A stretch of DNA of 64,000 bases from an uncultured Colwellia sp. (GTDB lineage Bacteria > Pseudomonadota > Gammaproteobacteria > Enterobacterales > Alteromonadaceae). Below the pieces are notes generated by a model. That model saw nothing but the letters and a program-made list of their open reading frames with translations, made no database searches and was not told the origin of the DNA. Where the stretch lies: assembly GCA_963974965.1 (NCBI GenBank), contig CAXBEX010000004.1, positions 21,978 through 85,977 on the forward strand, given 5' to 3'. Below are positions 1-64,000 of the stretch, in pieces. Numbering within the stretch: the stretch's first letter is position 1; each line of letters begins with the position of its first letter. Both the position numbers and the translations under genes were made by a program.

Positions 1-148
1 GTTCTATAGAATCAACTTTATGCTCCATCATAGTACTACCACAACGAATACACTTTACGCTTTGACCTTGCTTTAATGCAGGCTTGTCATATAAGGCGTC
101 ACACTGATGGCAGGCTATTAACTGTTTGGTATCTAAACATGTAATCAA
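1..148 (-). CDS. pqiA: Paraquat-inducible protein A family membrane protein, N-terminal part (runs off the left edge; absent from the ORF track)
   Basis: Manual translation of the minus strand from TTG at 148: MITCLDTKQLIACHQCDALYDKPALKQGQSVKCIRCGSTMMEHKVDSIE. It has the paired CxxC...CxxC motifs typical of the PqiA N-terminus. Start codon uncertain. Confidence 0.75.
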   Translation of the reverse strand, partial: MITCLDTKQLIACHQCDALYDKPALKQGQSVKCIRCGSTMMEHKVDSIE

Positions 149-287
149 GTGTTTTGCTCAAATATAAAAAAGACATAAAAAGTATTTTAGGATATAAGCT
201 AAAGAAGTCGCAAGCTTTTACCTTAAATATAAACAAAAAAAGCAGCGATAAAGGCTGCTTTTTCAATAGAGTAATAAATATTTTTTG

Positions 288-887
288 CTATTTAAGTGAA
301 GACATATATTTCACTAACTCATCAATATCACTATCAGATAAGTTTATCGCAATATTACGCATCATATTATTCTTGTCATTACTACGACTACCGTCTCTAA
401 ACGTTGTAATTTGTTTTTTCAGGTAATCTGAATTTTGTCCAGCAATAGCAGGAAAACCTGCCTGAGCCATGCCTTGACCTTTCACGCCATGACAAGCAAC
501 ACAAGCCGTTATACCTTTTTTAACATCACCACCAAAGTATAATTTGTGACCTGCTGCACTCCCTTCGCCAACACCTGCCTTAGGTATTTGTACTGCATAG
601 TAGGCAGCCAAATCATTCATATCTGTTGCACTTAAACCAGCAACCATACCAACCATAACGGGATCTTGACGCTCACCTGATTTAAAATCAGCTAACTGTT
701 TAGCAACATAACTTGCACTTTGACCTGCTAAACTAGGATACATAGACACAAGACTGTTACCGTCTGGGCCATGACAAGCAGCACACATTGCTGATTTTTG
801 TTGGCCTAATTTAACATCGCCTTCCACTGCATTGGCCGAGTGAACACTGCCTAATACGAACACTAGTGACAAAATAATTTTTTTCAT
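288..887 (-). CDS. Periplasmic diheme cytochrome c4
   Basis: Signal peptide, two heme motifs (CAACH, CVACH), YPSLAGQ/FPAIAGQ repeats, divergent from yihA as usual for c4. Confidence 0.93.
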   Translation of the reverse strand: MKKIILSLVFVLGSVHSANAVEGDVKLGQQKSAMCAACHGPDGNSLVSMYPSLAGQSASYVAKQLADFKSGERQDPVMVGMVAGLSATDMNDLAAYYAVQIPKAGVGEGSAAGHKLYFGGDVKKGITACVACHGVKGQGMAQAGFPAIAGQNSDYLKKQITTFRDGSRSNDKNNMMRNIAINLSDSDIDELVKYMSSLK

Positions 888-1100
888 TGAATAGCTCTCT
901 ACTTATCGTTAATGATTTAAATTAATATATAAAACTGACGGTATTTTACACTAATATAGCCAATGTGTAACAGCATCACAGAATAAATTCCTTGAAAAAC
1001 CCGTATTTAATCAATTTATTTATTTTTTTAATCAAAAAACCAATAGAAAGCGTTATAATGCCACTTTATTTATTATTTTTAAATTAACCGAGTTAAGCCC

Positions 1101-1718
1101 TTGTCTTTAACAACTATACATTTAAGCAAAGCCACTTTTATCCTCAGTGCGCCAGATATTCGAAAATTACCAGAAGACAGTGGTATTGAAGTAGCTTTCG
1201 CTGGCCGATCTAATGCCGGCAAATCAAGCGCCTTGAATACATTAACAAATCAAAAAAGTTTAGCACGAACCAGTAAAACGCCTGGTCGTACTCAACTTAT
1301 TAACGTGTTCGAAATTGGCGACAACAAACGCTTAATTGACTTACCTGGTTACGGTTTTGCCAAAGTACCATTAGAAATGAAAAAGAAATGGCAAAAAGCA
1401 CTGGGTGAATATCTAGAGAAACGTGAAAGTCTCAAAGGTTTGGTGATATTAATGGATATTCGCCACCCACTAAAAGATTTAGACATGGATTTAATTCAAT
1501 GGGCTGCCGATAGCGAATTACCCGTTTTAGCCTTGTTAACAAAATGTGATAAATTATCTCAAGGTAAATGCAGTACAGAAGTGTTAAAAGTAAAAAAAAT
1601 ATTAGCCCCATTAAATGCGGACATAAAAGTTCAAGCATTCTCATCGCTAAAACGCACCGGTGCTGAACAAGCAGATACCATTATTTGTGATTGGTTTTTA
1701 GAAGAACTTGAGCAATAA
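1101..1718 (+). CDS. yihA: Ribosome biogenesis GTPase YihA/YsxC (EngB)
   Basis: G1 [10 protein letters not shown]2 SKTPGRTQ, G3 DLPGYG, G4 TKCD; TTG start. Confidence 0.97.
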
Positions 1719-1734
1719 ATAGTTTATTCATAAG

Positions 1735-1920
1735 TTAACTATCACCCGTGTTAATGAATAATTGATCTAACAATTGTGGCAACCGCTCATCAGCTTCTAA
1801 AAATTGAATGCCAACAGTAACAAAACCATTGTCGTTACGGCTATTACATATGGTATATCACACTTAGAGGGCTTTCTGTCACACAAACTGGAGGTGTTCA
1901 GTTGTTTGTTCTGGTAATTG
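1735..1920 (-). pseudogene. Possible decayed C-terminal fragment of a PilZ-like gene
   Basis: One frame reads QLPEQTTEHLQFV*QKAL*V*YTICNSRNDNGFVTVGIQFLEADERLPQLLDQLFINTGDS*. The protein-like tail (ICNSR...VGIQF) is interrupted by stops. Family guess is by resemblance only. Confidence 0.25.
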
Positions 1921-2057
1921 CCGCTACAGGAGTCGTAGTACTTACCAGCGAACTTATTACTTTTCGTTTGATTGAGTCATCTGTTTTGATTCTTGGCGGC
2001 ATTGAAACTTTAATATGTTTTAGTCAACTAAGCTATTTTACGGCTGGCTAGTGCTTA

Positions 2058-2258
2058 ATACCAATTGAATTAATGAATACACCACTTAGCGAGAATTAAA
2101 AGGCTTAGAGGCAAGGCATTGATTGACGAGAATGGTTATTCAGGAGAATATGCTCCTGCATTCTCTAATAGGCTACATCCATGTAGCGTCCTTGTCAAAA
2201 TCAATAACGCCGCATGTAAGCCTTTACTTTTTATTAGGTACTCGCCCTTCGGGAGCTC
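2058..2258. repeat. MITE-like structured intergenic element
   Basis: Nested inverted repeats: GCGAG/CTCGC, AAAGGCTTA (2099-2107)/TAAGCCTTT (2217-2225), ATTGATTGAC/GTCAAAATCAAT. Inner hairpins CAGGAG-N6-CTCCTG and GCTACA-TCCA-TGTAGC. Begins ATACCAATTG. Confidence 0.55.
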
Positions 2259-2277
2259 ATAATAAGTAATTTCAGAC

Positions 2278-2363
2278 AAAAAAAACCAGTAGCAAGGCTA
2301 CTGGCACATGTAAGCTATGGGGAAGCTAAAATAAAATTATTACAATAAGTGTTCATTAGGAAC
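2278..2363 (-). ncRNA. Candidate small RNA, paralog 1 (~86 nt)
   Basis: TTTACA-18-TATAAT promoter, predicted +1 at G2363, 5' GTTC...GAAC hairpin, core TTGTAATAATT, terminator CCAGTAGC-CTT-GCTACTGG plus U8. Homologous to 7352-7442. Confidence 0.7.
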
Positions 2364-2369
2364 AAAGCT

Positions 2370-2399
2370 ATTATAGAGTAACCACTCTACAAATGTAAA
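2370..2399 (-). promoter_or_regulatory. Sigma70 promoter of sRNA paralog 1 with overlapping TAGAG-N6-CTCTA palindrome (2374-2389)
   Basis: -35 TTTACA (2399-2394), -10 TATAAT (2375-2370). The inverted repeat TAGAGT-AACC-ACTCTA lies in the spacer and overlaps the -10. Confidence 0.65.
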
Positions 2400-2481
2400 G
2401 CACAAATAGTATAAATACTCTATTTTCTTTGATTTGGATCAAATTTCTTATACTTGTGGTTATGTGGATCATCACAAATCA

Positions 2482-2497
2482 TGAGAACTGCGTCACA
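2482..2497. promoter_or_regulatory. CRP-like site
   Basis: TGAGA-ACTGCG-TCACA, 9/10 match to TGTGA-N6-TCACA, between the divergent sRNA and peptidase promoters. Confidence 0.4.
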
Positions 2498-2761
2498 TCA
2501 TGAGAAAATTTAACATTCTATTTACAGTTTGTGTATGTGAATCGACACTACATGTGAGATTAGCAGCTCTTGCCCATTAACTATCGAATTTGTTTCTGGT
2601 GTTAATTTTTTGATGAAACAGCCTCTTCCGTGAGGCATGGCCGACGTTAGTTTATTTCTTAGCCTATGTTTGATTATTTCCTAGATCCTAGTCTATTCTT
2701 AGAGATTCTACATATAAAGGAATACAATACGCATTCACATAATAATAACTAGGGCTTCAAA

Positions 2762-4849
2762 ATGCGATACAGTCATATAGTATTAATTGTTTTATCCTCA
2801 CTGTTTGCAATAACGAACAGCTTCGCTACCGAAAACGACACCCCGTCTAAACGTTTTACCGCTATGCGGGTGTTTGATATGGAGTATGCAACGGATCCTC
2901 AGATTTCGCCTGATGGCAAACAAATTGCCTATGTGCGTCATTCTATGGACAGAATGAACGACAAAGACAAAGGCCAAATCTGGCTGATTAATATTGATGA
3001 TGGTATCCACCTGCCGCTGATTGATGGAGGCGCTGTCTCTCACTCACCTCGATGGTCTCCGGATGGAAAAAGCTTACTTTTTGTTACCGCAACTCAAGGT
3101 ATACCTGAATTAAGGTTATATTATTTTCAGTCGGATCGAAGTATCGGATTAGCCCAATTTATCAGCGCCCCTTCACGCGCCATTTGGTCGCCTGATGGAA
3201 AGCACATTGCCTTTAATATGTTTGTAAAAGGTAAAAAGCCTAGTTTTTCAACACCGGTTACCAAGCCCGAAGGTGCAAAATGGAATGATGCAGTAAAAGT
3301 ATTTGACGATCTCTCCTTTCGATTTGATGGTGTAGGTTATTTACCTGAAGGGACAACTCAAGTGTTTACATTGCCGGTTGAGGGCGGTTCGCCACGTCAG
3401 TTAACACATGGTAATGTCAATTTGAATACATCAACTTGGTTAGATAATGATACCGTTTTAGTCACGGGCAATACCGCAGCAGATCGTGATATGGATTTCA
3501 TTGAAAGCGAAATATATGCCATTGAATTGAGTGACTTGTCGATGAAAGCATTGACCAGTCGTGATGGCCCAGATAGCGGAGCTACCGTGTCACCCAATGG
3601 AAAAAACATCGCCTATATTGGTTATGATGACAAGGTGTTGTCCTATCAACAAAACAATTTGTACCTAATGACTGCCGATGGTACTGGTCAACGAGAGCTA
3701 GCAGCTGATTTCAAAGGCAGTATAGGTCAAATTAAATGGGAATCTAATAGTAAATCACTCCTATTTTCCTCTGAAGATCACGGATTTATTAGCTTGTATC
3801 GTGTTGACCTAAAAGGCCGAGTATCCAAGATAATGACAGGAATAGGCGGAGGGTCCATCGGTCGACCCTATGCTGATGGAAGTTTTTCTATCAGTAGTCA
3901 GTCAAAAGCCAAAATTGCCTTTATGGCAGGGTTTTCCGATCGGCCAGCCGAAGTTGGAGTGATCGATTATAAAGGTAAAAAACAACAAATATTGACCAAG
4001 TTGAACGATGATTTACTGCCTTATCTTGAAATGGCAAAAGTTGAGGAGATAAAAGTTAAATCCAGCCATGATGGAAAAGAAATTGAAGCTTGGGTGGCTT
4101 TCCCTCCTGATTTTAAAGCGGATGGCAGTTTTCCTATGATACTTGAGATACATGGTGGCCCATACACAATGTACGGCCCTTACTTTGCAAGTGAGATCCA
4201 ACGCTACGCTGCCGAAGGTTATGTAACGGTTTGGTCTAACCCACGAGGTTCAACAGGTTACGGTGAAGACTTTGCACTGGAAATCGACCGAGCTTATCCA
4301 GGTAATGATTATCACGATTTAATGAGTGTAGTGGATGAAATGGTTGCTCGTAAATATGTAGACAACAAACGTTTATTTGTAACAGGTGGTTCTGGTGGCG
4401 GAATTTTAACTGCTTGGATTGTTACCAAAACCAAACGGTTTGCAGCGGCGGCCTCTATAAAACCAGTGATAAACTGGATGACAATGGCATTAGCTGGCGA
4501 TATAGCATCTTATGTAAGACGTCACTGGATACGTGAAGACCCTTGGTCTAACCCTGAGGCCTTTCTAAAGTTTTCGCCTATCCGCTATGTGGATAAGGTA
4601 CAAACCCCAACGTTGATGATGGTGGGAGAAGAAGATTATCGAACGCCACCATGGGAAGCAGAACAATTCTATACTGCGCTTAAAATGTTAGGTGTAGATA
4701 CTGCACTTATTCGAGTGCCAAGTTCACCCCATTATATTGCCTCACGTCCTAGCCGTTTGATTGCTAAAACCGATAATATAATGGGGTGGTTCGCTAAATA
4801 CGATCCGGCGAAAAAAATAAAGGATAAGAAAGATACTAAACAAGATTAA
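2762..4849 (+). CDS. Secreted S9-family (prolyl oligopeptidase/acylaminoacyl) peptidase
   Basis: Signal peptide, PD40-like SPRWSPDG beta-propeller repeats, IHGGP, nucleophile GGSGG, catalytic Asp (EEDYRTP) and His (SPHYI). Confidence 0.92.
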   Translation: MRYSHIVLIVLSSLFAITNSFATENDTPSKRFTAMRVFDMEYATDPQISPDGKQIAYVRHSMDRMNDKDKGQIWLINIDDGIHLPLIDGGAVSHSPRWSPDGKSLLFVTATQGIPELRLYYFQSDRSIGLAQFISAPSRAIWSPDGKHIAFNMFVKGKKPSFSTPVTKPEGAKWNDAVKVFDDLSFRFDGVGYLPEGTTQVFTLPVEGGSPRQLTHGNVNLNTSTWLDNDTVLVTGNTAADRDMDFIESEIYAIELSDLSMKALTSRDGPDSGATVSPNGKNIAYIGYDDKVLSYQQNNLYLMTADGTGQRELAADFKGSIGQIKWESNSKSLLFSSEDHGFISLYRVDLKGRVSKIMTGIGGGSIGRPYADGSFSISSQSKAKIAFMAGFSDRPAEVGVIDYKGKKQQILTKLNDDLLPYLEMAKVEEIKVKSSHDGKEIEAWVAFPPDFKADGSFPMILEIHGGPYTMYGPYFASEIQRYAAEGYVTVWSNPRGSTGYGEDFALEIDRAYPGNDYHDLMSVVDEMVARKYVDNKRLFVTGGSGGGILTAWIVTKTKRFAAAASIKPVINWMTMALAGDIASYVRRHWIREDPWSNPEAFLKFSPIRYVDKVQTPTLMMVGEEDYRTPPWEAEQFYTALKMLGVDTALIRVPSSPHYIASRPSRLIAKTDNIMGWFAKYDPAKKIKDKKDTKQD

Positions 4850-4884
4850 CTAAAAAAAGTGTAAGTGCGGTCTCTTAATAATTT

Positions 4885-5127
4885 GTGTCGCACTTTACAT
4901 TATCTTTGTTATTTATCGGTGGAAAAAGCATAACTTTAATAGCTGCCAAGGTTAATAGTCGAAAAATGCTCGAAATCGGCATATTAGTATTCCTAAATGC
5001 TATTGCTACCGCATCAGTGATCACTTTATTACTCATGTGGACGGCTGAAAGTATTGCTCAAAGTGCAGGAATTACAGCAAATAAGGCAAAAGAACTTAAA
5101 CAGGTAACCGATAAATTCTCATTTTAG
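4885..5127 (+). pseudogene. Possible relic of an MCP C-terminus
   Basis: The ORF starts at GTG with no clear RBS. Segments NAIATAS and AESIAQSAGITANKAKELKQVTDKFSF resemble MCP tails (QIATA...ELQQLVSQFKV). No hairpin-tip motif. Confidence 0.2.
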
Positions 5128-5204
5128 GATAATTATCTTTTCTCACTTCAAAGCTTTTCACGTCAAAATTAACGTCCTATGTCGCTTTATTCTTCATTTA
5201 CAAT

Positions 5205-7184
5205 CTACACCTTAAACGTGCTCGCCATATCTTGTAATGAAGCCGCTAACCTTGCCTGTTCTTTAGCTGTTACTGATATTTGATTTGCACCTGTGGCCGT
5301 CTCTATTGATTTTTCTTCAACAGAAACTACATTTTGTGCCACATCTTGCGTTACTACCGCTTGTTCTTCAATCGCGGTTGCAATCTGATCTGTCATCGCA
5401 AAGATATCACCAACAGACACTGTTATTTCTTCTAATAGGTGCTCAACTTCTTTGGAATTAACAACTGCCTCAGTCGCTTTTTTCTGACTCGTTTCAATCA
5501 CATTATAAGCGGAATTAGCATCACGTTGAAGTGACAAAATAAAACTTTCAATTTCAGCGGTAGACTCTTGAGTACGTTGCGCCAAAGTACGTACTTCATC
5601 AGCAACAACGGCAAAGCCACGCCCTTGCTCCCCTGCTCTTGCGGCTTCAATAGCAGCATTTAATGCCAGTAAATTTGTTTGCTCTGCAACAGATTTAATC
5701 ACATCAACAACACTGGTAATATTCTTACTGCTTTCATGTAAGCTATTAATCTGTGTTGCCAAACCGTCAATCTCTTTCGCTAACGCTTCAATTGAGTGAT
5801 AAGACTTTTGTACAGTTCCTAAACCATTCTTCGCTTTTTCTTCAGCATTTCTTGCTGAATTCGCAGTATTTTGAGTATTCTCAGCCACTTCTTTTACCGT
5901 CGCTGATAGCTCTTCAATCGCGGTTGCAATTAAGGCGATACCGTTTTGTTGTTCAAATAGTGATTGAGAATTATATTCACAAGTTTGTGCCGTTTCTTCA
6001 GCCGCTGAAGCTAATGTCATACTTGAAGATGAAATATCTTTAATTACACCAGAAAAACCACTTAACGTTTTGTTTAATGAAACTGAAATTTGACCTAATT
6101 CACTATTTCCTTCGTACGGGCTTTGTACTGTTAAATCATTTTCCTGTCGAACTTTATACAAAACATTAGTTAAGCTTTTAACTCTACCTGTAAGTTCATT
6201 AATAACATAAAAACTAATCGCTAACGCCAGCGTTATTAACAGTGTACTCACAATGATATTAAGCACCATTGCGTTAAATGCATCGCTTTGTTTCACCCCA
6301 ACCAAAGCTAGTATTTTATTGCCCAAATGATTTTCTATCTTTTTAAGCTGACCTATTCGTGCTGTTGATTGGGCAAACCAGTACTCTGCTTCAACACCAA
6401 AGTCGTTTTGTTTAGTGTTAGCGATTGCACGCATTTTACCCACTTCTTTTACTGCACTGTGATCAAGCTGTTCATTAAAAAAACGTTTGTTGTCTGTATT
6501 GCTAAAAGACTTAAAGTTATCAAAATAGGTATTTTGCTCACTCACTAAGGTTATGAATTTTATAAACATACCGGCTCCAAAGGCCTGTTTTGCAAAAGTA
6601 TTGCTCAATACCGCTCTTTCAATACCAGCACGCTCCTTTCCTTGTAAAAAGTTATAATAAGCGATGGTCTCTTTCGTCACTAAGGCATCAGAGCTAATTT
6701 CAGCATTTAATATGATAACACTTAATAATTCTTTATTTAATTGGGTGTAATAAGCTAATGCCTCCCCAAAAGGTATTGACTGTGCATCAACTTGTTGACG
6801 TATTGAGGCTATTTTTTGTAACGCTTGTTCAATAGAAGCATTCAACTGAACAATGCTATTAATGGTAAGGTTACTCTCTTGCCAAAACTTGGTTTTTTTA
6901 ATGCTTTTTTGATCGGTATTTTGACGTTGGCTTTTTAATTTATTACCGAATTTACTCCCTTTAGATCCTAAGAAACCGGCGGTCATACCCCGTTCTTTTT
7001 GTAGTTCATGCACTAACTCACTATAAACAACTGACAATTCAGTTAAAGGAGCAATGGTAGACATCTCATTTTTAATAGTTACATTATCTATTATGGCGCT
7101 AATGCTTAACCATAAAAACCCCATCATAGGTAAAGTGAGCAAAGTGAAGATTTTCTTTCTAAAAGAAAGATTAGACATATTCAT
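5205..7184 (-). CDS. Methyl-accepting chemotaxis protein with NIT (nitrate/nitrite-sensing) domain
   Basis: Two TM segments, NIT signature [11 protein letters not shown]...[14 protein letters not shown] region, hairpin tip [33 protein letters not shown]. Confidence 0.92.
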
Positions 7185-7280
7185 ATGTTTTCCAAAATTT
7201 TTTAGGTAATAAATTATTTAGCTGTATGAGATGGTTTGGGTATAGTACCAAAATTTACATGAACTATTCCTATGGACTTT

Positions 7281-7308
7281 AGTATAGACAAAGTATAGAC
7301 AAAGTATA
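7281..7308. repeat. 11-bp direct repeat x2.5 upstream of the MCP
   Basis: AGTATAGACAA AGTATAGACAA AGTATA. Confidence 0.8.
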
Positions 7309-7351
7309 TTTTCTTTCCAACTTCATGCTGTAACTACAGTTAGTTTTAGGC

Positions 7352-7442
7352 AAAAAAAAACCGGTAGCAAGACTACCGGTGGATTAGCGATGAGGAGAGC
7401 TAGAATATTCAATTATTACAACAAGCGTTCACATAAGGGAAC
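7352..7442 (-). ncRNA. Candidate small RNA, paralog 2 (~91 nt)
   Basis: TTGTTT-17-TATGAT promoter, predicted +1 near G7442, GTTC...GAAC hairpin, core TTGTAATAATT, terminator CCGGTAG-TCTTG-CTACCGG plus U9 with a compensatory pair relative to paralog 1. Confidence 0.7.
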
Positions 7443-7449
7443 GAAAATA

Positions 7450-7478
7450 ATCATAGAGCAGATACTCTAATAAAACAA
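7450..7478 (-). promoter_or_regulatory. Sigma70 promoter of sRNA paralog 2 with TAGAG-N6-CTCTA palindrome (7454-7469)
   Basis: -35 TTGTTT (7478-7473), -10 TATGAT (7455-7450). Palindrome in the same position as in paralog 1. Confidence 0.6.
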
Positions 7479-7482
7479 GCGA

Positions 7483-7505
7483 TAAATGTAATTAAATTAC
7501 ATTTA
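7483..7505. promoter_or_regulatory. Perfect inverted repeat, HexR-like operator
   Basis: TAAATGTAAT-TAA-ATTACATTTA (10-bp arms). The core TGTAATTAAATTACA resembles the gammaproteobacterial HexR motif TGTAAT-N3-ATTACA. Confidence 0.45.
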
Positions 7506-7682
7506 TGTTGCTTTATTCCCTATTGTTTGATGTAAAGCATACCGAACTTGTATTTCGATAAAAGGTTAGGAGCTTTTTTTCAACTTGCGACTGTTTTAAA
7601 TCAACAAAAAGTCAGTCGACATTTGGTTATCCTTCTAACATACAGTAAACTATTACCACTTTCCGTTATCAGTGAATAGAAG

Positions 7683-8474
7683 ATGTCAGCTCCAGAACAA
7701 AACCAGACTCCAGCCAGTAAAAATAACACATCAGACAATACCACTCACTTTGGTTACAAAACCATTGATAAAGAAGATAAAGTGTCAATGGTTGCTGGGG
7801 TTTTTCATTCGGTGGCTAAACAATATGACATAATGAATGATTTAATGTCATTTGGTGTTCACCGTTTATGGAAACGCTTTACTGTTGATGCCAGTGGCGT
7901 GCGCCCCGGTAATAGCGTGTTAGATTTAGCAGGCGGAACAGGCGATTTAACTGCAAAATTCTCTCAATTGGTGGGTAAAGACGGCAATGTTGTTCTGGCC
8001 GATATCAACAGTTCTATGCTCAATGTGGGTCGCGATAAGTTACGTGATAAAGGTTTAGTACAAAACATCAAGTATGTGCAGGCCAATGCCCAATATTTAC
8101 CCTTTGAAGATAATACCTTTGATATTGTCACTATTGCTTTTGGTTTACGTAACGTTACCGATAAAGATATGGCGCTGCGCTCTATTTATCGTGTATTAAA
8201 ACCCGGTGGCCGTTTATTGGTATTAGAATTTTCTAAACCTGAACATGAGCTACTGAACAAAGCTTATGATTTCTATTCATTTAACATTTTACCTAAAATG
8301 GGCGAATTAGTGGCAAAAGATGGTGATAGTTATCAATACCTTGCTGAATCTATTCGTATGCACCCAGATCAAGAAACGTTAAAAACCATGATGGATAATG
8401 CAGGTTTTGAACAAACAAGTTTTAAAAACTTAACCGGTGGTGTGGTCGCTTTACACAAAGGTTACAAGTTTTAA
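7683..8474 (+). CDS. ubiE: Ubiquinone/menaquinone C-methyltransferase UbiE
   Basis: [27 protein letters not shown] motif [19 protein letters not shown]. Confidence 0.98.
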
Positions 8475-8540
8475 ACGTATATGATTAATCAGGTACTCTT
8501 AACCACGTAGGCTCTAATTAGACACAACAAGGTTACTTTA

Positions 8541-9149
8541 ATGTTGCAGCAAGTACTCACTTCATCAGTAGAGTTATTAATTAATAAAGTATTATCATTA
8601 AATACGCGTAAAATTGATCTAAAAAAATTAGAACAAAAGACACTAACCATTATTTTGTCAGAGTTAAATTTTCCAATCAGTGTAAGTGTAAATAACAACA
8701 ACGTAATCGTTTCTGGATTAACTGAACGCGCCGACTGCACGGTAAATACCAGTTTAAAAACCTTACAAGAATTAAAAGCCAAGCAACAATTAACCGAGCT
8801 AATAAAACAAAACAAGCTCGATTTAACGGGCGATATTAATGTTGCACAACACTTTTCTCATCTTGCACAAAGCCTTGATATTGATTGGCAAAGTGAATTA
8901 GCAGCCCATATTGGTGACATGCCCACGCACAAATTAATGCAACTAGGCAAGCAAGTTATTGCCAAGTTTCAATTTGCCACCAAACAAATCAAAGCAGATG
9001 CGAGTGAATATATAGTGCATGAAAAACGCTTAGTGGTCACTCGTAGCCAAGTTGAACAATTTAACCAGCAAGTTAGCCAAGTTAGTAACCATGTTGATGA
9101 AATTTCCACTCGTATCGAAGCATTAACCAAAGGACTTTCAAACACGTGA
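8541..9149 (+). CDS. ubiJ: Ubiquinone biosynthesis accessory factor UbiJ (SCP2 domain)
   Basis: Between ubiE and ubiB; [15 protein letters not shown] motif; C-terminal coiled coil. Confidence 0.9.
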
Positions 9150-10795
9150 GTAGCACACGACTGTATCACATTGTTAAAACATTTTTACATTACGGCTTGG
9201 ACGAGATGGTGCCGAAAAAAATGTTACCTTGGTATGCCAAACTGGGGCGTTTATCCTTTTTTTGGCTGCAAAACAAACACAAAAATAAACCAGTTGCCCA
9301 ACGTTTTCGTTTAGCCATTGAAGATCTTGGCCCTGTTTTTATTAAATTTGGTCAAATGCTCTCAACTAGGCGCGATTTATTGCCACCCGACTTCGCTGAT
9401 GAACTAGCCTTATTGCAAGATCAAGTCACTCCCTTTGATGGCGAGCTCGCCAAACAGTTAATTATTGATGCGATGGGCATTGACATGTTTACGCAGCATT
9501 TTAATGATTTTGATACCAAACCGCTTGCTTCTGCTTCTATTGCCCAAGTACATACCGCAACCTTAGTTGAGAATGACACAAAGCAAAACGTGGTTATTAA
9601 TGTAGTTATTAAAGTGCTACGCCCTAATATTGAAAAAATAATTTTAGCTGATGTTAAGGTGATGTCTCGCATTGCGGAAATTGTGGCCCGATGGTTTCCT
9701 GACGGTAAACGTTTACGCCCGGTTGAAGTGGTTGCTGAGTATAAAAAAACAATTTTAGATGAGCTAGACCTCAACCGTGAAGGCGCTAATGCTATTCAGC
9801 TAAAGCGTAATTTCGAGCAAGGTAGCAACTACGACAAAGTGCTTTACGTTCCTGAAATTTACAGTGAATACAGTCACAAAAATGTGTTGGTGATGGAGCG
9901 TATTTACGGTATTGGCGTAGCTGAAATCGACACCTTAAATGGCTTGGGTGTTGACATGAAATTACTGGCAGAACGCGGCGTAGAAGTATTTTTCACTCAA
10001 GTATTTAGAGATAGTTTTTTCCATGCGGATATGCACCCAGGTAATGTTTTTGTTAATGCAACTAATCCTGCTGATCCCACTTGGATTGCCATAGACTGCG
10101 GTATTGTTGGCACATTAAATCGTGAAGACAAGCGTTATTTGGCAGAAAACTTTGTGGCCTTTTTTAATCGTGATTATCGTAAAGTGGCACAGCTGCATGT
10201 TGACTCTGGTTGGGTGCCAGCCAGTACTAGCGTTGATGAATTTGAGTTTGCCATTCGCACCGTTTGTGAGCCAATATTTAACAAACCTCTCTCTGAAATT
10301 TCTTTTGGTCAGGTATTAGTTAATTTATTTAACACCGCACGACGTTTCAATATGGAGGTGCAACCGCAATTAGTATTACTGCAAAAAACCTTACTTTATA
10401 TTGAAGGTTTAGGTCGCCAGCTTTACCCACAATTAGATTTATGGCAAACCGCCAAGCCCTTTTTAGAAAATTGGGTAAAAGAGCAAATGGGCGTTAAAGC
10501 CGTCTTTACCAAGATCAAAGACAACCTACCCTTTTGGAATGAAAAACTGCCCGAAATTCCTGATCTGATCTACGACTACTTAAAAGCAGGTAAAGAAAAT
10601 CATTTTCAGCACATGCAACTGATGAAAAAAATAGCCCAGCAGCAACAGGCTAATAATCAACGATTAATTTTCGGTGTATTAACCGCGGGGTTAATTATAA
10701 GCTCAGCGTTACTCATGAACCAAGGCAACCTATTGTTTTCTTCAATAAGTGCTGGGGCTGCAGTGCTTTGTTTTATATTATCTTTTAATAAATAA
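9146..10795 (+). CDS. ubiB: Ubiquinone biosynthesis regulatory kinase UbiB
   Basis: [43 protein letters not shown]; GTG start overlapping the ubiJ stop. Confidence 0.97.
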
Positions 10796-10827
10796 CGTGC
10801 CTATATAGTTCAATCAGGAAAAACAGG

Positions 10828-12846
10828 CTATTTACCTTTAGCTAATTGTGCCCTCAAACTCGCCATTCCTTGTTTAGCGGACTGCTCTTTATGCGCTTCT
10901 GTTTTTTTCACTTGCCCTAATTCCCAGTTCAAATCATCTTGGGGTAATTCATGTAAAAATCGACTGGCTTCTGTACGCGACACTTCACCAAACTGACGGC
11001 GCTCTTTAGCGTAAGTGAATATTAACTCACGTTGGGCGCGGGTAATGCCGACATAAGCTAAACGGCGTTCTTCTTCAACACTGCCTTCATCAATACTGGT
11101 TTGGTGCGGCAATAACCCTTCTTCCATGCCAATTAAGAATACATAAGGAAACTCTAACCCTTTTGATGCGTGTAAGGTCATTAGCTGTACTTGATCGCTA
11201 TTGTCTTCTTCTTCATTGCGTTCCATCATGTCACGCAGTGTTAAGCGAGTAACAATTTGCGGTAAGGTCATGGGCTCTTCATCATCAGAGCCTGCAAGCA
11301 TTTGCGTAACCCAACTAAATAACTCGGTAACATTTTTCATCCGCATTTCTGCGGCTTTTGCGCTAGGCGAGGTATCGTAAAGAAAATCTTCGTAATTGAT
11401 TTCTCGTATCATCGAACGCAATACTGCCGCAGTATCACCGCGCTCAGCTTGATCGCCAACATCCACTAACCATCGAGTAAACGCCTGCATTTTCATTAAC
11501 GCGCGCCCCGTTAAGGTTTGCTCTAGCCCTAACTCAAAACTGGCGGCAAACATACTTATTTTGCGCATATTGGCATAGTTGCCTAGCTTTTCTAAGGTTG
11601 CTGGCCCAAGTTCTCGCTTAGGCACGTTGACAATACGCAAAAAAGCATTGTCATCATCAGGGTTTACCAACACGCGCAAGTAAGCCATTACATCTTTAAT
11701 TTCTGAGCGAGAGAAAAACGAAGTACCGCCACTAATTTTGTAAGGAATACGGTTTTGCATCAGTGCTTTTTCTAATAAACGCGACTGGTGATTTCCGCGA
11801 TACAAAATAGCATAATCTTTATGCTGACTTCGGTTCATAAAACGATGACCAATTAGCTCGCCAATAATGCGCGAGACTTCATCTTCTTCGTTCTTAGTTT
11901 GTACCACGCGAAGTTCAGGCCCATAGGCTAATTCACTAAAAAGTGCTTTATCATAAACATGTGGGTTATTAGCAATTAAAATATTGGCACATTTCAAAAT
12001 ACGGCCACTTGAGCGATAATTTTGCTCTAATTTAATCAGTTTCAATTGTGGAAAATCTTTACCTAGCAACACTAAGTTTTCCGGCTTTGCTCCACGCCAA
12101 GAATAGATAGATTGATCATCATCCCCCACGACCGTTAAACGACCACGCTCTCCTGCTATTAATTTTACTAACTCATACTGGCTCGCATTGGTATCTTGAT
12201 ATTCATCTACCAGTAAGTAGCGAATTTTATTACGCCAACGCTCTCTCACCTCAGGATAATTTTTCAATAATAAAGTAGGAATAAGAATTAAATCATCAAA
12301 ATCAAGGGCGTTATATGCTTTCATATGTTGATGATAACGCTGATAAAATTCAGCAAACTCTTGGGAGTCAGCATCATTTGCCATTTTTAGCACTGCATCA
12401 GGCAAAAATAAATCATTTTTCCAATGTGAAATCTTGCTTTGCAACTGACTCAGTAAGTCTTTATCGCCATCAAGCTCATCAAGTGTTAATTCTTTTAATA
12501 ATGACAGACTGTCTTGGTCGTCGAACAGCGTAAACCCCGGTTTATAGCCTAAGGTTTTAATTTCTCTGCGAACAATATCTAACCCAAGCGAGTGAAAAGT
12601 AGAAACAGTTAAACCACGCGTTGACTCTTTACCGAGCATTTTTATAATGCGCACTTTCATCTCGCGCGCGGCCTTATTGGTAAAGGTTACCGCGGCAATA
12701 TTACGTGCTTTGTAATCACATTTTTGAATTAAGTAAGCAATTTTTTGACAAATAACACCCGTTTTTCCTGAGCCTGCGCCAGCCAAAACAAGGCAAGGGC
12801 CACTGACATATTTTACTGCTTCATTCTGCCCGGGATTAAGTTTCAT
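10828..12846 (-). CDS. rep: ATP-dependent DNA helicase Rep
   Basis: Walker [47 protein letters not shown]; 672 aa. Confidence 0.97.
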
Positions 12847-12934
12847 TGTTACACAAATGATTAAATTTTTAAGGACGTTAATTTTACCTGTTTTTACTCG
12901 CCAGCAAAACAGTTACAATGGTTTCAAGTGAAAT

Positions 12935-12982
12935 TTCAGGTAATATCTCAGGTATTAACTCAGGTATTAACTCAGGTAAAGA
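12935..12982 (+). repeat. 12-bp tandem repeat x4 immediately upstream of the ubiK start
   Basis: TTCAGGTAATAT CTCAGGTATTAA CTCAGGTATTAA CTCAGGTAAAGA, followed by ATG at 12985. Confidence 0.85.
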
Positions 12983-12984
12983 AT

Positions 12985-13239
12985 ATGATCAATGCAAAAA
13001 AAATTGAAGAAATAGCCAAGCAAGTTACTGATGCCATTCCGCCGGGCTTAAAAACTATGGCTAATGATTTTGAAGATAAAACTAAAGCCGTATTGCAACG
13101 TAAATTATCACAACTTGATGTGGTAACCCGTGAAGAATTTGATGTACAAACGCAGGTTTTAATTAAAACACGTACCAAATTAGCTGCGCTTGAAGCACGT
13201 TTAACAGAATTAGAAGCAAATAAGGGAAGTATCGAGTAA
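12985..13239 (+). CDS. ubiK: Ubiquinone biosynthesis accessory factor UbiK (YqiC)
   Basis: MINAKKIEEIAKQV...LDVVTREEFDVQTQVLIKTRTKL. ATG 12985 preferred over the track's GTG at 12928, which only translates the tandem repeat. Confidence 0.92.
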   Translation: MINAKKIEEIAKQVTDAIPPGLKTMANDFEDKTKAVLQRKLSQLDVVTREEFDVQTQVLIKTRTKLAALEARLTELEANKGSIE

Positions 13240-13243
13240 GAAA

Positions 13244-13314
13244 AGTCGCGAGTTACGAACACACCGAAACGAGTTATTGGATGTCTTCGAAACTCGGAAC
13301 TAACAACTCGAAAC
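13244..13314. repeat. Heptamer-type palindromic intergenic repeat (AACTCG family), copy A
   Basis: Left arm AGTCGCGAGTT; right arm CTTCGAAACTCGGAACTAACAACTCG; shares TGTCTTCGAAACTCG with copy C. Confidence 0.6.
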
Positions 13315-13325
13315 GAATAACCTGT

Positions 13326-14513
13326 ATGCTCAAATATGCGTTTATACTCTTTACACTCGTTGGAATGATGACAAAAACTAACGCCAATAACTTTACCACC
13401 GAACAGCAACTTATCACGCGTTATAGTGGTGAAATTGCTGATTTTTGGCTACAAGGTGAATTTTCACATTTTAGCGGCGTTAACGATACGCGCATTAACT
13501 ATGCCTTATTTAATCATGCCTTATTCACTCCTAATACTGATAATGATACTGATACTGATACTGATAGAAAATGCTTAGTTATTTCGTCTGGTCGCAGCGA
13601 AGGTTATTTAAAATATAAAGAGCTGAGCTTTGACTTATTTAACCTAGGCTTTAATGTTTTTCTTATTGATCATCGTGGGCAAGGGTTATCTGAGCGCGCA
13701 TTAGAAAATTCACACAAAGGTTACGTGGAAAACTTTCAATATTATGTGGATGATTTAGCCACTTTTATTGACAATATTGTTAGCTCACATTGTACGGTTG
13801 ATGGCAACACGCATAAACCATACTTATTAGCGCATTCAATGGGGGGCGCTATTGCCGCCAGATATTTACAAGACTATCCTGATAACATTCAAGCGGCGGT
13901 ATTATCCTCGCCTATGCTAGGTTTTAATAGCGGTGGTATTCCTGACGTTATTGCTAAATCGTTAATTAAAAGCACAGCTCAAATTAACCAATGGTTTGAT
14001 AACACGCCATGGTACTTCTTCGGCCAGACAGACTATATTCAGAAAAATGACGCTCAGAAAAATGACGTTCACAAAGATGATGCTCAAAATGACTTTGCCA
14101 ATAACCCACTAATGCATTCAGCATTACGTTTTCAGCAATTTAGTCGGCTTTATCATCAAAACCCAGAAATTCAACTTGGTGGTGTTACCGTACATTGGTT
14201 AAACGAATCTATCGCGGCACTTGAAACAATATTTACCAAGCTAAATAAAATAACCACCCCAACGTTAGTGATTCAAGCAGGTGATGACAAAATTGTTAAC
14301 AATGACGCGCAAAATGATTTTTGCCAACAATTACATCAATTGCACCCACAGTCATGCCCTGATGGTAAACCGCTAGTAATTAAAGGTGCTTATCATGAAT
14401 TATTTTTTGAAAGTGATATTTATCGCCAACAAGTATTAACAGCTGTTGTCGCGTGGTTTGAAGAACATCCTTCGACCCTTCGACAAACTCAGGACAAACG
14501 GACTAATTCTTAA
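13326..14513 (+). CDS. Alpha/beta hydrolase, lysophospholipase L2 (PldB)-like
   Basis: SGRSEGYLKY, DHRGQGLS, nucleophile AHSMGG, GAYHELFFE. The C-terminal ~14 aa derive from the downstream repeat. Start 13326 preferred over 13281. Confidence 0.85.
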   Translation: MLKYAFILFTLVGMMTKTNANNFTTEQQLITRYSGEIADFWLQGEFSHFSGVNDTRINYALFNHALFTPNTDNDTDTDTDRKCLVISSGRSEGYLKYKELSFDLFNLGFNVFLIDHRGQGLSERALENSHKGYVENFQYYVDDLATFIDNIVSSHCTVDGNTHKPYLLAHSMGGAIAARYLQDYPDNIQAAVLSSPMLGFNSGGIPDVIAKSLIKSTAQINQWFDNTPWYFFGQTDYIQKNDAQKNDVHKDDAQNDFANNPLMHSALRFQQFSRLYHQNPEIQLGGVTVHWLNESIAALETIFTKLNKITTPTLVIQAGDDKIVNNDAQNDFCQQLHQLHPQSCPDGKPLVIKGAYHELFFESDIYRQQVLTAVVAWFEEHPSTLRQTQDKRTNS

Positions 14514-14558
14514 TTGATGGCTTTCTCCCGTTCGTCCTGAGCGCGGAGCTGTCGAAGG
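14477..14558. repeat. CTTCGACAAGCTCAG-family palindromic REP-like element, copy 1
   Basis: Left arm CCTTCGACAAACTCAGGACAAACGG; right arm CCGTTCGTCCTGAGCGCGGAGCTGTCGAAGG; between convergent genes. Confidence 0.85.
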
Positions 14559-14570
14559 AAGGGAGGAACA

Positions 14571-15521
14571 TTATAGTTTTTGTCCCCTTAACTCTTCTGG
14601 CACAACTGACGTTGGATCCTGATGAATAAACACATCGCAAGGTGCAAGGGCTTGGCAAATTTTAGCTTCAATATCATCACCAATACTATGGGCTTCTAAT
14701 AATGACAACGTATCATCAAGCTCTAAATGAAACTGAATAAAGCGCTGAGCGCCTGACTGCCTTGTGCGTAGCTCATGTAAACCTAAGGCATGATCATGCG
14801 CTAAAACAATGCTTTTTATTTGTGCTAACTCTTCATGGCTTAATTCATGATCCATTAGCTGATAAACACTTTGATAAATAATTTGTCCTGCGCCAAAAAG
14901 TAAATATAAAGCCACCAAAATAGTAAAAGCACCATCAGCTTGCAGCCAAACACCTTGACTCAAAAAGATGGCAGCCAACACGCCTAAATTTAAAAACAAG
15001 TCTGATTGATAGTGCAGCGCATCAGCACTGATCACAATAGAGCCGGTACGCTTAATAACATAACGCTGAAAAACCACCAAAAAAAGCGTCAGGATTATGG
15101 CGACAATAGATACCCAAATAGCAATATCACTTTGCACTATAAGGCGCGGGTGCATCACGCGCTCAACACCATTAAAAATAAGTAAAATAGCTGACCCTAA
15201 CACAAAGGCCGCTTGCACTAAGCCCGCCAAGCTTTCCGCTTTACCATGACCAAACTTATGCTCATCATCTGCTGGAGCTAGCGCAAAACGCAGAATAACA
15301 ATGTTCATTATCGAGGCAAACAAATCTAAAATTGAATCGGTAGTAGAAGCAAGCATAGCGCTAGAGTCGCTTACTAACCAAGCATAAAACTTAATCACCA
15401 CTAATATTAAAGCCACCGATGAAGAAGTAATAGCAGCTAGTCGAACCCAATAAGCATAGTGCTCGGTCTGGTTATTCACTGTTGGTGATGAAGACATATT
15501 CGACGTTGATGGTTCTGACAT
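14571..15521 (-). CDS. fieF: Cation diffusion facilitator FieF (YiiP)
   Basis: DSILD, PADDEHKFGHGKAE, ADALHYQSD, C-terminal IHQDP. Confidence 0.93.
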   Translation of the reverse strand: MSEPSTSNMSSSPTVNNQTEHYAYWVRLAAITSSSVALILVVIKFYAWLVSDSSAMLASTTDSILDLFASIMNIVILRFALAPADDEHKFGHGKAESLAGLVQAAFVLGSAILLIFNGVERVMHPRLIVQSDIAIWVSIVAIILTLFLVVFQRYVIKRTGSIVISADALHYQSDLFLNLGVLAAIFLSQGVWLQADGAFTILVALYLLFGAGQIIYQSVYQLMDHELSHEELAQIKSIVLAHDHALGLHELRTRQSGAQRFIQFHLELDDTLSLLEAHSIGDDIEAKICQALAPCDVFIHQDPTSVVPEELRGQKL

Positions 15522-15619
15522 GAAAGTTTATTCCGAAATGAAAAATGAAGCGCTAAACGAACTTAGTAGCTATAATAGCAAACAATTATGCTTCCACTCA
15601 AACTCACGTTGTTATCATT

Positions 15620-16084
15620 ATGTTAGATGTTGTGCTTTTTCAACCGCAAATTCCACCAAATACTGGCAACATAATTCGTTTATGTGCCAATTCAGGCTTT
15701 CAACTACATTTAATAGAACCGTTAGGGTTTGATTTAGAAGATAAGAAACTACGCCGCGCTGGGCTAGATTATCATGAATTTGCCGCCATTAAGCGACATA
15801 AAAGCTTCAACGCTTTTGTTGAGCAAGAGCAGCCAAAACGTATACTGGCCATAACCACCAAAACCAATAATTTTTATGGTGACGTAACCTTTGCAGCAGG
15901 GGATTATTTACTGTTTGGCTCAGAAACTGCCGGCTTGCCTGAAGAGGTACGCGTACAAATTCCTGATAAAGATAAAATTCGCATTCCCATGCTAAAAGAA
16001 AGTCGTAGCATGAATTTATCGAATGCCGCGGCGGTAATCGTTTATGACGCATGGCGTCAGTTAGGGTTTGTGAATGCGGTTTAA
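15620..16084 (+). CDS. trmL: tRNA (cytidine/uridine-34 2'-O)-methyltransferase TrmL
   Basis: [39 protein letters not shown]. Confidence 0.97.
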
Positions 16085-16088
16085 AAGC

Positions 16089-16146
16089 AGTTGCGAGTCG
16101 CGACAATAACGTTCGGAGCATTTCGCAACTCGATACTTATAACTCG
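16089..16146. repeat. Heptamer-type palindromic intergenic repeat, copy B
   Basis: AGTTGCGAGTCGCGA ... TTTCGCAACTCGATACTTATAACTCG between convergent trmL and gpsA. Confidence 0.55.
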
Positions 16147-16159
16147 TCACTTTACATTT

Positions 16160-17164
16160 CTATTCTTGTTTTTGATCACGAGATAATAAATCTGCCGCGG
16201 CAAGTTTTGCGGCTTTGCCCTGATATAGCACTTGATAAACTTGTTCTACAATAGGCATTTCAACATTCATACGCGCTGCAAGCATATAAACTTCTTTGGT
16301 GTTGCGATAACCCTCGACTACTTGACCAATATCCGCCATAGCCTGTTCAACACCAGCACCCTGCCCTAAAGCTAAACCAAAGCGGCGATTTCGTGATTGA
16401 TTATCAGTACAGGTTAGTACTAAATCGCCTAAACCAGCCATCCCCATAAAAGTAGCCGGATCTGCATTTAATGCTACCCCTAAACGCGTCATTTCGGCTA
16501 ACCCGCGAGTAATTAATGCAGTACGTGCATTGGCACCAAAGCCAATACCATCGGCGATACCTGCGCCAATAGCAACAACATTCTTAACTGCTCCCCCTAA
16601 TTGCACGCCAATAAAGTCTTTATTAGGATAAACACGAAAACATTTTTCGCAGTGCAGTAAGTCAGACAATTCCAGCGCAAAGCTTGCATCTGTAGATGAT
16701 AACGAAATAGCAGTTGGTAGACCTATCGCCATTTCTTTCGCAAAAGTAGGGCCCGATATTACGGCTAAAGCAACTTCTTCGCCTAAAATCCTTCTAGCAA
16801 CATTTTGCAGTAAATCACCTGATTGAGGATCCAGACCTTTGGTTGCCCAAGCAACTTTAGCGCCACGCTTAAGCATAGGTTTAATTTGGTTAAGCATATC
16901 GCCAAAGGCATGGCTAGGAACAACCACTAAAATATTATCGCTAGCACTAACGGCTTTCTTTAAGTCACTAGTAAGGTGTAAGCTATTAGGAAATGGACAA
17001 CCTGCTAAATATTTAGCATTTTCACGTGCATTAACCATGTCATCAACTTGGTTAGCATCACGCCCCCACAATAGTGTTTTATGACCGTTTCTAGCCAAAC
17101 AAATAGCCAGTGCTGTGCCATAAGAGCCGGCACCCAATACGGTGATTTTGGCAGAAGCTGTCAT
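16160..17164 (-). CDS. gpsA: NAD(P)H-dependent glycerol-3-phosphate dehydrogenase
   Basis: [40 protein letters not shown]. Confidence 0.98.
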
Positions 17165-17182
17165 AAATACCTTTTTATAATT

Positions 17183-17277
17183 AAGTTATGAGTAAGGAAA
17201 GTAGCGAGTGGTGAAAACACTTCACTCTCAAGAGCTTGTCTTCGAAACTCGAAACTCGATACTCGCAACTAACAACT
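17183..17277. repeat. Heptamer-type palindromic intergenic repeat, copy C
   Basis: AAGTTATGAGT...AAGTAGCGAGT left arm; CTTCGAAACTCGAAACTCGATACTCGCAACTAACAACT right arm with 7-bp periodicity; overlaps the secB stop. Confidence 0.65.
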
Positions 17278-17791
17278 AATGCGTTTCTGTACTTTCTGGC
17301 GCGTTAACTTTCGCTTCAGCCGCACGTTGTTGCACATAAGAAGCAAATAAGGCTTCGAAGTTTACCGGTGACAAGTTAAATTGCGGGAATGAACCACGGT
17401 TAACTAAGCTTGCAACAGTTTCACGCGCATAGGGAAATAACGTTGTTGGGCAAAATGCGCCAATAGTATGTGCTAACTGTGCTTCAGGTAAGTTGCCAAT
17501 GGTGAAAATACCGGCTTGTTGTACTTCTGCTAAAAAGGCAGTTTGACCTTCAACCGTTGCAGTAACCGTAACGGCTAAAACAACTTCATAAGTGTCATCG
17601 GCTAGTTTATTTGAGCGAGTATCTAAGTCTAACTTGATTTCAGGCTTCCACTCTTTTTGAAAGATTGCAGGAGAGTTTGGTGTTTCAAATGAAACATCTT
17701 TAGTGTAAACACGTTGAATAGCAAATTGTGGTTGTGCTGGTGCTTCTACTGGTACTGCTTCGCCTGCTGGATTTTGGTTTTCATCACTCAT
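17276..17791 (-). CDS. secB: Protein-export chaperone SecB
   Basis: [44 protein letters not shown]. Confidence 0.98.
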
Positions 17792-17864
17792 GGGTATTTT
17801 CCTGTATTTTGTATAAAAATTAAATATTTGTTTGGTTTTATTTTGTTTTGTTTTTACACTTTCG

Positions 17865-18140
17865 CTAATTCTTTATAAGTAAAGCGTCAAGCTGATTATT
17901 CTTTTCTAGCGCTACTAGCTGATCACAGCCGCCAATATGAACATCATCAATAAATATTTGCGGTACGGTATAACCGCCACGGCTGCGCTCAATCATTTTT
18001 TCACGTAACGCCATATCACCATCAATACTGATTTTTTCTATCTGTAATGAAGGGTGAACCAATAGCTTATGTTCAAGCAAGGCAATAGCATGAGAACAAA
18101 AAGGGCAATACGCTTTTGTGTAAATATCGACTTTTGCCAT
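17865..18140 (-). CDS. grxC: Glutaredoxin 3
   Basis: CPFC active site, TVPQIFI, GGCD; ATG 18140; standard rhodanese-grxC-secB-gpsA order. Confidence 0.93.
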
Positions 18141-18188
18141 AATTTCCAATTCCCCTTGTAGGGCGTAATTTATTGCGCTTTTTCGAAC

Positions 18189-18617
18189 TTATTTCTTCGT
18201 TACTGGCAAGCCAGCGCCTGTCCATGCACCCATGCCGCCTTTTAATACACTGACACGAGCAAAGCCCGCTTTGTGCAAATCATTAGCTATTTTTACGGCG
18301 CTAATACCAGCACTGCATACAACTATGATGGGATTGTCTTTGTGCTTTTCAAGGCTAACAAATCCATTTTTAATGATTTTCTCGTTTGATAAGCTTACCG
18401 CATCAAGAATATGACTAGCGTTGAAATCTTTTTCCGTGCGAATATCAAGAGCAACACCTTGCTCTCTATTCATTAAAAAAGTTAAATCTTGCGAGCTTAT
18501 TTGTTTAACTGGCGATAAATTAATTTTAACAGTTGTTACGATGATCATAACAACAAGGCCAACCCAAACCGCACTTAACATGCCGTTATCGCTGGCAAAA
18601 GTAATAAATTGTTCCAT
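18189..18617 (-). CDS. yibN: Membrane-anchored rhodanese-like protein (YibN)
   Basis: N-terminal TM helix, HILDA, VVCSAGISA, LKGGMGAW; upstream of grxC. Confidence 0.88.
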   Translation of the reverse strand: MEQFITFASDNGMLSAVWVGLVVMIIVTTVKINLSPVKQISSQDLTFLMNREQGVALDIRTEKDFNASHILDAVSLSNEKIIKNGFVSLEKHKDNPIIVVCSAGISAVKIANDLHKAGFARVSVLKGGMGAWTGAGLPVTKK

Positions 18618-18709
18618 AAAATGGGGACTCTATTAGTAAATAGTAAAAGGTGTGACTTTTTTATAAATCATTTTTTTATAAATCATAATAAATAAAAAAA
18701 TCGACACAT

Positions 18710-18785
18710 TATACCCAAGCTGCTTGGAATTGCGAGCTAATACCAAGCCACTTCAAGATGCGAATTTCTTATGGCTTGGATTTAG
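18710..18785. repeat. ERIC-like element remnant
   Basis: TATACCCAAGCTGCTTGGAATTGC and ATACCAAGCCACTTCAAGATGC resemble the two ERIC termini. Inverted repeat CCAAGCCA...TGGCTTGG. Confidence 0.45.
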
Positions 18786-18879
18786 TAACCACTAATGAAT
18801 CATTTCTTGCTTAAATAAATAGGGTTGACTGTGTACAATGTCAGCAATTCAATTTTTAAGCACAATACAAGGCTAGCAT

Positions 18880-20466
18880 ATGTCTAACAGAGAAGTGTCT
18901 AACAAAGAAGCGTTAACAAAGAAATCAACCGTGTTAATTATTTTAGATGGTTGGGGTTATCGCGAAGAAAGTGATTCAAATGCGATACAAGCTGCTAATA
19001 CGCCTGTACTAGACAAACTTAAAGTTGATTACCCAAATATGCTGATACAAACTTCTGGTATGGCGGTTGGTTTACCTGATGGGCAAATGGGTAATTCGGA
19101 AGTAGGCCATGTTAATTTAGGTGCCGGAAGAATTGTTTATCAAGACTTCACCCGCATCACCAAGTCTATTGATGATGGCGAGTTTTCACAAACCCCAGCA
19201 TTATGCAGTGCTGTTGATAAAGCCGTTAAACAAAACAAAGCGGTGCATATTTTTGGTTTATTATCGCCTGGCGGTGTCCACAGTCATGAAGAACACATTT
19301 TTGCCATGATGGAACTAGCCAAAAAACGTGGTGCAACAAAAATTTATTTACATGCCTTTTTAGATGGCAGAGATACGCCGCCACGCAGCGCAAAAAAATC
19401 ATTAGAAAAAGCACAACAAAAATTTAAGCAACTTTTTACTAACTCAGAGGGCGAAGGGCAAATAGCCTCGATTATTGGCCGCTACTTTGCTATGGATAGA
19501 GATCAACGCTGGGATCGTGTTGAAGCAGCTTACGATTTAATGGTGTCTGGAATCAGCAAATATCAATATAACGATGCAATATCAGCACTTGAAGGTGCTT
19601 ACCAACGTGATGAAAATGATGAGTTTGTTAGTGCTAGTGCCATTTTGAATGAAGATGGTGAAGCTATTGAGGTAAACGATGGCGATGCGTTAATTTTTAT
19701 GAATTTTAGAGCGGATCGTGCCCGACAGTTTAGCCGCTGTTTTACCGAAAGTAATTTTGATGGTTTCACTCGAAAAAAAGTGCCTGCCATTAGCGACTTT
19801 GTTATGTTAACGCAATATTCAGCAGAGATTAAAGCTAGCTGTGCTTTCGCCCCGACAGCACTCAATAACGTAATGGGCGAGTGGCTTGCTAAGCACAATA
19901 AAACACAATTACGTATTTCTGAAACTGAAAAGTATGCCCACGTTACTTTTTTCTTTAGCGGCGGGCAAGAAGACGAATTTGAGGGTGAACAGCGTATTTT
20001 AGTCCCTTCTCCCGATGTAGCTACTTACGACTTACAACCTGAGATGAACTCAACGCTACTCACTGATAAATTAGTTGCCGCCATTGAAAGCGGCGAATAT
20101 GACTTTATTGTTTGTAATTATCCCAATGGTGATATGGTTGGTCATACTGGAGACTTTGCTGCGGCTGTTAAGGCTTGTGAAGCGGTTGATACCTGTGTGG
20201 GACGTGTGGTTACTGCATTACAAAAAACGGGAGGCGAATGCTTAATTACCGCTGATCATGGTAATGCCGAACAAATGTTAGATGAAACCACAGGCCAAGC
20301 TCACACTGCGCATACTTGTGAACCTGTGCCGTTAATTTACGTTGGTAGAAACGCTACACCTGCAAGCACAGGTACCTTAAGTGATATTTCACCTACCCTA
20401 TTGTATTTAATGGCAATGGAGCAACCTGAAGAAATGACAGGTTCCATATTGATGCAATTAAGTTGA
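18880..20466 (+). CDS. gpmI: 2,3-bisphosphoglycerate-independent phosphoglycerate mutase
   Basis: [53 protein letters not shown]. Confidence 0.98.
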
Positions 20467-20518
20467 TGCAACTAGATTAATGGGGCAAACTGTAAGTTAA
20501 CCTACAAAACACAACTTC

Positions 20519-21688
20519 TTGATGCCCATAACCATTTTTTTATTTCGTCACTTAGTAAGCAGCTTAATTTTAGTAGGCTGCTTACTAACACCTGTAGAAT
20601 GCCTCGCGAGTGAAAGCGACAACGAGAAAGCAAAACAACAAAATAGCGCCAAACTCAATGATGTGCAACAAGCCATTGCCAAGCAAGAATCTAATATATT
20701 TAAAACCAATAAAGCACGATCAGCTTTAGAAAAGCAGTTAAAATATGATGATTTGGCAATAGCCAAAGTAGCTAAAGCCATTAACGATACCGAACAATTG
20801 CTAAAAAACACTCAAAATAAAATATCATCTTTAAGCCAAGAAAAACAACAATTAACCTCACAAAAAATAACACAAGAGCAATTACTGGCTAAACAACTTC
20901 GCTCTGCCTATACCACAGGTCAACATGATTATTTAAAGTTACTTTTAAACCAACAACAAAGTGAAAAAATTCAGCGAACTATTACCTATTATCAATATAT
21001 GAATAAAGCGCGGGTCAATGAAATTGAAAAATTTCAAACAACCATAGCCCAGTTAATCATAGTAACCACACAACATCAAAAACAAGTTGAACATTTACAA
21101 ACCCTAAAACAAAACCAACAAAAACAACGCGTAGCATTAAGTGAAAACAAAGATAATCGCAGTAAAACTCTTGCATCGCTAGGCAAAAAATTATTATCAA
21201 GTAAACAACAATTGGCTAAATTAAAAGCGGATGAAGCTAACTTGGCGGCAGCCTTACAAAAACTCACAACGCTTATTCGTGCAGAAGTTGATTTAACCGG
21301 GCTAAGTAAACTCAAAAGAAAACTAACTTGGCCGGTAAAAGGCAGACTTCTTCGAAGCTTCGGTAGTAAAAAGCAAGGCTATTTAAAATGGAAAGGCGTT
21401 TTGCTTGGCGCACCTATTGGCAGGCAAGTACAAACTATTCATAACGGCACTGTTTTATTTTCTGATTGGTTAAAAGGTTATGGGTTGTTAACAGTGATCG
21501 ACCATGGTAACGGATATATGAGTTTGTACGCTTATAATCAAACGTTATTAAAATCAGTGGGTGATCAAGTAGAAACTGGTGAACCTATAGCCCTTGTTGG
21601 GCAAAGTGGTGGGCAAGATCAAGCGGGACTATATTTTGAAATTCGTCATCAAGGTAAAGCAGTTAATCCAAAACTGTGGTGTCGTTAA
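20519..21688 (+). CDS. envC: Murein hydrolase activator EnvC
   Basis: Long coiled coil plus degenerate M23 domain (WPVKG, DHGNGYMSLY, LYFEIR); downstream of gpmI. Confidence 0.93.
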   Translation: MMPITIFLFRHLVSSLILVGCLLTPVECLASESDNEKAKQQNSAKLNDVQQAIAKQESNIFKTNKARSALEKQLKYDDLAIAKVAKAINDTEQLLKNTQNKISSLSQEKQQLTSQKITQEQLLAKQLRSAYTTGQHDYLKLLLNQQQSEKIQRTITYYQYMNKARVNEIEKFQTTIAQLIIVTTQHQKQVEHLQTLKQNQQKQRVALSENKDNRSKTLASLGKKLLSSKQQLAKLKADEANLAAALQKLTTLIRAEVDLTGLSKLKRKLTWPVKGRLLRSFGSKKQGYLKWKGVLLGAPIGRQVQTIHNGTVLFSDWLKGYGLLTVIDHGNGYMSLYAYNQTLLKSVGDQVETGEPIALVGQSGGQDQAGLYFEIRHQGKAVNPKLWCR

Positions 21689-21759
21689 TGAATGAGCATC
21701 AATGACACGGTTAAATTCTAGTAATCCGCAGAAAAGTTACTACAAAAAAACCGAGCCAA

Positions 21760-22578
21760 ATGTTATGCTTCACAATCCTCACTACGATAAAAACTAATAA
21801 AATGATTTCAGCTGTGTCGAAATTTTTATCCCTTATTATTCTTGCTCTCTCCTGCATTTTATATACAAAATTCTCACAAGCTCAACCCGTACGCATTGCC
21901 ATTATAATTGACGATATTGGTTATCGTTACACCGACAAAAACGCTTTATCATTACCCGGTGCTATCACCTACTCTATTTTACCGCATACACCTTATGGCA
22001 AAAGAATAGCCCTTAAAGCCAACGCAAAACATAAAGACGTAATGCTACATATTCCTATGGAAGCCGAAAATGGCAAAAAATTAGGTCCTGGTGCACTGAC
22101 GAGTACGATGAATAGAGAAGAAATTGTAGCAAGCTTAAATGCATCTTTAGCTGAAGTACCTTTTGTTATTGGTATTAATAATCATATGGGTAGCCATTTA
22201 ACACAATTAGATGATCCAATGACATGGACTATGAATTTTTTAAAGCAACATAATTTACTTTTTTTAGACAGTAAAACCAGCCCCTATTCTAAAGCTGGAA
22301 GTATTGCAAAATTAGTGGGAGTTCCAGCGAAAAATCGTAATATATTTCTCGATAATCAATTAACTGATAGTTATATTACTAAACAGTTTCAGTCTTTAAT
22401 TAACCATGCAAAGTCTCAAAAAGTAGCTATTGCTATCGCTCACCCTCATCCTGAGACAATTCGGGCTTTAAAGCGCTTAATTCCTACACTGGCGAAAAAC
22501 AATATTGAGCTAGTACCGCTATCGGCTTTATATTCAACGCTTGAAGGTTACCAGACCCAAGTGGCGATTAGTGAATGA
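21760..22578 (+). CDS. yibQ: Divergent polysaccharide deacetylase family protein (YibQ)
   Basis: IIIDDIG, LHIPME, INNHMGS, FLDSKT, IAHPHPET; follows envC. Confidence 0.92.
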   Translation: MLCFTILTTIKTNKMISAVSKFLSLIILALSCILYTKFSQAQPVRIAIIIDDIGYRYTDKNALSLPGAITYSILPHTPYGKRIALKANAKHKDVMLHIPMEAENGKKLGPGALTSTMNREEIVASLNASLAEVPFVIGINNHMGSHLTQLDDPMTWTMNFLKQHNLLFLDSKTSPYSKAGSIAKLVGVPAKNRNIFLDNQLTDSYITKQFQSLINHAKSQKVAIAIAHPHPETIRALKRLIPTLAKNNIELVPLSALYSTLEGYQTQVAISE

Positions 22579-22593
22579 TGCTTTGAGAAATAT

Positions 22594-22712
22594 CCTTCGA
22601 CAAGCTCAGGGAGAACGGGTTTACACCATTTATCCTGAGCGCGAAGCTGTCGAAAGGAGTTGTCGAAGGACAAACGGACTAATGTGTTTTCGAAACACGT
22701 AACTAATAACTC
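22594..22712. repeat. CTTCGACAAGCTCAG-family REP-like element, copy 2, abutting a heptamer-family remnant
   Basis: CCTTCGACAAGCTCAGGGAGAACGG ... TCCTGAGCGCGAAGCTGTCGAAAGGAGTTGTCGAAGG, then ACAAACGGACTAAT (also at ~14495) and TTCGAAACACGTAACTAATAACTC. Confidence 0.8.
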
Positions 22713-22722
22713 ATGTCTGCCT

Positions 22723-23514
22723 CTATAACTTAATATTATTTTCTCTTATTATTTGATGTAAGTATTTAACGGGAATCGCGTAAGTAATGCCACTCGGGTT
22801 GCTAATAACAGCTTCTTTAGTCGTTTGCACAAAAACCTTATTAATAATACCCAAAACCTCACCAGTTTTCATATCATACATAGCGCTGCCACTATTGCCG
22901 GGATAAGCCGTTGCATCTAATTGATAAACAAAATAAGGGTTACGCATACGCTTGAGCATCTTCAAACTAATTTGCCCTGCTGTTTGTGCTGGCACAATAG
23001 TAGGCGTTACACTGGAAATTATTCCTCGGTGAGTGACAGGATATAAACCTAAAACACTGCCAATAGGAAACCCAGTAAACGCAATATAAGTGCCGTCGCC
23101 ACAAAACTCTTCGCCCGATAGCGTCATCGCAGGTAACGCTGCACCTGATATTCTCAAAATTGCTAGGTCATATAAGGGTGAAGTAACCACAATTTCAGCT
23201 TGTCGAACCATTGCCTCTTTTCCTGAACCAATAAATACCGCCATTTTTTGCAATAAGCTGTCATCAAGCTCAGTAGGTAAAACATGGGCATTAGTTACCA
23301 CATAATGTCCACCGCCAATAACAAACCCGCTGCCACGCAAAGTATTTTGCGGCTGGCTTGTTGGCGTATGGATACCAATACCTACCACCGAAGGTTTAAC
23401 CTTTGCCACAACGTCAACAAACTCGGATTTTGCCAACTCGCTTTTTGCCTCAGCTAAAAAGGCTGAAAAGACTAACATCGTGAAAAACAAAACAATATAA
23501 CGCTTGTTAAGCAT
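22723..23514 (-). CDS. Secreted trypsin-like (S1) serine protease at the edge of the exosortase locus
   Basis: Signal peptide; triad contexts TNAHV, DLAIL, PGNSGS; no PDZ domain. Confidence 0.88.
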   Translation of the reverse strand: MLNKRYIVLFFTMLVFSAFLAEAKSELAKSEFVDVVAKVKPSVVGIGIHTPTSQPQNTLRGSGFVIGGGHYVVTNAHVLPTELDDSLLQKMAVFIGSGKEAMVRQAEIVVTSPLYDLAILRISGAALPAMTLSGEEFCGDGTYIAFTGFPIGSVLGLYPVTHRGIISSVTPTIVPAQTAGQISLKMLKRMRNPYFVYQLDATAYPGNSGSAMYDMKTGEVLGIINKVFVQTTKEAVISNPSGITYAIPVKYLHQIIRENNIKL

Positions 23515-23695
23515 GGTGGTTACCCAATAAAAATATTTTAATTAATCATACTTTACGCAATTATTTAATTATCAGCCATAATTAAATAATATGACTGTGC
23601 CAATGTTTCATTGTAATGAAAACAAAAACAGCGCCGATTATAAAGCCGTAGTTCAAAACCAAAAAAAATATGATAGATTAAGCTATACTCTAGCA

Positions 23696-23751
23696 TATAC
23701 TCGTTCTAGCTAGAGATGCACATTTTTATACCCGTTGGTAAATTGGGTATA
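23696..23751. repeat. ERIC-like terminus remnant plus hairpin
   Basis: TATACTCGTTCTAGCTAGAGATGCA and hairpin TATACCC-N11-GGGTATA. Confidence 0.35.
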
Positions 23752-23824
23752 GGTTATACTGTTTTATTACTGCTTATTTAGTTATACGCTCGCACTAGTG
23801 TCAACATGATAACTTGGAAATTAA

Positions 23825-24649
23825 ATGAACTGGAATAAAAGCCTGCTAAACACCCCCATTATTGGAGATATAACAAAAAAACTCGCCTCGATGAAAGTGA
23901 GTCATGACGCCTACAATATTACTGAGCATTTTACCCAGTTTTTAGAGCCACAAATTGCGATTAACAACACATTAAAAGAGGAAGCGTTCAAAATACGCCA
24001 TAATGTTTATTGTGAAGAGTTAGCTTTTGAAGACGTCAAAGAAGGCGGGCAAGAAAAAGATGAGTTTGACGAACAATCCATTTTCTCTCTGATCAAGCAC
24101 AAACCCTCAAATATTTACACCAGCTGTATCCGCGTAGTAAAGATTATGGAAGAAAGTCAGCTTTTACCCATAGAAAAATTTTGTCTTGATTCAATCACCA
24201 ATGAAGAGCTACACCCAAAACGTTTTAATAGAAATGAGATTTGTGAAATTTCACGACTAGCAGTAAAGTCTGATTTCAGACGTCGTAAAACCGATCGATT
24301 TAAAGGCTCTAGCACTGGTGTTATTCAAGAAACAAATTATTCTGAGGTTGAATTACGTTGTTTCCCTTTTATCGCTATTGGTTTATACATGGCTGCAGCT
24401 ACTATGGCAATAGACACAGGTATAAAGCATGTTTACGTAATGATGGAGCCAAGGCTGGCTCGAAGCATGAAGTTTGTTGGTATCAAATTTCAACCACTTG
24501 GAGACCCCATTGAATACCATGGATTAAGAGCGCCGTACTATATCAACCCTGAAATATTTCTTTCTAACCTATCTCCTGGCTTTAAAAATTTATACAAAGC
24601 GATAGAACATGATATTTCTGATCAACTCAATAGTTTGAAATTGATATAA
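23825..24649 (+). CDS. PEP-CTERM/exosortase system-associated acyltransferase (LuxI/FeeM N-acyl amino acid synthase-like)
   Basis: IRHNVYCEELAFE...EKDEFD, CIRVV, LPIEKFC, CEISRLAV: the R-x2-VY...DEFD...EISR pattern of the AHL synthase/FeeM fold; exosortase context. Confidence 0.85.
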   Translation: MNWNKSLLNTPIIGDITKKLASMKVSHDAYNITEHFTQFLEPQIAINNTLKEEAFKIRHNVYCEELAFEDVKEGGQEKDEFDEQSIFSLIKHKPSNIYTSCIRVVKIMEESQLLPIEKFCLDSITNEELHPKRFNRNEICEISRLAVKSDFRRRKTDRFKGSSTGVIQETNYSEVELRCFPFIAIGLYMAAATMAIDTGIKHVYVMMEPRLARSMKFVGIKFQPLGDPIEYHGLRAPYYINPEIFLSNLSPGFKNLYKAIEHDISDQLNSLKLI

Positions 24650-24741
24650 CAAAAAATCACGAGTAGGTTCGCATTCTTTCTGACCAGCTGGAGTTGACCA
24701 GAATAGGGGCAATAAATTACCCCCTACCTATTGATTAAAGC

Positions 24742-27513
24742 TTACTTCAACAAACTCTGCTTCTTCTCTTTCTGCTTTACGGTTACCGCATTTATCTCAT
24801 CCAAAATAAGCTTAGCCTTTTTGTGCATGTTATTCGCTAACAAGGTCTCAGCAAAATTTAAAGCAATATCAATATCTTGCCCTTTTGACTTTTCTTTAGA
24901 CTTTTCTTTAGATAAGTCATAAGCTTCTTGTGCTTTAGCTAATGCTTCAACTTTTTTGTCAGATTTTAATAACGCTTGAGCATAAGTATCAACTACATTA
25001 GGTATTTGAGTTGTCAGACTATAGGCTTGTTCAGCATATTGTAGTGCTTGAACATATTTTCCTTGGTCCATATAAAGCCAAGATAAATTATTTAACGCCA
25101 CAATATTATTAGGTACTACTTTAATCAGTCGCTCATACTCAACGATAGCCTTATCTTGATGCTCAGCTAAATACATATTAGCCAAACTCAAACTAACTTT
25201 TGGGTTGATTTTATTGTCTATTTCATTCCTATCAGAGTGCTGTTCAAGTAATTTTATCGCTTCATCTTTTTGATTGTTTGCCTCTAAAGCAAAAGCAAGG
25301 AAGGTTGCATTAATACTGTCAGGTTTGGCTTGATACTGCTGTTTTAATTTTGGCACAGCCGCCGCAAACTCTTTATCGAGTAAAAGAATTCGCCCTTCAA
25401 TACCTGCAAGTAAGTTTTTATTGATGTCAAATTTAGCCAGTGATTGGAATAATAATTTAGCGTCATCACCGCGATTATTATTTAATAGAATCTGCATTTT
25501 CACTAAATGAAGCATCACATTGTTTGGGTGCTTTTTAAAAGCGTCATTTAAAACACCCAATGCTCTGTCGGGCGATTGCTTACTAGCCCAGTAGTTAGCT
25601 AATAAAAATACAGGCTCAATATGGTATGTATTCGTTGTATGCCATTTATCTAAAATTGAAAATATGTCTTTACCTTCAGTTTGCTTAGCATTAGCAGCAA
25701 GTGATAACTGCCAATAGCGCTTAGGTGTTTTAACATTTAATTCATAACCATCTAGTACAGAAATCGCTTGTTTAAATTGCTCTAAGTGCATTAATGCTTC
25801 CGCTAATACTACGCCATATTGGACATTATCAGCATTACTTTGCTGAGCTTGAGTGATTACTTTCAATCCTTCTTCATTTTTATGAAACTCAAAGTACTGA
25901 CGAAGCACTTCAATATTATTAGGATGCGCCTTTAGTGCTTGCTCTGTTAATAATACCGCTTGCGCTGTTTCTTTTTGATAATTGGCAAGTTTCACCAGTT
26001 GCGTTAACGCATAGACATTATTAGGCTCTACTTTTAAGCTTTTCTCTAATGCCGCCTTACCTTGCGCTAATTTGCTCTCTTTAAAGAAAATAGTAGCGTA
26101 CAGGTTATAACCTCCTGCTTTATTAGGGTATTCTTTCAACCATTTATCAGCGATGGTCGTTGCCCGAGATAAATCGCCTGATTTAATTGATGCAAAAGCT
26201 AAGGCAAGCTCTGCGGAAACTAACTCAGGGTTTTGTTGCAAGGCTAATTCTAACGTTTCAATACCCGAAGGGTCGTTCATCATCAGCTTTAACACGCCAG
26301 TTCTTGCCGTTTGCTCAGCGGTCATTTCGCTTGAACTAGCCGCATATTTCGCCATTTCTTGTGCTTTTTCAAAGGCACCTACTTCTAATAATTTATAGCT
26401 TAATGTTGATAAAAACTGGGCATTTTCTTTAGTTGTTGAGTCATAACCCGTTAAAGTTTCGCTAATATCATCAATCAAACCTAGCTGTAATTGACTGATA
26501 GCAAGCATTCTTCTTGCAGAATGCTCAGGGGAAAGATATGGCATTAAATCTTTTAAATGGTTATGACTTTGTTCATAATTTTTTAAATAAAACGCACTTG
26601 CGCCCGCTACTAATTTCAAACTAAAAGAGTTAAAACCTGAGCTTAAAGATTGATTAGCATAGCTACTTGCCGCTTCAAAATCTTTATTTTCAAAACGCGC
26701 CATCGCTTTAATATATTGCAAAAATGGCTGAGTTGGCACTTTAGCCAATAGAGTATCCGCAATTTTTTCCGCTTCTTCATACTGGCCATTTTTTATTAAT
26801 GAATCAGCAATAAACAACTGCACTCTACCTGAGCTAGGTTGCAGTTTTAAATATTGCTTAAAGCTATCAACGGCTAAAGAATAATTCTTATCTGCCGTCG
26901 CTATTTGCCCTTGTAGCATAAGCGCATCTGCATTGTTTGGTGTTGCCGTTAAAATACGTTCAACCAATGTCCTTGCATGATCAATTTTTTGCTGTAAAAA
27001 CTCTAAATAAGCACTCGCTAGCATGCTATAACCATCGTTTTGGGAAACAGAAAGCGCGGCCTCAACAGTTTCTTGTGCAAGCGTTTTATCATCTGTGCGC
27101 AATGCAGCCATTGTTTTATAGGCAAGATATTGCGTGCTTGTTGTTGATAACAGCTTTTCTTGAGAGGCAAGCGATAAAATATCTTCATCATATTCCGCCA
27201 ACATATAAGCACGAGCTAACAAAGGAATGACTTTATCTACATTGAATTTTAATTTATGGGCACGCTCTAATTCCTTTATTGCATTTTCTGCATCACCTTC
27301 TCTTAAATAGAGTTGACCTAATAAAAATCTCGCCTGTGCATTTTCAGCCTCAACTTTAAGTGCATTTTTTAGCGAAATAATTGCAGCGCTATTTTGTTTT
27401 TCAACGATCAAGCTTTCTGCTTTACTGATATAGGTTTGCGCTGATTCATTGTCGCTACAAGCAGATATCACTAAAACAATACTTGCACAGACTATTGATT
27501 TTAAAAAATTCAT
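24742..27513 (-). CDS. prsT: PEP-CTERM system TPR lipoprotein PrsT, copy 1
   Basis: Lipobox VISAC, AAIISLKNALK...ARFLLGQLYL..GD...A.KEL signature, ~920 aa of TPRs, ends ALNNLSW...NVVDTYA. Confidence 0.9.
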   Translation of the reverse strand: MNFLKSIVCASIVLVISACSDNESAQTYISKAESLIVEKQNSAAIISLKNALKVEAENAQARFLLGQLYLREGDAENAIKELERAHKLKFNVDKVIPLLARAYMLAEYDEDILSLASQEKLLSTTSTQYLAYKTMAALRTDDKTLAQETVEAALSVSQNDGYSMLASAYLEFLQQKIDHARTLVERILTATPNNADALMLQGQIATADKNYSLAVDSFKQYLKLQPSSGRVQLFIADSLIKNGQYEEAEKIADTLLAKVPTQPFLQYIKAMARFENKDFEAASSYANQSLSSGFNSFSLKLVAGASAFYLKNYEQSHNHLKDLMPYLSPEHSARRMLAISQLQLGLIDDISETLTGYDSTTKENAQFLSTLSYKLLEVGAFEKAQEMAKYAASSSEMTAEQTARTGVLKLMMNDPSGIETLELALQQNPELVSAELALAFASIKSGDLSRATTIADKWLKEYPNKAGGYNLYATIFFKESKLAQGKAALEKSLKVEPNNVYALTQLVKLANYQKETAQAVLLTEQALKAHPNNIEVLRQYFEFHKNEEGLKVITQAQQSNADNVQYGVVLAEALMHLEQFKQAISVLDGYELNVKTPKRYWQLSLAANAKQTEGKDIFSILDKWHTTNTYHIEPVFLLANYWASKQSPDRALGVLNDAFKKHPNNVMLHLVKMQILLNNNRGDDAKLLFQSLAKFDINKNLLAGIEGRILLLDKEFAAAVPKLKQQYQAKPDSINATFLAFALEANNQKDEAIKLLEQHSDRNEIDNKINPKVSLSLANMYLAEHQDKAIVEYERLIKVVPNNIVALNNLSWLYMDQGKYVQALQYAEQAYSLTTQIPNVVDTYAQALLKSDKKVEALAKAQEAYDLSKEKSKEKSKGQDIDIALNFAETLLANNMHKKAKLILDEINAVTVKQKEKKQSLLK

Positions 27514-27553
27514 TTGACATTCCTGTTTTGGGTGATAGTAGCTATGGGGTCAT

Positions 27554-28942
27554 TTATTGTAATAACAGCGCCAATACTTCTTGGGTTTTCTCTTTCATTA
27601 ACGCGACATTACCTTTGGACTCAACATTCAACCTAACCACGGGCTCGGTGTTACTGCTGCGTAGGTTAAAACGCCACGTACCAAACTCCATACTTATGCC
27701 GTCAGTTTCATCGATCACTTGAGCATCGTTTTGATAATATGCAAAAACTCGGGCAATGGCAGCTTTAGGGTCGGTAATTTTACTATTAATTTCCCCTGAT
27801 GAAGGATAAGCTTCAATACGGGCTTTAACCAAACTAGATAAAGGTTGTTTACGTAAACACACCAATTCGGCAATAAGTAACCAAGGGATCATGCCACTAT
27901 CACAATAGAAAAAATCGCGAAAGTAATGATGGGCACTCATTTCACCGCCATAAATAGCATCTTCACTGCGCATACGCTCTTTTATAAAGGCATGTCCTGT
28001 TTTGCTTTGGATCGCCTGACCACCTGCTTGCTCAACAATATCGATTGTATTCCACGTTAAGCGTGGATCATGAATAACTTTACTGCCTTGATTCTTATTA
28101 AGAAAATTCTCAGCCAACAAACCGACAATATAATAGCCTTCAATAAACTGTCCTTGTTCGTCAAATAAGAAACACCTGTCAAAATCACCATCCCAAGCAA
28201 TGCCCATGTCAGCATTATGCTCAATTACCGCATCACGTGTCGCTGCCCTATTTTCAACTAGAAGTGGATTTGGGATGCCATTAGGGAAATTTCCATCGGG
28301 TTGATGATGAACTTTAATAAATTCCACTGGCACGTGTAACTGTTTAAAAATGGATTCAATAGCATCGAGTGTTGGGCCGGCAGTGCCATTACCTGCGTTA
28401 ACAACCAATTTCAATGGCTTACCTGATAGAGAGTCTGGTAATGAAAAATTTTTAACATCAATATACGTTAACAAATGATCAGTATAGGCCTGACTAATAT
28501 CAACCATTGATAGTTGACCCCTTTCAGTTACATCAGTAAACTCATTACGCTCTGCTAAGATCTTAATATCAAAAAGACCGGTATCACCACTGATAGGTTT
28601 AGAGTTTTCACGTACCAACTTCATGCCATTGTAATCAATAGGGTTATGGCTGGCCGTCACAACAATTCCACCATCACAATGTAAATGGCTAGTAGCAAAG
28701 TAAATATGCTCAGTGCCGCACAAGCCTATATCAATAACATTAGCACCGCCGTCCATTAAGCCGTTAGCAAGTGCCAACTTCAACTCTTCACTGGTTAAAC
28801 GAATATCGCCACCCACAACAACTTGTTTGGCGTTAGTGTGCTGAGCAAAAGCACGTCCTATGCGATAGGCAATGTCAGTGTTTAATTCTTCGCCGAGTTT
28901 ACCGCGAATGTCGTAGGCTTTAAAACAAGTTAGCTGTGTCAT
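27554..28942 (-). CDS. manB: Phosphomannomutase (CpsG/ManB)
   Basis: [40 protein letters not shown]. Confidence 0.96.
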
Positions 28943-30393
28943 TAATTCGCTCTTCCGTAACGATCTTCAAAACGAATAATATCATCTTCCCCTAAATAAC
29001 TTCCCGATTGAACTTCAATCATTTCTAATGGTAATTTACCCGGGTTTTCTAGCGCATGTACAACGCCTATAGGAATGTAAGTTGATTGGTTTTCACTTAA
29101 TAAGATTGTTTTCTCATCAAGAGTCACTTTTGCTGTTCCTGACACTATAATCCAATGCTCAGCTCGATGATGATGCATTTGCACAGACAATTTAGCGCCG
29201 GGGTTTACCGTTATGCGTTTTACTTGAAATCGCTCGCCATGATCAACACTGTCATATTTACCCCAAGGACGGTAAACCTCACGATGCAATTTTGTTTCTG
29301 GGCGTTGTAGTGCTTTTAGCTCATTTACTATGTCTTTAACATTTTGTACTTTATCCTTATCTGCCACTAAAACGGCATCAGGGGTATCAATAATCACCAA
29401 GTTATCAACACCTAAAGTCGCAATAAGTTTGTTTTGACTATGTATGTAACTATTACGGGTGTCATGGGCGATAACATCACCTTTAAGGACATTATGCTGC
29501 GCATCTTGCTCACATACTTCCCAAAGTGCAGAATAAGAGCCTACATCACTCCAACCAGCATCAAGTGGCACCACTACGGCATCAGCCGTTTTTTCCATTA
29601 CCGCATAATCAATAGACTCATCAGCACATTGTAAAAAAGCCTTACGATCTGGGCGGATAAAGTCTAAGTCTTTTTCTACTTTAGTCATCGCTTCTTGGCA
29701 AGCAGCTAAAATATCAGGCCTAAATTTCTCTAGCTCTTCAATGTAACGGCTTGCTTTAAACAAGAACATGCCGCTATTCCATAAATATTCGCCCGAAGTT
29801 AAATAGGCCTGAGCAGTTTTTTTATCTGGTTTTTCAACAAATTGAGCAACTTTATATGTACCATTTTCCTTTTCGCTACCTTGTTTACTTCCCTTTTTAA
29901 TATAACCATAACCAGTTTCTGCATGTGTTGGCATAATACCAAAAGTAACTAATTCCCCTTGTTCTGCCGCTATTGTTGCGACATCAATTGCCTGATGGAA
30001 TTTTTGTTTATCTCTAATAACATGATCAGCCGCTAACACAAGCAATAGTGTATCTTTACTTGAGGCAAGTGCGTTCAAGGCTGCAAGTGCCACCGCAGGT
30101 GCGGTATTACGCCCCTGAGGTTCAAGCAAAATAGTGGCATCATTACATTTTACTTGTTTAACCTGTTCAGCTACTAAAAATCGATGATCTTCATTACAAA
30201 TAAATACCGGCGCTTGGTGCTCTAATGGCAAACGAGCCAAGGTGTCTTGCAACATGCTGGTATCATTTACTAAGGGAATAAATTGTTTGGGGAATTGAGA
30301 CCGAGAAAGTGGCCATAAACGTGTACCACTGCCTCCGCACATGATAATAGGTGATATAGGTAATTTAACTGAATTTATTTGATTCATCATCAT
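28942..30393 (-). CDS. manC: Mannose-1-phosphate guanylyltransferase/mannose-6-phosphate isomerase
   Basis: [33 protein letters not shown], cupin RPWG...HHHRAEHW. Confidence 0.97.
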
Positions 30394-30583
30394 TCCATTA
30401 TATATTTCAAGGAAAAAGAATATCTATGCCGTAATAATAAAGCATTTAGCACTTTTTTAAAATGAAATTAAAACAAACCCCTTCTACTTAATATACTGAT
30501 TAAGGTGTATATTTATAGCAATACCTGTACGTTAGAATTGTTTTACTGTTGTTCGCAAAAATACAAGTTAGAAGGAACATGAA

Positions 30584-31438
30584 ATGTTTAACTACGAAAA
30601 AGCATTCTCGAGAAATATTGGCTGGATTACAGAGGAAGAACAACAAACTCTTCGCGGTAAAAAAGTTGCGATAGCAGGGGCTGGTGGCGTAGGTGGCGCA
30701 CATTTACTGACTTTAGCCAGATTAGGTGTCGGAAATTTTTACATCTCAGATTTTGATGATTTTGAGGTACATAACTTCAACCGTCAATCAGGCGCGTTTA
30801 TGTCGACATTAGGAGAACAGAAAGTTGATGTTATGGAGCGAATGGCTCGAGATATTAACCCAGAAGCAAACATAAAATCTTTTCCTGAAGGGATTTTTGA
30901 ACACAACGTTGATGAATTTCTAGAAGATGTTGATTTATACGTAGACGCCCTTGATTTTTTTGCCTTAGATGCACGTAAAACTGTTTTTAAAAAGTGTTAC
31001 GATAAAAAAATTCCGGTAATCACGGCAGCACCACTGGGTATGGGCGCTGCTTTTTTATGTTTTATGCCTGACAAAATGACTTACGAAGAGTATTTTCGTT
31101 TTGAAGATAAAAATACTGAAGAAGATCAACTCATACAGTTTTTAATTGGTTTATCTCCTGCTATGTTACAGCGTCCTTACTTAATTGATGAAAGCCGAGT
31201 TAGCTTTAAAGAAAAGCGAGGTCCTTCAACGGCTATGGCAGTTAACCTTTGTGCAGGAATAGCAGAAACTTACGCACTTAAAATATTACTGAATCGCGGA
31301 GAAATAATTACAGCACCATACGGGCTTCACTTCGATGCTTACCGCAATAAATACAAAAAAACATGGCGACCATTCGGTAACGCAGGCTTAATGCCGAGAA
31401 TAATGTTTCATATAGCCAAAAGAATTGTGGCAAAATAA
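30584..31438 (+). CDS. Stand-alone ThiF/E1-like adenylyltransferase
   Basis: AFSRNIGW, GAGGVGG, DFDDFEVHNFNRQ. Lacks the Zn CxxC pairs of ThiF/MoeB; ends FDAYRNK..TWRP.GN. Confidence 0.85.
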   Translation: MFNYEKAFSRNIGWITEEEQQTLRGKKVAIAGAGGVGGAHLLTLARLGVGNFYISDFDDFEVHNFNRQSGAFMSTLGEQKVDVMERMARDINPEANIKSFPEGIFEHNVDEFLEDVDLYVDALDFFALDARKTVFKKCYDKKIPVITAAPLGMGAAFLCFMPDKMTYEEYFRFEDKNTEEDQLIQFLIGLSPAMLQRPYLIDESRVSFKEKRGPSTAMAVNLCAGIAETYALKILLNRGEIITAPYGLHFDAYRNKYKKTWRPFGNAGLMPRIMFHIAKRIVAK

Positions 31439-31578
31439 CGTTTTACATATATTCTTGCTAGATATAAAGATTAAATTTTGTCAGAATAAATTCTAATCAA
31501 CATGGGATGATGAATTTTTTGTAAAGCCTAATTTATTGCACGTCACTTAACGCTTAAAATAAAAATTAAAGGAAAATA

Positions 31579-32919
31579 ATGAAAGTCACAGTTTTTGGTA
31601 TTGGTTATGTTGGTTTAGTTCAGGCCGCTGTTTTAGCATCTGTTGGTCATGATGTGGTGTGTGTTGATATTGACCAAACTAAAGTTGATAACCTTAAAAA
31701 AGGCGAGATCCCAATTTATGAACCCGGTTTAACACCACTTGTAGAAGAAACCTATAAAAATGGATTACTAAACTTTACTACTGATGCAAAAGCAGGTGTT
31801 GAGCATGGTGAAGTTCAATTTATTGCCGTAGGCACTCCGCCAGATGAAGATGGCTCTGCTGATTTAAAGTATGTATTAACGGTTGCACAAACCATCGCAA
31901 CCTACATGACTAACCCTAAAATTGTAATAGATAAGTCAACTGTTCCAGTTGGTACTGCAGATAAGGTAACCGACAAAATAGCCTCAGTTCTAGCATCAAG
32001 AAAAGTAGACATTGAATTTAACGTAGTATCAAACCCAGAATTTTTAAAAGAAGGCGCAGCAGTTAGTGACTGCATGAAGCCTGACCGTATTGTAGTAGGT
32101 ACTGATAGCGAAGCTTCACGAGCTGTAATGCGCGAACTATATGCGCCATTTAATCGTAATCATGATCGTATGATATTTATGGATGTACGATCAGCTGAGC
32201 TAACTAAATACGCAGCAAACTGCATGTTAGCAACCAAAATTAGTTTTATGAATGAAATGTCTAATTTAGCTGAGTTATTAGGCGCCGATATTGAAGCTAT
32301 ACGTCATGGCATAGGTTCAGATTCACGCATTGGCTATCAATTTATTTATCCTGGCTGTGGTTATGGCGGTTCGTGTTTCCCTAAAGATGTACAAGCATTA
32401 GTACGAACTGCTCACGGAGTTGAATATAAACCCGTTTTATTAGAAGCTGTTGAAAGTGTTAACTACGCTCAAAAACAAAAATTATTTAAAAATCTAAATA
32501 CCTATTTCAATGGTGATTTATCAGGTAAAACCGTTGCAGTTTGGGGCTTATCATTCAAACCACAAACCGATGATATGCGTGATGCATCTTCAATGGTATT
32601 AATGGAGTCTTTATGGGCTGCTGGCGCAAAAGTACAAGCATATGATCCAGAAGCAATGGAGGAATGCCAACGTATTTATGGCGTAAGAGATGATTTATCA
32701 CTGGTTGGTACAAAAGAGTCGGCTTTAAATGGGGCTGATGCTTTAGTAGTTTGTACAGAATGGAGCCAATTTAGAGCACCAGATTTTGACTTAATTGAAA
32801 AAGCACTATCACACAAAGTGATTGTTGATGGTCGTAATCTTTACGACCCAGCATTACTTAAGCAGCGTGGTTTTGCTTATTACGGTATTGGTCGTGGTGA
32901 GAGTATTCAAAACGTATAA
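31579..32919 (+). CDS. ugd: UDP-glucose 6-dehydrogenase
   Basis: [21 protein letters not shown], catalytic [15 protein letters not shown]. Confidence 0.97.
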
Positions 32920-32927
32920 TGTCTGTA

Positions 32928-33224
32928 CTTCGACAAGCTCAGTATAGACGGGACTCGCTGTCTGTCTTGAACCGTGACCGTTCGCTCTGAGCTGTCGAAG
33001 GCTTTAAACCGTTCGCTCTGAGCTATCGAAGGCTTTAAACCGTTCGCCCTGAGCCTATCGAAGGCTTTGAGCCATTCGCCCTGAGCCTATCGAAGGCTTT
33101 GAGCCATTCGCTCTGAGCTGTCGAAGGCTTTAAACCGTTCGCCCTGAGCCTGTCGAAGGCTTTAAACCGTTCGCCCTGAGCCTGTCGAAGGCTTTGAGCC
33201 GTTCGCCCTGAGCCTGTCGAAGGG
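32928..33224. repeat. CTTCGACAAGCTCAG-family element with one left arm and an 8-unit tandem array of 31-32-bp right arms
   Basis: Left arm CTTCGACAAGCTCAG..ACGG at 32928. Units CC(G/A)TTCGC(T/C)CTGAGC(C)T(G/A)TCGAAGGCTTT(AAA/GAG) start at 32978, 33009, 33040, 33072, 33104, 33135, 33167 and 33199. Confidence 0.95.
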
Positions 33225-33252
33225 AATGAATCTTAAATATTAGGAAATAATA

Positions 33253-34257
33253 GTGAAATTTTTAGTGACCGGCGCGGCTGGCTTTATAGGTTTTCATGTA
33301 GTACAACGCTTATGTGAACAAGGTCATGAAGTTATCGGTATTGATAACTTAAATGACTATTACGATGTTAATTTAAAATTGGCACGCTTAGATGAGCTTA
33401 AAGAATACAAATTATTTAAATTCATCAAGCTAGATCTTGCTGACCGAGAAGGCATTGCGCAATTATTTTCTCAACAGAAGTTTGAGCGAGTAATACATTT
33501 AGCCGCACAGGCAGGGGTTCGCTACTCTATTGATAACCCAATGGCTTATGCTGACTCTAACTTAGTTGGTCATTTAACCATATTAGAAGGTTGTCGCCAT
33601 AATAATGTTCAGCATTTAGTTTACGCTTCATCAAGCTCTGTATATGGCTTAAACAGCAAAACCCCTTTTGCAACATCAGACAGCGTTGATCACCCTATTT
33701 CATTGTATGCCGCAACTAAAAAATCAAATGAATTAATGTCGCATACCTATTCACATTTATATGGTATTCCAACAACAGGCTTAAGATTTTTCACTGTTTA
33801 TGGCCCGAGGGGTCGACCAGACATGGCTTTATTCAAATTTACTAAAGCAATAATTAATGGTGAAAGTATTGATGTATATAATAATGGTGATATGCGAAGA
33901 GACTTTACCTACATAGATGATATTGTGGAAGGCATTATTAGAATTCAAGATGTCATTCCACAAAAAAATAATGCTTGGAAAATTGAGTCTGGCTCTGCTG
34001 CTGCCAGCTCAGCCCCTTATAAAATATTCAATATAGGTAATGGTAACCCAGTTAAGCTGCTAGATTTTATTGAGTCTTTAGAAAGTTCTCTGGGCATAAA
34101 AGCAACTAAAAATTTAATGCCAATGCAACCAGGCGATGTTTATCAAACTTATGCCGATGTTGAAGACCTATTTAGTATTACAAAATATAAACCTTCAATG
34201 ACTTTGGAAAAAGGTGTCAAAGAGTTTGTAGATTGGTATAACGGTTTTTATTCATAA
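33253..34257 (+). CDS. NAD-dependent epimerase, UDP-glucuronate 4-epimerase type
   Basis: TGAAGFIG, HLAAQAGVRYS, ASSSSVYG, YAATK, FFTVYGP.GRPDMA, PMQPGDV; GTG start. Confidence 0.92.
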   Translation: MKFLVTGAAGFIGFHVVQRLCEQGHEVIGIDNLNDYYDVNLKLARLDELKEYKLFKFIKLDLADREGIAQLFSQQKFERVIHLAAQAGVRYSIDNPMAYADSNLVGHLTILEGCRHNNVQHLVYASSSSVYGLNSKTPFATSDSVDHPISLYAATKKSNELMSHTYSHLYGIPTTGLRFFTVYGPRGRPDMALFKFTKAIINGESIDVYNNGDMRRDFTYIDDIVEGIIRIQDVIPQKNNAWKIESGSAAASSAPYKIFNIGNGNPVKLLDFIESLESSLGIKATKNLMPMQPGDVYQTYADVEDLFSITKYKPSMTLEKGVKEFVDWYNGFYS

Positions 34258-34289
34258 CTCCTTACCTGCATATTTTTTAACTATTACCG

Positions 34290-34306
34290 TGTCAGATATT
34301 TTTACA
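34290..34306. promoter_or_regulatory. Enhancer-binding-protein site (TGT-N11-ACA), candidate PrsR box
   Basis: TGTCAGATATTTTTACA, about 65-80 bp upstream of the sigma54 -24 element. Confidence 0.6.
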
Positions 34307-34368
34307 TGTTTCAAATAAAGAAACATAAAGCGATGACAATAACACCAATTAACAATGATTTACATATT

Positions 34369-34384
34369 TGGCATATTCCATGCT
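34369..34384 (+). promoter_or_regulatory. Sigma54 (-24/-12) promoter of the PEP-CTERM gene
   Basis: TGGCAT-ATTCC-ATGCT with exact GG-N10-GC spacing, 60 bp before the ATG. Confidence 0.75.
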
Positions 34385-34443
34385 TATATTAATACAGAAA
34401 CGAATCTTAACTGGTCGCAGTTATATAACATATAGGATATAAC

Positions 34444-35436
34444 ATGAATAAATTAAATAAAATTTTATGCGCTGTGGCTCTAGCCTTTGTAGGTAGTGTT
34501 GCAAATGCAGGCTACTTCCAATTAAACGTTGGCAATAATGGCTATGACGTAGATGCACCAACATGTTTGGAAGCTTTTGGTAGTGCTACTTATTGTGCTA
34601 ACCCTGCCAACGCAGGAATTATTGCTACTGTTATTGCAAACGCTACAGTAACAAACGGTAACGGCGATGCAAATTCGCAGACTGGTTCTTTTACCGAGTT
34701 TGGCTTTAGTCAATTATTAGGCACATCAATTTATGACTTTAGTAACAATAGTATTTTGGGTGATTTTTATGACACCAACATTACTAGCGAATTACTTGCC
34801 GCTGGCATAACTGATGGAGTTAGTGGTCTAGCGTTAGATGGCTTAACAAATGTAACTCTAAATTATCCATCTACGGGTCAAATGGATTTAGATGCATTGT
34901 CACCATTAGCACCACCACTGAATGGAACAGATAATGAAGGCTTTTTAGCTGCTTGGGAATTGAACACTCAATTCTTATTTGAAGGTACTTTAACAGCGAC
35001 AGGTCCAGTTTATACTGGTGGCTTCTTTGAAGTTTGGTTCCAAGACTTAGATAATGCTGCAAATAACTTTTTAGGCTTTAAGGGTGAGGTTGTTGGCTCT
35101 AATTTACAAGCCGCTAACTTAGATATCTTCTTGAAAATCACTGAAGCGACTCAAGGCTTCTTATTTGATGGAGCAACTGAGAATGGTGTGTTTACAGATG
35201 TTTATGATATCATCGCTCAAACTGGTGGTTATAGTATGGTGATTGATACAAATGTTAACCCGCCAATCCCTACTCTTGATTCTCTTTTATTAGTACAAGG
35301 TGATCAACAGCAATTCAGTGTTGTACGTCAAGCATCTTTAGATGGTTCAGTAAATGCTGTTTCGGAACCGTCAACACTAGCGGTATTAGGGTTAGGTTTA
35401 CTGGCTTTTGGCGCATCACGTCGTCGTAAAGCATAA
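34444..35436 (+). CDS. PEP-CTERM (VSEP variant) exosortase-target surface protein, possibly PepA-like
   Basis: Signal peptide (ANA), Gly/Thr/Asn/Asp-rich body, C-terminal VSEPSTLAVLGLGLLAFGASRRRKA. Confidence 0.92.
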   Translation: MNKLNKILCAVALAFVGSVANAGYFQLNVGNNGYDVDAPTCLEAFGSATYCANPANAGIIATVIANATVTNGNGDANSQTGSFTEFGFSQLLGTSIYDFSNNSILGDFYDTNITSELLAAGITDGVSGLALDGLTNVTLNYPSTGQMDLDALSPLAPPLNGTDNEGFLAAWELNTQFLFEGTLTATGPVYTGGFFEVWFQDLDNAANNFLGFKGEVVGSNLQAANLDIFLKITEATQGFLFDGATENGVFTDVYDIIAQTGGYSMVIDTNVNPPIPTLDSLLLVQGDQQQFSVVRQASLDGSVNAVSEPSTLAVLGLGLLAFGASRRRKA

Positions 35437-35457
35437 CTTGACAAAATACAACTTAAT

Positions 35458-35488
35458 AAAAAAGGCAGCTAATTTAGCTGCCTTTTTT
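35458..35488 (+). terminator. Intrinsic (bidirectional) terminator
   Basis: AAAAAAGGCAGCT-AATTT-AGCTGCCTTTTTT. Confidence 0.9.
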
Positions 35489-35570
35489 ATTATCTAAATT
35501 TTATATAAGTAAAGCTTCTTAATTAAGGCATTTTGAATTACCATCAATATACATTATTAAGGATAAAGAT

Positions 35571-38105
35571 ATGTTTAAATTTAGGTTAATTCTCATCACA
35601 TGCTTATTTGTTACTTCCTGTAGTAAGCAGGTTTCCGTAGAACAATTAATCGATCAAGCTAATGAGGCACTAATTAATGGAGATAATGCTACCGCTATAA
35701 TTCATTTAAAAAGAGCATTACGCCGAGAGAATGGCTCTATTGACGCTCATTTTTTACTTGGTAAATTATATTTAGAAAATGGTGATTTTTTATCTGCTCA
35801 AAAAGAAATTGAACGCGCCTTGAGCCTTTCAACTAATAATGAAGGCTATATTACAGATTATTTTAGAGTACTAAACGAAACTGAAAATGAAAGTACAGTG
35901 CTGGATTTTTATAAAAAACAAGAAGCGCTTACTGATAGTGCAAAGTTACATGCTGCATATTCAGCCCTTAAAGTAAATGATATGGGGCTATTCGAGAAAA
36001 TATCACAACAAGTCAACACGAAAAACTTAACAACCCAAGAAGCTAAATTTCATAGATTACTATTGCTAGCGAGCAAACAAGATAGTGTTGCAATTCAAAG
36101 TGAGTTTTCCACACATTTAAAAAAAGATCACATCATAGTTGAAGGGTTAGAACTACTAGGGCACCTTTTCTCTAGAGATAAAAAATACGCTTTAGCTGTG
36201 CGGGCTTATAAAGCGGCTTATCATTTAAGACCTAAAAATAATGTACTGAAAATTTTAATTGCTCAAAACTTAATACAAGGTAACAATTTTAGTGATGCAA
36301 AACCTTATATAAAAGAGTTGTTAACTCAATTTCCAAATCACGGATACTCTCATCAGCTCGCGGCTCAAGTTGCAATAAATGATAGCGATTTTCAACTCGC
36401 TAAATTACACGCCACTAAAGCAATTTTATCAGGATTAAATTCAAACATAAACACTGTAATAGCAGGATTATCTTCATACCAGCTTGGCATGTACGAACAA
36501 GCAAGATCATATTTACTATCCATATCAAGAGAGCTACCAACATCACACCCCATACAAAAAGTACTTGCAGCAACCAGCTTAAAGCTAGGGTTTACTAATG
36601 AGGCGGTAGAACAACTCTCTGACATCTCCTTAATTACAGATAACGACTTTGACTTAATCGCCTCTGCTAGCATCAATTTGATTCAAAATAACCAAGCTGA
36701 CAAAGCAAATGAGTTATTAAGTAAAATAGCAAGTCCTGATGATACCAACAATGCTAATTTGCTCAGTAAAGTTGGAGTTTTAAAACTTTCTGCACAAGAC
36801 ATTTCTGGTATGGGTTTTTTGTACAAGGCAATAAGAATTGATGGGGATAGCTACTCAGCAAAAACAATGCTAATTTCATCTTTTCTTAGCACAAATAAAA
36901 ATAAAGAAGCTAAAAGTCAAGTGATTAAATGGCTAACGAAAACCCCTGAAGATACTGCACTTTTAAACATGCTAGCGTATATTGAAATAAAAAATCAAAA
37001 CCATAAAGAAGCCAAGATAATTTTCACTCAAATAATAACTATTGAGCCGACTAATATTAAAGCTAATATGTTTTTTGGTGTAACTGAATTCAAACAAGAA
37101 AATTTTCAAACGGCGATAAAATCATTCAATACTATAGTTCAGAAACATCCTAACTATTTACCTGCATTGCTTGGTCTTTACTTATCAGAAAAGTCATCTG
37201 GTGATACAACTCAATCAATTAAATTAATCACTTCTCAAGCTAAGGAAGACTCTCGTATTAAGTTATTGTTAGCTAAAATATATATAACAGAACACCAATA
37301 TATTGATGCGGTTGCAGTATTAAACACATTCAAGAGTCCAAGTATTATTGCCCAAATAGAAGATTTAAAGAGTTCTGCCTATATTGCTTTATATGATGAG
37401 GAAAATGCACTGACCGCGATTAGCAATTGGCGAAAAGTAGATCCGTCTAGTGAAAGGGCATTAATACTTAAGCTATCTATTTTAGAGTTAAATAAATCTC
37501 ACGAGCTAGCATTACAAGAGATTAGCTCCTTTAAAAGGAACAATCCTTACTCCTTGAAATTAGATCTACTTGAGATAAACTTTCAATTACTTGCAAATCA
37601 GGTAAGTAAAGCTGTTGAGTTACTTGATAAATTGAAGGAAAAAAATGTTAATACGACTCTGCTTTTACCATTAGAAGCTAGATCTAAATACCAGCTAGCA
37701 AACTATAAAGTAGCTCTCCCTTTGTTAGTAACGAGTTATGAAAATGATCCAAGTAGTATCTTTGCAAGTCTTATATACACAAGTTTAGTAAAGTTAAACA
37801 AAATAAATGAAGCTGTTACTTTCTTAGAAAAAAGAGTAACAGACTTTAGTGCTGATACTAAATCACGCCTATTTCTTGCAGATACACTCAGTAAAATAGA
37901 TAAAAATAAAGCTTTAGAGCATTTTTACATACTTAATGAACAGCTTGAAAATAATCTCATGGTTTTGAATAATATTGCTTGGCTTTTACATGAGCAAGGA
38001 AAAAATAAAGAAGCGCTTCCATATGCACAAAAGGCGTTAGATATTGCTCCTACTAATCTTCAACTACAAGATACCATTAATCAGATAAAGGCTGCTATAC
38101 AATAA
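35571..38105 (+). CDS. PrsT-like TPR lipoprotein, copy 2
   Basis: Lipobox FVTSC, TAIIHLKRAL...AHFLLGKLYL.NGD..SAQKE, ends LNNIAWLL...DT; 844 aa. Confidence 0.82.
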   Translation: MFKFRLILITCLFVTSCSKQVSVEQLIDQANEALINGDNATAIIHLKRALRRENGSIDAHFLLGKLYLENGDFLSAQKEIERALSLSTNNEGYITDYFRVLNETENESTVLDFYKKQEALTDSAKLHAAYSALKVNDMGLFEKISQQVNTKNLTTQEAKFHRLLLLASKQDSVAIQSEFSTHLKKDHIIVEGLELLGHLFSRDKKYALAVRAYKAAYHLRPKNNVLKILIAQNLIQGNNFSDAKPYIKELLTQFPNHGYSHQLAAQVAINDSDFQLAKLHATKAILSGLNSNINTVIAGLSSYQLGMYEQARSYLLSISRELPTSHPIQKVLAATSLKLGFTNEAVEQLSDISLITDNDFDLIASASINLIQNNQADKANELLSKIASPDDTNNANLLSKVGVLKLSAQDISGMGFLYKAIRIDGDSYSAKTMLISSFLSTNKNKEAKSQVIKWLTKTPEDTALLNMLAYIEIKNQNHKEAKIIFTQIITIEPTNIKANMFFGVTEFKQENFQTAIKSFNTIVQKHPNYLPALLGLYLSEKSSGDTTQSIKLITSQAKEDSRIKLLLAKIYITEHQYIDAVAVLNTFKSPSIIAQIEDLKSSAYIALYDEENALTAISNWRKVDPSSERALILKLSILELNKSHELALQEISSFKRNNPYSLKLDLLEINFQLLANQVSKAVELLDKLKEKNVNTTLLLPLEARSKYQLANYKVALPLLVTSYENDPSSIFASLIYTSLVKLNKINEAVTFLEKRVTDFSADTKSRLFLADTLSKIDKNKALEHFYILNEQLENNLMVLNNIAWLLHEQGKNKEALPYAQKALDIAPTNLQLQDTINQIKAAIQ

Positions 38106-38159
38106 ACTAACCGCAGCTTGATGGTGTTTATTTCAATAGTAAACAACAATCTACAAGTA

Positions 38160-38191
38160 AAGCCATTTTCTTTTATTAGAGAAAATGGCTT
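38160..38191. terminator. Hairpin between convergent genes
   Basis: AAGCCATTTTCT-N8-AGAAAATGGCTT. Confidence 0.6.
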
Positions 38192-38230
38192 ACCAAAACA
38201 CCTATAAGGAAAAGAACTTATATTTTAAAA

Positions 38231-39322
38231 TTATTTAAATAAACTATGTTTAAGTTTTCTGAGAAAATTCTCACACTTAAATATTATGTCATTAGGTGCA
38301 TAGCAGTTAATTGCCATAGAATATTCTTCATTTGCCAAAGAACGTTTATATTGCGCGTCTCCCGCTAAAAAATCATAATGCGTAGTGCCTTTCGTTCTAT
38401 AGTGTTTGATGGCTTCACTATGAAGCAACATACCTAATTTTACTTTAGAAGAAAATTCGTCACTGAACGCCGACAAATAAAAATAAACTTTATTTTTATA
38501 GACGTAATTCATCAAAAAACCGATATCTTTATTGTTCAAAGCTAATACCGATATTTGTAATACTTCATCATTATTTTCAATCATGCTTTCATGAAATAAC
38601 TTAAACACTGTATTACTAAATCCACTCCCTTCCTTAGAGTCATTCCAGCGTTTTTTATGCAAATCAGCAATATTTACAATTAACACCGATGTTTCTTGTT
38701 TATCCGTTACAATGCGAAAAGATATCTCTCCCTGTTGAGCCAATATTTTTTTACTGCGGTTAATCTGATAATGTGTGTTTTTAGACCATAAGTCGCTGAA
38801 TTCTTCTGTAGTGACTTTATCGTATTCAATTAAATGTCCTTTCGACTCAACCAGAATACGAGAGCTAGCATTCATCGCTTTCAATTGATGTGCAAATGAA
38901 TCAAAAACATCTGATTTTGTTAAACCAAAAACGACCTCTTGAGTTAATTCTTTTTCAGTAAATAAATATTCAAGTATTTTTTGTCTCGTTGTTATTTGAT
39001 AATTATCATCCAATAAAAAATCGTTGTACTCAACCCATATTTGATCTTGTTTTTGACACCCTGTTTTATGCAGCCACCATTGTTTGTAAGGTATAAACCC
39101 GAGCACATAACGTTTTTTCTCTACAAATAACCCCAAACCAACAATTAAACTCCCTTTTTTTGCCTGCACTAAAAACAAGGGTTCATTGACTATCTTTAAC
39201 CAACTTTCAATCCATTGCCACGATAAAAAAATAGAATTTGTACTTCGCCCCTCTAAATCTTGCCAGTGTACCTTTAATTGCTCTACATCTTGAAGAGTGA
39301 TTAACTGATGTGATATTTCCAA
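38231..39322 (-). CDS. GNAT family acyltransferase (CelD/BcsL-like)
   Basis: IFLSWQWIESW, EYNDFL, GMLLHSEAI, YDFLAGDAQYKRSL; TTG start. Confidence 0.8.
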   Translation of the reverse strand: MEISHQLITLQDVEQLKVHWQDLEGRSTNSIFLSWQWIESWLKIVNEPLFLVQAKKGSLIVGLGLFVEKKRYVLGFIPYKQWWLHKTGCQKQDQIWVEYNDFLLDDNYQITTRQKILEYLFTEKELTQEVVFGLTKSDVFDSFAHQLKAMNASSRILVESKGHLIEYDKVTTEEFSDLWSKNTHYQINRSKKILAQQGEISFRIVTDKQETSVLIVNIADLHKKRWNDSKEGSGFSNTVFKLFHESMIENNDEVLQISVLALNNKDIGFLMNYVYKNKVYFYLSAFSDEFSSKVKLGMLLHSEAIKHYRTKGTTHYDFLAGDAQYKRSLANEEYSMAINCYAPNDIIFKCENFLRKLKHSLFK

Positions 39323-39513
39323 TGCCAGTTCAGTTTCATTTGTTTGATTAACGTTAATACTCGTCTACTCCATCATTGCGACTAGGTTTTCGCGGTTTAT
39401 ATATTACCGTACACATAACATTTTTACATCCCAAGTCTTTTAAGGCAAAATACTCACAATGATAATTACTCTTATTTATATGCAAGATGATGGGCATATA
39501 GTAAACAATAAAA

Positions 39514-40470
39514 ATGATTCATATGAATAAAAAACCTACTATCTCTTTTATTATTCCAGCTTATAACGAAGAAAATTATTTACATGATACTTTAAGTAAA
39601 TTACACCAATTTGCACCTAACTGTCCGTACGAGGTTATTATTGTTGATAATGGCTCAACTGACAAGACTCGTAACATTGCCCTATCATTATCAGATAAAG
39701 TATTAGACTTCCCTGATGGACATATTTCGGCAGTTCGAAATCACGGAGTAAAGCATTCAGCAGGGGAAATACTTGTTTTTTTAGATGCCGATGTAAAACT
39801 GACTAAAGCATGGCAAGAGCATATTATTCAAACGGTAAACAACCTAAAAGAAAGCCCATTGCTCATTACTGGCTCAAGGTGTTTACCGCCACAAAATTCA
39901 AATAGTTTAAACTTACACTGGTTTAATTTACTCGTTGACAATAATTCAACAACTTACATTAATTCCGGACATTTAATCACTTCTAGATTGTTATTTGATA
40001 AAATTAATGGCTTTAACGAAGGTTTGCGTACCGCTGAAGATCATGATTTTTGTGTTAGAGCCAGCAAAAATGCTGCAACTATCAAACCTGTTCCCGCGTT
40101 AGAAGTTATTCATGAAGGTTATCCAACAACATATCGCCAATTTATAAAAAGAGAACGGTGGCAAGGGCGTGAAGACTTTAAAACATTAAACTCCTTATTA
40201 AAATCTAAAATAGGATTAATTGCTTGTTTACACCTGTTAATAACATTATTTACGGTTAGCTTCCTTGTGCAAGGGGATATAATAAACGGAGTTACTTCAT
40301 ATTTAGTCACAATGTCAATTTTAATGTTCGCATTAACATGTTATAAATTTCAAAAAACTCAAACTAAATCATTAGTTTTTAGCTCTTTTATCCATTATTT
40401 GTATATTATTGGTCGGACTATGGCCTTAATAGATAGAATAACATTTAGATATACAAATAAATTTAGGTAA
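39514..40470 (+). CDS. GT2 glycosyltransferase
   Basis: IIPAYNEE, VDNGSTD, FLDAD, AEDHDF; C-terminal TM helices. Confidence 0.9.
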   Translation: MIHMNKKPTISFIIPAYNEENYLHDTLSKLHQFAPNCPYEVIIVDNGSTDKTRNIALSLSDKVLDFPDGHISAVRNHGVKHSAGEILVFLDADVKLTKAWQEHIIQTVNNLKESPLLITGSRCLPPQNSNSLNLHWFNLLVDNNSTTYINSGHLITSRLLFDKINGFNEGLRTAEDHDFCVRASKNAATIKPVPALEVIHEGYPTTYRQFIKRERWQGREDFKTLNSLLKSKIGLIACLHLLITLFTVSFLVQGDIINGVTSYLVTMSILMFALTCYKFQKTQTKSLVFSSFIHYLYIIGRTMALIDRITFRYTNKFR

Positions 40471-40472
40471 TT

Positions 40473-41729
40473 ATGACTACATTCATCACATATACGACGC
40501 TAATTTCTTTCGCAATCATTGCTTATGTTTACATTGGTTATCCTCTGTTGCTGTATATTTTAACTTTGTTAACAAAAAAACGAGACAAGTTAATCGTATG
40601 TGATGACTTACCAACGGTTTCTCTTCTTATTTCCTGTTATAACGAAGAAGATGTATTGCCAGAAAAAATAGCAAATAGTCTCTCGATTGATTATCCAAAA
40701 GATAGATTAAGAATAGTCATCATTTCGGATGGTTCAGAGGATGAAACAGATAACATCGCAAAAAGTTTTACTCATGAGGGGGTTGAATTAATCAGGCAAG
40801 AAGGTCGATTAGGCAAAACATCTGCTATTAACCTTGCCATGAAAAAAGTCACCTCAGATATCGTTGTTTTTTCTGATGCTAATGCAATGTACAAGCCCGA
40901 TGCAGTGAAAAAATTAGTAAGAAATTTTACTGATAACGGTGTAGGCTATGTGGTTGGTGCTGCTATATATACCGACGGAAAAACAAGTGCAGCGGCAGCA
41001 AGCGAAGATATTTATTGGCAATATGAAATAAAACTAAAAATAATGGAAAGTAACTTGCACTCGGTTGTAGGTGGAGACGGTGCAATTTACGCCATTCGCC
41101 GAAATTTATTTATCAAGCTCGATCCAAAGGATATCAATGATTTTGTCAATCCTTTACAAATAATCGCTCAAGGCTACCGTGGTGTTTTTGACCACGAAGC
41201 AAACTGTTTAGAAGAAACCGCTGGCGATTTTTCTAAAGAAGCCAAAAGGAAACAACGAATAGTAAACAGAAGCTTTCGTGGCTTAATGAAAGTAAAAGAA
41301 GTGATGAACCCCTTTAAATATGGCTTTTTTAGCTTAGAGGTTATCTCGCACAAATTACTGCGTTGGCTTATTCCTGTTTTTATTGTTTGCTTCGCATTCG
41401 GCTCATTGTTTTTATCGTATGAAAATATGTTTATTTTTCAAATAATCACCTTCTTGGGTATCCTTTTCCTTTGGTTAGCTCAAATTGGATTTTTAAAATC
41501 TAAGAATAAGCAAATTTCACCCTTATTCTTTATTCCTTACTATTTTCTAATGGTAAATTATTACTCGCTATTAGGTGTTTTAACCGCACTCGCTGGCAAT
41601 ATTCAAGTGACATGGAGTACACCAAGGGCAGATGCACACAAAACCAAACGACTAACTAATACAACTGTTTTGATATTAATTATATTGAATGTTGTACTAT
41701 TAAAAATATTTAGTGATACATTAAGTTAA
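40473..41729 (+). CDS. GT2 (CESA-like) membrane glycosyltransferase
   Basis: ISCYNEE, SDGSED, FSDAN, GGDGAIYAIR, INDF, RKQRI; flanking TM helices. Confidence 0.88.
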   Translation: MTTFITYTTLISFAIIAYVYIGYPLLLYILTLLTKKRDKLIVCDDLPTVSLLISCYNEEDVLPEKIANSLSIDYPKDRLRIVIISDGSEDETDNIAKSFTHEGVELIRQEGRLGKTSAINLAMKKVTSDIVVFSDANAMYKPDAVKKLVRNFTDNGVGYVVGAAIYTDGKTSAAAASEDIYWQYEIKLKIMESNLHSVVGGDGAIYAIRRNLFIKLDPKDINDFVNPLQIIAQGYRGVFDHEANCLEETAGDFSKEAKRKQRIVNRSFRGLMKVKEVMNPFKYGFFSLEVISHKLLRWLIPVFIVCFAFGSLFLSYENMFIFQIITFLGILFLWLAQIGFLKSKNKQISPLFFIPYYFLMVNYYSLLGVLTALAGNIQVTWSTPRADAHKTKRLTNTTVLILIILNVVLLKIFSDTLS

Positions 41730-42331
41730 TGAGTTTGATAATAAAAATGAAGCTAACATTAAAGCTACTTTTCAGAAGTGTATTTATTCTTTGCGCATTA
41801 CCTTTTGCTGCCCTATTTTTTCTTAGTCCTGTTAGTCAAAAAAAATCAATTTTTACAGGATTATCACAATTTTATAGCTTAATTCCAGGTCGCTTAGGTA
41901 GTTATTTCCGTAATGCGTTTTATTATTTAACCATGAAATATTGTAGTAATAACGGCGTTATTTATTTTGGCACTTTATTTTCTGATCCTGACACTGAAAT
42001 CTATGACAATGTTTACATAGGGCCTCAATGTAATATAGGTAAATCCGTCATTGGAAAAAACACATTAATTGCCAGTGGAGTTCATATTCTGAGCGGTAAG
42101 AATCAACATAATTTTTCAGATTTAGACACACCTATTCAGCAACAAGGTGGTCTTTACCAGAAAGTTAGCATTGGTGAAGATTGTTGGATTGGCAATACTG
42201 CTGTCATAATGGCTAATGTAGGCAATAAGGCTATAATAGCGGCAGGTGCTGTTGTCGTAAATGATGTACCTGATTACGCTATTGTCGCCGGAAATCCGGC
42301 TAAAATATTAAAATTTCGAAAAACGCAATGA
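41729..42331 (+). CDS. Hexapeptide-repeat (left-handed beta-helix) O-acyltransferase
   Basis: IGEDCWIGNTAVIMANVGNKAIIAAGAVVVNDVPDYAIVAGNPA. Confidence 0.9.
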   Translation: MSLIIKMKLTLKLLFRSVFILCALPFAALFFLSPVSQKKSIFTGLSQFYSLIPGRLGSYFRNAFYYLTMKYCSNNGVIYFGTLFSDPDTEIYDNVYIGPQCNIGKSVIGKNTLIASGVHILSGKNQHNFSDLDTPIQQQGGLYQKVSIGEDCWIGNTAVIMANVGNKAIIAAGAVVVNDVPDYAIVAGNPAKILKFRKTQ

Positions 42332-43551
42332 CAATAATGTTTAAGCAAACGTCAATAAAAATTATCGCTAGAATCACCCTAGGTTTTGGTATTGCATTCG
42401 TTTTAGTAATGGTCTTTTTTCTTATATTTGATGACTTTCAAAGAAAAAGTCTTATTAAGTTAAGTTTCCCCAAAGCAATCATAAATCCAAACATTTCCTT
42501 AATTAAAGATGCAGGTAGAATTAATATTCCTGATAGTTTTAATCATATATATATATCTTCCGAAGAAGAGTTCCTTAGTCAACTAAGTAACATAAATAGA
42601 GATCAAACTCAAAAAAAAGGCAATGCTTTTGTTTTTAATGATGGTAGTTATACCTTTACTAATACCGTTGTTATTAATTCGCCTAATACTATTATCACTT
42701 CATTTTCTGGAAATCCTAAAAAAGTAATCATAAATGGCAATGGTATGATTAAAAGAACAAGAGTAGAGAATATATTTGAAGTGCATGCAAATGGCTTCAT
42801 TTTAGACAGTGTAACATTACAAGAAGCCGGGAATCACTTAATCCAAATAAGAGGAGAGAAAGGCGCTAATTTCCCTATAATAAGAAACTGTATTTTACAG
42901 AACTCCTACGAACAATTAATTAAAGTAACCTATGACAAAAAAAGGGATATGACTTCAAAATCTGGTTTCATAGAAAACTGTACTTTACAATATACAGCAG
43001 GAATTGGACCGAATTTTTATATCGGAGGAATAGATGCACATGGTATTCAAAACTGGGTTATTAAAAACAATTTATTTAAATATATAGCGAGCCCAGCAGA
43101 TAAAGTCGCAGAGCATGCTATTCACCTTTGGAAAGACTCAATTAATAACTCGGTTCAAGGTAATATAATAATTGATTCAGATAGGGGAATTGGCTTTGGT
43201 TTAGGTAGAGATAAAAATAAAGATTTTTCAAATTATGGTGGCGTAATCAAAGATAACTATATTTACCACTCGAACAATAAAAACCAATATTCTGACACAG
43301 GAATTTCCCTTGAAAGCAGCCCATACACATTAATAAAAGCAAATTATATATTCTTAGAGCATGATTACCCTAGATCAATAGAGTACCGATTCGCCAAAAC
43401 ATTTGATGCAAAAATTATTAGTAATTTTACTAACAAATCTATTCAAGGAATGAACGGAGGTAATGCCGTAATGCATTCAAATAAAACAAACCTTAATAAA
43501 ATTGATTTCTTATATTTACTTAACGAGAAAATGAAGAATATTATAAAATAG
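42328..43551 (+). CDS. Membrane-anchored right-handed parallel beta-helix (pectate-lyase-like) protein
   Basis: N-terminal TM anchor; Asn/Ile-rich PbH1-like rungs (IRNCIL, IENCTL, IKNNLF, VQGNII, IKDNYI). Confidence 0.65.
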   Translation: MTIMFKQTSIKIIARITLGFGIAFVLVMVFFLIFDDFQRKSLIKLSFPKAIINPNISLIKDAGRINIPDSFNHIYISSEEEFLSQLSNINRDQTQKKGNAFVFNDGSYTFTNTVVINSPNTIITSFSGNPKKVIINGNGMIKRTRVENIFEVHANGFILDSVTLQEAGNHLIQIRGEKGANFPIIRNCILQNSYEQLIKVTYDKKRDMTSKSGFIENCTLQYTAGIGPNFYIGGIDAHGIQNWVIKNNLFKYIASPADKVAEHAIHLWKDSINNSVQGNIIIDSDRGIGFGLGRDKNKDFSNYGGVIKDNYIYHSNNKNQYSDTGISLESSPYTLIKANYIFLEHDYPRSIEYRFAKTFDAKIISNFTNKSIQGMNGGNAVMHSNKTNLNKIDFLYLLNEKMKNIIK

Positions 43552-43553
43552 CT

Positions 43554-43711
43554 ATTGATGATGGGTGCTGGATTGGCAATACAGGGGTGATCATGGCAAG
43601 CGTAGGCGATAAAACCATTGTTCCTTTAGTCTCTTTCGTTGTATCCGAAATACCTAAATATGCAATTGCGGTAAGTAAGCCAGCAAAATTTTAAATTTTC
43701 GTAAATCATAA
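43554..43711 (+). pseudogene. Frameshifted relic of a hexapeptide acyltransferase C-terminus (paralog of 41729-42331)
   Basis: IDDGCWIGNTGVIMASVGDKTIVPLVSFVVSEIPKYAIAVSKPAK then, after a 1-nt shift, ILNFRKS*. Aligns with IGEDCWIGNTAVIMANVGNK...NPAKILKFRKTQ*. No start codon. Confidence 0.8.
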
Positions 43712-44100
43712 AGTTGTAAGAGACTCTCTGAAAAAAGAATGATTGCCTCTTACTTGTTAAGTATTAAATGGGCGTTTTTGAAAAGTATTTTAGAGCACTA
43801 TTACCAAGATTGGTGATTTTTATAAAAATTTAAAGGTTTTCTTAAACCTCACTCAAACTTAGGTTATCTGTTTTTCAAGGACCCAAACATTTATAAATTG
43901 ACTAATCTGGGCACTTAAGTTAAAAATAATAACAATTCTATGCGTGAAATTAAGGCGCTCACTATAGAGATGAAATCGAATTTTTCATTAATCAAAATAT
44001 GTAACAGATTTTTTAAATTTTAGTGAAAAGTAAAGCTAGACTATTTATTAAACCAACGTTGAATTCCTTTGCATGACATAACACGGATTATAAAAACAAA

Positions 44101-45945
44101 ATGTTTGAATTAGAAGTTGATAACGCAAAAAAAAGTATAGTTTTTCTCCCTAAAAATATCTTACGTGAATTTGAAAAACACACTGTCAATCATAGTAACA
44201 TTTCTGGCGCTGTACTTACTCAGTGGGAAGAGCATTGTACAGAATGTGCTGCGCCATCTTGCTACAATACATGTGAATTATACGAATCAAGACCCGATGG
44301 ACGGTGCCGTAGATTTAAAGATGGCATAGAGTTGTATCATAATAAGAGAAATGATTTAGAGTCAATTGTCCGAATTGAATTTAAGAAATGGGCATCATTA
44401 TTAACACAAACAAATCAAAATTCAATTCCACTAAATACAATCATTCCTACCGAAAAAAAGGCAAGAAAATTAGAATTGTTGTCTTCTTTTTCACCACTCA
44501 ATTCTTTAACCGTATTGGGTAGAAAAGGACTCCCAATACGGTTAATTAGAAGAATGAAAACATCACTTAAAAATAATGAATCAACAAAAACTAAACCTTA
44601 TCAATTGAGTGATTATTTTATTTTTGAATTGATTAACGATGAAAAATTTTCATTTTCTATAACATTATCAAACCGCGCTTTAAGTGGGAATAAAAACCAA
44701 ACACCTTACCAGAAAAAGCTTGACGTATTGCCCGGTTACAATAAATTTAAGATTCAAACCTCAGAAATGGCTCCATTTATCAATTTAGGTGAAGAAAATC
44801 ATGTGACTTTGACACCTAACATTGATAATTGCAGTAAAGATACCGTAGTTGTTTATATTCGTGATTTCGGTTTTTATTCAGAATTATCCGCATGTAAACC
44901 AGTAAAAGTACTTGTATGGGACTTAGATAATACGTTATGGGATGGCATTTTAGTTGAAGATGAAGTCGAAAATGTTTTCTTGAAAAAAAGTATTATCAAA
45001 GTATTGAAAACTTTAGATCAACGTGGGATTGTATGCTCTATTGCTAGTAAAAATGACTATGACAACGCATGGAAAAAATTAACAGACTTGGGGATATCTC
45101 AGTACTTTTTGTTTCCACAGATCAACTGGGGGCCAAAGAGTCAGTCTATTAAGCAGATTGCGACTGATTTCAATGTAAATATTGATACCATTGCATTTAT
45201 CGATGATTCAGAATTCGAACGTAAAGAAGTTTCAGATTCTTGTTCACAGTTAAGAATTTATCATGATGCACAATATTTGGAGATTTTGGAAAAAGATGAG
45301 TTTAATCCTGAATTATCATCTGAATCATCCAGACGTAGAGAGTTCTATACTAATCAAAAAGCTAGAAAAAACGCTGTGTCCGATTTTCCAGGCGATTATA
45401 TGGCATTTTTAAAGCAATGCGACATGCATGTACATATGATAACTAATCTATTGCCTCACATTGATAGGGTTCATGAGTTAAGCCAACGAACAAATCAAAT
45501 GAACTTCTCTACTATGCGATATACTAAAGAAGAAATAAGATCGTTTATTACTAACCCTGAAAAATTTTCATTTGCAATGCAAGCAAAAGATAATTTTGGT
45601 GATTATGGAATCGTAGGTTTTGCAGTATTTGACATCAAAAAAAGCTTATTAGAAGACTTAATGTTCAGTTGTCGAGTGCAATCGAAAAAAGTAGAGCATG
45701 AAGTATTATTGTGGCTTATTAGGAAAGCCAAAATTGACTTTTCCATTAAAAAGATTCTAGCTTCTTATAAACCTACGGAGAAAAATACGCAATCAGGTAA
45801 AGTATTTGATGATTTACACTTCTCAACAATATCATACAAATCTGGTATTAAAACACTTGAGTACCCAATAGACCAAAGTGATGCACCATTAGGCGTACTT
45901 ACTATTACAACTGAAGATAAAATTGGCCCCTCTAATGAAAAATAA
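44101..45945 (+). CDS. FkbH-like HAD-IIIC phosphatase/glyceryl transferase with Cys-rich N-terminal domain
   Basis: VWDLDNTLWDG, SIASKND, INWGPKS, FIDDS.FER, RTNQMN, DNFGDYG, FSCRV; N-terminal CTECAAPSCYNTC. Confidence 0.85.
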   Translation: MFELEVDNAKKSIVFLPKNILREFEKHTVNHSNISGAVLTQWEEHCTECAAPSCYNTCELYESRPDGRCRRFKDGIELYHNKRNDLESIVRIEFKKWASLLTQTNQNSIPLNTIIPTEKKARKLELLSSFSPLNSLTVLGRKGLPIRLIRRMKTSLKNNESTKTKPYQLSDYFIFELINDEKFSFSITLSNRALSGNKNQTPYQKKLDVLPGYNKFKIQTSEMAPFINLGEENHVTLTPNIDNCSKDTVVVYIRDFGFYSELSACKPVKVLVWDLDNTLWDGILVEDEVENVFLKKSIIKVLKTLDQRGIVCSIASKNDYDNAWKKLTDLGISQYFLFPQINWGPKSQSIKQIATDFNVNIDTIAFIDDSEFERKEVSDSCSQLRIYHDAQYLEILEKDEFNPELSSESSRRREFYTNQKARKNAVSDFPGDYMAFLKQCDMHVHMITNLLPHIDRVHELSQRTNQMNFSTMRYTKEEIRSFITNPEKFSFAMQAKDNFGDYGIVGFAVFDIKKSLLEDLMFSCRVQSKKVEHEVLLWLIRKAKIDFSIKKILASYKPTEKNTQSGKVFDDLHFSTISYKSGIKTLEYPIDQSDAPLGVLTITTEDKIGPSNEK

Positions 45946-46687
45946 GTTAAAATGTTTATTATTAGAAAAAATTATTTTCCCAAAAGGGTTTTCGATACAA
46001 TTAAACCAGGCGATTGTAAGTTTTACTTTTGATGATATCCCATATTCATCAATCAGTAATGGCGCTAAAATTTTAGAAAAATTTGGTCACAGGGGAACTT
46101 TTTATATTTCAACAAGTGCCATGAATAAATCTTATTTAGGAGAAGCTTTTGCGACTGAAAAAGATTTAACAATGTTGCATAAAACCAATCATGATATTCA
46201 GTGTCATACTAAGAGCCACACTTCTTTTAATACTATTTCAGCTCAAACAGCTGCGGAAGATTGTGAAGATAATAGGGCAATATTAAAAAATATAGTAAAT
46301 AAGGAAATTACTCATTTTTCATACCCCTTGGGGCAAACTGGTTTTCTAGCCAAAAGGCATATGCAAAAAAATTATTTGACTTCCCGTTCTACTCAGGCGG
46401 GGCTTAATTATGACGCAGTAGATCTGTCTTTCCTCAGAGCAAATGCTATTTATTCAAAAACCTTTAATAAAAAAGATGTTGACCAGTTGATTTCTGACGC
46501 AATTAATAACAATGCATGGTTAATCTTCTATACTCATGACATAAAGGCGTCTCCGACGGATTACGGTGCAACAATAGATGAGTTTGAATATGTGGTGGAA
46601 CAATGCCATAATAGAATTGGTCAAATAGAAACTATTGAACGCGCGTACAAAAAAATCATCAATAACGCCAATCATATAAAGAAGTAG
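45935..46687 (+). CDS. Polysaccharide deacetylase (CE4/NodB)
   Basis: SFTFDD, IQCHTKSH, HFSYPLG, LIFYTHD. ATG 45935 preferred. Confidence 0.82.
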   Translation: MKNKLKCLLLEKIIFPKGFSIQLNQAIVSFTFDDIPYSSISNGAKILEKFGHRGTFYISTSAMNKSYLGEAFATEKDLTMLHKTNHDIQCHTKSHTSFNTISAQTAAEDCEDNRAILKNIVNKEITHFSYPLGQTGFLAKRHMQKNYLTSRSTQAGLNYDAVDLSFLRANAIYSKTFNKKDVDQLISDAINNNAWLIFYTHDIKASPTDYGATIDEFEYVVEQCHNRIGQIETIERAYKKIINNANHIKK

Positions 46688-46733
46688 CTTAATACTTCAG
46701 ATATTTTAACCATTTAATCTCTAAGGTAATATC

Positions 46734-48590
46734 ATGCTTCATAAAACGTTTTATATAATTATTATATTTCTCTGTTTAATGACTTTAGGTTGTGGAGACA
46801 GCTCTAAAGACAATATTGAGGTGAAAATTAAAAATGATGTACCATTGAGTCTACCCCCTCCTTTTTTAGCCTTTACTGACTTAATATCTGGTCCTTCTAC
46901 AGGAATTGCGGATGGCTTAGGTAGTGGTGTTATTGTTACAGCTTGGGGGTTCAATCTTGGTTCAGATCAAGGGGAATCATCTGTTGAATATTGTGATAAT
47001 AAGAATAACTGCCAATCAGCTGCCCACATTTATTACTGGAAAAATGCTGATGGAAAATTACCAAGTGGTCCAGCAAACTTATATGAATCTCATGGTATGC
47101 AGGAAATTAGTTTCTCTATTCCTGAATCAGAAGAAGGTCTCGGGACAATAAAATTAAAAACGAGCAATGGAGAAACATCCATCGCTTTTACTGTTCGTCC
47201 AGGGCAGGTTTATCATGTAAAGAATAGTGGCAATGACCAAACAGGTGATGGTTCATTTAACAACCCTTGGTTAACTATAGCCAATGCTGACAAAATCATT
47301 AATGCAGGTTCAACTTTATATGTGCACAACATTACCACTGGCGATGAGAATACATCACTGGTAATTTACAATAATAGGTTAGAAGCAATGAGCAATTTGG
47401 AGGCTCAATTTTCTTATGTTGCCTACCCAAACACAAGACCAGAAGCTATAGGTGAGCGTGTGTTTTCCACTTACACGGGAAGTAAGAATATGACATCAGG
47501 CTTTGTTCTTTCTAAATTTTCAATTTATGCAGCCGAAGCTGATGAAGATGAGAATAATCAACCTGTAAATGTGAGAGCAAATGTATCTTTCGGTATAGAG
47601 GGAACTCGTGATGGTAGGGCAATAGGCAACTACATCACTGATGCTCATCCAAGCGATTTAACAGGTGCATGCCCCGATGCGCAGCAAGCTGCAATTACAG
47701 CTAGCTCTCAAGGCTCTGACAAAGTATCTAATTTCAAAATATTTGGGAATCATATTGAGAATTATGGTTGCAACGGTACAACTCGTTTTCAACATACAAC
47801 ATACCTAACAATAAGAAGTGCCCAAAATAATGAACAGCTTATTGCTCCTGAAATGGCTTGGAACTATCTACAAGATAATAAAGCATCTTCTGGTTTACAT
47901 TATTTTGATGAAAATTATAACGGTGAAGAATGTGGGCAATTTACAACCACTGTCAAAATACACGATAATATAGTTATTAACCAATCAGGGCCTGCAATAT
48001 CATTTGGTGCCAACTGTCCGGTAAATACAACATTTGAGTATTACAATAATATTGCAATTAATGTTGGTCTAAAAGCCGATTTTGATGACATCACAACAAA
48101 TGGATCTGAAAATAGCGCCGTTACAATCGCCATTGGGCATCCAAATGTCACCGCCAAGTTAAACTTTAATAACAATATATTTTATACATGGAGTGCAGAT
48201 AATCAACAAGAATATTCAATGGCCTGTATTGGCTTAAGAGCAAGCTATGATAATGCTGTTATCAATTGGGATAGCAATATATGCTATACACAAACCGACT
48301 TGTCTTTCATCCGAAGTAATTATCAAGGTGATAGTATGGAAAGTAAATTTTCCGGTGAAAATAACGTCTGGTTTAGTGAAGTAATTTTCCCTTTTAACGC
48401 AATTCCACCCGCTTGGGATGTATCTCCTATTCTGATTGATCCAATGATATCGTTTATAGGCTCCAAAATAAAAGTACAAGATAATTCTCCGTTAAAGAGG
48501 CAAAGTCAAACTCCTTTATTGAGAGATATTTATGGTCAGTTACGCACTATCCCTTCAACGGTTGGTGCAGTACAATTTATTGAAAATTAA
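46734..48590 (+). CDS. Lipoprotein with IPT/TIG-like domain and beta-helix region
   Basis: Lipobox TLGC; AFTDLISGP..G.GVIVTAWG.N.G (IPT-like); GNDQTGDGS.NNPW.TI motif; Asn-rich rungs. Confidence 0.6.
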   Translation: MLHKTFYIIIIFLCLMTLGCGDSSKDNIEVKIKNDVPLSLPPPFLAFTDLISGPSTGIADGLGSGVIVTAWGFNLGSDQGESSVEYCDNKNNCQSAAHIYYWKNADGKLPSGPANLYESHGMQEISFSIPESEEGLGTIKLKTSNGETSIAFTVRPGQVYHVKNSGNDQTGDGSFNNPWLTIANADKIINAGSTLYVHNITTGDENTSLVIYNNRLEAMSNLEAQFSYVAYPNTRPEAIGERVFSTYTGSKNMTSGFVLSKFSIYAAEADEDENNQPVNVRANVSFGIEGTRDGRAIGNYITDAHPSDLTGACPDAQQAAITASSQGSDKVSNFKIFGNHIENYGCNGTTRFQHTTYLTIRSAQNNEQLIAPEMAWNYLQDNKASSGLHYFDENYNGEECGQFTTTVKIHDNIVINQSGPAISFGANCPVNTTFEYYNNIAINVGLKADFDDITTNGSENSAVTIAIGHPNVTAKLNFNNNIFYTWSADNQQEYSMACIGLRASYDNAVINWDSNICYTQTDLSFIRSNYQGDSMESKFSGENNVWFSEVIFPFNAIPPAWDVSPILIDPMISFIGSKIKVQDNSPLKRQSQTPLLRDIYGQLRTIPSTVGAVQFIEN

Positions 48591-48812
48591 TAAGAGAGCA
48601 AGCTGCATCCCCCTCGGTCACCCATTAGAAAACTCAGGTCAAGAGGCAAAGCTATATTCCTTGATCTTTTAATCAAGTATTTTTAGCCTACAGGCTGTGA
48701 AGGTCTTTACCCAGTCGGACGCGTTACAAAAAGAGCTAGATGATATTATGATACCAATGATTTTGAAAGGGTGTCTGCATAACAAGTAGATTACCAAGTG
48801 ATAAAAATAACT

Positions 48813-50123
48813 CTAATCAACCAAATCATTTGAAAACAATAGAAGCGGATTTTTGTTGAATTCTATTAATATATTTTGTAGCCATTCGCAAATAAATCTG
48901 CGATTAGGGTTTTCTCCCCATTTGCCTAATCTAAATAATAAATGGTAAACAAATAACATAGGTAACAATGGATTGAATTTTTGGTCTGTGTATTGCAAAC
49001 AATAAGTTAAATCTTTTGCCAATAAATCTAAGGTTTGAGTTTCGCGTTGAATATAAAATGAAAGTGCCAAAGAAAATATATCTTGCAACGGCATTAAAGT
49101 ATCACCAAACTCTTCAAAGTCGATAATATACGTCTGTTCTTCTGAAAAAATTAAATTATTTATACAGTAGTCACCATGCTGCCAAGTTCCTTGCACTAGG
49201 TACTTTTCGGGTAGTGAATTGACCAATTCTGCACATGCATCAACAACAGCTTGGTCAAACTGTCGAATAGAATGACTTTGTTCAAACTGACGAGTAAATT
49301 CAGCAATGACATCAATTGAATTGATCCAATTACTATTTGTTTGTATTTTTTTGTCAAACTCTTTCAATGTGGTTAGAGCACGTTGTTTAATGTCACCCAT
49401 GCTTATGGAGTTGTCTTTAAGCAACTGAAACCATGGTTTACCTGGTAAACCACTTTCAACAAAATAGTATTCTTGATCTTTCTTAATTTTAGCTAAAGGC
49501 GTAGACACAAATGAGGTTAATGTTTGATGAATTTCTTGCCGTAATTCAAAGTCGCCTGACTCTGCATGGTGTACTACATAATCAGGTACAGCATTCTTTG
49601 AGAAAGACAAGAACACGGGATTACTGGTTGTTATACATAATAAGTCTTGTTGAGCATCCAGCCCTGCTTCAATCAGCATTGTGTTAATTTGTTGAAATTT
49701 ATCAGTGTTACCCGTGATTAAAATAAAGCTATCTACCGACGGATGCATTTTACCACATAAAAATAACACCTGTTTAACCAGCCCTTTTACAGATCTATCA
49801 ATTTTAGGTAGCACATTATCATGGCAATACCTCTCTGCCTTAGCCGCTTGGTTAAAAACTATTAAAGGGTTTTCCACATCAGGATAAACAGACAATACAG
49901 CAGAAATATCTACACCCTTCTTTTTTAACTGTGTTATTCGCGTATTAATTGCCGTACGACGGAAAAATAAAAACACGAGTCGTGACCATAACCCCCTAAA
50001 ACTCGCATTGTTAATAACAACACCATAAATACCCTTTGTGTAACTTTCCGCTTCATCGTTAACAACATTGGAGAATTGAACTAAAGGAATATCCAGTTTT
50101 TTACTTAAGGTATCAAATAACAT
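48813..50123 (-). CDS. Aminoglycoside-phosphotransferase/choline-kinase-fold kinase
   Basis: Brenner-like motif QHGDYCINN and IIDFEE; downstream of wzx. Confidence 0.72.
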   Translation of the reverse strand: MLFDTLSKKLDIPLVQFSNVVNDEAESYTKGIYGVVINNASFRGLWSRLVFLFFRRTAINTRITQLKKKGVDISAVLSVYPDVENPLIVFNQAAKAERYCHDNVLPKIDRSVKGLVKQVLFLCGKMHPSVDSFILITGNTDKFQQINTMLIEAGLDAQQDLLCITTSNPVFLSFSKNAVPDYVVHHAESGDFELRQEIHQTLTSFVSTPLAKIKKDQEYYFVESGLPGKPWFQLLKDNSISMGDIKQRALTTLKEFDKKIQTNSNWINSIDVIAEFTRQFEQSHSIRQFDQAVVDACAELVNSLPEKYLVQGTWQHGDYCINNLIFSEEQTYIIDFEEFGDTLMPLQDIFSLALSFYIQRETQTLDLLAKDLTYCLQYTDQKFNPLLPMLFVYHLLFRLGKWGENPNRRFICEWLQNILIEFNKNPLLLFSNDLVD

Positions 50124-50140
50124 ATATAGATCACTTCTAA

Positions 50141-51637
50141 CTATTTTCTAAAAGGTGATAAAAATAATTTTTTATGTTCTGGTTCAAAATGAACAAAAAA
50201 GCTATAAACAAAAAAGACAACCAACACAGTAATACTGAAACCAGCTAATTCAACATAATTGGTGATTTGAACGTCGATATATGAAAGTCCTAAATAGAAC
50301 AGAATCACACTCAGAACCGGATATAAACAAGAGGTGATCATATAGTTTAGATAGTTAGTATTTAACTCTTTACAAGTAAAATAGGGGACGGCAATAACAT
50401 TAATAATAAGAATTGGAATGGTGGTACCTAGAGCAACACCAATAATTCCCCAGATAGGCCCTAGATACAAACTTAGCCCCAAATTAGCTACGGCTTCAAT
50501 ACTTAATAAAATCGCCAAAATCTTATGTTTACTTAGCCCTTTTAAAATACCGTGAGCAATTAACTGCGCCAAAAAGAAGAAGTAACCGACTAACAAAATT
50601 TGTAATACTTGCCCTGAGGGGCCCTTATATTGCTCGCCCATCCACATACCAATAAAGTCACTACCAGCAAAGTACAAAACTAAAAATACGGGCGTACAGA
50701 GTAATATGGCATATTTAGTACCTATTTTGTACATTGTAGAATTATTTTCGTTTTTACCCAAGGCATCTTGAGCACTAATAATAGGTAATAACACCGCGAT
50801 TATTGCCCAGATAAATTGTTCTAAGTATTGCATTAGCATGGTAGGAATTGCATAAAAGGTAACTTGACTTACATCTAAGATCGCTCCGATAACAATCGAG
50901 TCAGTGTAGAACACTATTTTCATTGCTATTGAAATAATAAAACCATAAACGCTGTAATTATAAAGCTGCTTAAAGCTTTCTTTATTGATATCTTCAATCG
51001 TAAAATGTAAAAACGAGGCAAGCTTTTTTATTGTGAAATACTGTAAAGTGAATTTCGTCGAATTAATAACAAGTTGTAATACAGCAATAGCGAGTAATGA
51101 ATGCCCTTTCAATAGTAAAATAACAATAATTATGTTTTTAATGATGTTCAGTGTAATGGCAATAATGTTGACTTCTAAAAAGCGACCGACTGCTTTTAAT
51201 GACCCCAAAAAAACACTAAAAATCAAATTCAAGGCTAAGTCGATACCTACTATTAAAAACACAAAGTATAAATAACGCTGATCAAATTGGGTTATTTCAA
51301 ATATATCTTTAAAATACACAGCAAAAATAGCACAAAAAATCACAACTACGAGCGCTATTATTGAGAAAAAGGCAAATGATGTGCTGAATATTTTATTTGC
51401 ACTATTGTAATCATTTAGCGCTTTATATTTAGAAATAAATCTTACAATTGCCCCATTTACGCCAAAATCTAATATGGTGAAATAACTAGTTAATGAAACA
51501 ATTAACACCCATATCCCATAGGTTTCATTACCTAATTGGTTAACCAGTATTGGGCTAACAATAAAGGCTACCACGACGCTTATGAATAAATTACTCCAGT
51601 TGGAAAATATATTTTTTGCTATTCTATTAATTTTCAA
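50141..51637 (-). CDS. wzx: Wzx-type oligosaccharide flippase
   Basis: About 12-14 TM helices; LGNETYGIWVL, DFGVNGAIVRF, TDSIVIG. Confidence 0.88.
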   Translation of the reverse strand: MKINRIAKNIFSNWSNLFISVVVAFIVSPILVNQLGNETYGIWVLIVSLTSYFTILDFGVNGAIVRFISKYKALNDYNSANKIFSTSFAFFSIIALVVVIFCAIFAVYFKDIFEITQFDQRYLYFVFLIVGIDLALNLIFSVFLGSLKAVGRFLEVNIIAITLNIIKNIIIVILLLKGHSLLAIAVLQLVINSTKFTLQYFTIKKLASFLHFTIEDINKESFKQLYNYSVYGFIISIAMKIVFYTDSIVIGAILDVSQVTFYAIPTMLMQYLEQFIWAIIAVLLPIISAQDALGKNENNSTMYKIGTKYAILLCTPVFLVLYFAGSDFIGMWMGEQYKGPSGQVLQILLVGYFFFLAQLIAHGILKGLSKHKILAILLSIEAVANLGLSLYLGPIWGIIGVALGTTIPILIINVIAVPYFTCKELNTNYLNYMITSCLYPVLSVILFYLGLSYIDVQITNYVELAGFSITVLVVFFVYSFFVHFEPEHKKLFLSPFRK

Positions 51638-51648
51638 GCCCTCTACTT

Positions 51649-52581
51649 TTATATCTGATTATTTTTTAGCTTTTTAATACTGTTATTGATTCTCCTCCCA
51701 AGTAAGCACCTTAAGATTTGTATATAAGACTTAGTCTGTATTACATTAAACTTTATCGAATTTAAAAACAGTCCTATTGCTGATTTATAATTAGTTTGTG
51801 AAAAGCAACGCATACCTAATTTATAATTATATATAGACATTACTTTTCTCCATAATGGTGGATTTAAATTACCATTATGCCCTAAGTGCATGGTTATCAA
51901 TTTAATTATACAATCGTCCATTAAATTTGATTCTAGCGTTATATTAGAATCGTGTCTTCTATAGCGACATAATGGTTTTGCCACATAATAAACAGGCCCC
52001 AGCAATGATAGTTTTAATCTTAAATCAACATTTTCTGATCCTGCTAAGTCAATATTAAAACCTCCAACTTCAATCATTTTCTTTTTAGTAACCATCACAC
52101 TCCCTCCAGATAGTTCAAAGGAAGATAACCACAACTTATTGTAAATATTTCCTGTCATATACTCACTAGATTCAACAATTTTTAGAATTTTATTTTTGTT
52201 ATTCACAATATAGTAATCACAGTATACAAAACCAGCATTTGGGTACTGCTTATATAATTTCACTTGTTCTTCTATTTTATTTTTCTCGTATAAATCGTCA
52301 CTATCCAAGAATGCAATTAAATCACCTGTAGCACTTTCGATGCCTTTATTTCGTGCGGTTGAAGCTCCTGCATTTTTTTGACTCAACGTTTTTATTTTAT
52401 CAGGGTACTTATTAGCATAATCGTTAGCAATATCAAGAGATGTGTCACTAGAGCCGTCATCAATAATAATAAGTTCAATATTATCGTATGTTTGGTCCAA
52501 AGCAGAATTTATAGCTTCTGCCAAATATTTTTGCCTGTTGTAAACAGGCATAATGATCGATACTTTCATTCTACTTCTCAC
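51649..52581 (-). CDS. GT2 glycosyltransferase
   Basis: IMPVYN, IDDGSSD, NAGASTARN.GI, FLDSDD. Confidence 0.92.
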   Translation of the reverse strand: MRSRMKVSIIMPVYNRQKYLAEAINSALDQTYDNIELIIIDDGSSDTSLDIANDYANKYPDKIKTLSQKNAGASTARNKGIESATGDLIAFLDSDDLYEKNKIEEQVKLYKQYPNAGFVYCDYYIVNNKNKILKIVESSEYMTGNIYNKLWLSSFELSGGSVMVTKKKMIEVGGFNIDLAGSENVDLRLKLSLLGPVYYVAKPLCRYRRHDSNITLESNLMDDCIIKLITMHLGHNGNLNPPLWRKVMSIYNYKLGMRCFSQTNYKSAIGLFLNSIKFNVIQTKSYIQILRCLLGRRINNSIKKLKNNQI

Positions 52582-53689
52582 TTATCTTATGGTAAATATT
52601 TGAATAGGAATTACTCATTACTTTGTTTGTAAATACCCCAAGAAAACGTTGATAACTGTTTTCGCCAAACTTATTTCGTAACTCTTTATCCCTTACCAGT
52701 TCTAACATACTGTCTGTGAATGGCTGTAGTTCTCTGTTAGGTGTAACAAATCCATTATAATAATGTTGTATCACTTCAGGATTTCCACCTGCATTGGTTA
52801 CCACACAAGGCTTACCCAATGACATAGCTTCAAGTAATGTCATTGATGTACCTTCACTTAATGACGACAATAAAAAAACATCCATCAAAGACATATAGTT
52901 AACCGGTTGAGTAATATAACCAGTAAAAATAACCGAGTCTTTAATATTGAGTTTTTTAGTTAGCAGCTCTAACTTCTCACGTTCCTCACCGTCACCTACA
53001 ATAAATAACTTACAATTTGAATTTTGAAGAAGTACTTGATGAAAGGCATTAATAAGTAATGTTTGATTTTTGATCGGATCCAACCGTGCAACGGTGCCAA
53101 ATACGACAGTGTTTTGATTAATGTTGTACTGTTCATGTAATGCAGAAACCGCTTCAAGTTGTGGTTTTTGCGGAGCAATGCCATTGTAAACAACAGCTAT
53201 TCTTTTTGATTTTAAATATTCAAATTCCACTAACGCCTGCTTTGTTGCTTCAGAAATAGCGGTGATATAGGAGGTAAAATAAGACAATAACGGATTAATC
53301 AATCTTCGTTTCCAACTGCCTGAATCTGGATAAAAACGTCCATGCTCAGTAAATATTACTTTAACATTCAAAAATAAACTGGCAAAAACACCGTATAGCC
53401 AAGGGGTGTATTGATGACAGTGTATTACATCAATTTTATTCTTTTTAATGTACTGACGTATTTTTTTAATTAGAACTCGATCAAAGCCATTCTTCCGTTG
53501 AAATGAGTCGATTTTAATTCCGCTATTGATTAATAGTTGCCCAAAAGGTCCAATAGGTTGTTCAATACACAATATCGATACTTCAAATTGAGTAGTGTCT
53601 GTGGCGTCTATTAAGTTTTTAATAACTTGCTCTGTACCACCAATACGCATGTCAAACGTGACATGTAGTACTTTAATTGGTCTGTGCAT
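52571..53689 (-). CDS. GT4 glycosyltransferase
   Basis: GGTEQV, HCHQY, TEHG, VARLDPIKN, SEGTSMTLLEAM, GGNPEV. ATG 53689 with GGAGG RBS. Confidence 0.92.
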   Translation of the reverse strand: MHRPIKVLHVTFDMRIGGTEQVIKNLIDATDTTQFEVSILCIEQPIGPFGQLLINSGIKIDSFQRKNGFDRVLIKKIRQYIKKNKIDVIHCHQYTPWLYGVFASLFLNVKVIFTEHGRFYPDSGSWKRRLINPLLSYFTSYITAISEATKQALVEFEYLKSKRIAVVYNGIAPQKPQLEAVSALHEQYNINQNTVVFGTVARLDPIKNQTLLINAFHQVLLQNSNCKLFIVGDGEEREKLELLTKKLNIKDSVIFTGYITQPVNYMSLMDVFLLSSLSEGTSMTLLEAMSLGKPCVVTNAGGNPEVIQHYYNGFVTPNRELQPFTDSMLELVRDKELRNKFGENSYQRFLGVFTNKVMSNSYSNIYHKISEK

Positions 53690-54974
53690 CAACGCCTCCT
53701 CCTTCTTTTTCAGCAAGCTCCTTATTCACTTGATTTAAATTTGTAACATTAATTAATAATAATAAATACAGCATTTCAGTAATCATTAAGTTAAGAAAAA
53801 TGGCACAGATAAAAAACCCAATAGTTGATACGAATAGGCCATTACAAACATTAATGTTAAAGGCATTTTTACTTTTTGCTCGAATGTATTTATTGGTTTT
53901 ATAAAAGTTAACAAAAAACCATAAATAGATTAAACCGGCTAAAACCCCAGACTGTGTGGTGAATTGAATTAATGTATTATGGGCAACCTGTACGCGGCCT
54001 TCTATGTATTTCAATCCTGCAGTTTGATATTGTTCAATTCCAACACCTAAAATGGGATAATCTTTTATCATCTCCCAACCCGCTGACCAAGTAACCAACC
54101 TTGGATTCAATGGTTTCTCTCTGTCGTCTATTTGGGCAACTTCAACGGTGCTAGTAGCGCGTTCATAGATGGCACCGCCATAATTAACAATAGCGAATAA
54201 TAATCCTGCCATCACCATATAACCAAATGCTTTTGAATAGCTTTTAAACGCTAAAACTAAAGTTATGATCAATAGGGATATTAATGCCCCTCTTGAACCA
54301 ATTAAAAATAAAGCATGCCATGCTAATGGGACACATAATAATAAAGTATATTTTGATATCTTATTTTTTATTGCCGAGGCAATAAAATACATCAATGGAA
54401 TAGAGGTTATAAACAATACGGAGAACACATTTTCGTCTCTATACAAGCCCGGCCCTTTTAATCGGCCATTATCTGTGTATTGCCACATTTCGCCTGTAAA
54501 GTACACTTTGTTTGACCAAAGTGTATACACAATACCAGTAAATATTAACATGCCAACAACATACATAAGTTTACGGTTGTCGGTAATTAGTAATGTTGAG
54601 ATGCAATAGAATAAAATGGTTTTATTAAAAATTGTCAAAGCTTCGGCTGGCGGGATAATTTGACCAACATAAATGCCATAAAATGGCGACATAAAATGAG
54701 AAATATTTACTATCAAGCACAAGAAAAGTAGCATTTTTGTCTGTTTATTATTGAGTAAACTAAAATCTACTTTTTTTTGTACAACTGCAACTAAAAGACC
54801 AAAAATTGTAGAAACTGCAACAAACATTGCAATACGGCTATCTTGAAATATCCATGGCCAAAAACTTTTAGGAGAGAAAACACCTAAAAAATAATAGGCG
54901 ATGACACCTATCCAAGGGTTAACAATCGCAGCGATACACGTAACTAACGTAATAAATATTAATAAAATTTCCAT
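53673..54974 (-). CDS. O-antigen ligase/Wzy-like membrane protein (exosortase A-associated type)
   Basis: Multi-TM; NPWIGV, DENVFS, SRGALI, RLVTW.AG..M..DYP..GVG, AHNT; ATG overlaps the asnB-like stop. Confidence 0.82.
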   Translation of the reverse strand: MEILLIFITLVTCIAAIVNPWIGVIAYYFLGVFSPKSFWPWIFQDSRIAMFVAVSTIFGLLVAVVQKKVDFSLLNNKQTKMLLFLCLIVNISHFMSPFYGIYVGQIIPPAEALTIFNKTILFYCISTLLITDNRKLMYVVGMLIFTGIVYTLWSNKVYFTGEMWQYTDNGRLKGPGLYRDENVFSVLFITSIPLMYFIASAIKNKISKYTLLLCVPLAWHALFLIGSRGALISLLIITLVLAFKSYSKAFGYMVMAGLLFAIVNYGGAIYERATSTVEVAQIDDREKPLNPRLVTWSAGWEMIKDYPILGVGIEQYQTAGLKYIEGRVQVAHNTLIQFTTQSGVLAGLIYLWFFVNFYKTNKYIRAKSKNAFNINVCNGLFVSTIGFFICAIFLNLMITEMLYLLLLINVTNLNQVNKELAEKEGGGVDAQTN

Positions 54975-56878
54975 TACAATAAATTTGTTTCCATATACTG
55001 ACACCACCACAACTCAAACATCAACATGCTCCATAATACAGTTGAGTTGTCTTTATTTTTTGATACATGTTCAGACCATAATTTATTAATTTCTGTTTCT
55101 TTAAATATTTGAATTATCCCCCGCGGATTTTTTACTAATTTGTCTTCAGCAATGTCTTTCAATTCATTACGCAACCAATACGCTAATGGCACAGAGAACC
55201 CCATTTTTTTACGATATAAAATGTTATCAGGTAAATACTTTTTAAATGCTTCTTTAAGTAAGTATTTTTTTTCACCTTTATTAAATTTGAATTTTGACGG
55301 CACTGTTGCGGCAAACTCAATTAATTTATAATCTAAAATAGGTGCGCGCACTTCTAACGAATTTGCCATGCTCATCCGGTCAACTTTTACCAAAATCCCA
55401 CCCGGTAAATAGGTTTTCATGTCGGTATAAAGTATTTTCGATAAGTGGTCTTGCCCATCGGCTTCATTATATTTAGCTATCGTTTGTGTTGATGGGTGAT
55501 AGCTTCCTAACTGTGCTTTTGTTTGCTCCGTCGCCAGTGTTAACCATGTCTGGTCAGTGATCATTGAGTTGGTAATATAAAAGCCCATTGCGGGGTCAAC
55601 ACTTAAACTTGTTAACAATGACTTCGCTTTTTTAAATGGCGTTGAATTCACTTTCCCTGCGGCGTTAGCCAAACTAGGAAATATTTTTTTTCTTACCCAT
55701 GTTGGAAATTTGTTACGTAATTGATTCTCAACATCATCAACTGAATATTTTGAATATCCTGCGAACACTTCATCACCACCATCACCCGCTATAGCGACGG
55801 TTACTTTCTCACGAGCTAATTTAGACACGAAGTAAGTTGGTACTAAGGATGGATCGGCAAAGGGTTCATCAAAAAATGAAACAATATGTTGTAATGAGTC
55901 TGCTACATTATCATGCACTGTTAATTCATGATGATTAGTTTTATATTGTTCGGCAACTTGCTTAGCAAATTCTGTTTCATTAAACTTTTCTTCATCAAAA
56001 CCAATTGAACAAGTAGTAATGGCTCCGCCATTGGTTTTCTCTGCGTGTTCTGCCATTAATGCCACAATACCGCTAGAGTCAACACCACCACTTAAAAAGG
56101 CTCCTAAAGGCACATCTGACATCATACGTTTAGCAGTACAGCTACTAGCTAGCTGTTGCAATTCAGTAATTAACTCCGACTCTGAATGAGTTGTTTGATT
56201 AGCAAACGATATATCCCAGTATTGCTTTTTTTGCAATCCATTTCGGTTTACTAATAAATAATGACCTGGTTCAAGTTTGTGAATGCCTTGAAAAATAGTT
56301 TTAGGATCGGGAATATACTGATATGCAAAAAAGTCATGCACTGCGTCTAATCGAATATTTTTAGGTATAGACGGTAACGCCAACATAGCCTTTAATTCAG
56401 AAGCAAATACAATGTCGTTATTGAAAAAACTATAATAGAGTGGTTTTTTTCCAATTCGATCACGGGCAACAAACAGCTCTTTTTTTGTATTGTCCCAGAT
56501 AGCAAACGCAAACATACCATTAATTTTGTCTAATAACTTAATACCCATCGATTGGTATAAGGCCAATATTACTTCGGTATCTGTATCCGTTTTAAAGTCA
56601 ACACCTTGTTGTTTTAATTCTTCTCGTAACTCTACAAAGTTATAGATTTCACCATTAAAGGAGATAACAATTTGTTCATCGACGGATTTCATCGGTTGAA
56701 TGCCAGCGTCAGACAAGTCAATAATAGCTAAACGCCTATGGCATAAACCAACATGCTCAGTTAGATATTCACTGCCTGCATCTGGGCCTCTATGAAAAAT
56801 AGCTTCACCCATTTTTTTAAGCGTATCAAGTGAGCCTTGTTGGTGATGAAATTGAGTAAAACCTGCTATGCCACACAT
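54974..56878 (-). CDS. Asparagine synthetase-like glutamine amidotransferase (exosortase A-associated)
   Basis: N-terminal MCGIAG, HRGPD, RRLAIID, FNGEIYN, LSGGVDSS, GDGGDEVFAGY, KVDRMSMA.SLEVR.P. Confidence 0.93.
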   Translation of the reverse strand: MCGIAGFTQFHHQQGSLDTLKKMGEAIFHRGPDAGSEYLTEHVGLCHRRLAIIDLSDAGIQPMKSVDEQIVISFNGEIYNFVELREELKQQGVDFKTDTDTEVILALYQSMGIKLLDKINGMFAFAIWDNTKKELFVARDRIGKKPLYYSFFNNDIVFASELKAMLALPSIPKNIRLDAVHDFFAYQYIPDPKTIFQGIHKLEPGHYLLVNRNGLQKKQYWDISFANQTTHSESELITELQQLASSCTAKRMMSDVPLGAFLSGGVDSSGIVALMAEHAEKTNGGAITTCSIGFDEEKFNETEFAKQVAEQYKTNHHELTVHDNVADSLQHIVSFFDEPFADPSLVPTYFVSKLAREKVTVAIAGDGGDEVFAGYSKYSVDDVENQLRNKFPTWVRKKIFPSLANAAGKVNSTPFKKAKSLLTSLSVDPAMGFYITNSMITDQTWLTLATEQTKAQLGSYHPSTQTIAKYNEADGQDHLSKILYTDMKTYLPGGILVKVDRMSMANSLEVRAPILDYKLIEFAATVPSKFKFNKGEKKYLLKEAFKKYLPDNILYRKKMGFSVPLAYWLRNELKDIAEDKLVKNPRGIIQIFKETEINKLWSEHVSKNKDNSTVLWSMLMFELWWCQYMETNLL

Positions 56879-56935
56879 GATGTTCGCTTCCTTAACCTAT
56901 ACATAAAATCTTTTATTTAGCCTTGAAATGATTTT

Positions 56936-57988
56936 TTATAAACTAATATAACGTCTTAATTTAGGTCCAATACTATTAGCCAATGTTAGTGGTAACTTTT
57001 TCCAAATGCTTTCCACTAATGACTTTATTGGACTATTTGAGGCTACGACTTCTAATTGTGAATTAGATTGTAAGTTGTCGTCACGCCACTGTAAAAGAAC
57101 AGGTTTAGCACCCCATTGTTGTTTAAATCGAAACGTACCTTCATTAAACGTAGATCGGCCAAAATCAAACTCTGTACACCCTTGGTCGGTAACAAATTTT
57201 AACAGTGCCCAGTACAACATCATATTGGGAGATAAGCGGTTATATTCTGCTCGGGTAGACGCCCATGGAATGCAGGCTTTATCATTGGAAAGAAGCACGA
57301 CTCCAGCACCTACAGGTATACCATCTAATTTAACAACCGCAATAATACATTGCTCTTTATATTGCTCACGGATAGATTCAATCCATTTCTTACTATGTAC
57401 TGGAGAACCTAATCTGAGCATGTTTTCACTAAATACTGCATAAAATTCATCAATAAACTGTTGGTTAGTCCCTAGCTCATACCTCAAACCGTTTTTTTCT
57501 GCTTTACGAATTTGACTACGCAATTTAGATTTAAAACCCGAGAACAACTCGTCACTTGTTGCAGGCAAAGGTAAAAGCATACTGACTTTTTTTCCCTCAA
57601 ACTGAGCATTATCGTTTATTCCAGAACGTTCACGATATTCAATAGATTTAGATTTTAGTTTCACCTTCAATTCAGTTGCTTTAGACTCTAAAGCAACTTG
57701 TATTTCGTTATCGTCAGCTAAACACCCACCAACATCACAAAATGGCAATGAACACAACAAGTTCCCTTTAAATGGAATGCGAATATTCACCAGCGGTAAA
57801 ACACCTACAATCTGTGAGTTTTGTTTTGCCACTAAATAATAAACTTTATGCTCATAAGCAGTTTCAATTGCCGCTAACCAAGCAAAAAGGTGATAAGGGC
57901 TATGTCCTACATGATGTTGAATGTATTGATCCCATAATATCGCCTCATCACTGTCGATTGCTTGAATAGTTAACTGAGAATTTATCAT
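56936..57988 (-). CDS. FemAB-like GNAT protein, PEP-CTERM system-associated
   Basis: SPYHLFAW, SLPFCDVGG, KLRSQIRKA, PNMMLYW, FDFGRS...GTFRFKQQWG. Confidence 0.88.
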   Translation of the reverse strand: MINSQLTIQAIDSDEAILWDQYIQHHVGHSPYHLFAWLAAIETAYEHKVYYLVAKQNSQIVGVLPLVNIRIPFKGNLLCSLPFCDVGGCLADDNEIQVALESKATELKVKLKSKSIEYRERSGINDNAQFEGKKVSMLLPLPATSDELFSGFKSKLRSQIRKAEKNGLRYELGTNQQFIDEFYAVFSENMLRLGSPVHSKKWIESIREQYKEQCIIAVVKLDGIPVGAGVVLLSNDKACIPWASTRAEYNRLSPNMMLYWALLKFVTDQGCTEFDFGRSTFNEGTFRFKQQWGAKPVLLQWRDDNLQSNSQLEVVASNSPIKSLVESIWKKLPLTLANSIGPKLRRYISL

Positions 57989-58992
57989 TATTGACTAACC
58001 TGAGACTGAGTTAATATTTTTTTAGCTTCACTAATAGTGCAAAACGTAACGGTTGCATGTTCCTGTAAGTAACTAATGGTCTGTTTCATATTGCCCAGTA
58101 TTTGCTGACGATCATAAGCATGATTCTTATAAGGCAAATCAATCAAACTTGAACTATGAAAATTCATATGAATAACCTGTGTTTTTTTCCTGAGTAAAAC
58201 TTTAATCAAAGTTTTCATATCTGCTAACGACGTTAATTCTGGACTTAAATATAGTTTTCTTAATAACTTTAATTGCCATGCGATACCAGAAAGTCGTATG
58301 AACGCAAGTAGTGGATGGCTTAATGTGTTGTGTATCTTATTGCACATCATAAAATTAGAATGATTAAACCCTACTGAAACAGGGATTTCAAATATATCGG
58401 CTATTTGTTCACTACTTCTAGCTTTTAAGGGATCTGTTATGTCTAACCAATAAGGTTTTTCAGGTGCACCATTACAATTAAAATAATCATTTTTATAGAA
58501 AGGGTAAACACTTGAATCAACTGTAATACCATATTTAGCTAATAAAGTCACAACCGCACTGTTAATTCCCCAACGTCCTGTACGGAATGACTTAATACTT
58601 ATATCAAAGGTTGTCTTTAGTAAATCAAGTAAACTAACTAACTTTTTTTCAACTAAATCTATCGGTAAGTTGACAACATGCGATTCAAATTCACCATTTT
58701 CTGCTGTAATAGGTGGATTACACCAAGGGTGTAAATGTGCACCAATTTCACAATTCCCAGCCTTAGATAACATGTTAAGGATTCTTGCACTTTGATCATT
58801 ATGAACCACTGGATAATCAACAAAATATGTCGGTTTAATACCTAAATTGTCACATTCAATTTGAAACGCTTGTAATCCATTGATATTATTTACTTGTATA
58901 TTATGTTGTGGAAAAGCGGTTTTCCAATCCCACTCTTCTTCAGTGTCGACAGACAAAACAAACAAGACCTGCGGTTTCACATGACTTCTCAT
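57988..58992 (-). CDS. Polysaccharide deacetylase family protein (WalW-like)
   Basis: SVDTEEEWDW, EIGAHLHPWCNPP, FRTGRWG, FHSSSL. ATG 58992 preferred. Confidence 0.8.
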   Translation of the reverse strand: MRSHVKPQVLFVLSVDTEEEWDWKTAFPQHNIQVNNINGLQAFQIECDNLGIKPTYFVDYPVVHNDQSARILNMLSKAGNCEIGAHLHPWCNPPITAENGEFESHVVNLPIDLVEKKLVSLLDLLKTTFDISIKSFRTGRWGINSAVVTLLAKYGITVDSSVYPFYKNDYFNCNGAPEKPYWLDITDPLKARSSEQIADIFEIPVSVGFNHSNFMMCNKIHNTLSHPLLAFIRLSGIAWQLKLLRKLYLSPELTSLADMKTLIKVLLRKKTQVIHMNFHSSSLIDLPYKNHAYDRQQILGNMKQTISYLQEHATVTFCTISEAKKILTQSQVSQ

Positions 58993-58996
58993 ATGT

Positions 58997-60115
58997 TTAA
59001 CCTTTGACCAGATCTTGAAATATATCAGTATATTCACTGGCCATTCGTTTACCTGAATAGTTCGCGTTTACAAACTCACAAGCCGCATTCGATAATAGAT
59101 CCGCCTTTTCTTGATTAAAAAGTAATACTTCCCAATAACTGGATAACAGTTCTTTTTCACCATAAGGGGCAAGTAAGCCAGTTTTTTCGTGCTCAATTAA
59201 TTGATCAATTCCAGCAATGTCATATGCGGCAACAGGAATTCCCATCGCTGTTGCTTCCATTAAGCAACGAGGTATCCCTTCTAAGCTCGACGTCATCACA
59301 AATAAATCAAAACTTTGTAGTAACTCTAAACGGTCATCTCTAAACCCTAAAAATTCAATGCGATCTTTATAAGATAGCGATTGTGCATACTTTTCAAGTT
59401 CAGCTCTAGATTCACCATCACCAAGTAAACTCAAGGTAATATTTGGGTATTTACCTGCCAATGATTCAAATATATCTAAAATGTCTTTAATATTTTTACG
59501 GCTAATCATCTGCCCTACAAAGCCGATTCTTTTATTATCTCCAACTGACTGTAAAGCGTTTACTTTGATTTTTTGTTCTTCAACTTCTGATAAGTCAACA
59601 CCATTTTGCACGTACTCTAAGCGTTCTTCTTTCACACCGAATCCGCGAACATCATCACAAAGCGCTTTTGAAAGCGGAGCAACGATATCAACAAATCTGA
59701 ATGACTGGCATCCAAGCCAAATAAAGAACCTTAGCTTAAAGTCAATGCCATTCGAAAAGCCATGTGGCGTTATTACAATCTTGATACCTGCTTTTTTCGC
59801 GGCGAGTAGTCCAAGTATATCTGACTTATATCCATGAGTATGAATGATATCAATATCATTGTTTTTTATGACTTCTACTAGCCTATTCACGACCTTAAGA
59901 TCGAACTTATTACTCATAGGTAATTCAATGACACTGCCGTCAAGTTTATTAAATTCGTGTACTATTTTTAAATCATCATTATTTGATTCAATAGTAACGG
60001 CAAGATGGCAATTAATCTTTTGTGGATCCAAATATTTAGCAAGTGCTAATACCCAACGTTCTGCGCCATAAAACCCAGAAGAACAAATAAACTGTAAGAC
60101 GTTTAGTTTTTTCAT
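58997..60115 (-). CDS. GT4 glycosyltransferase
   Basis: GFYGAERW, HTHGYKSD, TPHG, SSLEGIPRCLMEA. Confidence 0.92.
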   Translation of the reverse strand: MKKLNVLQFICSSGFYGAERWVLALAKYLDPQKINCHLAVTIESNNDDLKIVHEFNKLDGSVIELPMSNKFDLKVVNRLVEVIKNNDIDIIHTHGYKSDILGLLAAKKAGIKIVITPHGFSNGIDFKLRFFIWLGCQSFRFVDIVAPLSKALCDDVRGFGVKEERLEYVQNGVDLSEVEEQKIKVNALQSVGDNKRIGFVGQMISRKNIKDILDIFESLAGKYPNITLSLLGDGESRAELEKYAQSLSYKDRIEFLGFRDDRLELLQSFDLFVMTSSLEGIPRCLMEATAMGIPVAAYDIAGIDQLIEHEKTGLLAPYGEKELLSSYWEVLLFNQEKADLLSNAACEFVNANYSGKRMASEYTDIFQDLVKG

Positions 60116-62710
60116 TTAACCTTTATTCCCTACTAATTTGGCAACTTTGGCAGAACGTAAACTCAACCATTTTAATTCATTTTTTAATGACAACCGGGAT
60201 AATTCTTTCATCAATAATACAGAAATTTTTACCCATTTATTTTTTCGAACGGGCGCTGTGTATTCTTTAAAATTCTCAAACTCATTCTGACTAGATGTAT
60301 ATTGATAAAAATGTGCGAAGCCAATATTTTGCATCAATAACGCCAAGATTCTGGTGTATTGATTACTGCTATCATTCTCCAAAGTGTTAACAATATGCTG
60401 GTGAAAATAAGCCGCTTTCTCGAGGTACATTTCATTTTTAATGGGTGAATAATAATTCGCCATATAAAAGATTCCTACCTTACGCAAATCTTGTCCAGCC
60501 CAGGTAGTATTTGGAAACTCTAACTTTTCTGTTTGCTCTAAATAAGGCAACTCATTTTTTGCCATCCAACTAGCATAATGCAGCATTGCATCACGGGCAT
60601 AATAAAAGTCATTATCTAACTGACTAACTTGCTCTTTAATCAATAAAAACCGGCCTACTGATTGTAAAAAAACAGTGTAAAACCATGTGGTTTCTATATT
60701 ATCGAAATTTCTTAAACTAATATCATCATTAGGATGAAAGGTATTGGCAATTATTTTAAAAGCTCTTACTAGATAATCTTGCTTCTGCGTTAGGTCATAC
60801 GCATCTAATAAAGCAATTATATAATGCCCCGTACCTCTGTCCATAGGGTACTGTTCTAATATATGATCTTTAACACCATGATTACCACTTTGCTTAATCG
60901 CAAATAATTTTGCAAGAAAACTATTTGAACCTTCAAAACTAAAGATAATCCAATCAGCTAGCTGCAGCACTGCCTTTTTAGAGTTTTCATTACCCGTTAA
61001 CAAATAATGGCATTTTAACCCTGTTGTATAGCAATGCTGCCCACCAGGTCCGCCTCCAGAGGTATACCCATCATAAGCTGCTTGATGATTTTTTGAAAAA
61101 GTTCGGTGTGTACACGTTGAAGCATCTAAATAATGATCCGTGTGCCAAAAAAGCCCACCGTTATATTCATCTTTATCATTAATAGTATGATAAATATCAA
61201 TATCAGTAACATGTTTAGCAAGATCATTTGCCAATTCAAAATATTTTGAATTGCCACTTCTTAAATATTGATAGAGAAAACCATAAATAGGATCGTATTG
61301 ATTATTGTAATGAGAAACAAAGACTTCATCACCTGAATAATTTTCTGTTTCATGATCCGCATATAGGTCGCCAAAATTGCGCCATCCATACTCATCAACA
61401 ACTTCACGTTTTTCAAAAAAGTTGCTAACTCCATTAATACCTTTCTCAATAAGTGCTGATAATTTATCCTGATTTAAACCCGATTTAAAGGGCTCTATCG
61501 CGTTAGTGTATTCAATATACTTCGGCTCTAAAATTATCTTTAGCGGTTTATCAACCCAGTTAAAATTTTGACCCGCTGATTTAAAATCTATCCATACTGT
61601 GTGAGATTTTTTTTCTCCTCCTTGCAATTCAAAACGATCCTCAGGGAACAATGCTACGCTTAATGATTCACCTTGCTTCACTATCGCTTTAGGGAAATTT
61701 TGCCAAAACTGTTCAATATAAACACTTATTGTATCTTGTGCATTGTTAACACCAAAAGAAGGAGAAATGCGCATTCCTCTGTGATCATCATTATCAGATT
61801 TAATCACAAAGCCATTTTTTTCAATAGCAATCTTTCCTTCAGCATTTTTATGAACAGGGCTATTCCAATTCACTCCCCCACTAGAAAGTTGCTTAAGAAA
61901 TGAATTTTTTCCACACTTTATTTCTTGGTTTGAAACATGATCATAAATATTAACTGTGCCATTGCTATCAACAGGGATATTTAAAGATAAAGATTCAAAG
62001 AGAATTGAGTTAACATCACCCAGATCCCATAACCCTCCAGAATGCTGAGCGGCTTGGGGGTTATGCAGAGTAAAGTCTACTTTTATATAAGTTGTATTGG
62101 CAAAGAATGTAATTATTGATTCAAATTTAAGTTTACTATTCTTTTTATTGGCATCAACGAAATCTCCGTGAATTGTTACACTTTTTCTATAAACTGAATC
62201 ACCTAATAGATCATAAAAAACTTTATCTATAACGGCTTTATGCTTTACTTTTGCAGAGTCAAACAGTTGAACATCAAGACATTTGCCTTTAACTCTCTCA
62301 AATTCAGCGCTAAATATAGAGAGTGGTTCGTCTTTGACTATTCCTATTAAAAATGTATCTAATCCGGTATTAACTTGAAGTTGCTGATTATTATTTAAGA
62401 CGTTTAACGTGATTTTGGCTTGGTTCGAAGCGATATTATCACTGGAAAAGCCATCAACTAGTGTCAGTAATAATGTTTCATTGCTTTTAATATTAATAAT
62501 AAAATCAATTGTTGCCCATTTAATACCGCCATCGTTCCAAAAAGTTAGCGGTGACACCTGACACGGTATAAAGTGGTTATTGTCATCTTGAATTGCTAGT
62601 TTAGTATCACTAAATAAAGTATCTTTCGCAAAAGGCAAACCTATGCTTACTGGCTGAGAATCACGGGAAATATTGTCACTCTCTAAAATAGTGAAAGGGA
62701 CTGAAATCAC
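60116..62710 (-). CDS. Large cytoplasmic-looking protein resembling the exo-rhamnogalacturonan lyase (PcRGLX/YetA-like) family
   Basis: N-terminal PVSIGLPFAK...W.DG.IKW; central EYGWRNFGDLYADHE, YNNQYD, GGLFWHTDHY; no signal peptide seen. Confidence 0.5.
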   Translation of the reverse strand: MISVPFTILESDNISRDSQPVSIGLPFAKDTLFSDTKLAIQDDNNHFIPCQVSPLTFWNDGGIKWATIDFIINIKSNETLLLTLVDGFSSDNIASNQAKITLNVLNNNQQLQVNTGLDTFLIGIVKDEPLSIFSAEFERVKGKCLDVQLFDSAKVKHKAVIDKVFYDLLGDSVYRKSVTIHGDFVDANKKNSKLKFESIITFFANTTYIKVDFTLHNPQAAQHSGGLWDLGDVNSILFESLSLNIPVDSNGTVNIYDHVSNQEIKCGKNSFLKQLSSGGVNWNSPVHKNAEGKIAIEKNGFVIKSDNDDHRGMRISPSFGVNNAQDTISVYIEQFWQNFPKAIVKQGESLSVALFPEDRFELQGGEKKSHTVWIDFKSAGQNFNWVDKPLKIILEPKYIEYTNAIEPFKSGLNQDKLSALIEKGINGVSNFFEKREVVDEYGWRNFGDLYADHETENYSGDEVFVSHYNNQYDPIYGFLYQYLRSGNSKYFELANDLAKHVTDIDIYHTINDKDEYNGGLFWHTDHYLDASTCTHRTFSKNHQAAYDGYTSGGGPGGQHCYTTGLKCHYLLTGNENSKKAVLQLADWIIFSFEGSNSFLAKLFAIKQSGNHGVKDHILEQYPMDRGTGHYIIALLDAYDLTQKQDYLVRAFKIIANTFHPNDDISLRNFDNIETTWFYTVFLQSVGRFLLIKEQVSQLDNDFYYARDAMLHYASWMAKNELPYLEQTEKLEFPNTTWAGQDLRKVGIFYMANYYSPIKNEMYLEKAAYFHQHIVNTLENDSSNQYTRILALLMQNIGFAHFYQYTSSQNEFENFKEYTAPVRKNKWVKISVLLMKELSRLSLKNELKWLSLRSAKVAKLVGNKG

Positions 62711-64000
62711 TGAGCTTTTTCCTTAATGCTATTTTGTATAATACTGGCTTTGGATTTTAACATAGAGACGACTGCTGCCATGTTTTGATTACTTTCAATA
62801 GACAATGCAACAATAGACGAGTCTTTTGTTTGACCTAAAACCACCATCATGGTTTGGTATAATTTTAATTTTATTTGGCTTGTGAATATTTTATTCGAGA
62901 ATTGATACCAATATATAATATATCGGTATTGCCCTGATGGAGAGACAATTTTTATTAATTGAATTTCTTTTTCTTCATTAATGCTAACTTTTGTGCTTTT
63001 GACTAATGTCCAACGTTCTGCACTATACAGCTTATTCACTGAAGAAATGAGCTCTCCTTCTCCGTTCGAATACGTTGCTATAAAAAAGTCTATGTTATCT
63101 ATCTTTACAGATGATTTGATATATCCTTGCTGAATATGTGATGCTTTCGCAAAGCTAGGCCGCCATGTGTTTAATTTTTCTTCTTTTATAACAAAAGGTA
63201 GTGTCGTTAAATCAATTAATGGTGGTGCGGCGGATAAAGTAGAATTACCGCCCGTTAGAATAGAGAACCAAACTATTTGAATAGCAAATAAGACAATAAT
63301 GATAGCTGCTGATGGCATCACCGGTTTATAACTTACTTCTATCCTTTTTTCATCAACAATCTTTTTATGTTTGGTTAGTGCAGCCTTATCCCTGAACTTT
63401 TCACCTATCATTATCAATAAGAATAATATAATCGCGTAAAAAACACCGCCATAGATAAGATGATCTGCCCCTACAGCATATTCCATATCAGTTAAATGTG
63501 CTGTCAATACAATGCCATACACTCTTAAAGCATTCGCAATAATGGGCACTACTAATGAGATAAAAATAAAGAGTAATTGTTTAGGTAAGGTTCTAAACGA
63601 TATATAAGCGTATAAATTACCAAAAACAAAAGACGCTACCAAAAAGCTAATTCCTGAACATGCTTCAGCAACTAAAAATCGTCCTTCGGGGATATCTAAA
63701 TAAAGTCCACTCCTATAAATAGGAACTCCTGTCAATTCTAATAAAGGAACGGCTAAATCAGTAGTGAGCTCTTGTAAATAAGGTATGAACTGCTCACCAA
63801 CGGGAATAGCAAACAACATAAAATACAAAGGAAAAGCGATAACCTTAGCGGCTTGGTTACCAATGATCAGCCAAATAAGTAGTGGTAACGAGATAAAAGT
63901 GGCGATGTGCATAAATAAACGAATATCACCAACAAGCCCGAAAGTATAAAGAATTAAAGCTCCAACTAGAGGGAGGAATAGCCAATAATTAGCGACAAAA
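62707..64000 (-). CDS. xrtA: Exosortase A fused to EpsI domain (5' end outside the window)
   Basis: FAIPVG, catalytic VAEACSG, ANALRV, ADHLIYG, C-terminal EpsI-like domain. The frame stays open from 63912 to the window edge (FVANYWLFLPLVGAL...). Confidence 0.93.
   Translation of the reverse strand, partial: FVANYWLFLPLVGALILYTFGLVGDIRLFMHIATFISLPLLIWLIIGNQAAKVIAFPLYFMLFAIPVGEQFIPYLQELTTDLAVPLLELTGVPIYRSGLYLDIPEGRFLVAEACSGISFLVASFVFGNLYAYISFRTLPKQLLFIFISLVVPIIANALRVYGIVLTAHLTDMEYAVGADHLIYGGVFYAIILFLLIMIGEKFRDKAALTKHKKIVDEKRIEVSYKPVMPSAAIIIVLFAIQIVWFSILTGGNSTLSAAPPLIDLTTLPFVIKEEKLNTWRPSFAKASHIQQGYIKSSVKIDNIDFFIATYSNGEGELISSVNKLYSAERWTLVKSTKVSINEEKEIQLIKIVSPSGQYRYIIYWYQFSNKIFTSQIKLKLYQTMMVVLGQTKDSSIVALSIESNQNMAAVVSMLKSKASIIQNSIKEKAQ

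Follow-up and report, generated by a model that had tools for sequence, protein, structure and literature searches.

The two small transcription units A and B on the minus strand of the 64-kb stretch of DNA analysed here (the window) are, taking the explanation as a whole, likely to be real sibling sRNA genes, each transcribed on its own, from a base-pairing family not described before, as predicted from sequence. The family is widely distributed and new to Rfam and to annotation; it belongs to an established type of sRNA, and its apparent history of gene replacement is unusual. The earlier note on this DNA, which had proposed a paralogous sRNA pair under a common operator, is incomplete rather than wrong, missing the Spot 42 slot, the HexR box of B, the second operator (O2) and FNR-type box of A, and the reach of the family. 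The two units and their synteny anchor are composed as follows.

1101..1718, plus strand: engB (yihA), a GTPase gene that converges on sRNA A and by which the Spot 42 slot is anchored in synteny.
2363..2278, minus strand: transcript of sRNA A, about 86 nt, the engB-proximal paralogue, recognized by its fold, terminator and conservation in 22 genera.
2363..2351, minus strand: 5' hairpin SL1 of A.
2350..2328, minus strand: single-stranded seed of A, CUUAUUGUAAUAAUUUU.
2327..2313, minus strand: SL2 of A (AGCU-UCCCCAU-AGCU).
2305..2285, minus strand: terminator of A, with the U8 tail at 2285..2278.
7442..7352, minus strand: transcript of sRNA B, about 91 nt, recognized by fold, terminator and conservation.
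7442..7427, minus strand: SL1 of B.
7426..7403, minus strand: seed of B, CUUGUUGUAAUAAUUGAAUAUU.
7402..7385, minus strand: SL2 of B, with the loop CUCCUC.
7380..7360, minus strand: terminator of B, with the U9 tail at 7360..7352.

Both units share a GTTC/GAAC hairpin, the block TGAAC(A/G)CTT(A/G)TTGTAATAATT and a TAGCT block, and end in a terminator of the form CC(A/G)GTAG..CTAC(T/C)GG followed by U8 or U9, which a consensus scan detected in either case. The shared blocks, promoters and terminators from which an independent paralogous pair had been proposed are thus all present, and so is the motif GTTCC at the predicted start, except that its initial G in A is at position 2363 and not 2365. 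An invariant single-stranded A/U-rich stretch of about 22 nt, UUGUAAUAAUU, is placed between the 5' hairpin and SL2 of both RNAs, and SL2 presents an anti-Shine-Dalgarno loop, which reads UCCCCAU in the case of A and either CUCCUC or UUCCUCAU in that of B. Compared with shuffled sequences, the folding z values are -3.25 for A and -3.89 for B. The family has no conserved ORF, and the AUG present in A is lost in its orthologues. A U-tailed terminator, an A/U-rich single strand, a promoter of their own and the lack of an ORF are the features of Hfq-type sRNAs found in both units, and the family is probably dependent on Hfq. Most likely, the RNAs would pair with ribosome-binding regions of mRNAs by means of the C-rich loop or the A/U-rich seed, or through the two together.

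The search for siblings with a covariance model, as suggested in the earlier note, recovered it in 73 of 201 genomes (22 of 59 genera) within the GTDB family, and two copies per genome are the rule with few exceptions; 34 of 36 other Colwellia genomes contain it. The family spans well outside Colwellia, occurring as a pair in 22 genera and, in several further families, as a predicted lone gene next to spf. The anti-Shine-Dalgarno loops of the two paralogues are usually one base apart, reading CCCC on the engB side and CCUC on the polA side, apart from a few polA-side copies of Colwellia which also read CCCC. The single compensatory pair previously seen in the terminator extends to compensatory changes at six of its eight pairs across the family, and SL1 shows a G-C to A-U change (AUUCC..GGAAU) in one genus. 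As the 5' hairpin is wrongly placed in the MAFFT alignment, the covariation in SL1 was taken from per-sequence folds and not from the model.

A reading of A and B as leaders or attenuators of downstream genes, or as copies of a mobile repeat, rather than as trans-acting sRNAs, is extremely improbable. It could be based on the position of B 170 nt upstream of a NIT-MCP gene on the same strand, but the neighbouring genes vary among genera while RNA and promoter remain unchanged, each unit is closed by a strong terminator with its tail of eight or nine U, and there is no gene downstream of A, which is transcribed towards engB. The mobile-repeat variant, which the earlier note had named as a possible refutation, does not agree with the presence of A and B as the only copies in the 4.4-Mb genome, as determined by blastn and the covariance model.

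An Rfam covariance search with A and B, a check named in the earlier note, gave no significant match: at gathering as well as at permissive E-values only chance-level matches were obtained, such as those to Qrr (17 bits), ErsA (15.6 bits), MicF (20.5 bits) and frnS (18 bits). In its general layout, the pair resembles sibling sRNAs with a common regulator, as represented by PrrF1/2 with Fur, OmrA/B with OmpR, and Qrr1-5 with LuxO, which are likewise paralogues with near-identical seeds and one protein-binding motif (putative in A and B) in both promoters. It differs from these in that the inputs have diverged, with a HexR box on B, and O2 as well as, in Colwellia, an FNR-type box on A. The elements of the core promoters and the putative operators, to which no strand is assigned, are given below.

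2370..2399, minus strand: core promoter of A, with -35 TTTACA (2399..2394), an 18-bp spacer and -10 TATAAT (2375..2370).
2374..2389: putative operator O1 of A, TAGAGTGGTTACTCTA, centred at about -18.5 and covering the first two bases of the -10.
2407..2422: putative operator O2 of A, weaker, TAGAGTATTTATACTA, centred at about -51.5, 33 bp from O1.
7450..7478, minus strand: core promoter of B, with -35 TTGTTT (7478..7473), a 17-bp spacer and -10 TATGAT (7455..7450).
7454..7469: putative operator O1 of B, TAGAGTATCTGCTCTA, positioned relative to the -10 just as its counterpart in A.

The promoter of A matches the sigma70 consensus at 11 of 12 positions in a consensus scan and is conserved in the orthologues; that of B has a weak -35, and its layout is found again in other genera. 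The operator pattern TAGAGNNNNNNCTCTA occurs exactly twice in the window (2374-2389 and 7454-7469), compared with 0.02 occurrences expected from 100 shuffles of the same 64 kb. In both copies the operator ends in the TA with which the -10 hexamer (TATAAT, TATGAT) begins, and the spacers TGGTTA and TATCTG differ. The observation of TAGAG-N6-CTCTA at an identical position with different spacers thus holds for both copies and also for the family, as 66 of 73 promoters, drawn from 22 genera, have the complete TAGAG/CTCTA core (10/10), combined with 34 distinct spacers; over the 73 promoters, conservation reaches 93% or more at the half-site positions and is near random at the central ones. Judging from its position, its symmetry and the free spacer, the 16-bp palindrome TAGAGT-N4-ACTCTA at about -18.5 is most likely a site where a candidate dimeric protein would block RNA polymerase, and we infer a repressor site. 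O2 is found with at least 9 of 12 matches at the same position in 30 of 36 Colwellia A-type promoters, and reads TAGAGTAAAGACTTTA at a distance of 21-22 bp from O1 in the non-Colwellia genera; the two operators of the A-type promoters are accordingly two or three helical turns apart, and the presence of O2 upstream of O1 in copy A would permit cooperative binding.

The right half-site overlaps the -10, and the form CTCTATACTT resembles an extended -10 of the sigmaS type, so that its conservation could partly reflect promoter function. The palindrome might also be an activator or dual-function site, or in part promoter architecture, derived from an ancestral TAGAG..ACTTYA over the -35 and with CTCTA constrained as an extended -10. 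This is given a small, still appreciable chance, because the sole TAGAG element in the sister lineages is centred at about -39 over the -35, which is a class-II activator position, because the sequence CTCTATACTT, found in several B-type promoters, is near to the sigmaS consensus for the -10, and because the -35 of B is weak. However, sigma is not expected to contact the spacer, yet the left half TAGAG, which falls there, is conserved like the right half, while the central 4-6 bp of the palindrome vary freely. Moreover, a dimer bound to O1 at -18.5 would occlude the polymerase, and O1 and O2 are in helical phase (22 or 33 bp), as is typical of cooperative repressors.

Searches of the genome for a protein binding the palindrome yielded no candidate. 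The genome-wide operator scan proposed earlier was carried out and gave almost no sites apart from the A and B promoters, the counts elsewhere being at chance level. Single 11/12 matches at pheA, at serA and at the his leader raised the idea of an amino-acid regulator; the match at pheA coincides with its -10. Lrp/AsnC proteins received no support: none of the seven genes of this family has an upstream operator-like site above 8/12. The Lrp of the genome has a helix-turn-helix like that of E. coli. The motifs of ArgR, NarP, GacA/UvrY, RcsB, TrpR, NrdR and of MerR-type and TetR-type regulators do not fit the palindrome, and readings of the promoters as sigmaE, sigma28 or sigma54 types do not fit either. 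The RccR motif TGTAGT-N3-ACTACA (PMC5489143) also mismatches the palindrome. With respect to targets, RNAduplex runs against 3776 translation-initiation regions scored the real sRNAs no better than shuffled ones. A TonB-dependent receptor gene (C7:17248-19803) was dropped from consideration, since its longest-seed match is not conserved in five or six orthologues, and an 18-nt match at C7:99068 is same-sense within an ORF and hence due to chance.

In addition to the shared operator, the two promoters carry further elements, again without strand.

2429..2442: FNR-type box, TTGATCCAAATCAA, centred at about -72.5, present in A-type Colwellia promoters.
7487..7501: putative HexR box, TGTAATTTAATTACA, centred at about -52 and separated by 7 bp from the -35 of B, which follows it.

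The box of B matches the half-sites of the 15-bp HexR consensus TGTAATTAAATTACA (PMC11906056) at 12 of 12 positions and is one of four perfect boxes genome-wide, a second of which lies between zwf and an RpiR/SIS (hexR) gene; an 11/12 box is found between gapA and gnd. Boxes with at least 10 of 12 matches are present in 11 of 14 B-type promoters from Colwellia and in all ten from other genera. With a box near its promoter and further boxes at hexR, zwf and gapA in the same genome, copy B is a predicted member of the HexR regulon, and the box at -52 would imply control by central carbon metabolism (KDPG). The FNR-type box is perfect (TTGAT-N4-ATCAA) in the present genome and occurs with at least 9 of 10 matches at this position in 22 of 36 Colwellia A-type promoters, but in none of the B-type promoters and in no other genus. 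Its centre at -72.5 corresponds to a class-I-like position. The RNA of A is without similarity to FnrS. The siblings would thus receive different added inputs, HexR on B and an FNR-type regulator on A in Colwellia.

A probable history of the pair is suggested by its genomic position. In many genera, B is located directly downstream of polA as the polA-proximal paralogue, and A is convergent with engB; the family thus lies on the polA strand in the interval from polA to engB (yihA), the place by which Spot 42 (spf, RF00021) is recognized, and of this slot only the engB adjacency of copy A is retained in the present window. The likeness to Spot 42 includes the order polA, sRNA, convergent engB, the Hfq-type character and the size of about 80-110 nt, and in the case of B also the HexR box and its spacing to the -35, which are as in spf of sister Alteromonadaceae genera, where the box lies at the same place, 7 bp before a CTTGnn -35. 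The differences are that A and B have no match to the sequence or structure of RF00021, come in two copies and contain an extra palindromic operator in the promoter spacer, and that Spot 42 is absent from every genome with the A/B family. RF00021 is found in none of the 22 sRNA-bearing genera at E <= 0.001, and is present in 14 other genera of the family; the one match among 37 Colwellia genomes (26.6 bits) is at chance level.

In these sister lineages, the best matches of the covariance model within the spf loci (17-27 bits) correspond to a second sRNA, located after spf and before engB, which shares with the A/B family ACACC(C)UGUUG, UAGCUUCUCCCC..GCUA and the promoter element TAGAG(T/C)AAATACTT(T/C)A. 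This element overlaps the -35 with its centre at about -39, a position equally suited to an activator or a repressor. As judged from the weak scores, the shared blocks, the position and the promoter motif, A may be regarded as the predicted orthologue of this hitherto unrecognised spf-downstream sRNA. B combines the position of spf and an upstream HexR box as in spf with an A-like body, and appears to have displaced Spot 42 while retaining the upstream control site. The ancestral order would have been polA, spf (Spot 42), an sRNA X and convergent engB, with A as the orthologue of X; the Spot 42 body would have been lost in the ancestor of the Colwellia/Thalassotalea clade, and X, copied together with core promoter and operator, would have come to stand behind the spf HexR box, yielding B. 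The complete scenario, in which a duplicate of the neighbouring gene took the place of Spot 42 in situ with the HexR module kept, HexR signalling was rewired to other targets, and a dedicated, undescribed dimeric repressor acts on both siblings, is offered tentatively, as a possible rather than a probable course of events.

It is very improbable that A and B are fast-evolving Spot 42 orthologues which have drifted past recognition. The common slot, the spf-type HexR box of B and a stretch TTCTA[T/G]CTTTC seen by eye in both Spot 42 and B would agree with such a drift, but RF00021 gives no match to A or B at gathering (80 bits) nor at E <= 10, the invariant GUAGGGUACAGAGGUAAGAUGUUCUAUCUUUCA of the sister-genus Spot 42 is missing from both, and the likeness of B to A far exceeds its likeness to any Spot 42. 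The 5' sequence GUAGGGUACAGAGG of Spot 42 and the small ORF SpfP occur in none of the 69 distinct RNAs. Since Spot 42 and a homologue of A stand side by side in sister lineages, they are different genes, which largely refutes the drift.

Two other residents of the polA-engB region have to be compared. VSsrna24 of Aliivibrio and Vibrio is reported to be a carbon-controlled RNA of ~60 nt, restricted to Vibrionaceae, and is located directly downstream of spf before engB (PMC3295665), and is bound by Hfq in V. cholerae (PMC7148568). It has the same intergenic position as the predicted sister-lineage orthologues of A, but no homology to the A/B family was detected in the Vibrio-like locus examined, where the region downstream of spf lacks the TAGAG promoter element and gives no match to the covariance model even with filters off. 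ErsA of Pseudomonas (Pseudomon-1, RF01719) and anti-hemB/ncS04 of Burkholderia resemble A and B in lying in the polA-engB slot and in exposing a C-rich anti-Shine-Dalgarno motif in a hairpin loop, and there is a limited chance, which should be kept in mind, that A and B belong to one deep engB-linked lineage with them rather than to a separate family. Pseudomon-1/ErsA is the second-best Rfam match of A by E-value in a 121-nt search (E = 0.41), in an alignment covering UGUUGU and the CCCC hairpin. Yet the score is far under the gathering threshold of 50 bits and no better than the matches to Qrr or STnc490, and B shows zero ErsA match. ErsA is transcribed from a sigmaE/AlgU promoter with the motif GAACTT-N16-TCnAA, which is missing from A and B, whose promoters are of the sigma70 type (TTTACA-N17/18-TATAAT) with a palindromic operator.

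Spot 42 is among the most conserved gamma-proteobacterial sRNAs, and sRNA genes have resided in the polA-engB gap for a long time. The locus represents a clear and testable case of the exchange of an sRNA gene with its upstream regulatory module kept, in that the HexR box was apparently retained while the core promoter, including the new operator, and the RNA body were replaced. It also provides a strongly conserved, putative orphan operator, and for annotation pipelines it points to a second, overlooked gene adjoining spf. For marine heterotrophs, a link from HexR to an sRNA is predicted, and if the replacement in situ is true, carbon-flux signalling by HexR would reach a different set of targets in these bacteria.

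Units A and B align over both their promoters and their RNA bodies and represent a new sRNA family, and the first reading of them as paralogous sRNA genes is supported. The coordinates of the earlier note hold except for the +1 of A, since the G of GTTCC lies at 2363; the transcription starts of both units are derived from promoter geometry. The features are as follows.

2363 to 2278, minus strand: RNA of unit A, from the alignment of A and B
7442 to 7352, minus strand: RNA of unit B, from the same alignment
Minus strand: sigma70-type promoter of A, TTTACA-18-TATAAT, matching the consensus at 11/12 positions
Minus strand: sigma70-type promoter of B, TTGTTT-17-TATGAT, with a weak -35
A and B: 5' hairpin, GUUC..GAAC
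A and B: unpaired A/U-rich stretch, including the invariant UUGUAAUAAUU
A and B: SL2, a small hairpin with a C-rich loop, AGCU-loop-AGCU (loop UCCCCAU in A, CUCCUC in B)
A and B: terminator, 9-bp GC-rich stem with a U8 or U9 tail
1101 to 1718: engB (yihA), convergent with A
7501 to 7487: predicted HexR box of B, TGTAATTTAATTACA, centred at about -52, seven bases upstream of the -35

Both units fold more stably than shuffled sequences (z = -3.25 and -3.89); SL2 of unit B in the window has 3 bp only, with CGCU as 3' arm. No conserved reading frame is present, because the AUG of A is not kept in orthologues and that of B is immediately followed by UGA. The surrounding gene order is cytochrome c, engB/yihA, S9 peptidase, NIT-domain chemoreceptor, B, and ubiE-ubiJ-ubiB. 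A direct repeat between the B terminator and the start of the chemoreceptor gene (ATACTTTGTCT-ATACTTTGTCT-ATACT, window 7270-7300, minus strand) may be a regulator site of that gene.

The alternative of a mobile repeat, considered in the earlier note, is ruled out by the presence of only two copies, A and B, in the 4.4-Mb genome, and the units are to be regarded as a gene family. The sequence is present in 34 of the 36 other sampled Colwellia genomes, mostly as two copies, and pattern matches also occur in Thalassotalea, Litorilituus, Thalassomonas and unclassified Colwelliaceae. The covariance-model search proposed earlier (model R1, built for this family) recovered it in 73/201 genomes, representing 22/59 genera of the GTDB family, and almost all of these genomes have two copies, spaced 10-60 kb apart. 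Across these, 6/8 pairs of the terminator stem show compensatory changes, and the 5' hairpin varies between GUUC/GAAC, GUUC/GGAC and GUUCU/AGAAC, with AUUCC/GGAAU in one genus, while the SL2 stem is nearly invariant, with CCCC or CCUC in every loop. Rfam recognized no known family in A or B at the gathering threshold, and searches of short stretches at E <= 10 gave chance-level scores only (Qrr 17 bits, ErsA 15.6, MicF 20.5); a distant kinship with ErsA may exist. Copy-number variants were seen in L192 (genome G253) and L027 (genome G014): one genome carries three tandem copies, two of them without the O1 palindrome described below, and another has two A-type (engB-side) copies 200 bp apart.

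As judged from their architecture, A and B would be trans-acting base-pairing sRNAs. The SL2 loop is complementary to the Shine-Dalgarno motifs GGGG and GAGG. Between siblings it usually shows a one-base difference, with CCCC in the engB-side copy and CCUC in the polA-side copy; a few polA-side Colwellia copies carry CCCC. Hybridization energies over 3776 start regions were no better than those of shuffled sRNAs, and the best seed match, in the 5' UTR of a TonB-dependent receptor gene, was rejected as a target because the site is not conserved in orthologues.

The palindrome TAGAG-N6-CTCTA (O1) occurs exactly twice in the 64-kb window (0.02 expected), in identical register to the -10. The earlier claim of a shared operator with a free spacer is borne out across the family, as all ten core positions match in 66 of 73 promoters, which have 34 distinct spacers between them. 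Conservation over the 41 distinct 16-mers is at least 93% at positions 1-5 and 12-16, and positions 7-9 are near random; the site is best described as TAGAGY-N4-RCTCTA, centred at about -18.5, and its final TA also opens the -10. A second, weaker copy (O2) is present in A-type promoters: TAGAGTATTTATACTA in Colwellia, located 33 bp from O1 at about -51.5, and TAGAGTAAAGACTTTA over the -35 in other genera, 21-22 bp from O1, distances that correspond to two or three helical turns. The symmetry, the free centre, the position over the polymerase footprint and the phased pairs suggest a dimeric, cooperatively binding repressor. The own genome contains only three perfect sites, with near-matches as frequent as predicted by chance, and the scan named no regulator protein; none of the Lrp/AsnC-type genes has a site upstream, and none of the known-regulator motifs compared fits. 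The operator is a very well conserved orphan.

Outside the window, a perfect 20-bp palindrome, AATAGAGTTTTAACTCTATT, containing TAGAGT-N4-ACTCTA, lies directly 3' of the groEL stop codon, ahead of the real terminator (G000, the own genome, contig C8:3720-3739). Three amino-acid biosynthesis promoters are among the few intergenic near-matches of this genome, with 11/12 sites upstream of pheA, the his leader/hisG and serA (C5:192864, C21:74361, C10:51453); the pheA site coincides with the likely -10.

Each copy has a putative input of its own. The box of B fits the HexR consensus TGTAATTAAATTACA (PMC11906056). The own genome contains four perfect boxes, including this one and another between zwf and an RpiR/SIS regulator gene (hexR); the box between gapA and gnd matches at 11/12. 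Of the B-type (polA-side) promoters, 11/14 from Colwellia and 10/10 from other genera have kept the box. Colwellia A-type promoters contain an FNR-type box, TTGAT-N4-ATCAA, centred at -72.5 (at least 9/10 match in 22/36), which is absent from those of other genera.

The CCUC paralogue immediately follows polA, in the same orientation, in many genera, and the CCCC paralogue converges with engB; in one genome (L174), a single copy is flanked by polA and engB. The locus is that of Spot 42, known as polA -> spf -> <- yihA from E. coli and Aliivibrio (PMC3295665). Rfam detects Spot_42 in 14 genera of the window's own GTDB family, in seven further families of the order, and in 0/22 genera bearing the new sRNA family, the two distributions being non-overlapping. 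In these sister genera, the spf promoter has this HexR box too, separated by 7 bp from a CTTGnn -35, exactly as upstream of B. In many Alteromonadaceae genera (L206-L219), Spot 42 is a short form of ~83 nt scoring 35-62 bits, below the 80-bit gathering threshold and therefore missed by Rfam-based annotation pipelines. Its promoter contains a HexR box and no obvious CRP site.

At spf loci, the best matches of R1 with filters off were not Spot 42 but a second terminator-ended element, X, which follows spf at a distance of 80-250 nt, in the same orientation, and precedes engB. Its architecture is that of A and B (5' hairpin, ACACCCUGUUG, A/U-rich stretch, UAGCUUCUCCCC..GCUA, terminator; A of other genera reads ACACCUGUUGUAAUAAUU..UAGCUUUCCCCAAAGCUA). 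Its promoter shows TTAGAG(T/C)AAATACTT(T/C)AA over the -35, the counterpart of O2. In at least five families this motif again follows spf, and it is enriched order-wide (about 135 vs about 45 control-pattern matches in 301 genomes). Rfam recognized Spot 42 alone at these loci and missed X. R1 gives X weak scores (17-27 bits), so the argument is a joint one from location, promoter motif and shared blocks.

Two further elements were observed. In family f9 of the order (L236, L239, L241, L243), TAGAGTTAATACTTTA occurs at another locus, ahead of a CTTTGC..TATAAA promoter, and may point to a further member of the same regulon. Four sister-genus loci with short Spot 42 (L202, L211, L213, L214) have a further terminator-ended element between spf and engB with GUGUGUGUUUUCUCUC and without the TAGAG motif, which may be a more diverged form of the spf-neighbour sRNA. 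VSsrna24 of Vibrionaceae, an Hfq-bound sRNA that is repressed by glucose and encoded downstream of spf (PMC3295665, PMC7148568), is a positional analogue of X. No homology to it was found in the single Vibrio-like locus examined (L144).

As judged from these comparisons, A is probably the orthologue of X, and B would combine the HexR box of spf with a body and core promoter of X type, Spot 42 being gone. The family would then have an unusual history, having quite likely taken over the place of Spot 42 together with its HexR input.

Follow-up and report, generated by a model that had tools for sequence, protein, structure and literature searches.

[quoted passage not shown] The question is whether these two enzymes work together and, if so, what they would make in a genome lacking the FDO-type oxidase of the known acyl-oxazolone pathways. 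The original prediction had placed a 274-aa acyltransferase and a 284-aa ThiF protein on either side of prsT-manB-manC, exactly where we find both ORFs, and had called the acyltransferase split; its gene is in fact intact, and the term holds only in that it stands apart from the ThiF gene. Our comparisons of sequences and gene neighborhoods make it probable that NAS and ThiF are a functional pair, forming an oxidase-less acyl-oxazolone pathway (OxzAB / TyzACB / TrzAS) within an XrtA/PEP-CTERM exopolysaccharide locus. The features of this part of the window are:

21760-22578, plus strand: divergent polysaccharide deacetylase (PF04748, 254 bits, Pfam)
22723-23514, minus strand: trypsin-like serine protease (PF13365, 75 bits)
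23825-24649, plus strand: exosortase-associated N-acyl amino acid synthase (NAS; FeeM/LuxI-like GNAT), 274 aa, predicted from TIGR03694
24742-27513, minus strand: PrsT, XrtA/PEP-CTERM system TPR-repeat protein (TIGR02917, 683 bits)
27554-28942, minus strand: phosphomannomutase, ManB/CpsG-like (NF011943, 772 bits, slightly under the cut-off of 801; four PGM/PMM Pfam domains)
28942-30393, minus strand: mannose-1-phosphate guanylyltransferase / mannose-6-phosphate isomerase, ManC (TIGR01479, 766 bits)
30584-31438, plus strand: stand-alone ThiF-family adenylating cyclase of the OxzB/TyzB/TrzS type, 284 aa, predicted from NF006077, with no fused or separate FDO partner
31579-32919, plus strand: UDP-glucose 6-dehydrogenase-type nucleotide-sugar dehydrogenase (TIGR03026, 463 bits)
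32977-33223, no strand: tandem array of 7.8 copies of a 32-bp unit, separating ugd from the epimerase gene (score 375 and 92% matches in Tandem Repeats Finder)
33253-34257, plus strand: NAD-dependent sugar epimerase/dehydratase (PF01370, 192 bits)
34444-35436, plus strand: secreted PEP-CTERM protein, weakly similar to PepA / EDSAP-1 (PF07589, 27 bits; also matching NF041538, NF033554 and TIGR02595)
35454-35492, no strand: strong bidirectional terminator-like hairpin of 18 pairs, the first such site 3' of ThiF
35571-38105, plus strand: second PrsT paralogue (TIGR02917, 397 bits)
62707-64000, minus strand: exosortase A (XrtA) with a C-terminal EpsI domain (TIGR03109, 230 bits in the window part), continuing past the window end

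The deacetylase gene forms the left boundary of the EPS/exosortase locus, with housekeeping genes upstream of position 21688, and the locus also includes a FemAB-family protein and an XrtA-system amidotransferase; in the genome, XrtA is a 496-aa frame scoring 293 bits with TIGR03109. The order PDA2-protease-NAS-ThiF is syntenic in loci of the family, the deacetylase being a conserved neighbor of the module in relatives and the protease a conserved neighbor of NAS (36 of 75 loci). On the other side, the nucleotide-sugar dehydrogenase gene follows ThiF by 140 bp on the same strand, with no terminator-like site between them. The PEP-CTERM protein has a signal peptide and a C-terminal sequence, read from the translation, of SEPSTLAVLGLGLLAFGASRRRKA; its homologues adjoin ThiF in many other loci. 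A scan for sigma-54 sites (TGGCAC-N5-TTGCW, up to two mismatches) returned 38 matches, vs. 35 expected, and neither NAS nor ThiF has one upstream; a single plausible site is found 5' of the PEP-CTERM gene. The scans for sigma-70 promoters and terminators gave no excess over chance, except for the strong hairpin at 35454-35492.

The deduced NAS product matched TIGR03694 (PEP-CTERM/exosortase system-associated acyltransferase) with 258.3 bits, against a cut-off of 111.95, along model positions 2-239 of 241, and also the Pfam families Acetyltransf_5, FeeM and Autoind_synth; no match to it was found among solved structures. The gene is present as a single copy in the genome and shows a dN of 0.16-0.25 with respect to relatives, with saturated dS. 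Judging from its membership in a family characterized by the synthesis of long-chain N-acyl amino acids, the product of this enzyme is probably an N-acyl amino acid. The association of these synthases with the exosortase/PEP-CTERM system dates from 2011 (Craig, Cherry and Brady, as cited in PMC7293339 and PMC11072679), and an accompanying ThiF cyclase, or an oxidase-less form, is not described in that work as it is cited there.

The ThiF gene is preceded by a ribosome-binding site (AGAAGGAA) situated 7 nt 5' of the ATG. Its product matched PF00899 (152 bits) and, far above the cut-off (419.9 vs. 266 bits), NF006077/PRK08223 along positions 5-285 of 296; none of 14 control genomes gave a match above the cut-off with this model. 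The translation contains the motifs AFSRNIGW, GAGGVGG, HNFNRQ and HFDAYRNKYKKTWRP and no CxxC, confirming the motifs, and the missing zinc site, quoted in the original prediction. Its proposal that the protein resembles the adenylation domain of oxazolone synthetases was also borne out: residues 2-284 share 50-64% identity with the ThiF portion of di-domain ThiF-FDO proteins of about 660 aa (OxzB/TrzS architecture), whose C-terminal halves match the Rv1355c (TrzS) and Acg FMN-oxidoreductase models. The window ThiF is thus tied to the characterized OxzB, TyzB and TrzS via architecture, NCBIfam models and the descriptions in the papers. In a scan of genome contigs, the best 80 matches came from Colwellia, Thalassotalea, Pseudocolwellia and many beta- and gamma-proteobacteria, with no P. 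rubra among these 80.

An alignment of 76 ThiF proteins revealed 54 positions conserved in at least 95% of them, including those of the GxGGxG motif (G32, G34, G35 and G37), D58, N64, NRQ 66-68, K80, D121 and D124; all of these ATP-binding or catalytic residues, from G32 to D124, occur in the window ThiF. In the same alignment, no residue position separates the ThiF proteins accompanied by an oxidase from those of the window's clade.

The solved structures closest in sequence to this protein are those of TcdA and MoeB, and its gene is not adjacent to NAS in this genome, so it might be asked whether it is an E1-like or TcdA/MoeB-like enzyme that acts on a protein, a sulfur carrier or tRNA independently of NAS, its position in the locus being incidental. 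However, the match to these structures is of about 50 bits and covers only residues 19-151, and the scores with the housekeeping models were well below their cut-offs (TcdA, 65 bits vs. 304; MoeB, 80 vs. 266; ThiF, 93 vs. 159). The protein does not cluster with TcdA/MoeB and lacks the CxxC zinc site, while other loci of the genome encode a true TcdA (363 bits) as well as a MoeB-like protein (254 bits). The near-perfect co-occurrence of ThiF with NAS, their adjacency and their fusion, documented below, also argue against independent action, which we consider very improbable.

In the window, NAS and ThiF are 6 kb apart, with the three opposite-strand genes prsT-manB-manC between them, and belong to separate transcription units, a point that counts against their pairing. 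In relatives, NAS adjoins ThiF or lies within 2.5-4 kb of it; both genes are adjacent in most of the 75 loci compared, with gaps of 12-14 bp in two close relatives (L071 and L076), and we also found a NAS-ThiF fusion protein (P0132) and a methyltransferase-ThiF-FeeM fusion (P0173). As a part of the paired-pathway reading, which as a whole we hold to be probable, the separation seen here would be a secondary rearrangement of an ancestral NAS-ThiF operon.

The distribution of the genes agrees with this pairing. Among the 91 genomes of the family sample, 65 contain an exosortase, 62 a NAS and 45 a ThiF; NAS was present in 44 of the 45 ThiF-positive genomes (Fisher p = 4e-10), the exosortase likewise in 44 of 45 (p = 1e-8), and the exosortase in 60 of the 62 that carry NAS. 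Seventeen of the 91 genomes have an exosortase and NAS but no ThiF, which is also missing from two genomes of the same genus. In the class sample, NAS occurred in 29 of 36 ThiF-positive genomes vs. 21 of 364 ThiF-negative genomes. The co-occurrence anticipated in the original prediction is therefore found in both samples, and gene presence is nested almost always: ThiF within NAS-carrying genomes, and NAS within exosortase-carrying genomes.

The absence of a nitroreductase had also been noted in the original prediction and, as regards the FDO type with which such ThiF proteins are partnered, it holds genome-wide. With a profile of the FDO oxidase domain, nothing was found in the six-frame translation of the genome, whose assembly is 99.89% complete (best E value, 0.07), and a broader profile from 13 FDO sequences gave no match at E<=0.001; hence, FDO was found neither in the ThiF protein nor in the window or the whole genome. 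The implication that such an oxidase-less pair is unique did not survive the comparison, since FDO is missing from 30 of the 45 ThiF-positive genomes in the family, as well as from 12-14 of the 36 in the class. Most of the pairs in this bacterial family are of the oxidase-less form. In the ThiF tree, the window sequence falls within a 16-member clade whose members all lack the oxidase (support 95), and a second clade, of 13 members, is equally oxidase-less (support 100). FDO was lost at least five times along this tree and its absence persists in large clades, indicating from the phylogeny that lack of the oxidase is an ancient and stable condition. The window, rearranged as it is, is an ordinary representative of this oxidase-less group.

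A non-homologous oxidase or desaturase encoded elsewhere could replace FDO and complete the pathway, leading to unsaturated oxazolones or to N-acyl dehydro-amino acids of the thalassotalic acid kind. Relatives of the same family (L047 and L096-L101) do carry NAS-ThiF-FDO operons, N-acyl dehydrotyrosines are made by a Thalassotalea strain possessing genes for NAS, ThiF and a nitroreductase (PMC12479983), and in one genome (G215) FDO and ThiF are on different contigs. Conversely, the genome of the window holds nothing FDO-like, and a clustering of the ORFs within 7 kb of ThiF (75 loci, 42 of them oxidase-less) revealed no redox enzyme enriched in the oxidase-less loci, where the insertions between NAS and ThiF code for sugar-nucleotide enzymes. 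Together with the repeated and persistent loss of FDO on the tree, this makes a substitute oxidase decidedly unlikely. A 757-aa gene located between NAS and ThiF in close relatives was considered as a replacement oxidase or transferase, and proved to encode a fused UDP-GlcNAc 2-epimerase / ManNAc dehydrogenase.

Loss of the oxidase, the broken-up operon of this genome and the absence of ThiF from the two congeneric genomes could also be taken to mean that the ThiF gene is a functionless relic. Nevertheless, its frame is intact with every catalytic motif kept, and entire clades are oxidase-less. Additionally, the protein is 78-92% identical across genera with a dN of 0.10-0.14 vs. relatives, while dS is saturated, so that omega is roughly 0.03-0.07 or lower; from these values, the gene is held by strong purifying selection. 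A relic is, consequently, strongly disfavored and hardly credible.

We return to the paired pathway, whose steps would be as follows. With acyl-CoA or acyl-ACP as the donor, NAS would attach a fatty acyl chain to an amino acid at its amino group, yielding an N-acyl amino acid. The cytoplasmic ThiF would then use ATP to adenylate the free carboxylate of this product, and attack of the amide oxygen on the acyl-adenylate would generate a saturated 2-alkyl-4-substituted 5(4H)-oxazolone (azlactone). Desaturation would be omitted because there is no FDO in the genome, and the conjugated, colored and more stable oxazolone, or a dehydro-amino-acid lipid, would not be formed. The end product may be the reactive saturated oxazolone itself or a derivative, either a hydrolyzed or racemized N-acyl amino acid or an adduct, with a role putatively tied to exosortase/EPS biology. 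The saturated 5(4H)-oxazolone is hydrolytically labile and, as an end product, looks wasteful of ATP. The cyclization step is probably correct by homology, and by analogy with TrzS, whose ThiF domain performs it in vitro: there, cyclization precedes desaturation and the saturated cyclized intermediate builds up when O2 is low or when the oxidase carries the R540A mutation (PMC12856293). As a possible caveat, TyzB was first thought to act last, on a desaturated substrate, in the TyzACB work (PMC10404671), whereas a later paper found either order of cyclization and desaturation possible (PMC12856293); some cyclases of this clade need not accept a saturated substrate.

As to the fate of the product, the original prediction suggested lipidation of PEP-CTERM proteins, decoration of EPS or a putative role as a signal. 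In such a scheme, the adenylate or the saturated oxazolone made by ThiF might serve as an activated acyl donor to PEP-CTERM proteins after exosortase cleavage, to amines of (deacetylated) EPS or to a membrane lipid. Nucleophiles readily attack oxazolones, whose hydrolysis and alcoholysis have been reported (PMC12856293); exosortase genes surround the module, which is often found immediately next to a PepA-like PEP-CTERM gene and PrsT, the conserved neighboring polysaccharide deacetylases could expose amines, and the more reactive, oxidase-less form is the commonest. In addition, knock-out of the exosortase-linked NAS of Methylomonas LW13, a methanotroph, led to the loss of a polysaccharide band (PMC11072679). 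On the other hand, the clustering of the 75 loci showed no acceptor transferase or other specific partner enriched in oxidase-less loci. NAS and ThiF have no export signals, while exosortase substrates and EPS would be outside the cytoplasm, and ThiF is of a cytoplasmic type, whereas the exosortase would be expected to cleave at the membrane or in the periplasm. Furthermore, the 17 family genomes with exosortase and NAS but without ThiF imply that activation is dispensable for core exosortase function. We regard acyl donation as unlikely. Other oxidase-less loci carry a pump with HAE3/MMPL-like RND, DUF1302-like and LolA-like components; a linked lipid pump was discarded for this genome, in which the homologues are only distant and unlinked.

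Acyl-oxazolone pathways, studied between 2020 and 2025, were approached from the oxidase side, with the stable unsaturated oxazolone taken as the product. What is new here is a cyclase clade tightly nested in exosortase- and NAS-carrying genomes, two thirds of the cyclase-carrying genomes of a large marine family lacking the oxidase and the cyclase being strongly constrained there. Together, this nesting, the widespread absence of the oxidase and the constraint on the cyclase point to a biological use in its own right for the saturated reactive oxazolone, or for the activated N-acyl amino acid. Culturable strains of Colwellia, Thalassotalea and Thalassomonas offer simple two-gene systems. In a further conjecture, to which we give a small probability, the NAS-ThiF pair would be an ATP-driven lipidation module of the exosortase system, with the azlactone or acyl-adenylate acylating an amine or hydroxyl on the cargo, deacetylated EPS or a membrane lipid. 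If true, it would provide a chemical connection, long sought, that joins N-acyl amino acid synthases to PEP-CTERM/exosortase sorting, and the FDO-containing versions would be a derived branch "locking" the ring into a stable secondary metabolite.

Among known systems, TcdA (the tRNA ct6A cyclase) and the MoeB/ThiF sulfur-carrier adenylyltransferases share with the window ThiF the E1-like Rossmann fold family (PF00899) and carboxylate adenylation, and TcdA also cyclodehydrates an N-acylated amino acid moiety; the window protein differs in falling under all of their family cut-offs, in the short structural match and in the missing zinc site. The window system also departs from an oxazolone synthetase proper, either an OxzB/TrzS di-domain or TyzB plus TyzC, in having no FDO. 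It resembles OxzA/OxzB (Pseudoalteromonas rubra, Colwellia chukchiensis; de Rond et al.) in the pairing of an N-acyltransferase gene with an ATP-dependent ThiF-family enzyme and in occurring in the window's bacterial family, and its ThiF can be aligned over the whole length to the corresponding half of proteins with that architecture (e.g., 56% identity to a 649-aa protein from Colwellia sp.). OxzB requires ATP and C. chukchiensis produces oxazolones (bioRxiv 10.1101/2020.06.11.147165); a term search found the text of this preprint silent on an exosortase context. However, OxzB is a ThiF-nitroreductase di-domain protein, whereas the protein and genome studied here have no oxidase domain, and OxzA/OxzB form a two-gene operon instead of lying 6 kb apart. 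With TrzA/TrzS from M. tuberculosis and relatives the likeness is in chemistry, since an N-acyl amino acid is turned into the saturated cyclized oxazolone by the ThiF domain on its own, and in the catalytic Asp of the adenylation motif, conserved in the window ThiF (D121/D124); TrzS differs by its fused FDO, which immediately desaturates the intermediate, and is placed in a sequence-similarity network in a subcluster separate from those of TyzB and OxzB (PMC12856293). TyzACB is alike in its stand-alone ThiF cyclase (TyzB-like) and separate NAS, and L047, a relative from the same family, carries exactly these three genes as a NAS-ThiF-FDO operon, next to the protease and deacetylase genes also seen here; the genome of the window has no TyzC-like FDO, and a tyrosine specificity of its NAS would be conjectural. 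Finally, with respect to the exosortase-associated synthases, the window NAS is a clear member of TIGR03694 residing in an XrtA locus.

The proteins encoded in the window have their closest matches in Colwellia, Thalassotalea and Thalassomonas, and its source is a Colwellia-like gammaproteobacterium. The features considered here are as follows:

1-21688: housekeeping block (ubiE/J/B, rep, gpsA, secB, gpmI, envC)
21760 to window end: XrtA/PEP-CTERM exopolysaccharide (EPS) locus
23825-24649, + strand: exosortase-associated N-acyl amino acid synthase (NAS), 274 aa
30584-31438, + strand: ThiF-family protein, 284 aa
32977-33223: tandem array in the ugd-epimerase intergenic region, 7.8 copies of the 32-bp unit ACCGTTCGCCCTGAGCCTGTCGAAGGCTTTAA, 92% matches
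34369-34384: sigma-54-like -24/-12 element TGGCATATTCCATGCT, preceding the PEP-CTERM protein gene by ~60 nt
44101-45945, + strand: FkbH-domain/HAD-IIIC protein, 614 aa, inside the EPS locus
60116-62710, - strand: PcRGLX-like (rhamnogalacturonan-lyase-like) domain protein, 864 aa, directly adjoining XrtA

The EPS locus opens with genes for a divergent polysaccharide deacetylase, a trypsin-like protease, NAS, PrsT, ManB, ManC and ThiF, followed by ugd, an epimerase, a PEP-CTERM protein and a second PrsT; further genes encode glycosyltransferases, an FkbH-like protein, a Wzx-like flippase, an O-antigen-ligase-like protein, an XrtA-system amidotransferase, a FemAB-family protein and XrtA-EpsI. The 864-aa protein gave no NCBIfam family match, and the N-terminal ~260 residues of the 614-aa protein, whose gene is followed by one for an HfsH-like deacetylase, are without domain assignment. 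The 32-bp array sits within a probable ThiF-ugd-epimerase-PEP-CTERM transcription unit. The sigma-54-like element would be consistent with PepA-type genes being controlled by PrsR/RpoN, the number of matches to this pattern across the whole window being not above chance.

Both focal ORFs are present exactly as in the original prediction. The 274-aa product is unambiguously a TIGR03694 exosortase-associated acyltransferase (258 bits; cut-off 112) and the single copy of this type in the genome. The 284-aa product, which carries the motifs quoted for it and lacks CxxC, matches NF006077/PRK08223 at 420 bits (cut-off 266) and, below cut-off, the N-terminal part of NF011424 (679 positions) and NF011425 (989 positions). 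It scored far under the cut-offs of the TcdA and MoeB families; elsewhere the genome encodes a bona fide TcdA (363 bits) as well as a MoeB-like protein, and the similarity of the window ThiF to solved TcdA/MoeB structures is limited to residues ~19-151, at about 50 bits. Its supposed resemblance to the adenylation domain of oxazolone synthetases was borne out: among 400 genomes sampled from the class, 36 have an NF006077-level protein, which in ~13 of them is ~660 aa long. The N-terminal half of these long proteins is 50-64% identical to residues 2-284 of the window ThiF, and their C-terminal half matches the Rv1355c (TrzS) and Acg FMN-oxidoreductase models. They share with OxzB and TrzS the fusion of ThiF to a flavin-dependent oxidase (FDO, "nitroreductase"), and a 649-aa protein of this type from Colwellia sp. 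has 56% full-length identity to the window ThiF. Likewise, the nearest relatives among 1.8 billion representative proteins are mostly di-domain proteins of 650-690 aa, with stand-alone forms interspersed. On this kinship, the window ThiF is of the oxazolone-cyclase kind and not a housekeeping enzyme, an unrelated E1-like role being less likely. ThiF is also found fused to a GNAT/NAS domain, to a methyltransferase, or to methyltransferase plus FeeM; the methyltransferase-ThiF and methyltransferase-ThiF-FeeM fusions within this ThiF clade (representative proteins P0151, P0163 and P0173) suggest that the pathway has a branch with a methylation step.

The nitroreductase noted as missing is absent genome-wide and not just locally. 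When the 99.9%-complete genome was searched in all six frames, an FDO-domain profile found no match (best E 0.07), and neither did a broader profile including divergent stand-alone FDOs; that a hidden, non-homologous oxidase completes the pathway is the less likely reading. Among the 36 ThiF genomes of the class sample, a strong FDO occurs in 22, either fused, adjacent or, in a single case, on another contig, and 12-14 have none, and in the GTDB-family sample (91 genomes) FDO occurs in only 15 of the 45 with ThiF. A tree of 76 ThiF sequences placed the window inside a 16-member, entirely oxidase-less clade (support 95), and a second such clade has 13 members (support 100); FDO state changed at least five times on this tree (11 by parsimony). 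Within the window clade, dN is 0.10-0.14 with synonymous sites saturated. Across the 76 proteins, 54 positions are ≥95% conserved, including every ATP-binding and catalytic motif, and no position sets oxidase-linked proteins apart from the window clade. Because dN is low at saturated dS and the motifs are conserved, ThiF, judged from sequence, has been maintained with its active site unaltered long after oxidase loss; a dead relic is less likely. In one locus (L103, G482:C8) the FDO downstream of ThiF is in three pieces with stop codons, and the protease, deacetylase and NAS frames are fragmented too; that genome is only 76% complete, and the broken FDO may be an assembly error rather than a decaying oxidase.

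The proposed association of ThiF with NAS and exosortase holds across genomes. Presence is nested in the family sample (exosortase 65, NAS 62, 60 of them also with exosortase, and ThiF 45): NAS and exosortase each occur in 44/45 ThiF-positive genomes (Fisher p=4e-10 and p=1e-8, respectively, values that ignore phylogenetic relatedness), the lone exceptions being a contig-end case and an assembly of 76% completeness. Across the class sample, NAS is present in 29/36 ThiF-positive vs 21/364 ThiF-negative genomes. The recurrent family order is deacetylase, protease, (patatin-like lipase), NAS, ThiF, (FDO), PEP-CTERM protein/PrsT, and a same-family genome (L047) has a complete NAS-ThiF-FDO operon adjoining these protease and deacetylase genes. 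NAS and ThiF of the closest relatives lie 12-14 bp apart or have sugar-nucleotide genes in between; in the window, prsT-manB-manC stand between them on the opposite strand, which we read as a secondary rearrangement.

Other features of these loci vary. The patatin-like phospholipase gene lies between protease and NAS in 27/75 loci (e.g., L047:3125-3940); the window has no such gene there. Genomes of the genus differ widely at the locus: one congener (L108, G486) has a deacetylase-protease-NAS block, its NAS only 63% identical, without ThiF, PrsT or ManBC downstream, and another (G442) lacks NAS, ThiF and exosortase. A conserved trio, comprising an HAE3/MMPL-like RND transporter (~753 aa), a DUF1302-like protein (~610 aa) and a LolA-like protein (~260 aa), adjoins ThiF, NAS and PepA in many other gammaproteobacterial and betaproteobacterial loci (class-level loci L034, L040, L042, L043, L053, L054 and L055) and could function as a lipid exporter. 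In the window's genome the trio is not linked to the locus.

OxzA/TyzA-type enzymes are N-acyltransferases acting on amino acids, and the ThiF part is ATP-dependent (bioRxiv 10.1101/2020.06.11.147165; PMC10404671). In TrzS, cyclisation by the ThiF domain comes first, an Asp within the adenylation motif is indispensable, and the saturated cyclised intermediate builds up with a crippled oxidase (R540A) or limiting O2; oxazolones readily undergo hydrolysis and alcoholysis (PMC12856293). Going by homology, the window NAS probably makes an N-acyl amino acid, from which ThiF would form, at the expense of ATP, a saturated 5(4H)-oxazolone undergoing no further oxidation, a labile, acylating species. 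Its use for lipidating PEP-CTERM proteins or EPS, as originally proposed, is chemically reasonable but unlikely, and our results lend it no specific support: acceptor transferases are not enriched in oxidase-less loci, NAS and ThiF are presumably cytoplasmic, and 17 family genomes have exosortase and NAS without ThiF.

In the papers searched, we found no description of the nested NAS/ThiF/exosortase distribution, of how prevalent and how old oxidase-less NAS-ThiF pairs are, or of their regular position within XrtA loci, and the TrzAS paper (PMC12856293) neither singles out nor interprets the oxidase-less class. Already published are the chemistry of OxzAB, TyzACB, TrzAS and the N-acyl-dehydrotyrosine clusters (bioRxiv 10.1101/2020.06.11.147165; PMC10404671; PMC12856293; PMC12479983), the NAS-exosortase link (cited in PMC7293339, PMC11072679), and the TrzAS similarity network, in which ThiF genes adjoin "an FDO, an acyltransferase, or both" (PMC12856293).

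What the first reader, a model, noticed from the sequence alone, without database searches (positions are those of the whole stretch)
31579..57988. Gene set for amino-acid/amide-decorated uronic-acid EPS (possible cryoprotective polymer)
ugd and the UDP-glucuronate epimerase supply GlcA/GalA. The same locus encodes an AsnB-like amidotransferase (ATP-dependent carboxylate amidation), a FemAB-like protein (a family that uses aminoacyl-tRNA) and a CelD/BcsL GNAT. Colwellia psychrerythraea 34H is known to make polysaccharides whose galacturonic acid carries Thr or Ala amides and which inhibit ice recrystallisation; I do not know the responsible enzymes to be assigned. These genes are direct candidates, if the host is indeed Colwellia-like.
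Basis: inference. Interest (0 to 1): 0.6.

Follow-up and report, generated by a model that had tools for sequence, protein, structure and literature searches.

The report
Colwellia exosortase exopolysaccharide gene cluster
This stretch is the middle of a well-known kind of bacterial gene cluster (exosortase A / PEP-CTERM) that builds a uronic-acid-containing slime polysaccharide and ties proteins to it; its amino-acid-adding and amide-adding enzymes are standard parts of that system and most likely make a protein-anchoring sugar, not the antifreeze-like amino-acid decoration known from Colwellia strain 34H.

Summary
They are not a special cryoprotection set. They lie in a roughly 55-kb canonical XrtA/PEP-CTERM exopolysaccharide locus of a Colwellia. 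This locus runs about 18 kb past the window end.

FemAB (TIGR03019) and the amidotransferase (TIGR03108-like) are conserved core parts of XrtA systems, and a sugar deacetylase gene sits directly upstream of FemAB.

The chemistry argues against amino-acid amides on uronate C6. Fem enzymes donate an aminoacyl group to an amine. This AsnB keeps its glutaminase, so it should make a primary amide. The closest studied system is the Wbp/Vim "linking sugar" pathway (VimE, VimA, WbpS).

Strain 34H, recognised as a 5,373,180-bp single contig, lacks orthologues of these genes. It has a separate Wzy-type locus with ugd, the epimerase, QuiNAc genes and two glutaminase-less AsnB-like genes. That locus fits its Ala-decorated EPS. 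This genome has no such genes.

The scan has met the same deacetylase/FemAB/AsnB module in exosortase loci of several other genomes. Verdict: an ordinary member of a known system, with an open biochemical question.

The parts
24742..27513 (-). 923-aa TPR protein, PrsT-like; probable left edge of the locus
   Evidence: Pfam TPR families only. Same length as the PrsT copy beyond the window. 25% identical to a TPR gene at the edge of the Paraglaciecola locus. Not scored against TIGR02917.
27554..30393 (-). manB (27554-28942) and manC (28942-30393): GDP-mannose supply
   Evidence: NF011943 at 772 bits; TIGR01479 at 765 bits, above its cut-off.
31579..32919 (+). ugd, UDP-glucose 6-dehydrogenase (makes UDP-GlcA)
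   Evidence: It is the only UDP-glucose-type dehydrogenase in the genome.
33253..34257 (+). UDP-glucuronate 4-epimerase (makes UDP-GalA)
34444..35436 (+). PEP-CTERM protein, a substrate of the exosortase
   Evidence: PF07589 / TIGR02595 at the C-terminus; N-terminal signal-like segment.
35571..38105 (+). PrsT, the XrtA/PEP-CTERM system TPR lipoprotein
   Evidence: TIGR02917, 397 bits against a cut-off of 312.
38231..39322 (-). Second Acetyltransf_6 (CelD/BcsL-like, Fem-superfamily) protein
   Evidence: PF13480, E 3e-22. Orthologues lie on the same contigs as FemAB in Colwellia 75C3, C. echini, E2M01 and Paraglaciecola. What it transfers is unknown.
39514..43551 (+). Variable region, first part: two GT2 glycosyltransferases, a hexapeptide O-acetyltransferase and a 407-aa membrane-anchored protein of unknown function
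   Evidence: Not matched in the FemAB-flanking 10 kb of three other Colwellia.
44101..48590 (+). Variable region, second part: FkbH-like protein, HfsH-like oligosaccharide deacetylase and a 618-aa lipoprotein-like protein of unknown function
   Evidence: TIGR01686 at 252 bits; NF050820 at 142 bits, below its cut-off; no family for the third.
48813..55010 (-). APH-like kinase, Wzx flippase, GT2, GT4 (stp2-like) and a Wzy_C / O-antigen-ligase-like polymerase
   Evidence: TIGR03097 and TIGR03088 are hit below their cut-offs.
54974..56878 (-). AsnB-like glutamine-dependent amidotransferase of the TIGR03108 / WbpS family
   Evidence: TIGR03108 at 699 bits against a cut-off of 817. MCGI N-terminus; HRRL, NGEIYN and DTEV glutamine-site motifs; SGGVDSS PP-loop. 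The aspartate-binding region of E. coli AsnB is not conserved. A housekeeping asnB lies elsewhere in the genome.
56936..57988 (-). FemAB-family XrtA/PEP-CTERM-associated protein (VimA-like)
   Evidence: TIGR03019, 297 bits against a cut-off of 260. AlphaFold2 model with pLDDT 92; top eleven fold matches are aminoacyl-tRNA-dependent transferases, led by FemX at TM 0.71/0.74. Invariant F288-K289-x-x-W292-G293.
57988..58992 (-). WalW-type polysaccharide-deacetylase-family protein, translationally coupled to FemAB (1-nt overlap)
   Evidence: No Pfam or NCBIfam hit. Homologues are named polysaccharide deacetylase / WalW by NCBI. Model with pLDDT 77; best fold matches are CE4-type deacetylases including ArnD, at TM 0.5-0.6.
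58997..60115 (-). Conserved GT4 glycosyltransferase
   Evidence: 87-90% identical in other Colwellia and 62% in Paraglaciecola.
60116..62710 (-). 864-aa PcRGLX-like (rhamnogalacturonan exo-lyase-like) protein, conserved next to xrtA
   Evidence: PF21346 and PF19501. Conserved in Colwellia, Paraglaciecola and a Rhodocyclaceae locus.
62707..64000 (-). xrtA-epsI exosortase A (494 aa); its 5' part lies beyond the window end
   Evidence: TIGR03109, 291 bits against a cut-off of 208, on the full gene.

Best explanation
The region is the central part of a canonical exosortase A (XrtA)/PEP-CTERM exopolysaccharide locus of a Colwellia.

Shown here:
- The full XrtA gene set is present: XrtA-EpsI, PrsT, PrsK/PrsR, priming transferase, export protein, chain-length determinant, tyrosine kinase, outer-membrane protein, ATPase, XrtA deacetylase, FemAB, amidotransferase and PEP-CTERM proteins.
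- The locus has two modules. One block is conserved: export protein, priming GT, deacetylase, XrtA, PcRGLX-like protein, GT4, WalW deacetylase, FemAB, AsnB, GT4. The other region is strain-variable and carries the remaining glycosyltransferases, Wzx, Wzy and modification genes.

Inferred:
- Ugd and the 4-epimerase supply UDP-GlcA and UDP-GalA, and ManB/ManC supply GDP-mannose. A Wzx/Wzy-type pathway then makes an acidic heteropolysaccharide.
- The conserved trio acts like the Wbp/Vim pathway of Porphyromonas and Tannerella. A cytoplasmic deacetylase frees the amine of an N-acetyl amino sugar. The FemX-fold enzyme acylates that amine with an amino acid from aminoacyl-tRNA, leaving a free alpha-amino group. 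The glutamine-dependent AsnB-like enzyme converts a uronate carboxyl into a primary amide.
- The aminoacyl sugar is then the likely nucleophile to which XrtA ligates cleaved PEP-CTERM proteins.

The locus is therefore not a maker of 34H-type uronate-C6 amino-acid amides.
For: - System membership. TIGR03109, 03006, 03013, 03027, 03007, 03018, 03016, 03015, 02917 and 03019 all score above their cut-offs. The genome holds five PEP-CTERM proteins, two of them in this locus.
- Core status of FemAB and AsnB. In 301 genomes of the class, 43 of 48 XrtA-positive genomes have FemAB above its cut-off, and one more misses by 0.5 bit. TIGR03108 is above its cut-off in 43 genomes and lies within 10 kb of FemAB in 32 of them.
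- Deacetylase coupling. The XrtA deacetylase sits directly upstream of FemAB on the same strand, with a gap of 70-260 bp, in 43 of 57 FemAB-positive genomes. The same holds in Desulfobacula and Gemmatimonadaceae loci. In Colwellia and Paraglaciecola, a WalW-type deacetylase-fold gene overlaps the FemAB start instead.
- FemAB fold. The top eleven matches are all aminoacyl-tRNA-dependent transferases: FemX, FmhB, FemA, and Sbb17/Sba18. The last two were solved in complex with streptothrisamine, whose amino-sugar amine they acylate (my recollection).
- AsnB. Cys2, the glutamine site and the PP-loop are kept, and the aspartate site is not.
- Published precedent. VimA matches TIGR03019, VimE is a CE4 deacetylase, and WbpS/WbqG belong to TIGR03108 and make the uronamide. 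The authors noted vimA/vimE/asnB homologues next to exosortases (PMC7468200).
- Modularity. The conserved block is 66-90% identical in three other Colwellia, and gene content differs after the GT4.

Some counts include the unpublished genomes G296 and G141. Without them, deacetylase adjacency is 42 of 55 and XrtA/FemAB co-occurrence is 42 of 47.
Against: - No experiment has assigned a function to FemAB or the amidotransferase in any XrtA system (PMC9850573 calls the mechanism open).
- The WbpA/B/E/D genes for a 2,3-diacetamido uronic acid are not in this locus: no DegT or Gfo/Idh/MocA gene was seen. The substrate sugar must therefore differ from the Porphyromonas linking sugar. The deacetylated sugar and the amidated uronate may also be different residues.
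- The amidotransferase scores below the TIGR03108 cut-off (699 against 817 bits).
- The WalW deacetylase assignment rests on a pLDDT-77 model with TM 0.5-0.6.
- Tandem-GNAT folds also include acyl-CoA users, which appear from rank 13.
Confidence: 0.6

Rival explanations
1. FemAB, the AsnB-like enzyme and/or the CelD-like GNAT attach Thr, Ala or other amino acids as amides to the C6 carboxyl of GalA/GlcA, giving a 34H-like ice-recrystallisation-inhibiting polymer.
For: - UDP-GlcA/UDP-GalA supply genes lie in the locus.
- An ATP-dependent carboxylate-adenylating enzyme is present whose aspartate site is not conserved.
- The host is a Colwellia.
- 34H polymers do carry Thr and Ala.
- AsnB-superfamily enzymes can use nucleophiles other than ammonia. 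The closest solved relative is a hydroxyamidotransferase, 7ylz.
Against: - Fem chemistry has the wrong polarity for this linkage (established from FemX and MprF; fold match).
- The AsnB-like enzyme keeps a full glutaminase domain with Cys2. It falls in the WbpS/WbqG family, which makes primary amides.
- Both genes are core XrtA genes across many lineages.
- 34H has no TIGR03019 match at E<=1e-30, and its exosortase is only 27% identical.
- 34H has a separate locus that fits its EPS better. This genome has no homologue of that locus's two AsnB-like genes.
- The one characterised uronate-C6 amidoligase, the Cj1438 C-terminal domain, is a different ATP-dependent enzyme.
Confidence: 0.07
2. The Fem-fold proteins are acyl-CoA-dependent N-acyltransferases. 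After de-N-acetylation they re-acylate the amino sugar with a non-amino-acid acyl group. The AsnB paralogue simply raises asparagine supply for Asn-rich PEP-CTERM proteins.
For: - Tandem-GNAT structures that use acetyl-CoA also match the model, though from rank 13 downwards.
- Acetyltransf_6 is annotated generically as a GNAT.
- The floc literature stresses the Asn richness of PEP-CTERM proteins and calls the genes asparagine synthetases.
Against: - The eleven best fold matches are all aminoacyl-tRNA users.
- The T. forsythia vimA swap changed the linked residue from Ser to Gly in P. gingivalis, showing that a TIGR03019-like enzyme selects the amino acid.
- The aspartate-binding region of AsnB is not conserved here, and a normal asnB exists elsewhere in the genome.
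Confidence: 0.2
3. The amidotransferase and FemAB act on the sorted proteins rather than on sugar. For example, they could amidate or extend the new C-terminus left by XrtA cleavage.
For: Strict co-occurrence with XrtA and its substrates. No sugar substrate has been shown.
Against: - Both proteins lack signal peptides and transmembrane segments; only one weak hydrophobic stretch was seen. They also need ATP, glutamine or aminoacyl-tRNA, so they work in the cytoplasm, whereas PEP-CTERM cleavage is expected at the periplasmic face (PMC1569441).
- The tight operon pairing with a sugar deacetylase points to a sugar substrate.
Confidence: 0.05

Closest known systems
XrtA/PEP-CTERM (EpsH) exopolysaccharide and protein-sorting system (Haft 2006; floc-formation loci of Zoogloea resiniphila and Aquincola tertiaricarbonis)
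   Same: The same defining gene set is present: XrtA-EpsI, PrsK/R/T, TIGR03013/03027/03007/03018/03016/03015/03006/03019, a TIGR03108-like amidotransferase and PEP-CTERM proteins.
   Different: - The gene order is the Alteromonadales variant. The XrtA deacetylase is 6 kb from FemAB, and a WalW-type deacetylase takes the upstream place.
- There is an extra Acetyltransf_6 gene.
- ugd and the epimerase are built into the locus.
- The amidotransferase scores below the TIGR03108 cut-off.
Wbp/Vim linking-sugar pathway of Porphyromonas gingivalis and Tannerella forsythia (VimE, VimA, WbpS; PMC7468200)
   Same: It has a CE4-type deacetylase, a TIGR03019-like Fem-fold transferase and a TIGR03108-family amidotransferase. 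Its product carries an N-aminoacyl group with a free amine and a primary uronamide, and serves a sortase-like enzyme as acceptor.
   Different: - That system serves the type IX secretion sortase PorU, not an exosortase.
- It starts from UDP-GlcNAc3NAcA made by WbpA/B/E/D, and these genes are not in this locus.
- Nothing has been shown experimentally for XrtA systems.
WbpS (P. aeruginosa O6) / WbqG (E. coli O121) uronamide-forming amidotransferases
   Same: AsnB-like, glutamine-dependent and placed in the eps_aminotran_1 family by Veith et al.. Here Cys2, the glutamine site and the PP-loop are all kept.
   Different: The sugar substrate here is unknown.
FemX of Weissella viridescens, and Sbb17/Sba18 aminoacyl-tRNA-dependent peptide synthases
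   Same: Same tandem-GNAT fold (TM 0.71/0.74 to FemX) without the FemA coiled coil. Sbb17/Sba18 were solved in complex with streptothrisamine, whose amino-sugar amine they acylate (my recollection); this is the type of acceptor proposed here.
   Different: Only 12-16% sequence identity. The acceptor is a polysaccharide precursor, not a peptidoglycan precursor or an antibiotic.
Cj1438 C-terminal ATP-dependent amidoligase of Campylobacter jejuni, and Alt (alanine transferase) of the Acinetobacter baumannii KL17 locus
   Same: These are the known or proposed enzymes for amides between a uronate C6 carboxyl and an amine other than ammonia.
   Different: Nothing here was tied to that chemistry: none of the ORFs scanned in the region (27 in the window, 12 in the locus extension) hit an ATP-grasp family, and the genome-wide ATP-grasp_4 scan gave only two weak hits, both on other contigs. 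No direct comparison with Cj1438C or Alt was run, and the enzyme family I recall for them is not confirmed.

Membership tests
XrtA/PEP-CTERM exosortase EPS system | Exosortase A with a fused EpsI domain | tested here: met
   TIGR03109 at 291 bits against a cut-off of 208; TIGR02914 EpsI domain at residues 340-470.
XrtA/PEP-CTERM exosortase EPS system | PEP-CTERM substrate proteins | tested here: met
   Five TIGR02595 matches in the genome. Two are in the locus: 34444-35436 and a PepA-like gene beyond the window.
XrtA/PEP-CTERM exosortase EPS system | PrsT TPR lipoprotein and the PrsK/PrsR sigma-54 two-component pair | tested here: met
   PrsT: TIGR02917 at 397 and 767 bits. PrsR and PrsK were identified at Pfam domain level only. 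They are 81% and 51% identical to the genes at the 34H position that corresponds to CPS_5030/5031. Not scored against TIGR02915/02916.
XrtA/PEP-CTERM exosortase EPS system | System-specific assembly and export set (TIGR03013, 03027, 03007, 03018, 03016, 03015, 03006) | tested here: met
   All are above their cut-offs, just beyond the window end.
XrtA/PEP-CTERM exosortase EPS system | System amidotransferase TIGR03108 | tested here: inconclusive
   Full-length match at E 6e-210, but 699 bits against a cut-off of 817. The gene sits next to FemAB, as in other Alteromonadales.
FemABX aminoacyl-tRNA-dependent transferases | Tandem-GNAT fold | tested here: met
   Model with pLDDT 92. FemX at TM 0.71/0.74, probability 1.00.
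FemABX aminoacyl-tRNA-dependent transferases | Catalytic Lys in the C-terminal F-K-x-x-(F/W)-G motif (FemX Lys305, recalled from the literature) | tested here: inconclusive
   F288, K289, W292 and G293 are invariant in 25 homologues. The residue-by-residue mapping onto FemX was not computed.
FemABX aminoacyl-tRNA-dependent transferases | Use of aminoacyl-tRNA as donor | not testable with these tools
   Needs an enzyme assay.
Wbp/Vim linking-sugar pathway | Deacetylase, TIGR03019-like transferase and TIGR03108-family amidotransferase together | tested here: met
   Genes at 57988-58992, 56936-57988 and 54974-56878 are contiguous. The family links are stated in PMC7468200.
Wbp/Vim linking-sugar pathway | WbpA/B/E/D genes for UDP-2,3-diacetamido-glucuronic acid | tested here: not met
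   No DegT aminotransferase or Gfo/Idh/MocA oxidoreductase is in the locus. The dehydrogenase is of the UDP-glucose type.
Wbp/Vim linking-sugar pathway | The aminoacyl sugar is the acceptor of a sortase-type transpeptidation | not testable with these tools
   Needs mass spectrometry of the C-termini of PEP-CTERM proteins.
Glutamine-hydrolysing asparagine synthetase (AsnB proper) | Cys nucleophile, glutamine site and PP-loop | tested here: met
   MCGI; HRRL, NGEIYN and DTEV; SGGVDSS.
Glutamine-hydrolysing asparagine synthetase (AsnB proper) | Aspartate-binding residues (E. coli AsnB Thr322/Arg325 region, recalled) | tested here: not met
   The aligned stretch reads differently, with no Arg at that place. 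A separate 559-aa asnB exists on contig 16.
Uronate-C6 amine/amino-acid amidoligases (Cj1438C type) | A homologous ATP-dependent amidoligase in the locus | tested here: not met
   ATP-grasp_4 was searched on my recollection that these enzymes are ATP-grasp; the papers read here do not name the fold. The search gave only two weak hits, on other contigs and below the cut-off. No ATP-grasp family was hit by any ORF scanned in the locus.

The most novel reading that the evidence does not exclude
The conserved operon pair deacetylase then FemAB, together with the WbpS-like amidotransferase, builds the acceptor sugar to which exosortase A ligates the cleaved C-terminus of PEP-CTERM proteins. That sugar would be an N-aminoacyl amino sugar with a free alpha-amine, with a uronamide on the same or a neighbouring residue. 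This would be the Gram-negative exopolysaccharide counterpart of FemABX and sortase on lipid II, and of VimE/VimA/WbpS and PorU in type IX secretion. It would answer what PEP-CTERM proteins are attached to, a question open since 2006. Veith et al. raised the possibility in 2020, but it has not been tested.
Probability: 0.3. Interest if true: 0.7.

Novelty: new member of a known kind. Interest (0 to 1): 0.3.

Why it matters
As it stands, this is one more example of a system described in 2006 and already named gene by gene in NCBI's family models.

Its value is as a tractable case. The host is a cultivable marine genus. In this locus the FemAB/deacetylase/amidotransferase trio, the uronic-acid supply genes and two PEP-CTERM substrates sit together. 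That makes it a good place to test what exosortase A attaches its substrates to.

The negative result also matters. These genes should not be taken as the makers of the antifreeze-like Thr/Ala amides of strain 34H. For that question, the two glutaminase-less AsnB-like genes in the Wzy-type locus of 34H are better candidates.

Tried and rejected
- ATP-grasp amidoligase. I looked for one that could make uronate-amino-acid amides. PF13535 gives only two weak hits, on other contigs.
- Second UDP-sugar dehydrogenase locus, on contig 5. It is an O-antigen-type locus with wecB/wecC and nonulosonic-acid genes, and has no amide-forming enzyme.
- Third AsnB-like gene of 34H, at 3.056 Mb. It has a Cys2 start but sits beside an integrase-like gene and no polysaccharide genes, so it was dropped.
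- Relation between the two Acetyltransf_6 proteins. Their similarity is only marginal (E 0.003 over 74 residues). The CelD-like one has no solved relative by sequence.
- Literature. No paper in the library holds PEP-CTERM, FemAB and exosortase together. None links uronic-acid alanine amides with ATP-grasp enzymes. The papers on the 34H EPS structure, the Aquincola RpoN study and the 34H genome are not held.
- The exact C6-amide linkage in 34H. This rests on my recollection of Carillo 2015 and Casillo 2017. The review read here says only that the polymers carry Thr and Ala.
- One Desulfobacter locus (L016) could not be used in the alignment because its reading frame contained stop codons.
- Cryoprotective function could not be addressed at all.

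Full report

- 31579-32919 has all three UDP-glucose/GDP-mannose dehydrogenase domains. It is closest to the UDP-glucose 6-dehydrogenases TuaD and AglM (459 and 381 bits). UDP-ManNAc dehydrogenase (191 bits) and TviB (77 bits) score far lower.
- 33253-34257 is an SDR epimerase. Its best solved relatives are a Klebsiella epimerase (548 bits) and the Bacillus cereus UDP-glucuronate 4-epimerase entries.
- 54974-56878 carries GATase and Asn_synthase domains and matches TIGR03108 full-length (E 6e-210). Its 699 bits fall below that model's cut-off of 817.
- 56936-57988 is TIGR03019, "FemAB family XrtA/PEP-CTERM system-associated protein" (297 bits against 260).
- 38231-39322 is an Acetyltransf_6 protein.

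The host is a Colwellia. FemAB is 79-83% identical to proteins of Colwellia sp. 75C3, C. marinimaniae MTCD1 and a Colwellia MAG.

**Context.** The span is the middle of a canonical XrtA/PEP-CTERM locus.

Inside the window:
- a PEP-CTERM protein (34444-35436)
- PrsT (35571-38105)
- Wzx, a Wzy_C/ligase-like protein, and GT2 and GT4 transferases
- a conserved GT4 (58997-60115)
- a PcRGLX-like 864-aa protein (60116-62710)
- the 3' part of xrtA-epsI

The window is contig 4, positions 21978-85977, of a 4.4-Mb genome. The next 18 kb of that contig hold:
- the rest of XrtA
- the XrtA deacetylase TIGR03006
- the priming transferase TIGR03013
- the export protein TIGR03027
- the chain-length determinant TIGR03007
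- the tyrosine kinase TIGR03018
- the outer-membrane protein TIGR03016
- the ATPase TIGR03015
- a second PrsT
- a PepA-like PEP-CTERM protein
- a sigma-54 response regulator and a histidine kinase

All the TIGR families score above their cut-offs. To the left lie manB/manC and a third PrsT-like TPR protein.

**FemAB and AsnB are core genes, not a Colwellia speciality.**

- In three other Colwellia and in Paraglaciecola, one block is conserved at 47-90% identity: export protein, priming GT, deacetylase, XrtA, PcRGLX-like protein, GT4, 334-aa protein, FemAB, AsnB, GT4. The genes after that block differ between strains.
- In a sample of 301 genomes of the class, FemAB is above its cut-off in 57 and XrtA in 48. 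Of the 48 XrtA-positive genomes, 43 also have FemAB, and one more misses the cut-off by 0.5 bit.
- TIGR03108 is above its cut-off in 43 genomes and lies within 10 kb of FemAB in 32 of them.
- In 43 of the 57 FemAB-positive genomes, the TIGR03006 deacetylase gene lies directly upstream of FemAB on the same strand, 70-260 bp away. The same adjacency is seen in Desulfobacula and Gemmatimonadaceae contigs.
- These counts include the unpublished genomes G296 and G141. Without them the counts are 42 of 55 for adjacency and 42 of 47 for co-occurrence. G039 contributes only sub-cut-off hits.
- In Colwellia the TIGR03006 gene is 6 kb away from FemAB. The gene whose stop overlaps the FemAB start (57988-58992) has no Pfam or NCBIfam match. 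Its homologues are named WalW / polysaccharide deacetylase. Its model (pLDDT 77) matches CE4-type deacetylases best, including the lipid-linked-sugar deformylase ArnD, at modest TM of 0.5-0.6. The deacetylase-then-FemAB pairing therefore appears to be kept.

**What the enzymes can do.**

- The FemAB model (pLDDT 92) matches FemX of Weissella (TM 0.71/0.74), S. aureus FmhB and FemA, and the aminoacyl-tRNA-dependent peptide synthases Sbb17/Sba18. MprF and acyl-CoA tandem GNATs come lower in the list. F288-K289-x-x-W292-G293 is invariant in 25 homologues.
- Fem enzymes and MprF transfer the aminoacyl moiety of aminoacyl-tRNA to an amine or hydroxyl (established knowledge). The amino acid ends up bound through its carboxyl and keeps a free amine. 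As I recall the primary papers, the 34H decoration is the opposite: the amino acid's amine is bound to the uronate C6 carboxyl. That linkage needs activation of the sugar carboxylate, as the Cj1438 C-terminal domain does with ATP (PMC11800397).
- The AsnB-like protein could in principle adenylate a uronate. However, it begins MCGI and keeps the glutamine-site motifs and the PP-loop, while the aspartate-binding stretch of E. coli AsnB is not conserved. A housekeeping asnB exists elsewhere in the genome.
- Veith et al. place P. gingivalis WbpS, P. aeruginosa WbpS and E. coli O121 WbqG in this same TIGR03108 family. They show or cite that these enzymes make the primary uronamide (PMC7468200).

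**Closest studied system.** The same paper shows that type IX cargo proteins are amide-bonded at their C-terminus to 2-N-seryl-3-N-acetylglucuronamide in P. gingivalis, or to 2-N-glycyl-3-N-acetylmannuronic acid in T. forsythia.

- VimE (CE4) is proposed to remove the 2-N-acetyl group.
- VimA, which matches TIGR03019, adds Ser or Gly; swapping vimA between the species swapped the residue.
- WbpS makes the amide.
- The authors noted vimA/vimE/asnB homologues beside exosortases and left the link untested.

The lead to this paper came from earlier notes of this scan on other genomes. I had reached the deacetylase/FemAB idea independently from synteny.

The trio here fits that scheme, but the WbpA/B/E/D genes are absent from the locus. 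The sugar involved must therefore be different. The floc-formation literature on Zoogloea and Aquincola confirms two points. XrtA-type clusters with "two asparagine synthetase genes" are needed for cell-bound EPS, and how PEP-CTERM proteins bind the polymer is unknown (PMC9012009 and PMC9850573).

**Test against strain 34H.**

- Among 55 Colwellia species genomes, 32 have TIGR03019.
- One genome without it is a single contig of 5,373,180 bp. 34H is the 5.37-Mb one-contig Colwellia (PMC7542103). The exosortase of this genome lies at 98.8% of the chromosome, and the PrsR/PrsK genes lie 40 kb further on. This matches CPS_4990 and CPS_5030/5031 in Haft's table.
- Its exosortase is generic: TIGR02602 at 283 bits, TIGR03109 at 157 bits against a cut-off of 208, and 27% identity to ours.
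- Only the module of priming GT, export protein, chain-length determinant, kinase, outer-membrane protein, ATPase, PrsR and PrsK is shared, at 45-83% identity.
- That locus has two distant PF13480 proteins and a Cys-less, divergent AsnB-like protein.

A better fit to the published 34H EPS lies elsewhere, at 579-599 kb. As I recall, that repeat is QuiNAc plus two GalA, each bearing Ala. The gene order in this locus is:

1. wza, wzb, wzc, wzx
2. a 518-aa Asn_synthase-only protein (SGGMDS motif, no glutaminase half)
3. a putative wzy
4. a GT4
5. a 486-aa Asn_synthase-only protein
6. a GT4
7. an SDR
8. a PglC-like transferase
9. ugd
10. a UDP-GlcA 4-epimerase (67% identical to the window's)
11. 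galU
12. a WbpM-like 4,6-dehydratase

That gives one priming transferase, two glycosyltransferases and two candidate amide ligases for a trisaccharide with two amides.

- The family of these AsnB-like proteins is small: 231 clusters at E<=1e-10 among 1.84 billion representatives.
- Among the 55 Colwellia genomes it is found only in 34H. It is absent from this window's genome.
- A 35%-identical homologue in an NCBI genome again sits with Wzx, a GT4, Bac_transf, a WbpM-like gene, ugd and an SDR epimerase.

This assignment is inference, not proof. It does move the 34H question away from the genes in this window.

**Verdict.** A uronic-acid polymer with amide and amino-acid groups is plausible. 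The predicted chemistry is an N-aminoacyl amino sugar plus a primary uronamide, made by standard XrtA parts. It is not 34H-type C6 amino-acid amides and not a cold-specific trait. The locus is a new member of a known kind. The open and interesting part is the untested idea that this module builds the exosortase acceptor.

Noticed in passing
Outside the window: loci L027, L028 and L029 (a Colwellia genome of one 5,373,180-bp contig, very probably strain 34H; chromosome positions 579,384-599,240): A Wza/Wzb/Wzc-Wzx locus holds two roughly 500-aa Asn_synthase-domain proteins that lack the glutaminase half, each next to a GT4. It also has a PglC-like transferase, an SDR, ugd, a UDP-GlcA 4-epimerase, galU and a WbpM-like dehydratase. 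This gene set fits the published 34H EPS (QuiNAc plus two Ala-amidated GalA). The two proteins are candidate uronate:amino-acid amide ligases with no curated family.
   Followed up: partly
L032:9001-10575 (NCBI record MVJM01000002.1): A 35%-identical homologue of the glutaminase-less AsnB-like protein again lies in a Wzx/GT4/Bac_transf/WbpM-like locus with ugd and an SDR epimerase. A homoserine-dehydrogenase-like gene sits directly downstream, which may hint at the amino acid being attached.
   Followed up: no
window 60116-62710 (-): An 864-aa PcRGLX-like (rhamnogalacturonan exo-lyase-like) protein without a signal peptide is conserved immediately downstream of xrtA, on the same strand, in Colwellia; a homologue also lies within 6 kb upstream of FemAB in Paraglaciecola (40% identity) and 1.3 kb downstream of it in a Rhodocyclaceae locus (34%), where no xrtA was found in the stretch read. 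No NCBIfam model covers it. A uronate-polymer lyase-like fold as a near-core XrtA gene is unexplained.
   Followed up: partly
Window 38231-64000 compared with L003-L006 and L023-L026: Exosortase loci in Colwellia are mosaics. The export/regulatory module is 45-83% identical between this genome and 34H, yet the exosortase itself (27% identity) and everything around it are of a different type. The region after the conserved GT4 also differs among close relatives.
   Followed up: partly
window 44101-45945 (+) and 48813-50123 (-): An FkbH-like protein (TIGR01686) with a long extra N-terminal region and an APH-like kinase lie in the variable part of the locus. Their substituents on the polymer are unknown. 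The FkbH gene is the subject of another first-reader note.
   Followed up: no
Own genome contig 5, positions 87,834-103,403 (L018): Three HipA-like kinase genes and a Fic/DOC gene lie among and beside the Wzz, wecB and wecC genes: one upstream of Wzz, the other two and the Fic gene between wecC and the nonulosonic-acid genes of an O-antigen-type locus.
   Followed up: no
window 21760-23514: A divergent polysaccharide deacetylase (PF04748) and a trypsin-like peptidase lie just upstream of the FeeM-like gene, at the left border of the locus.
   Followed up: no
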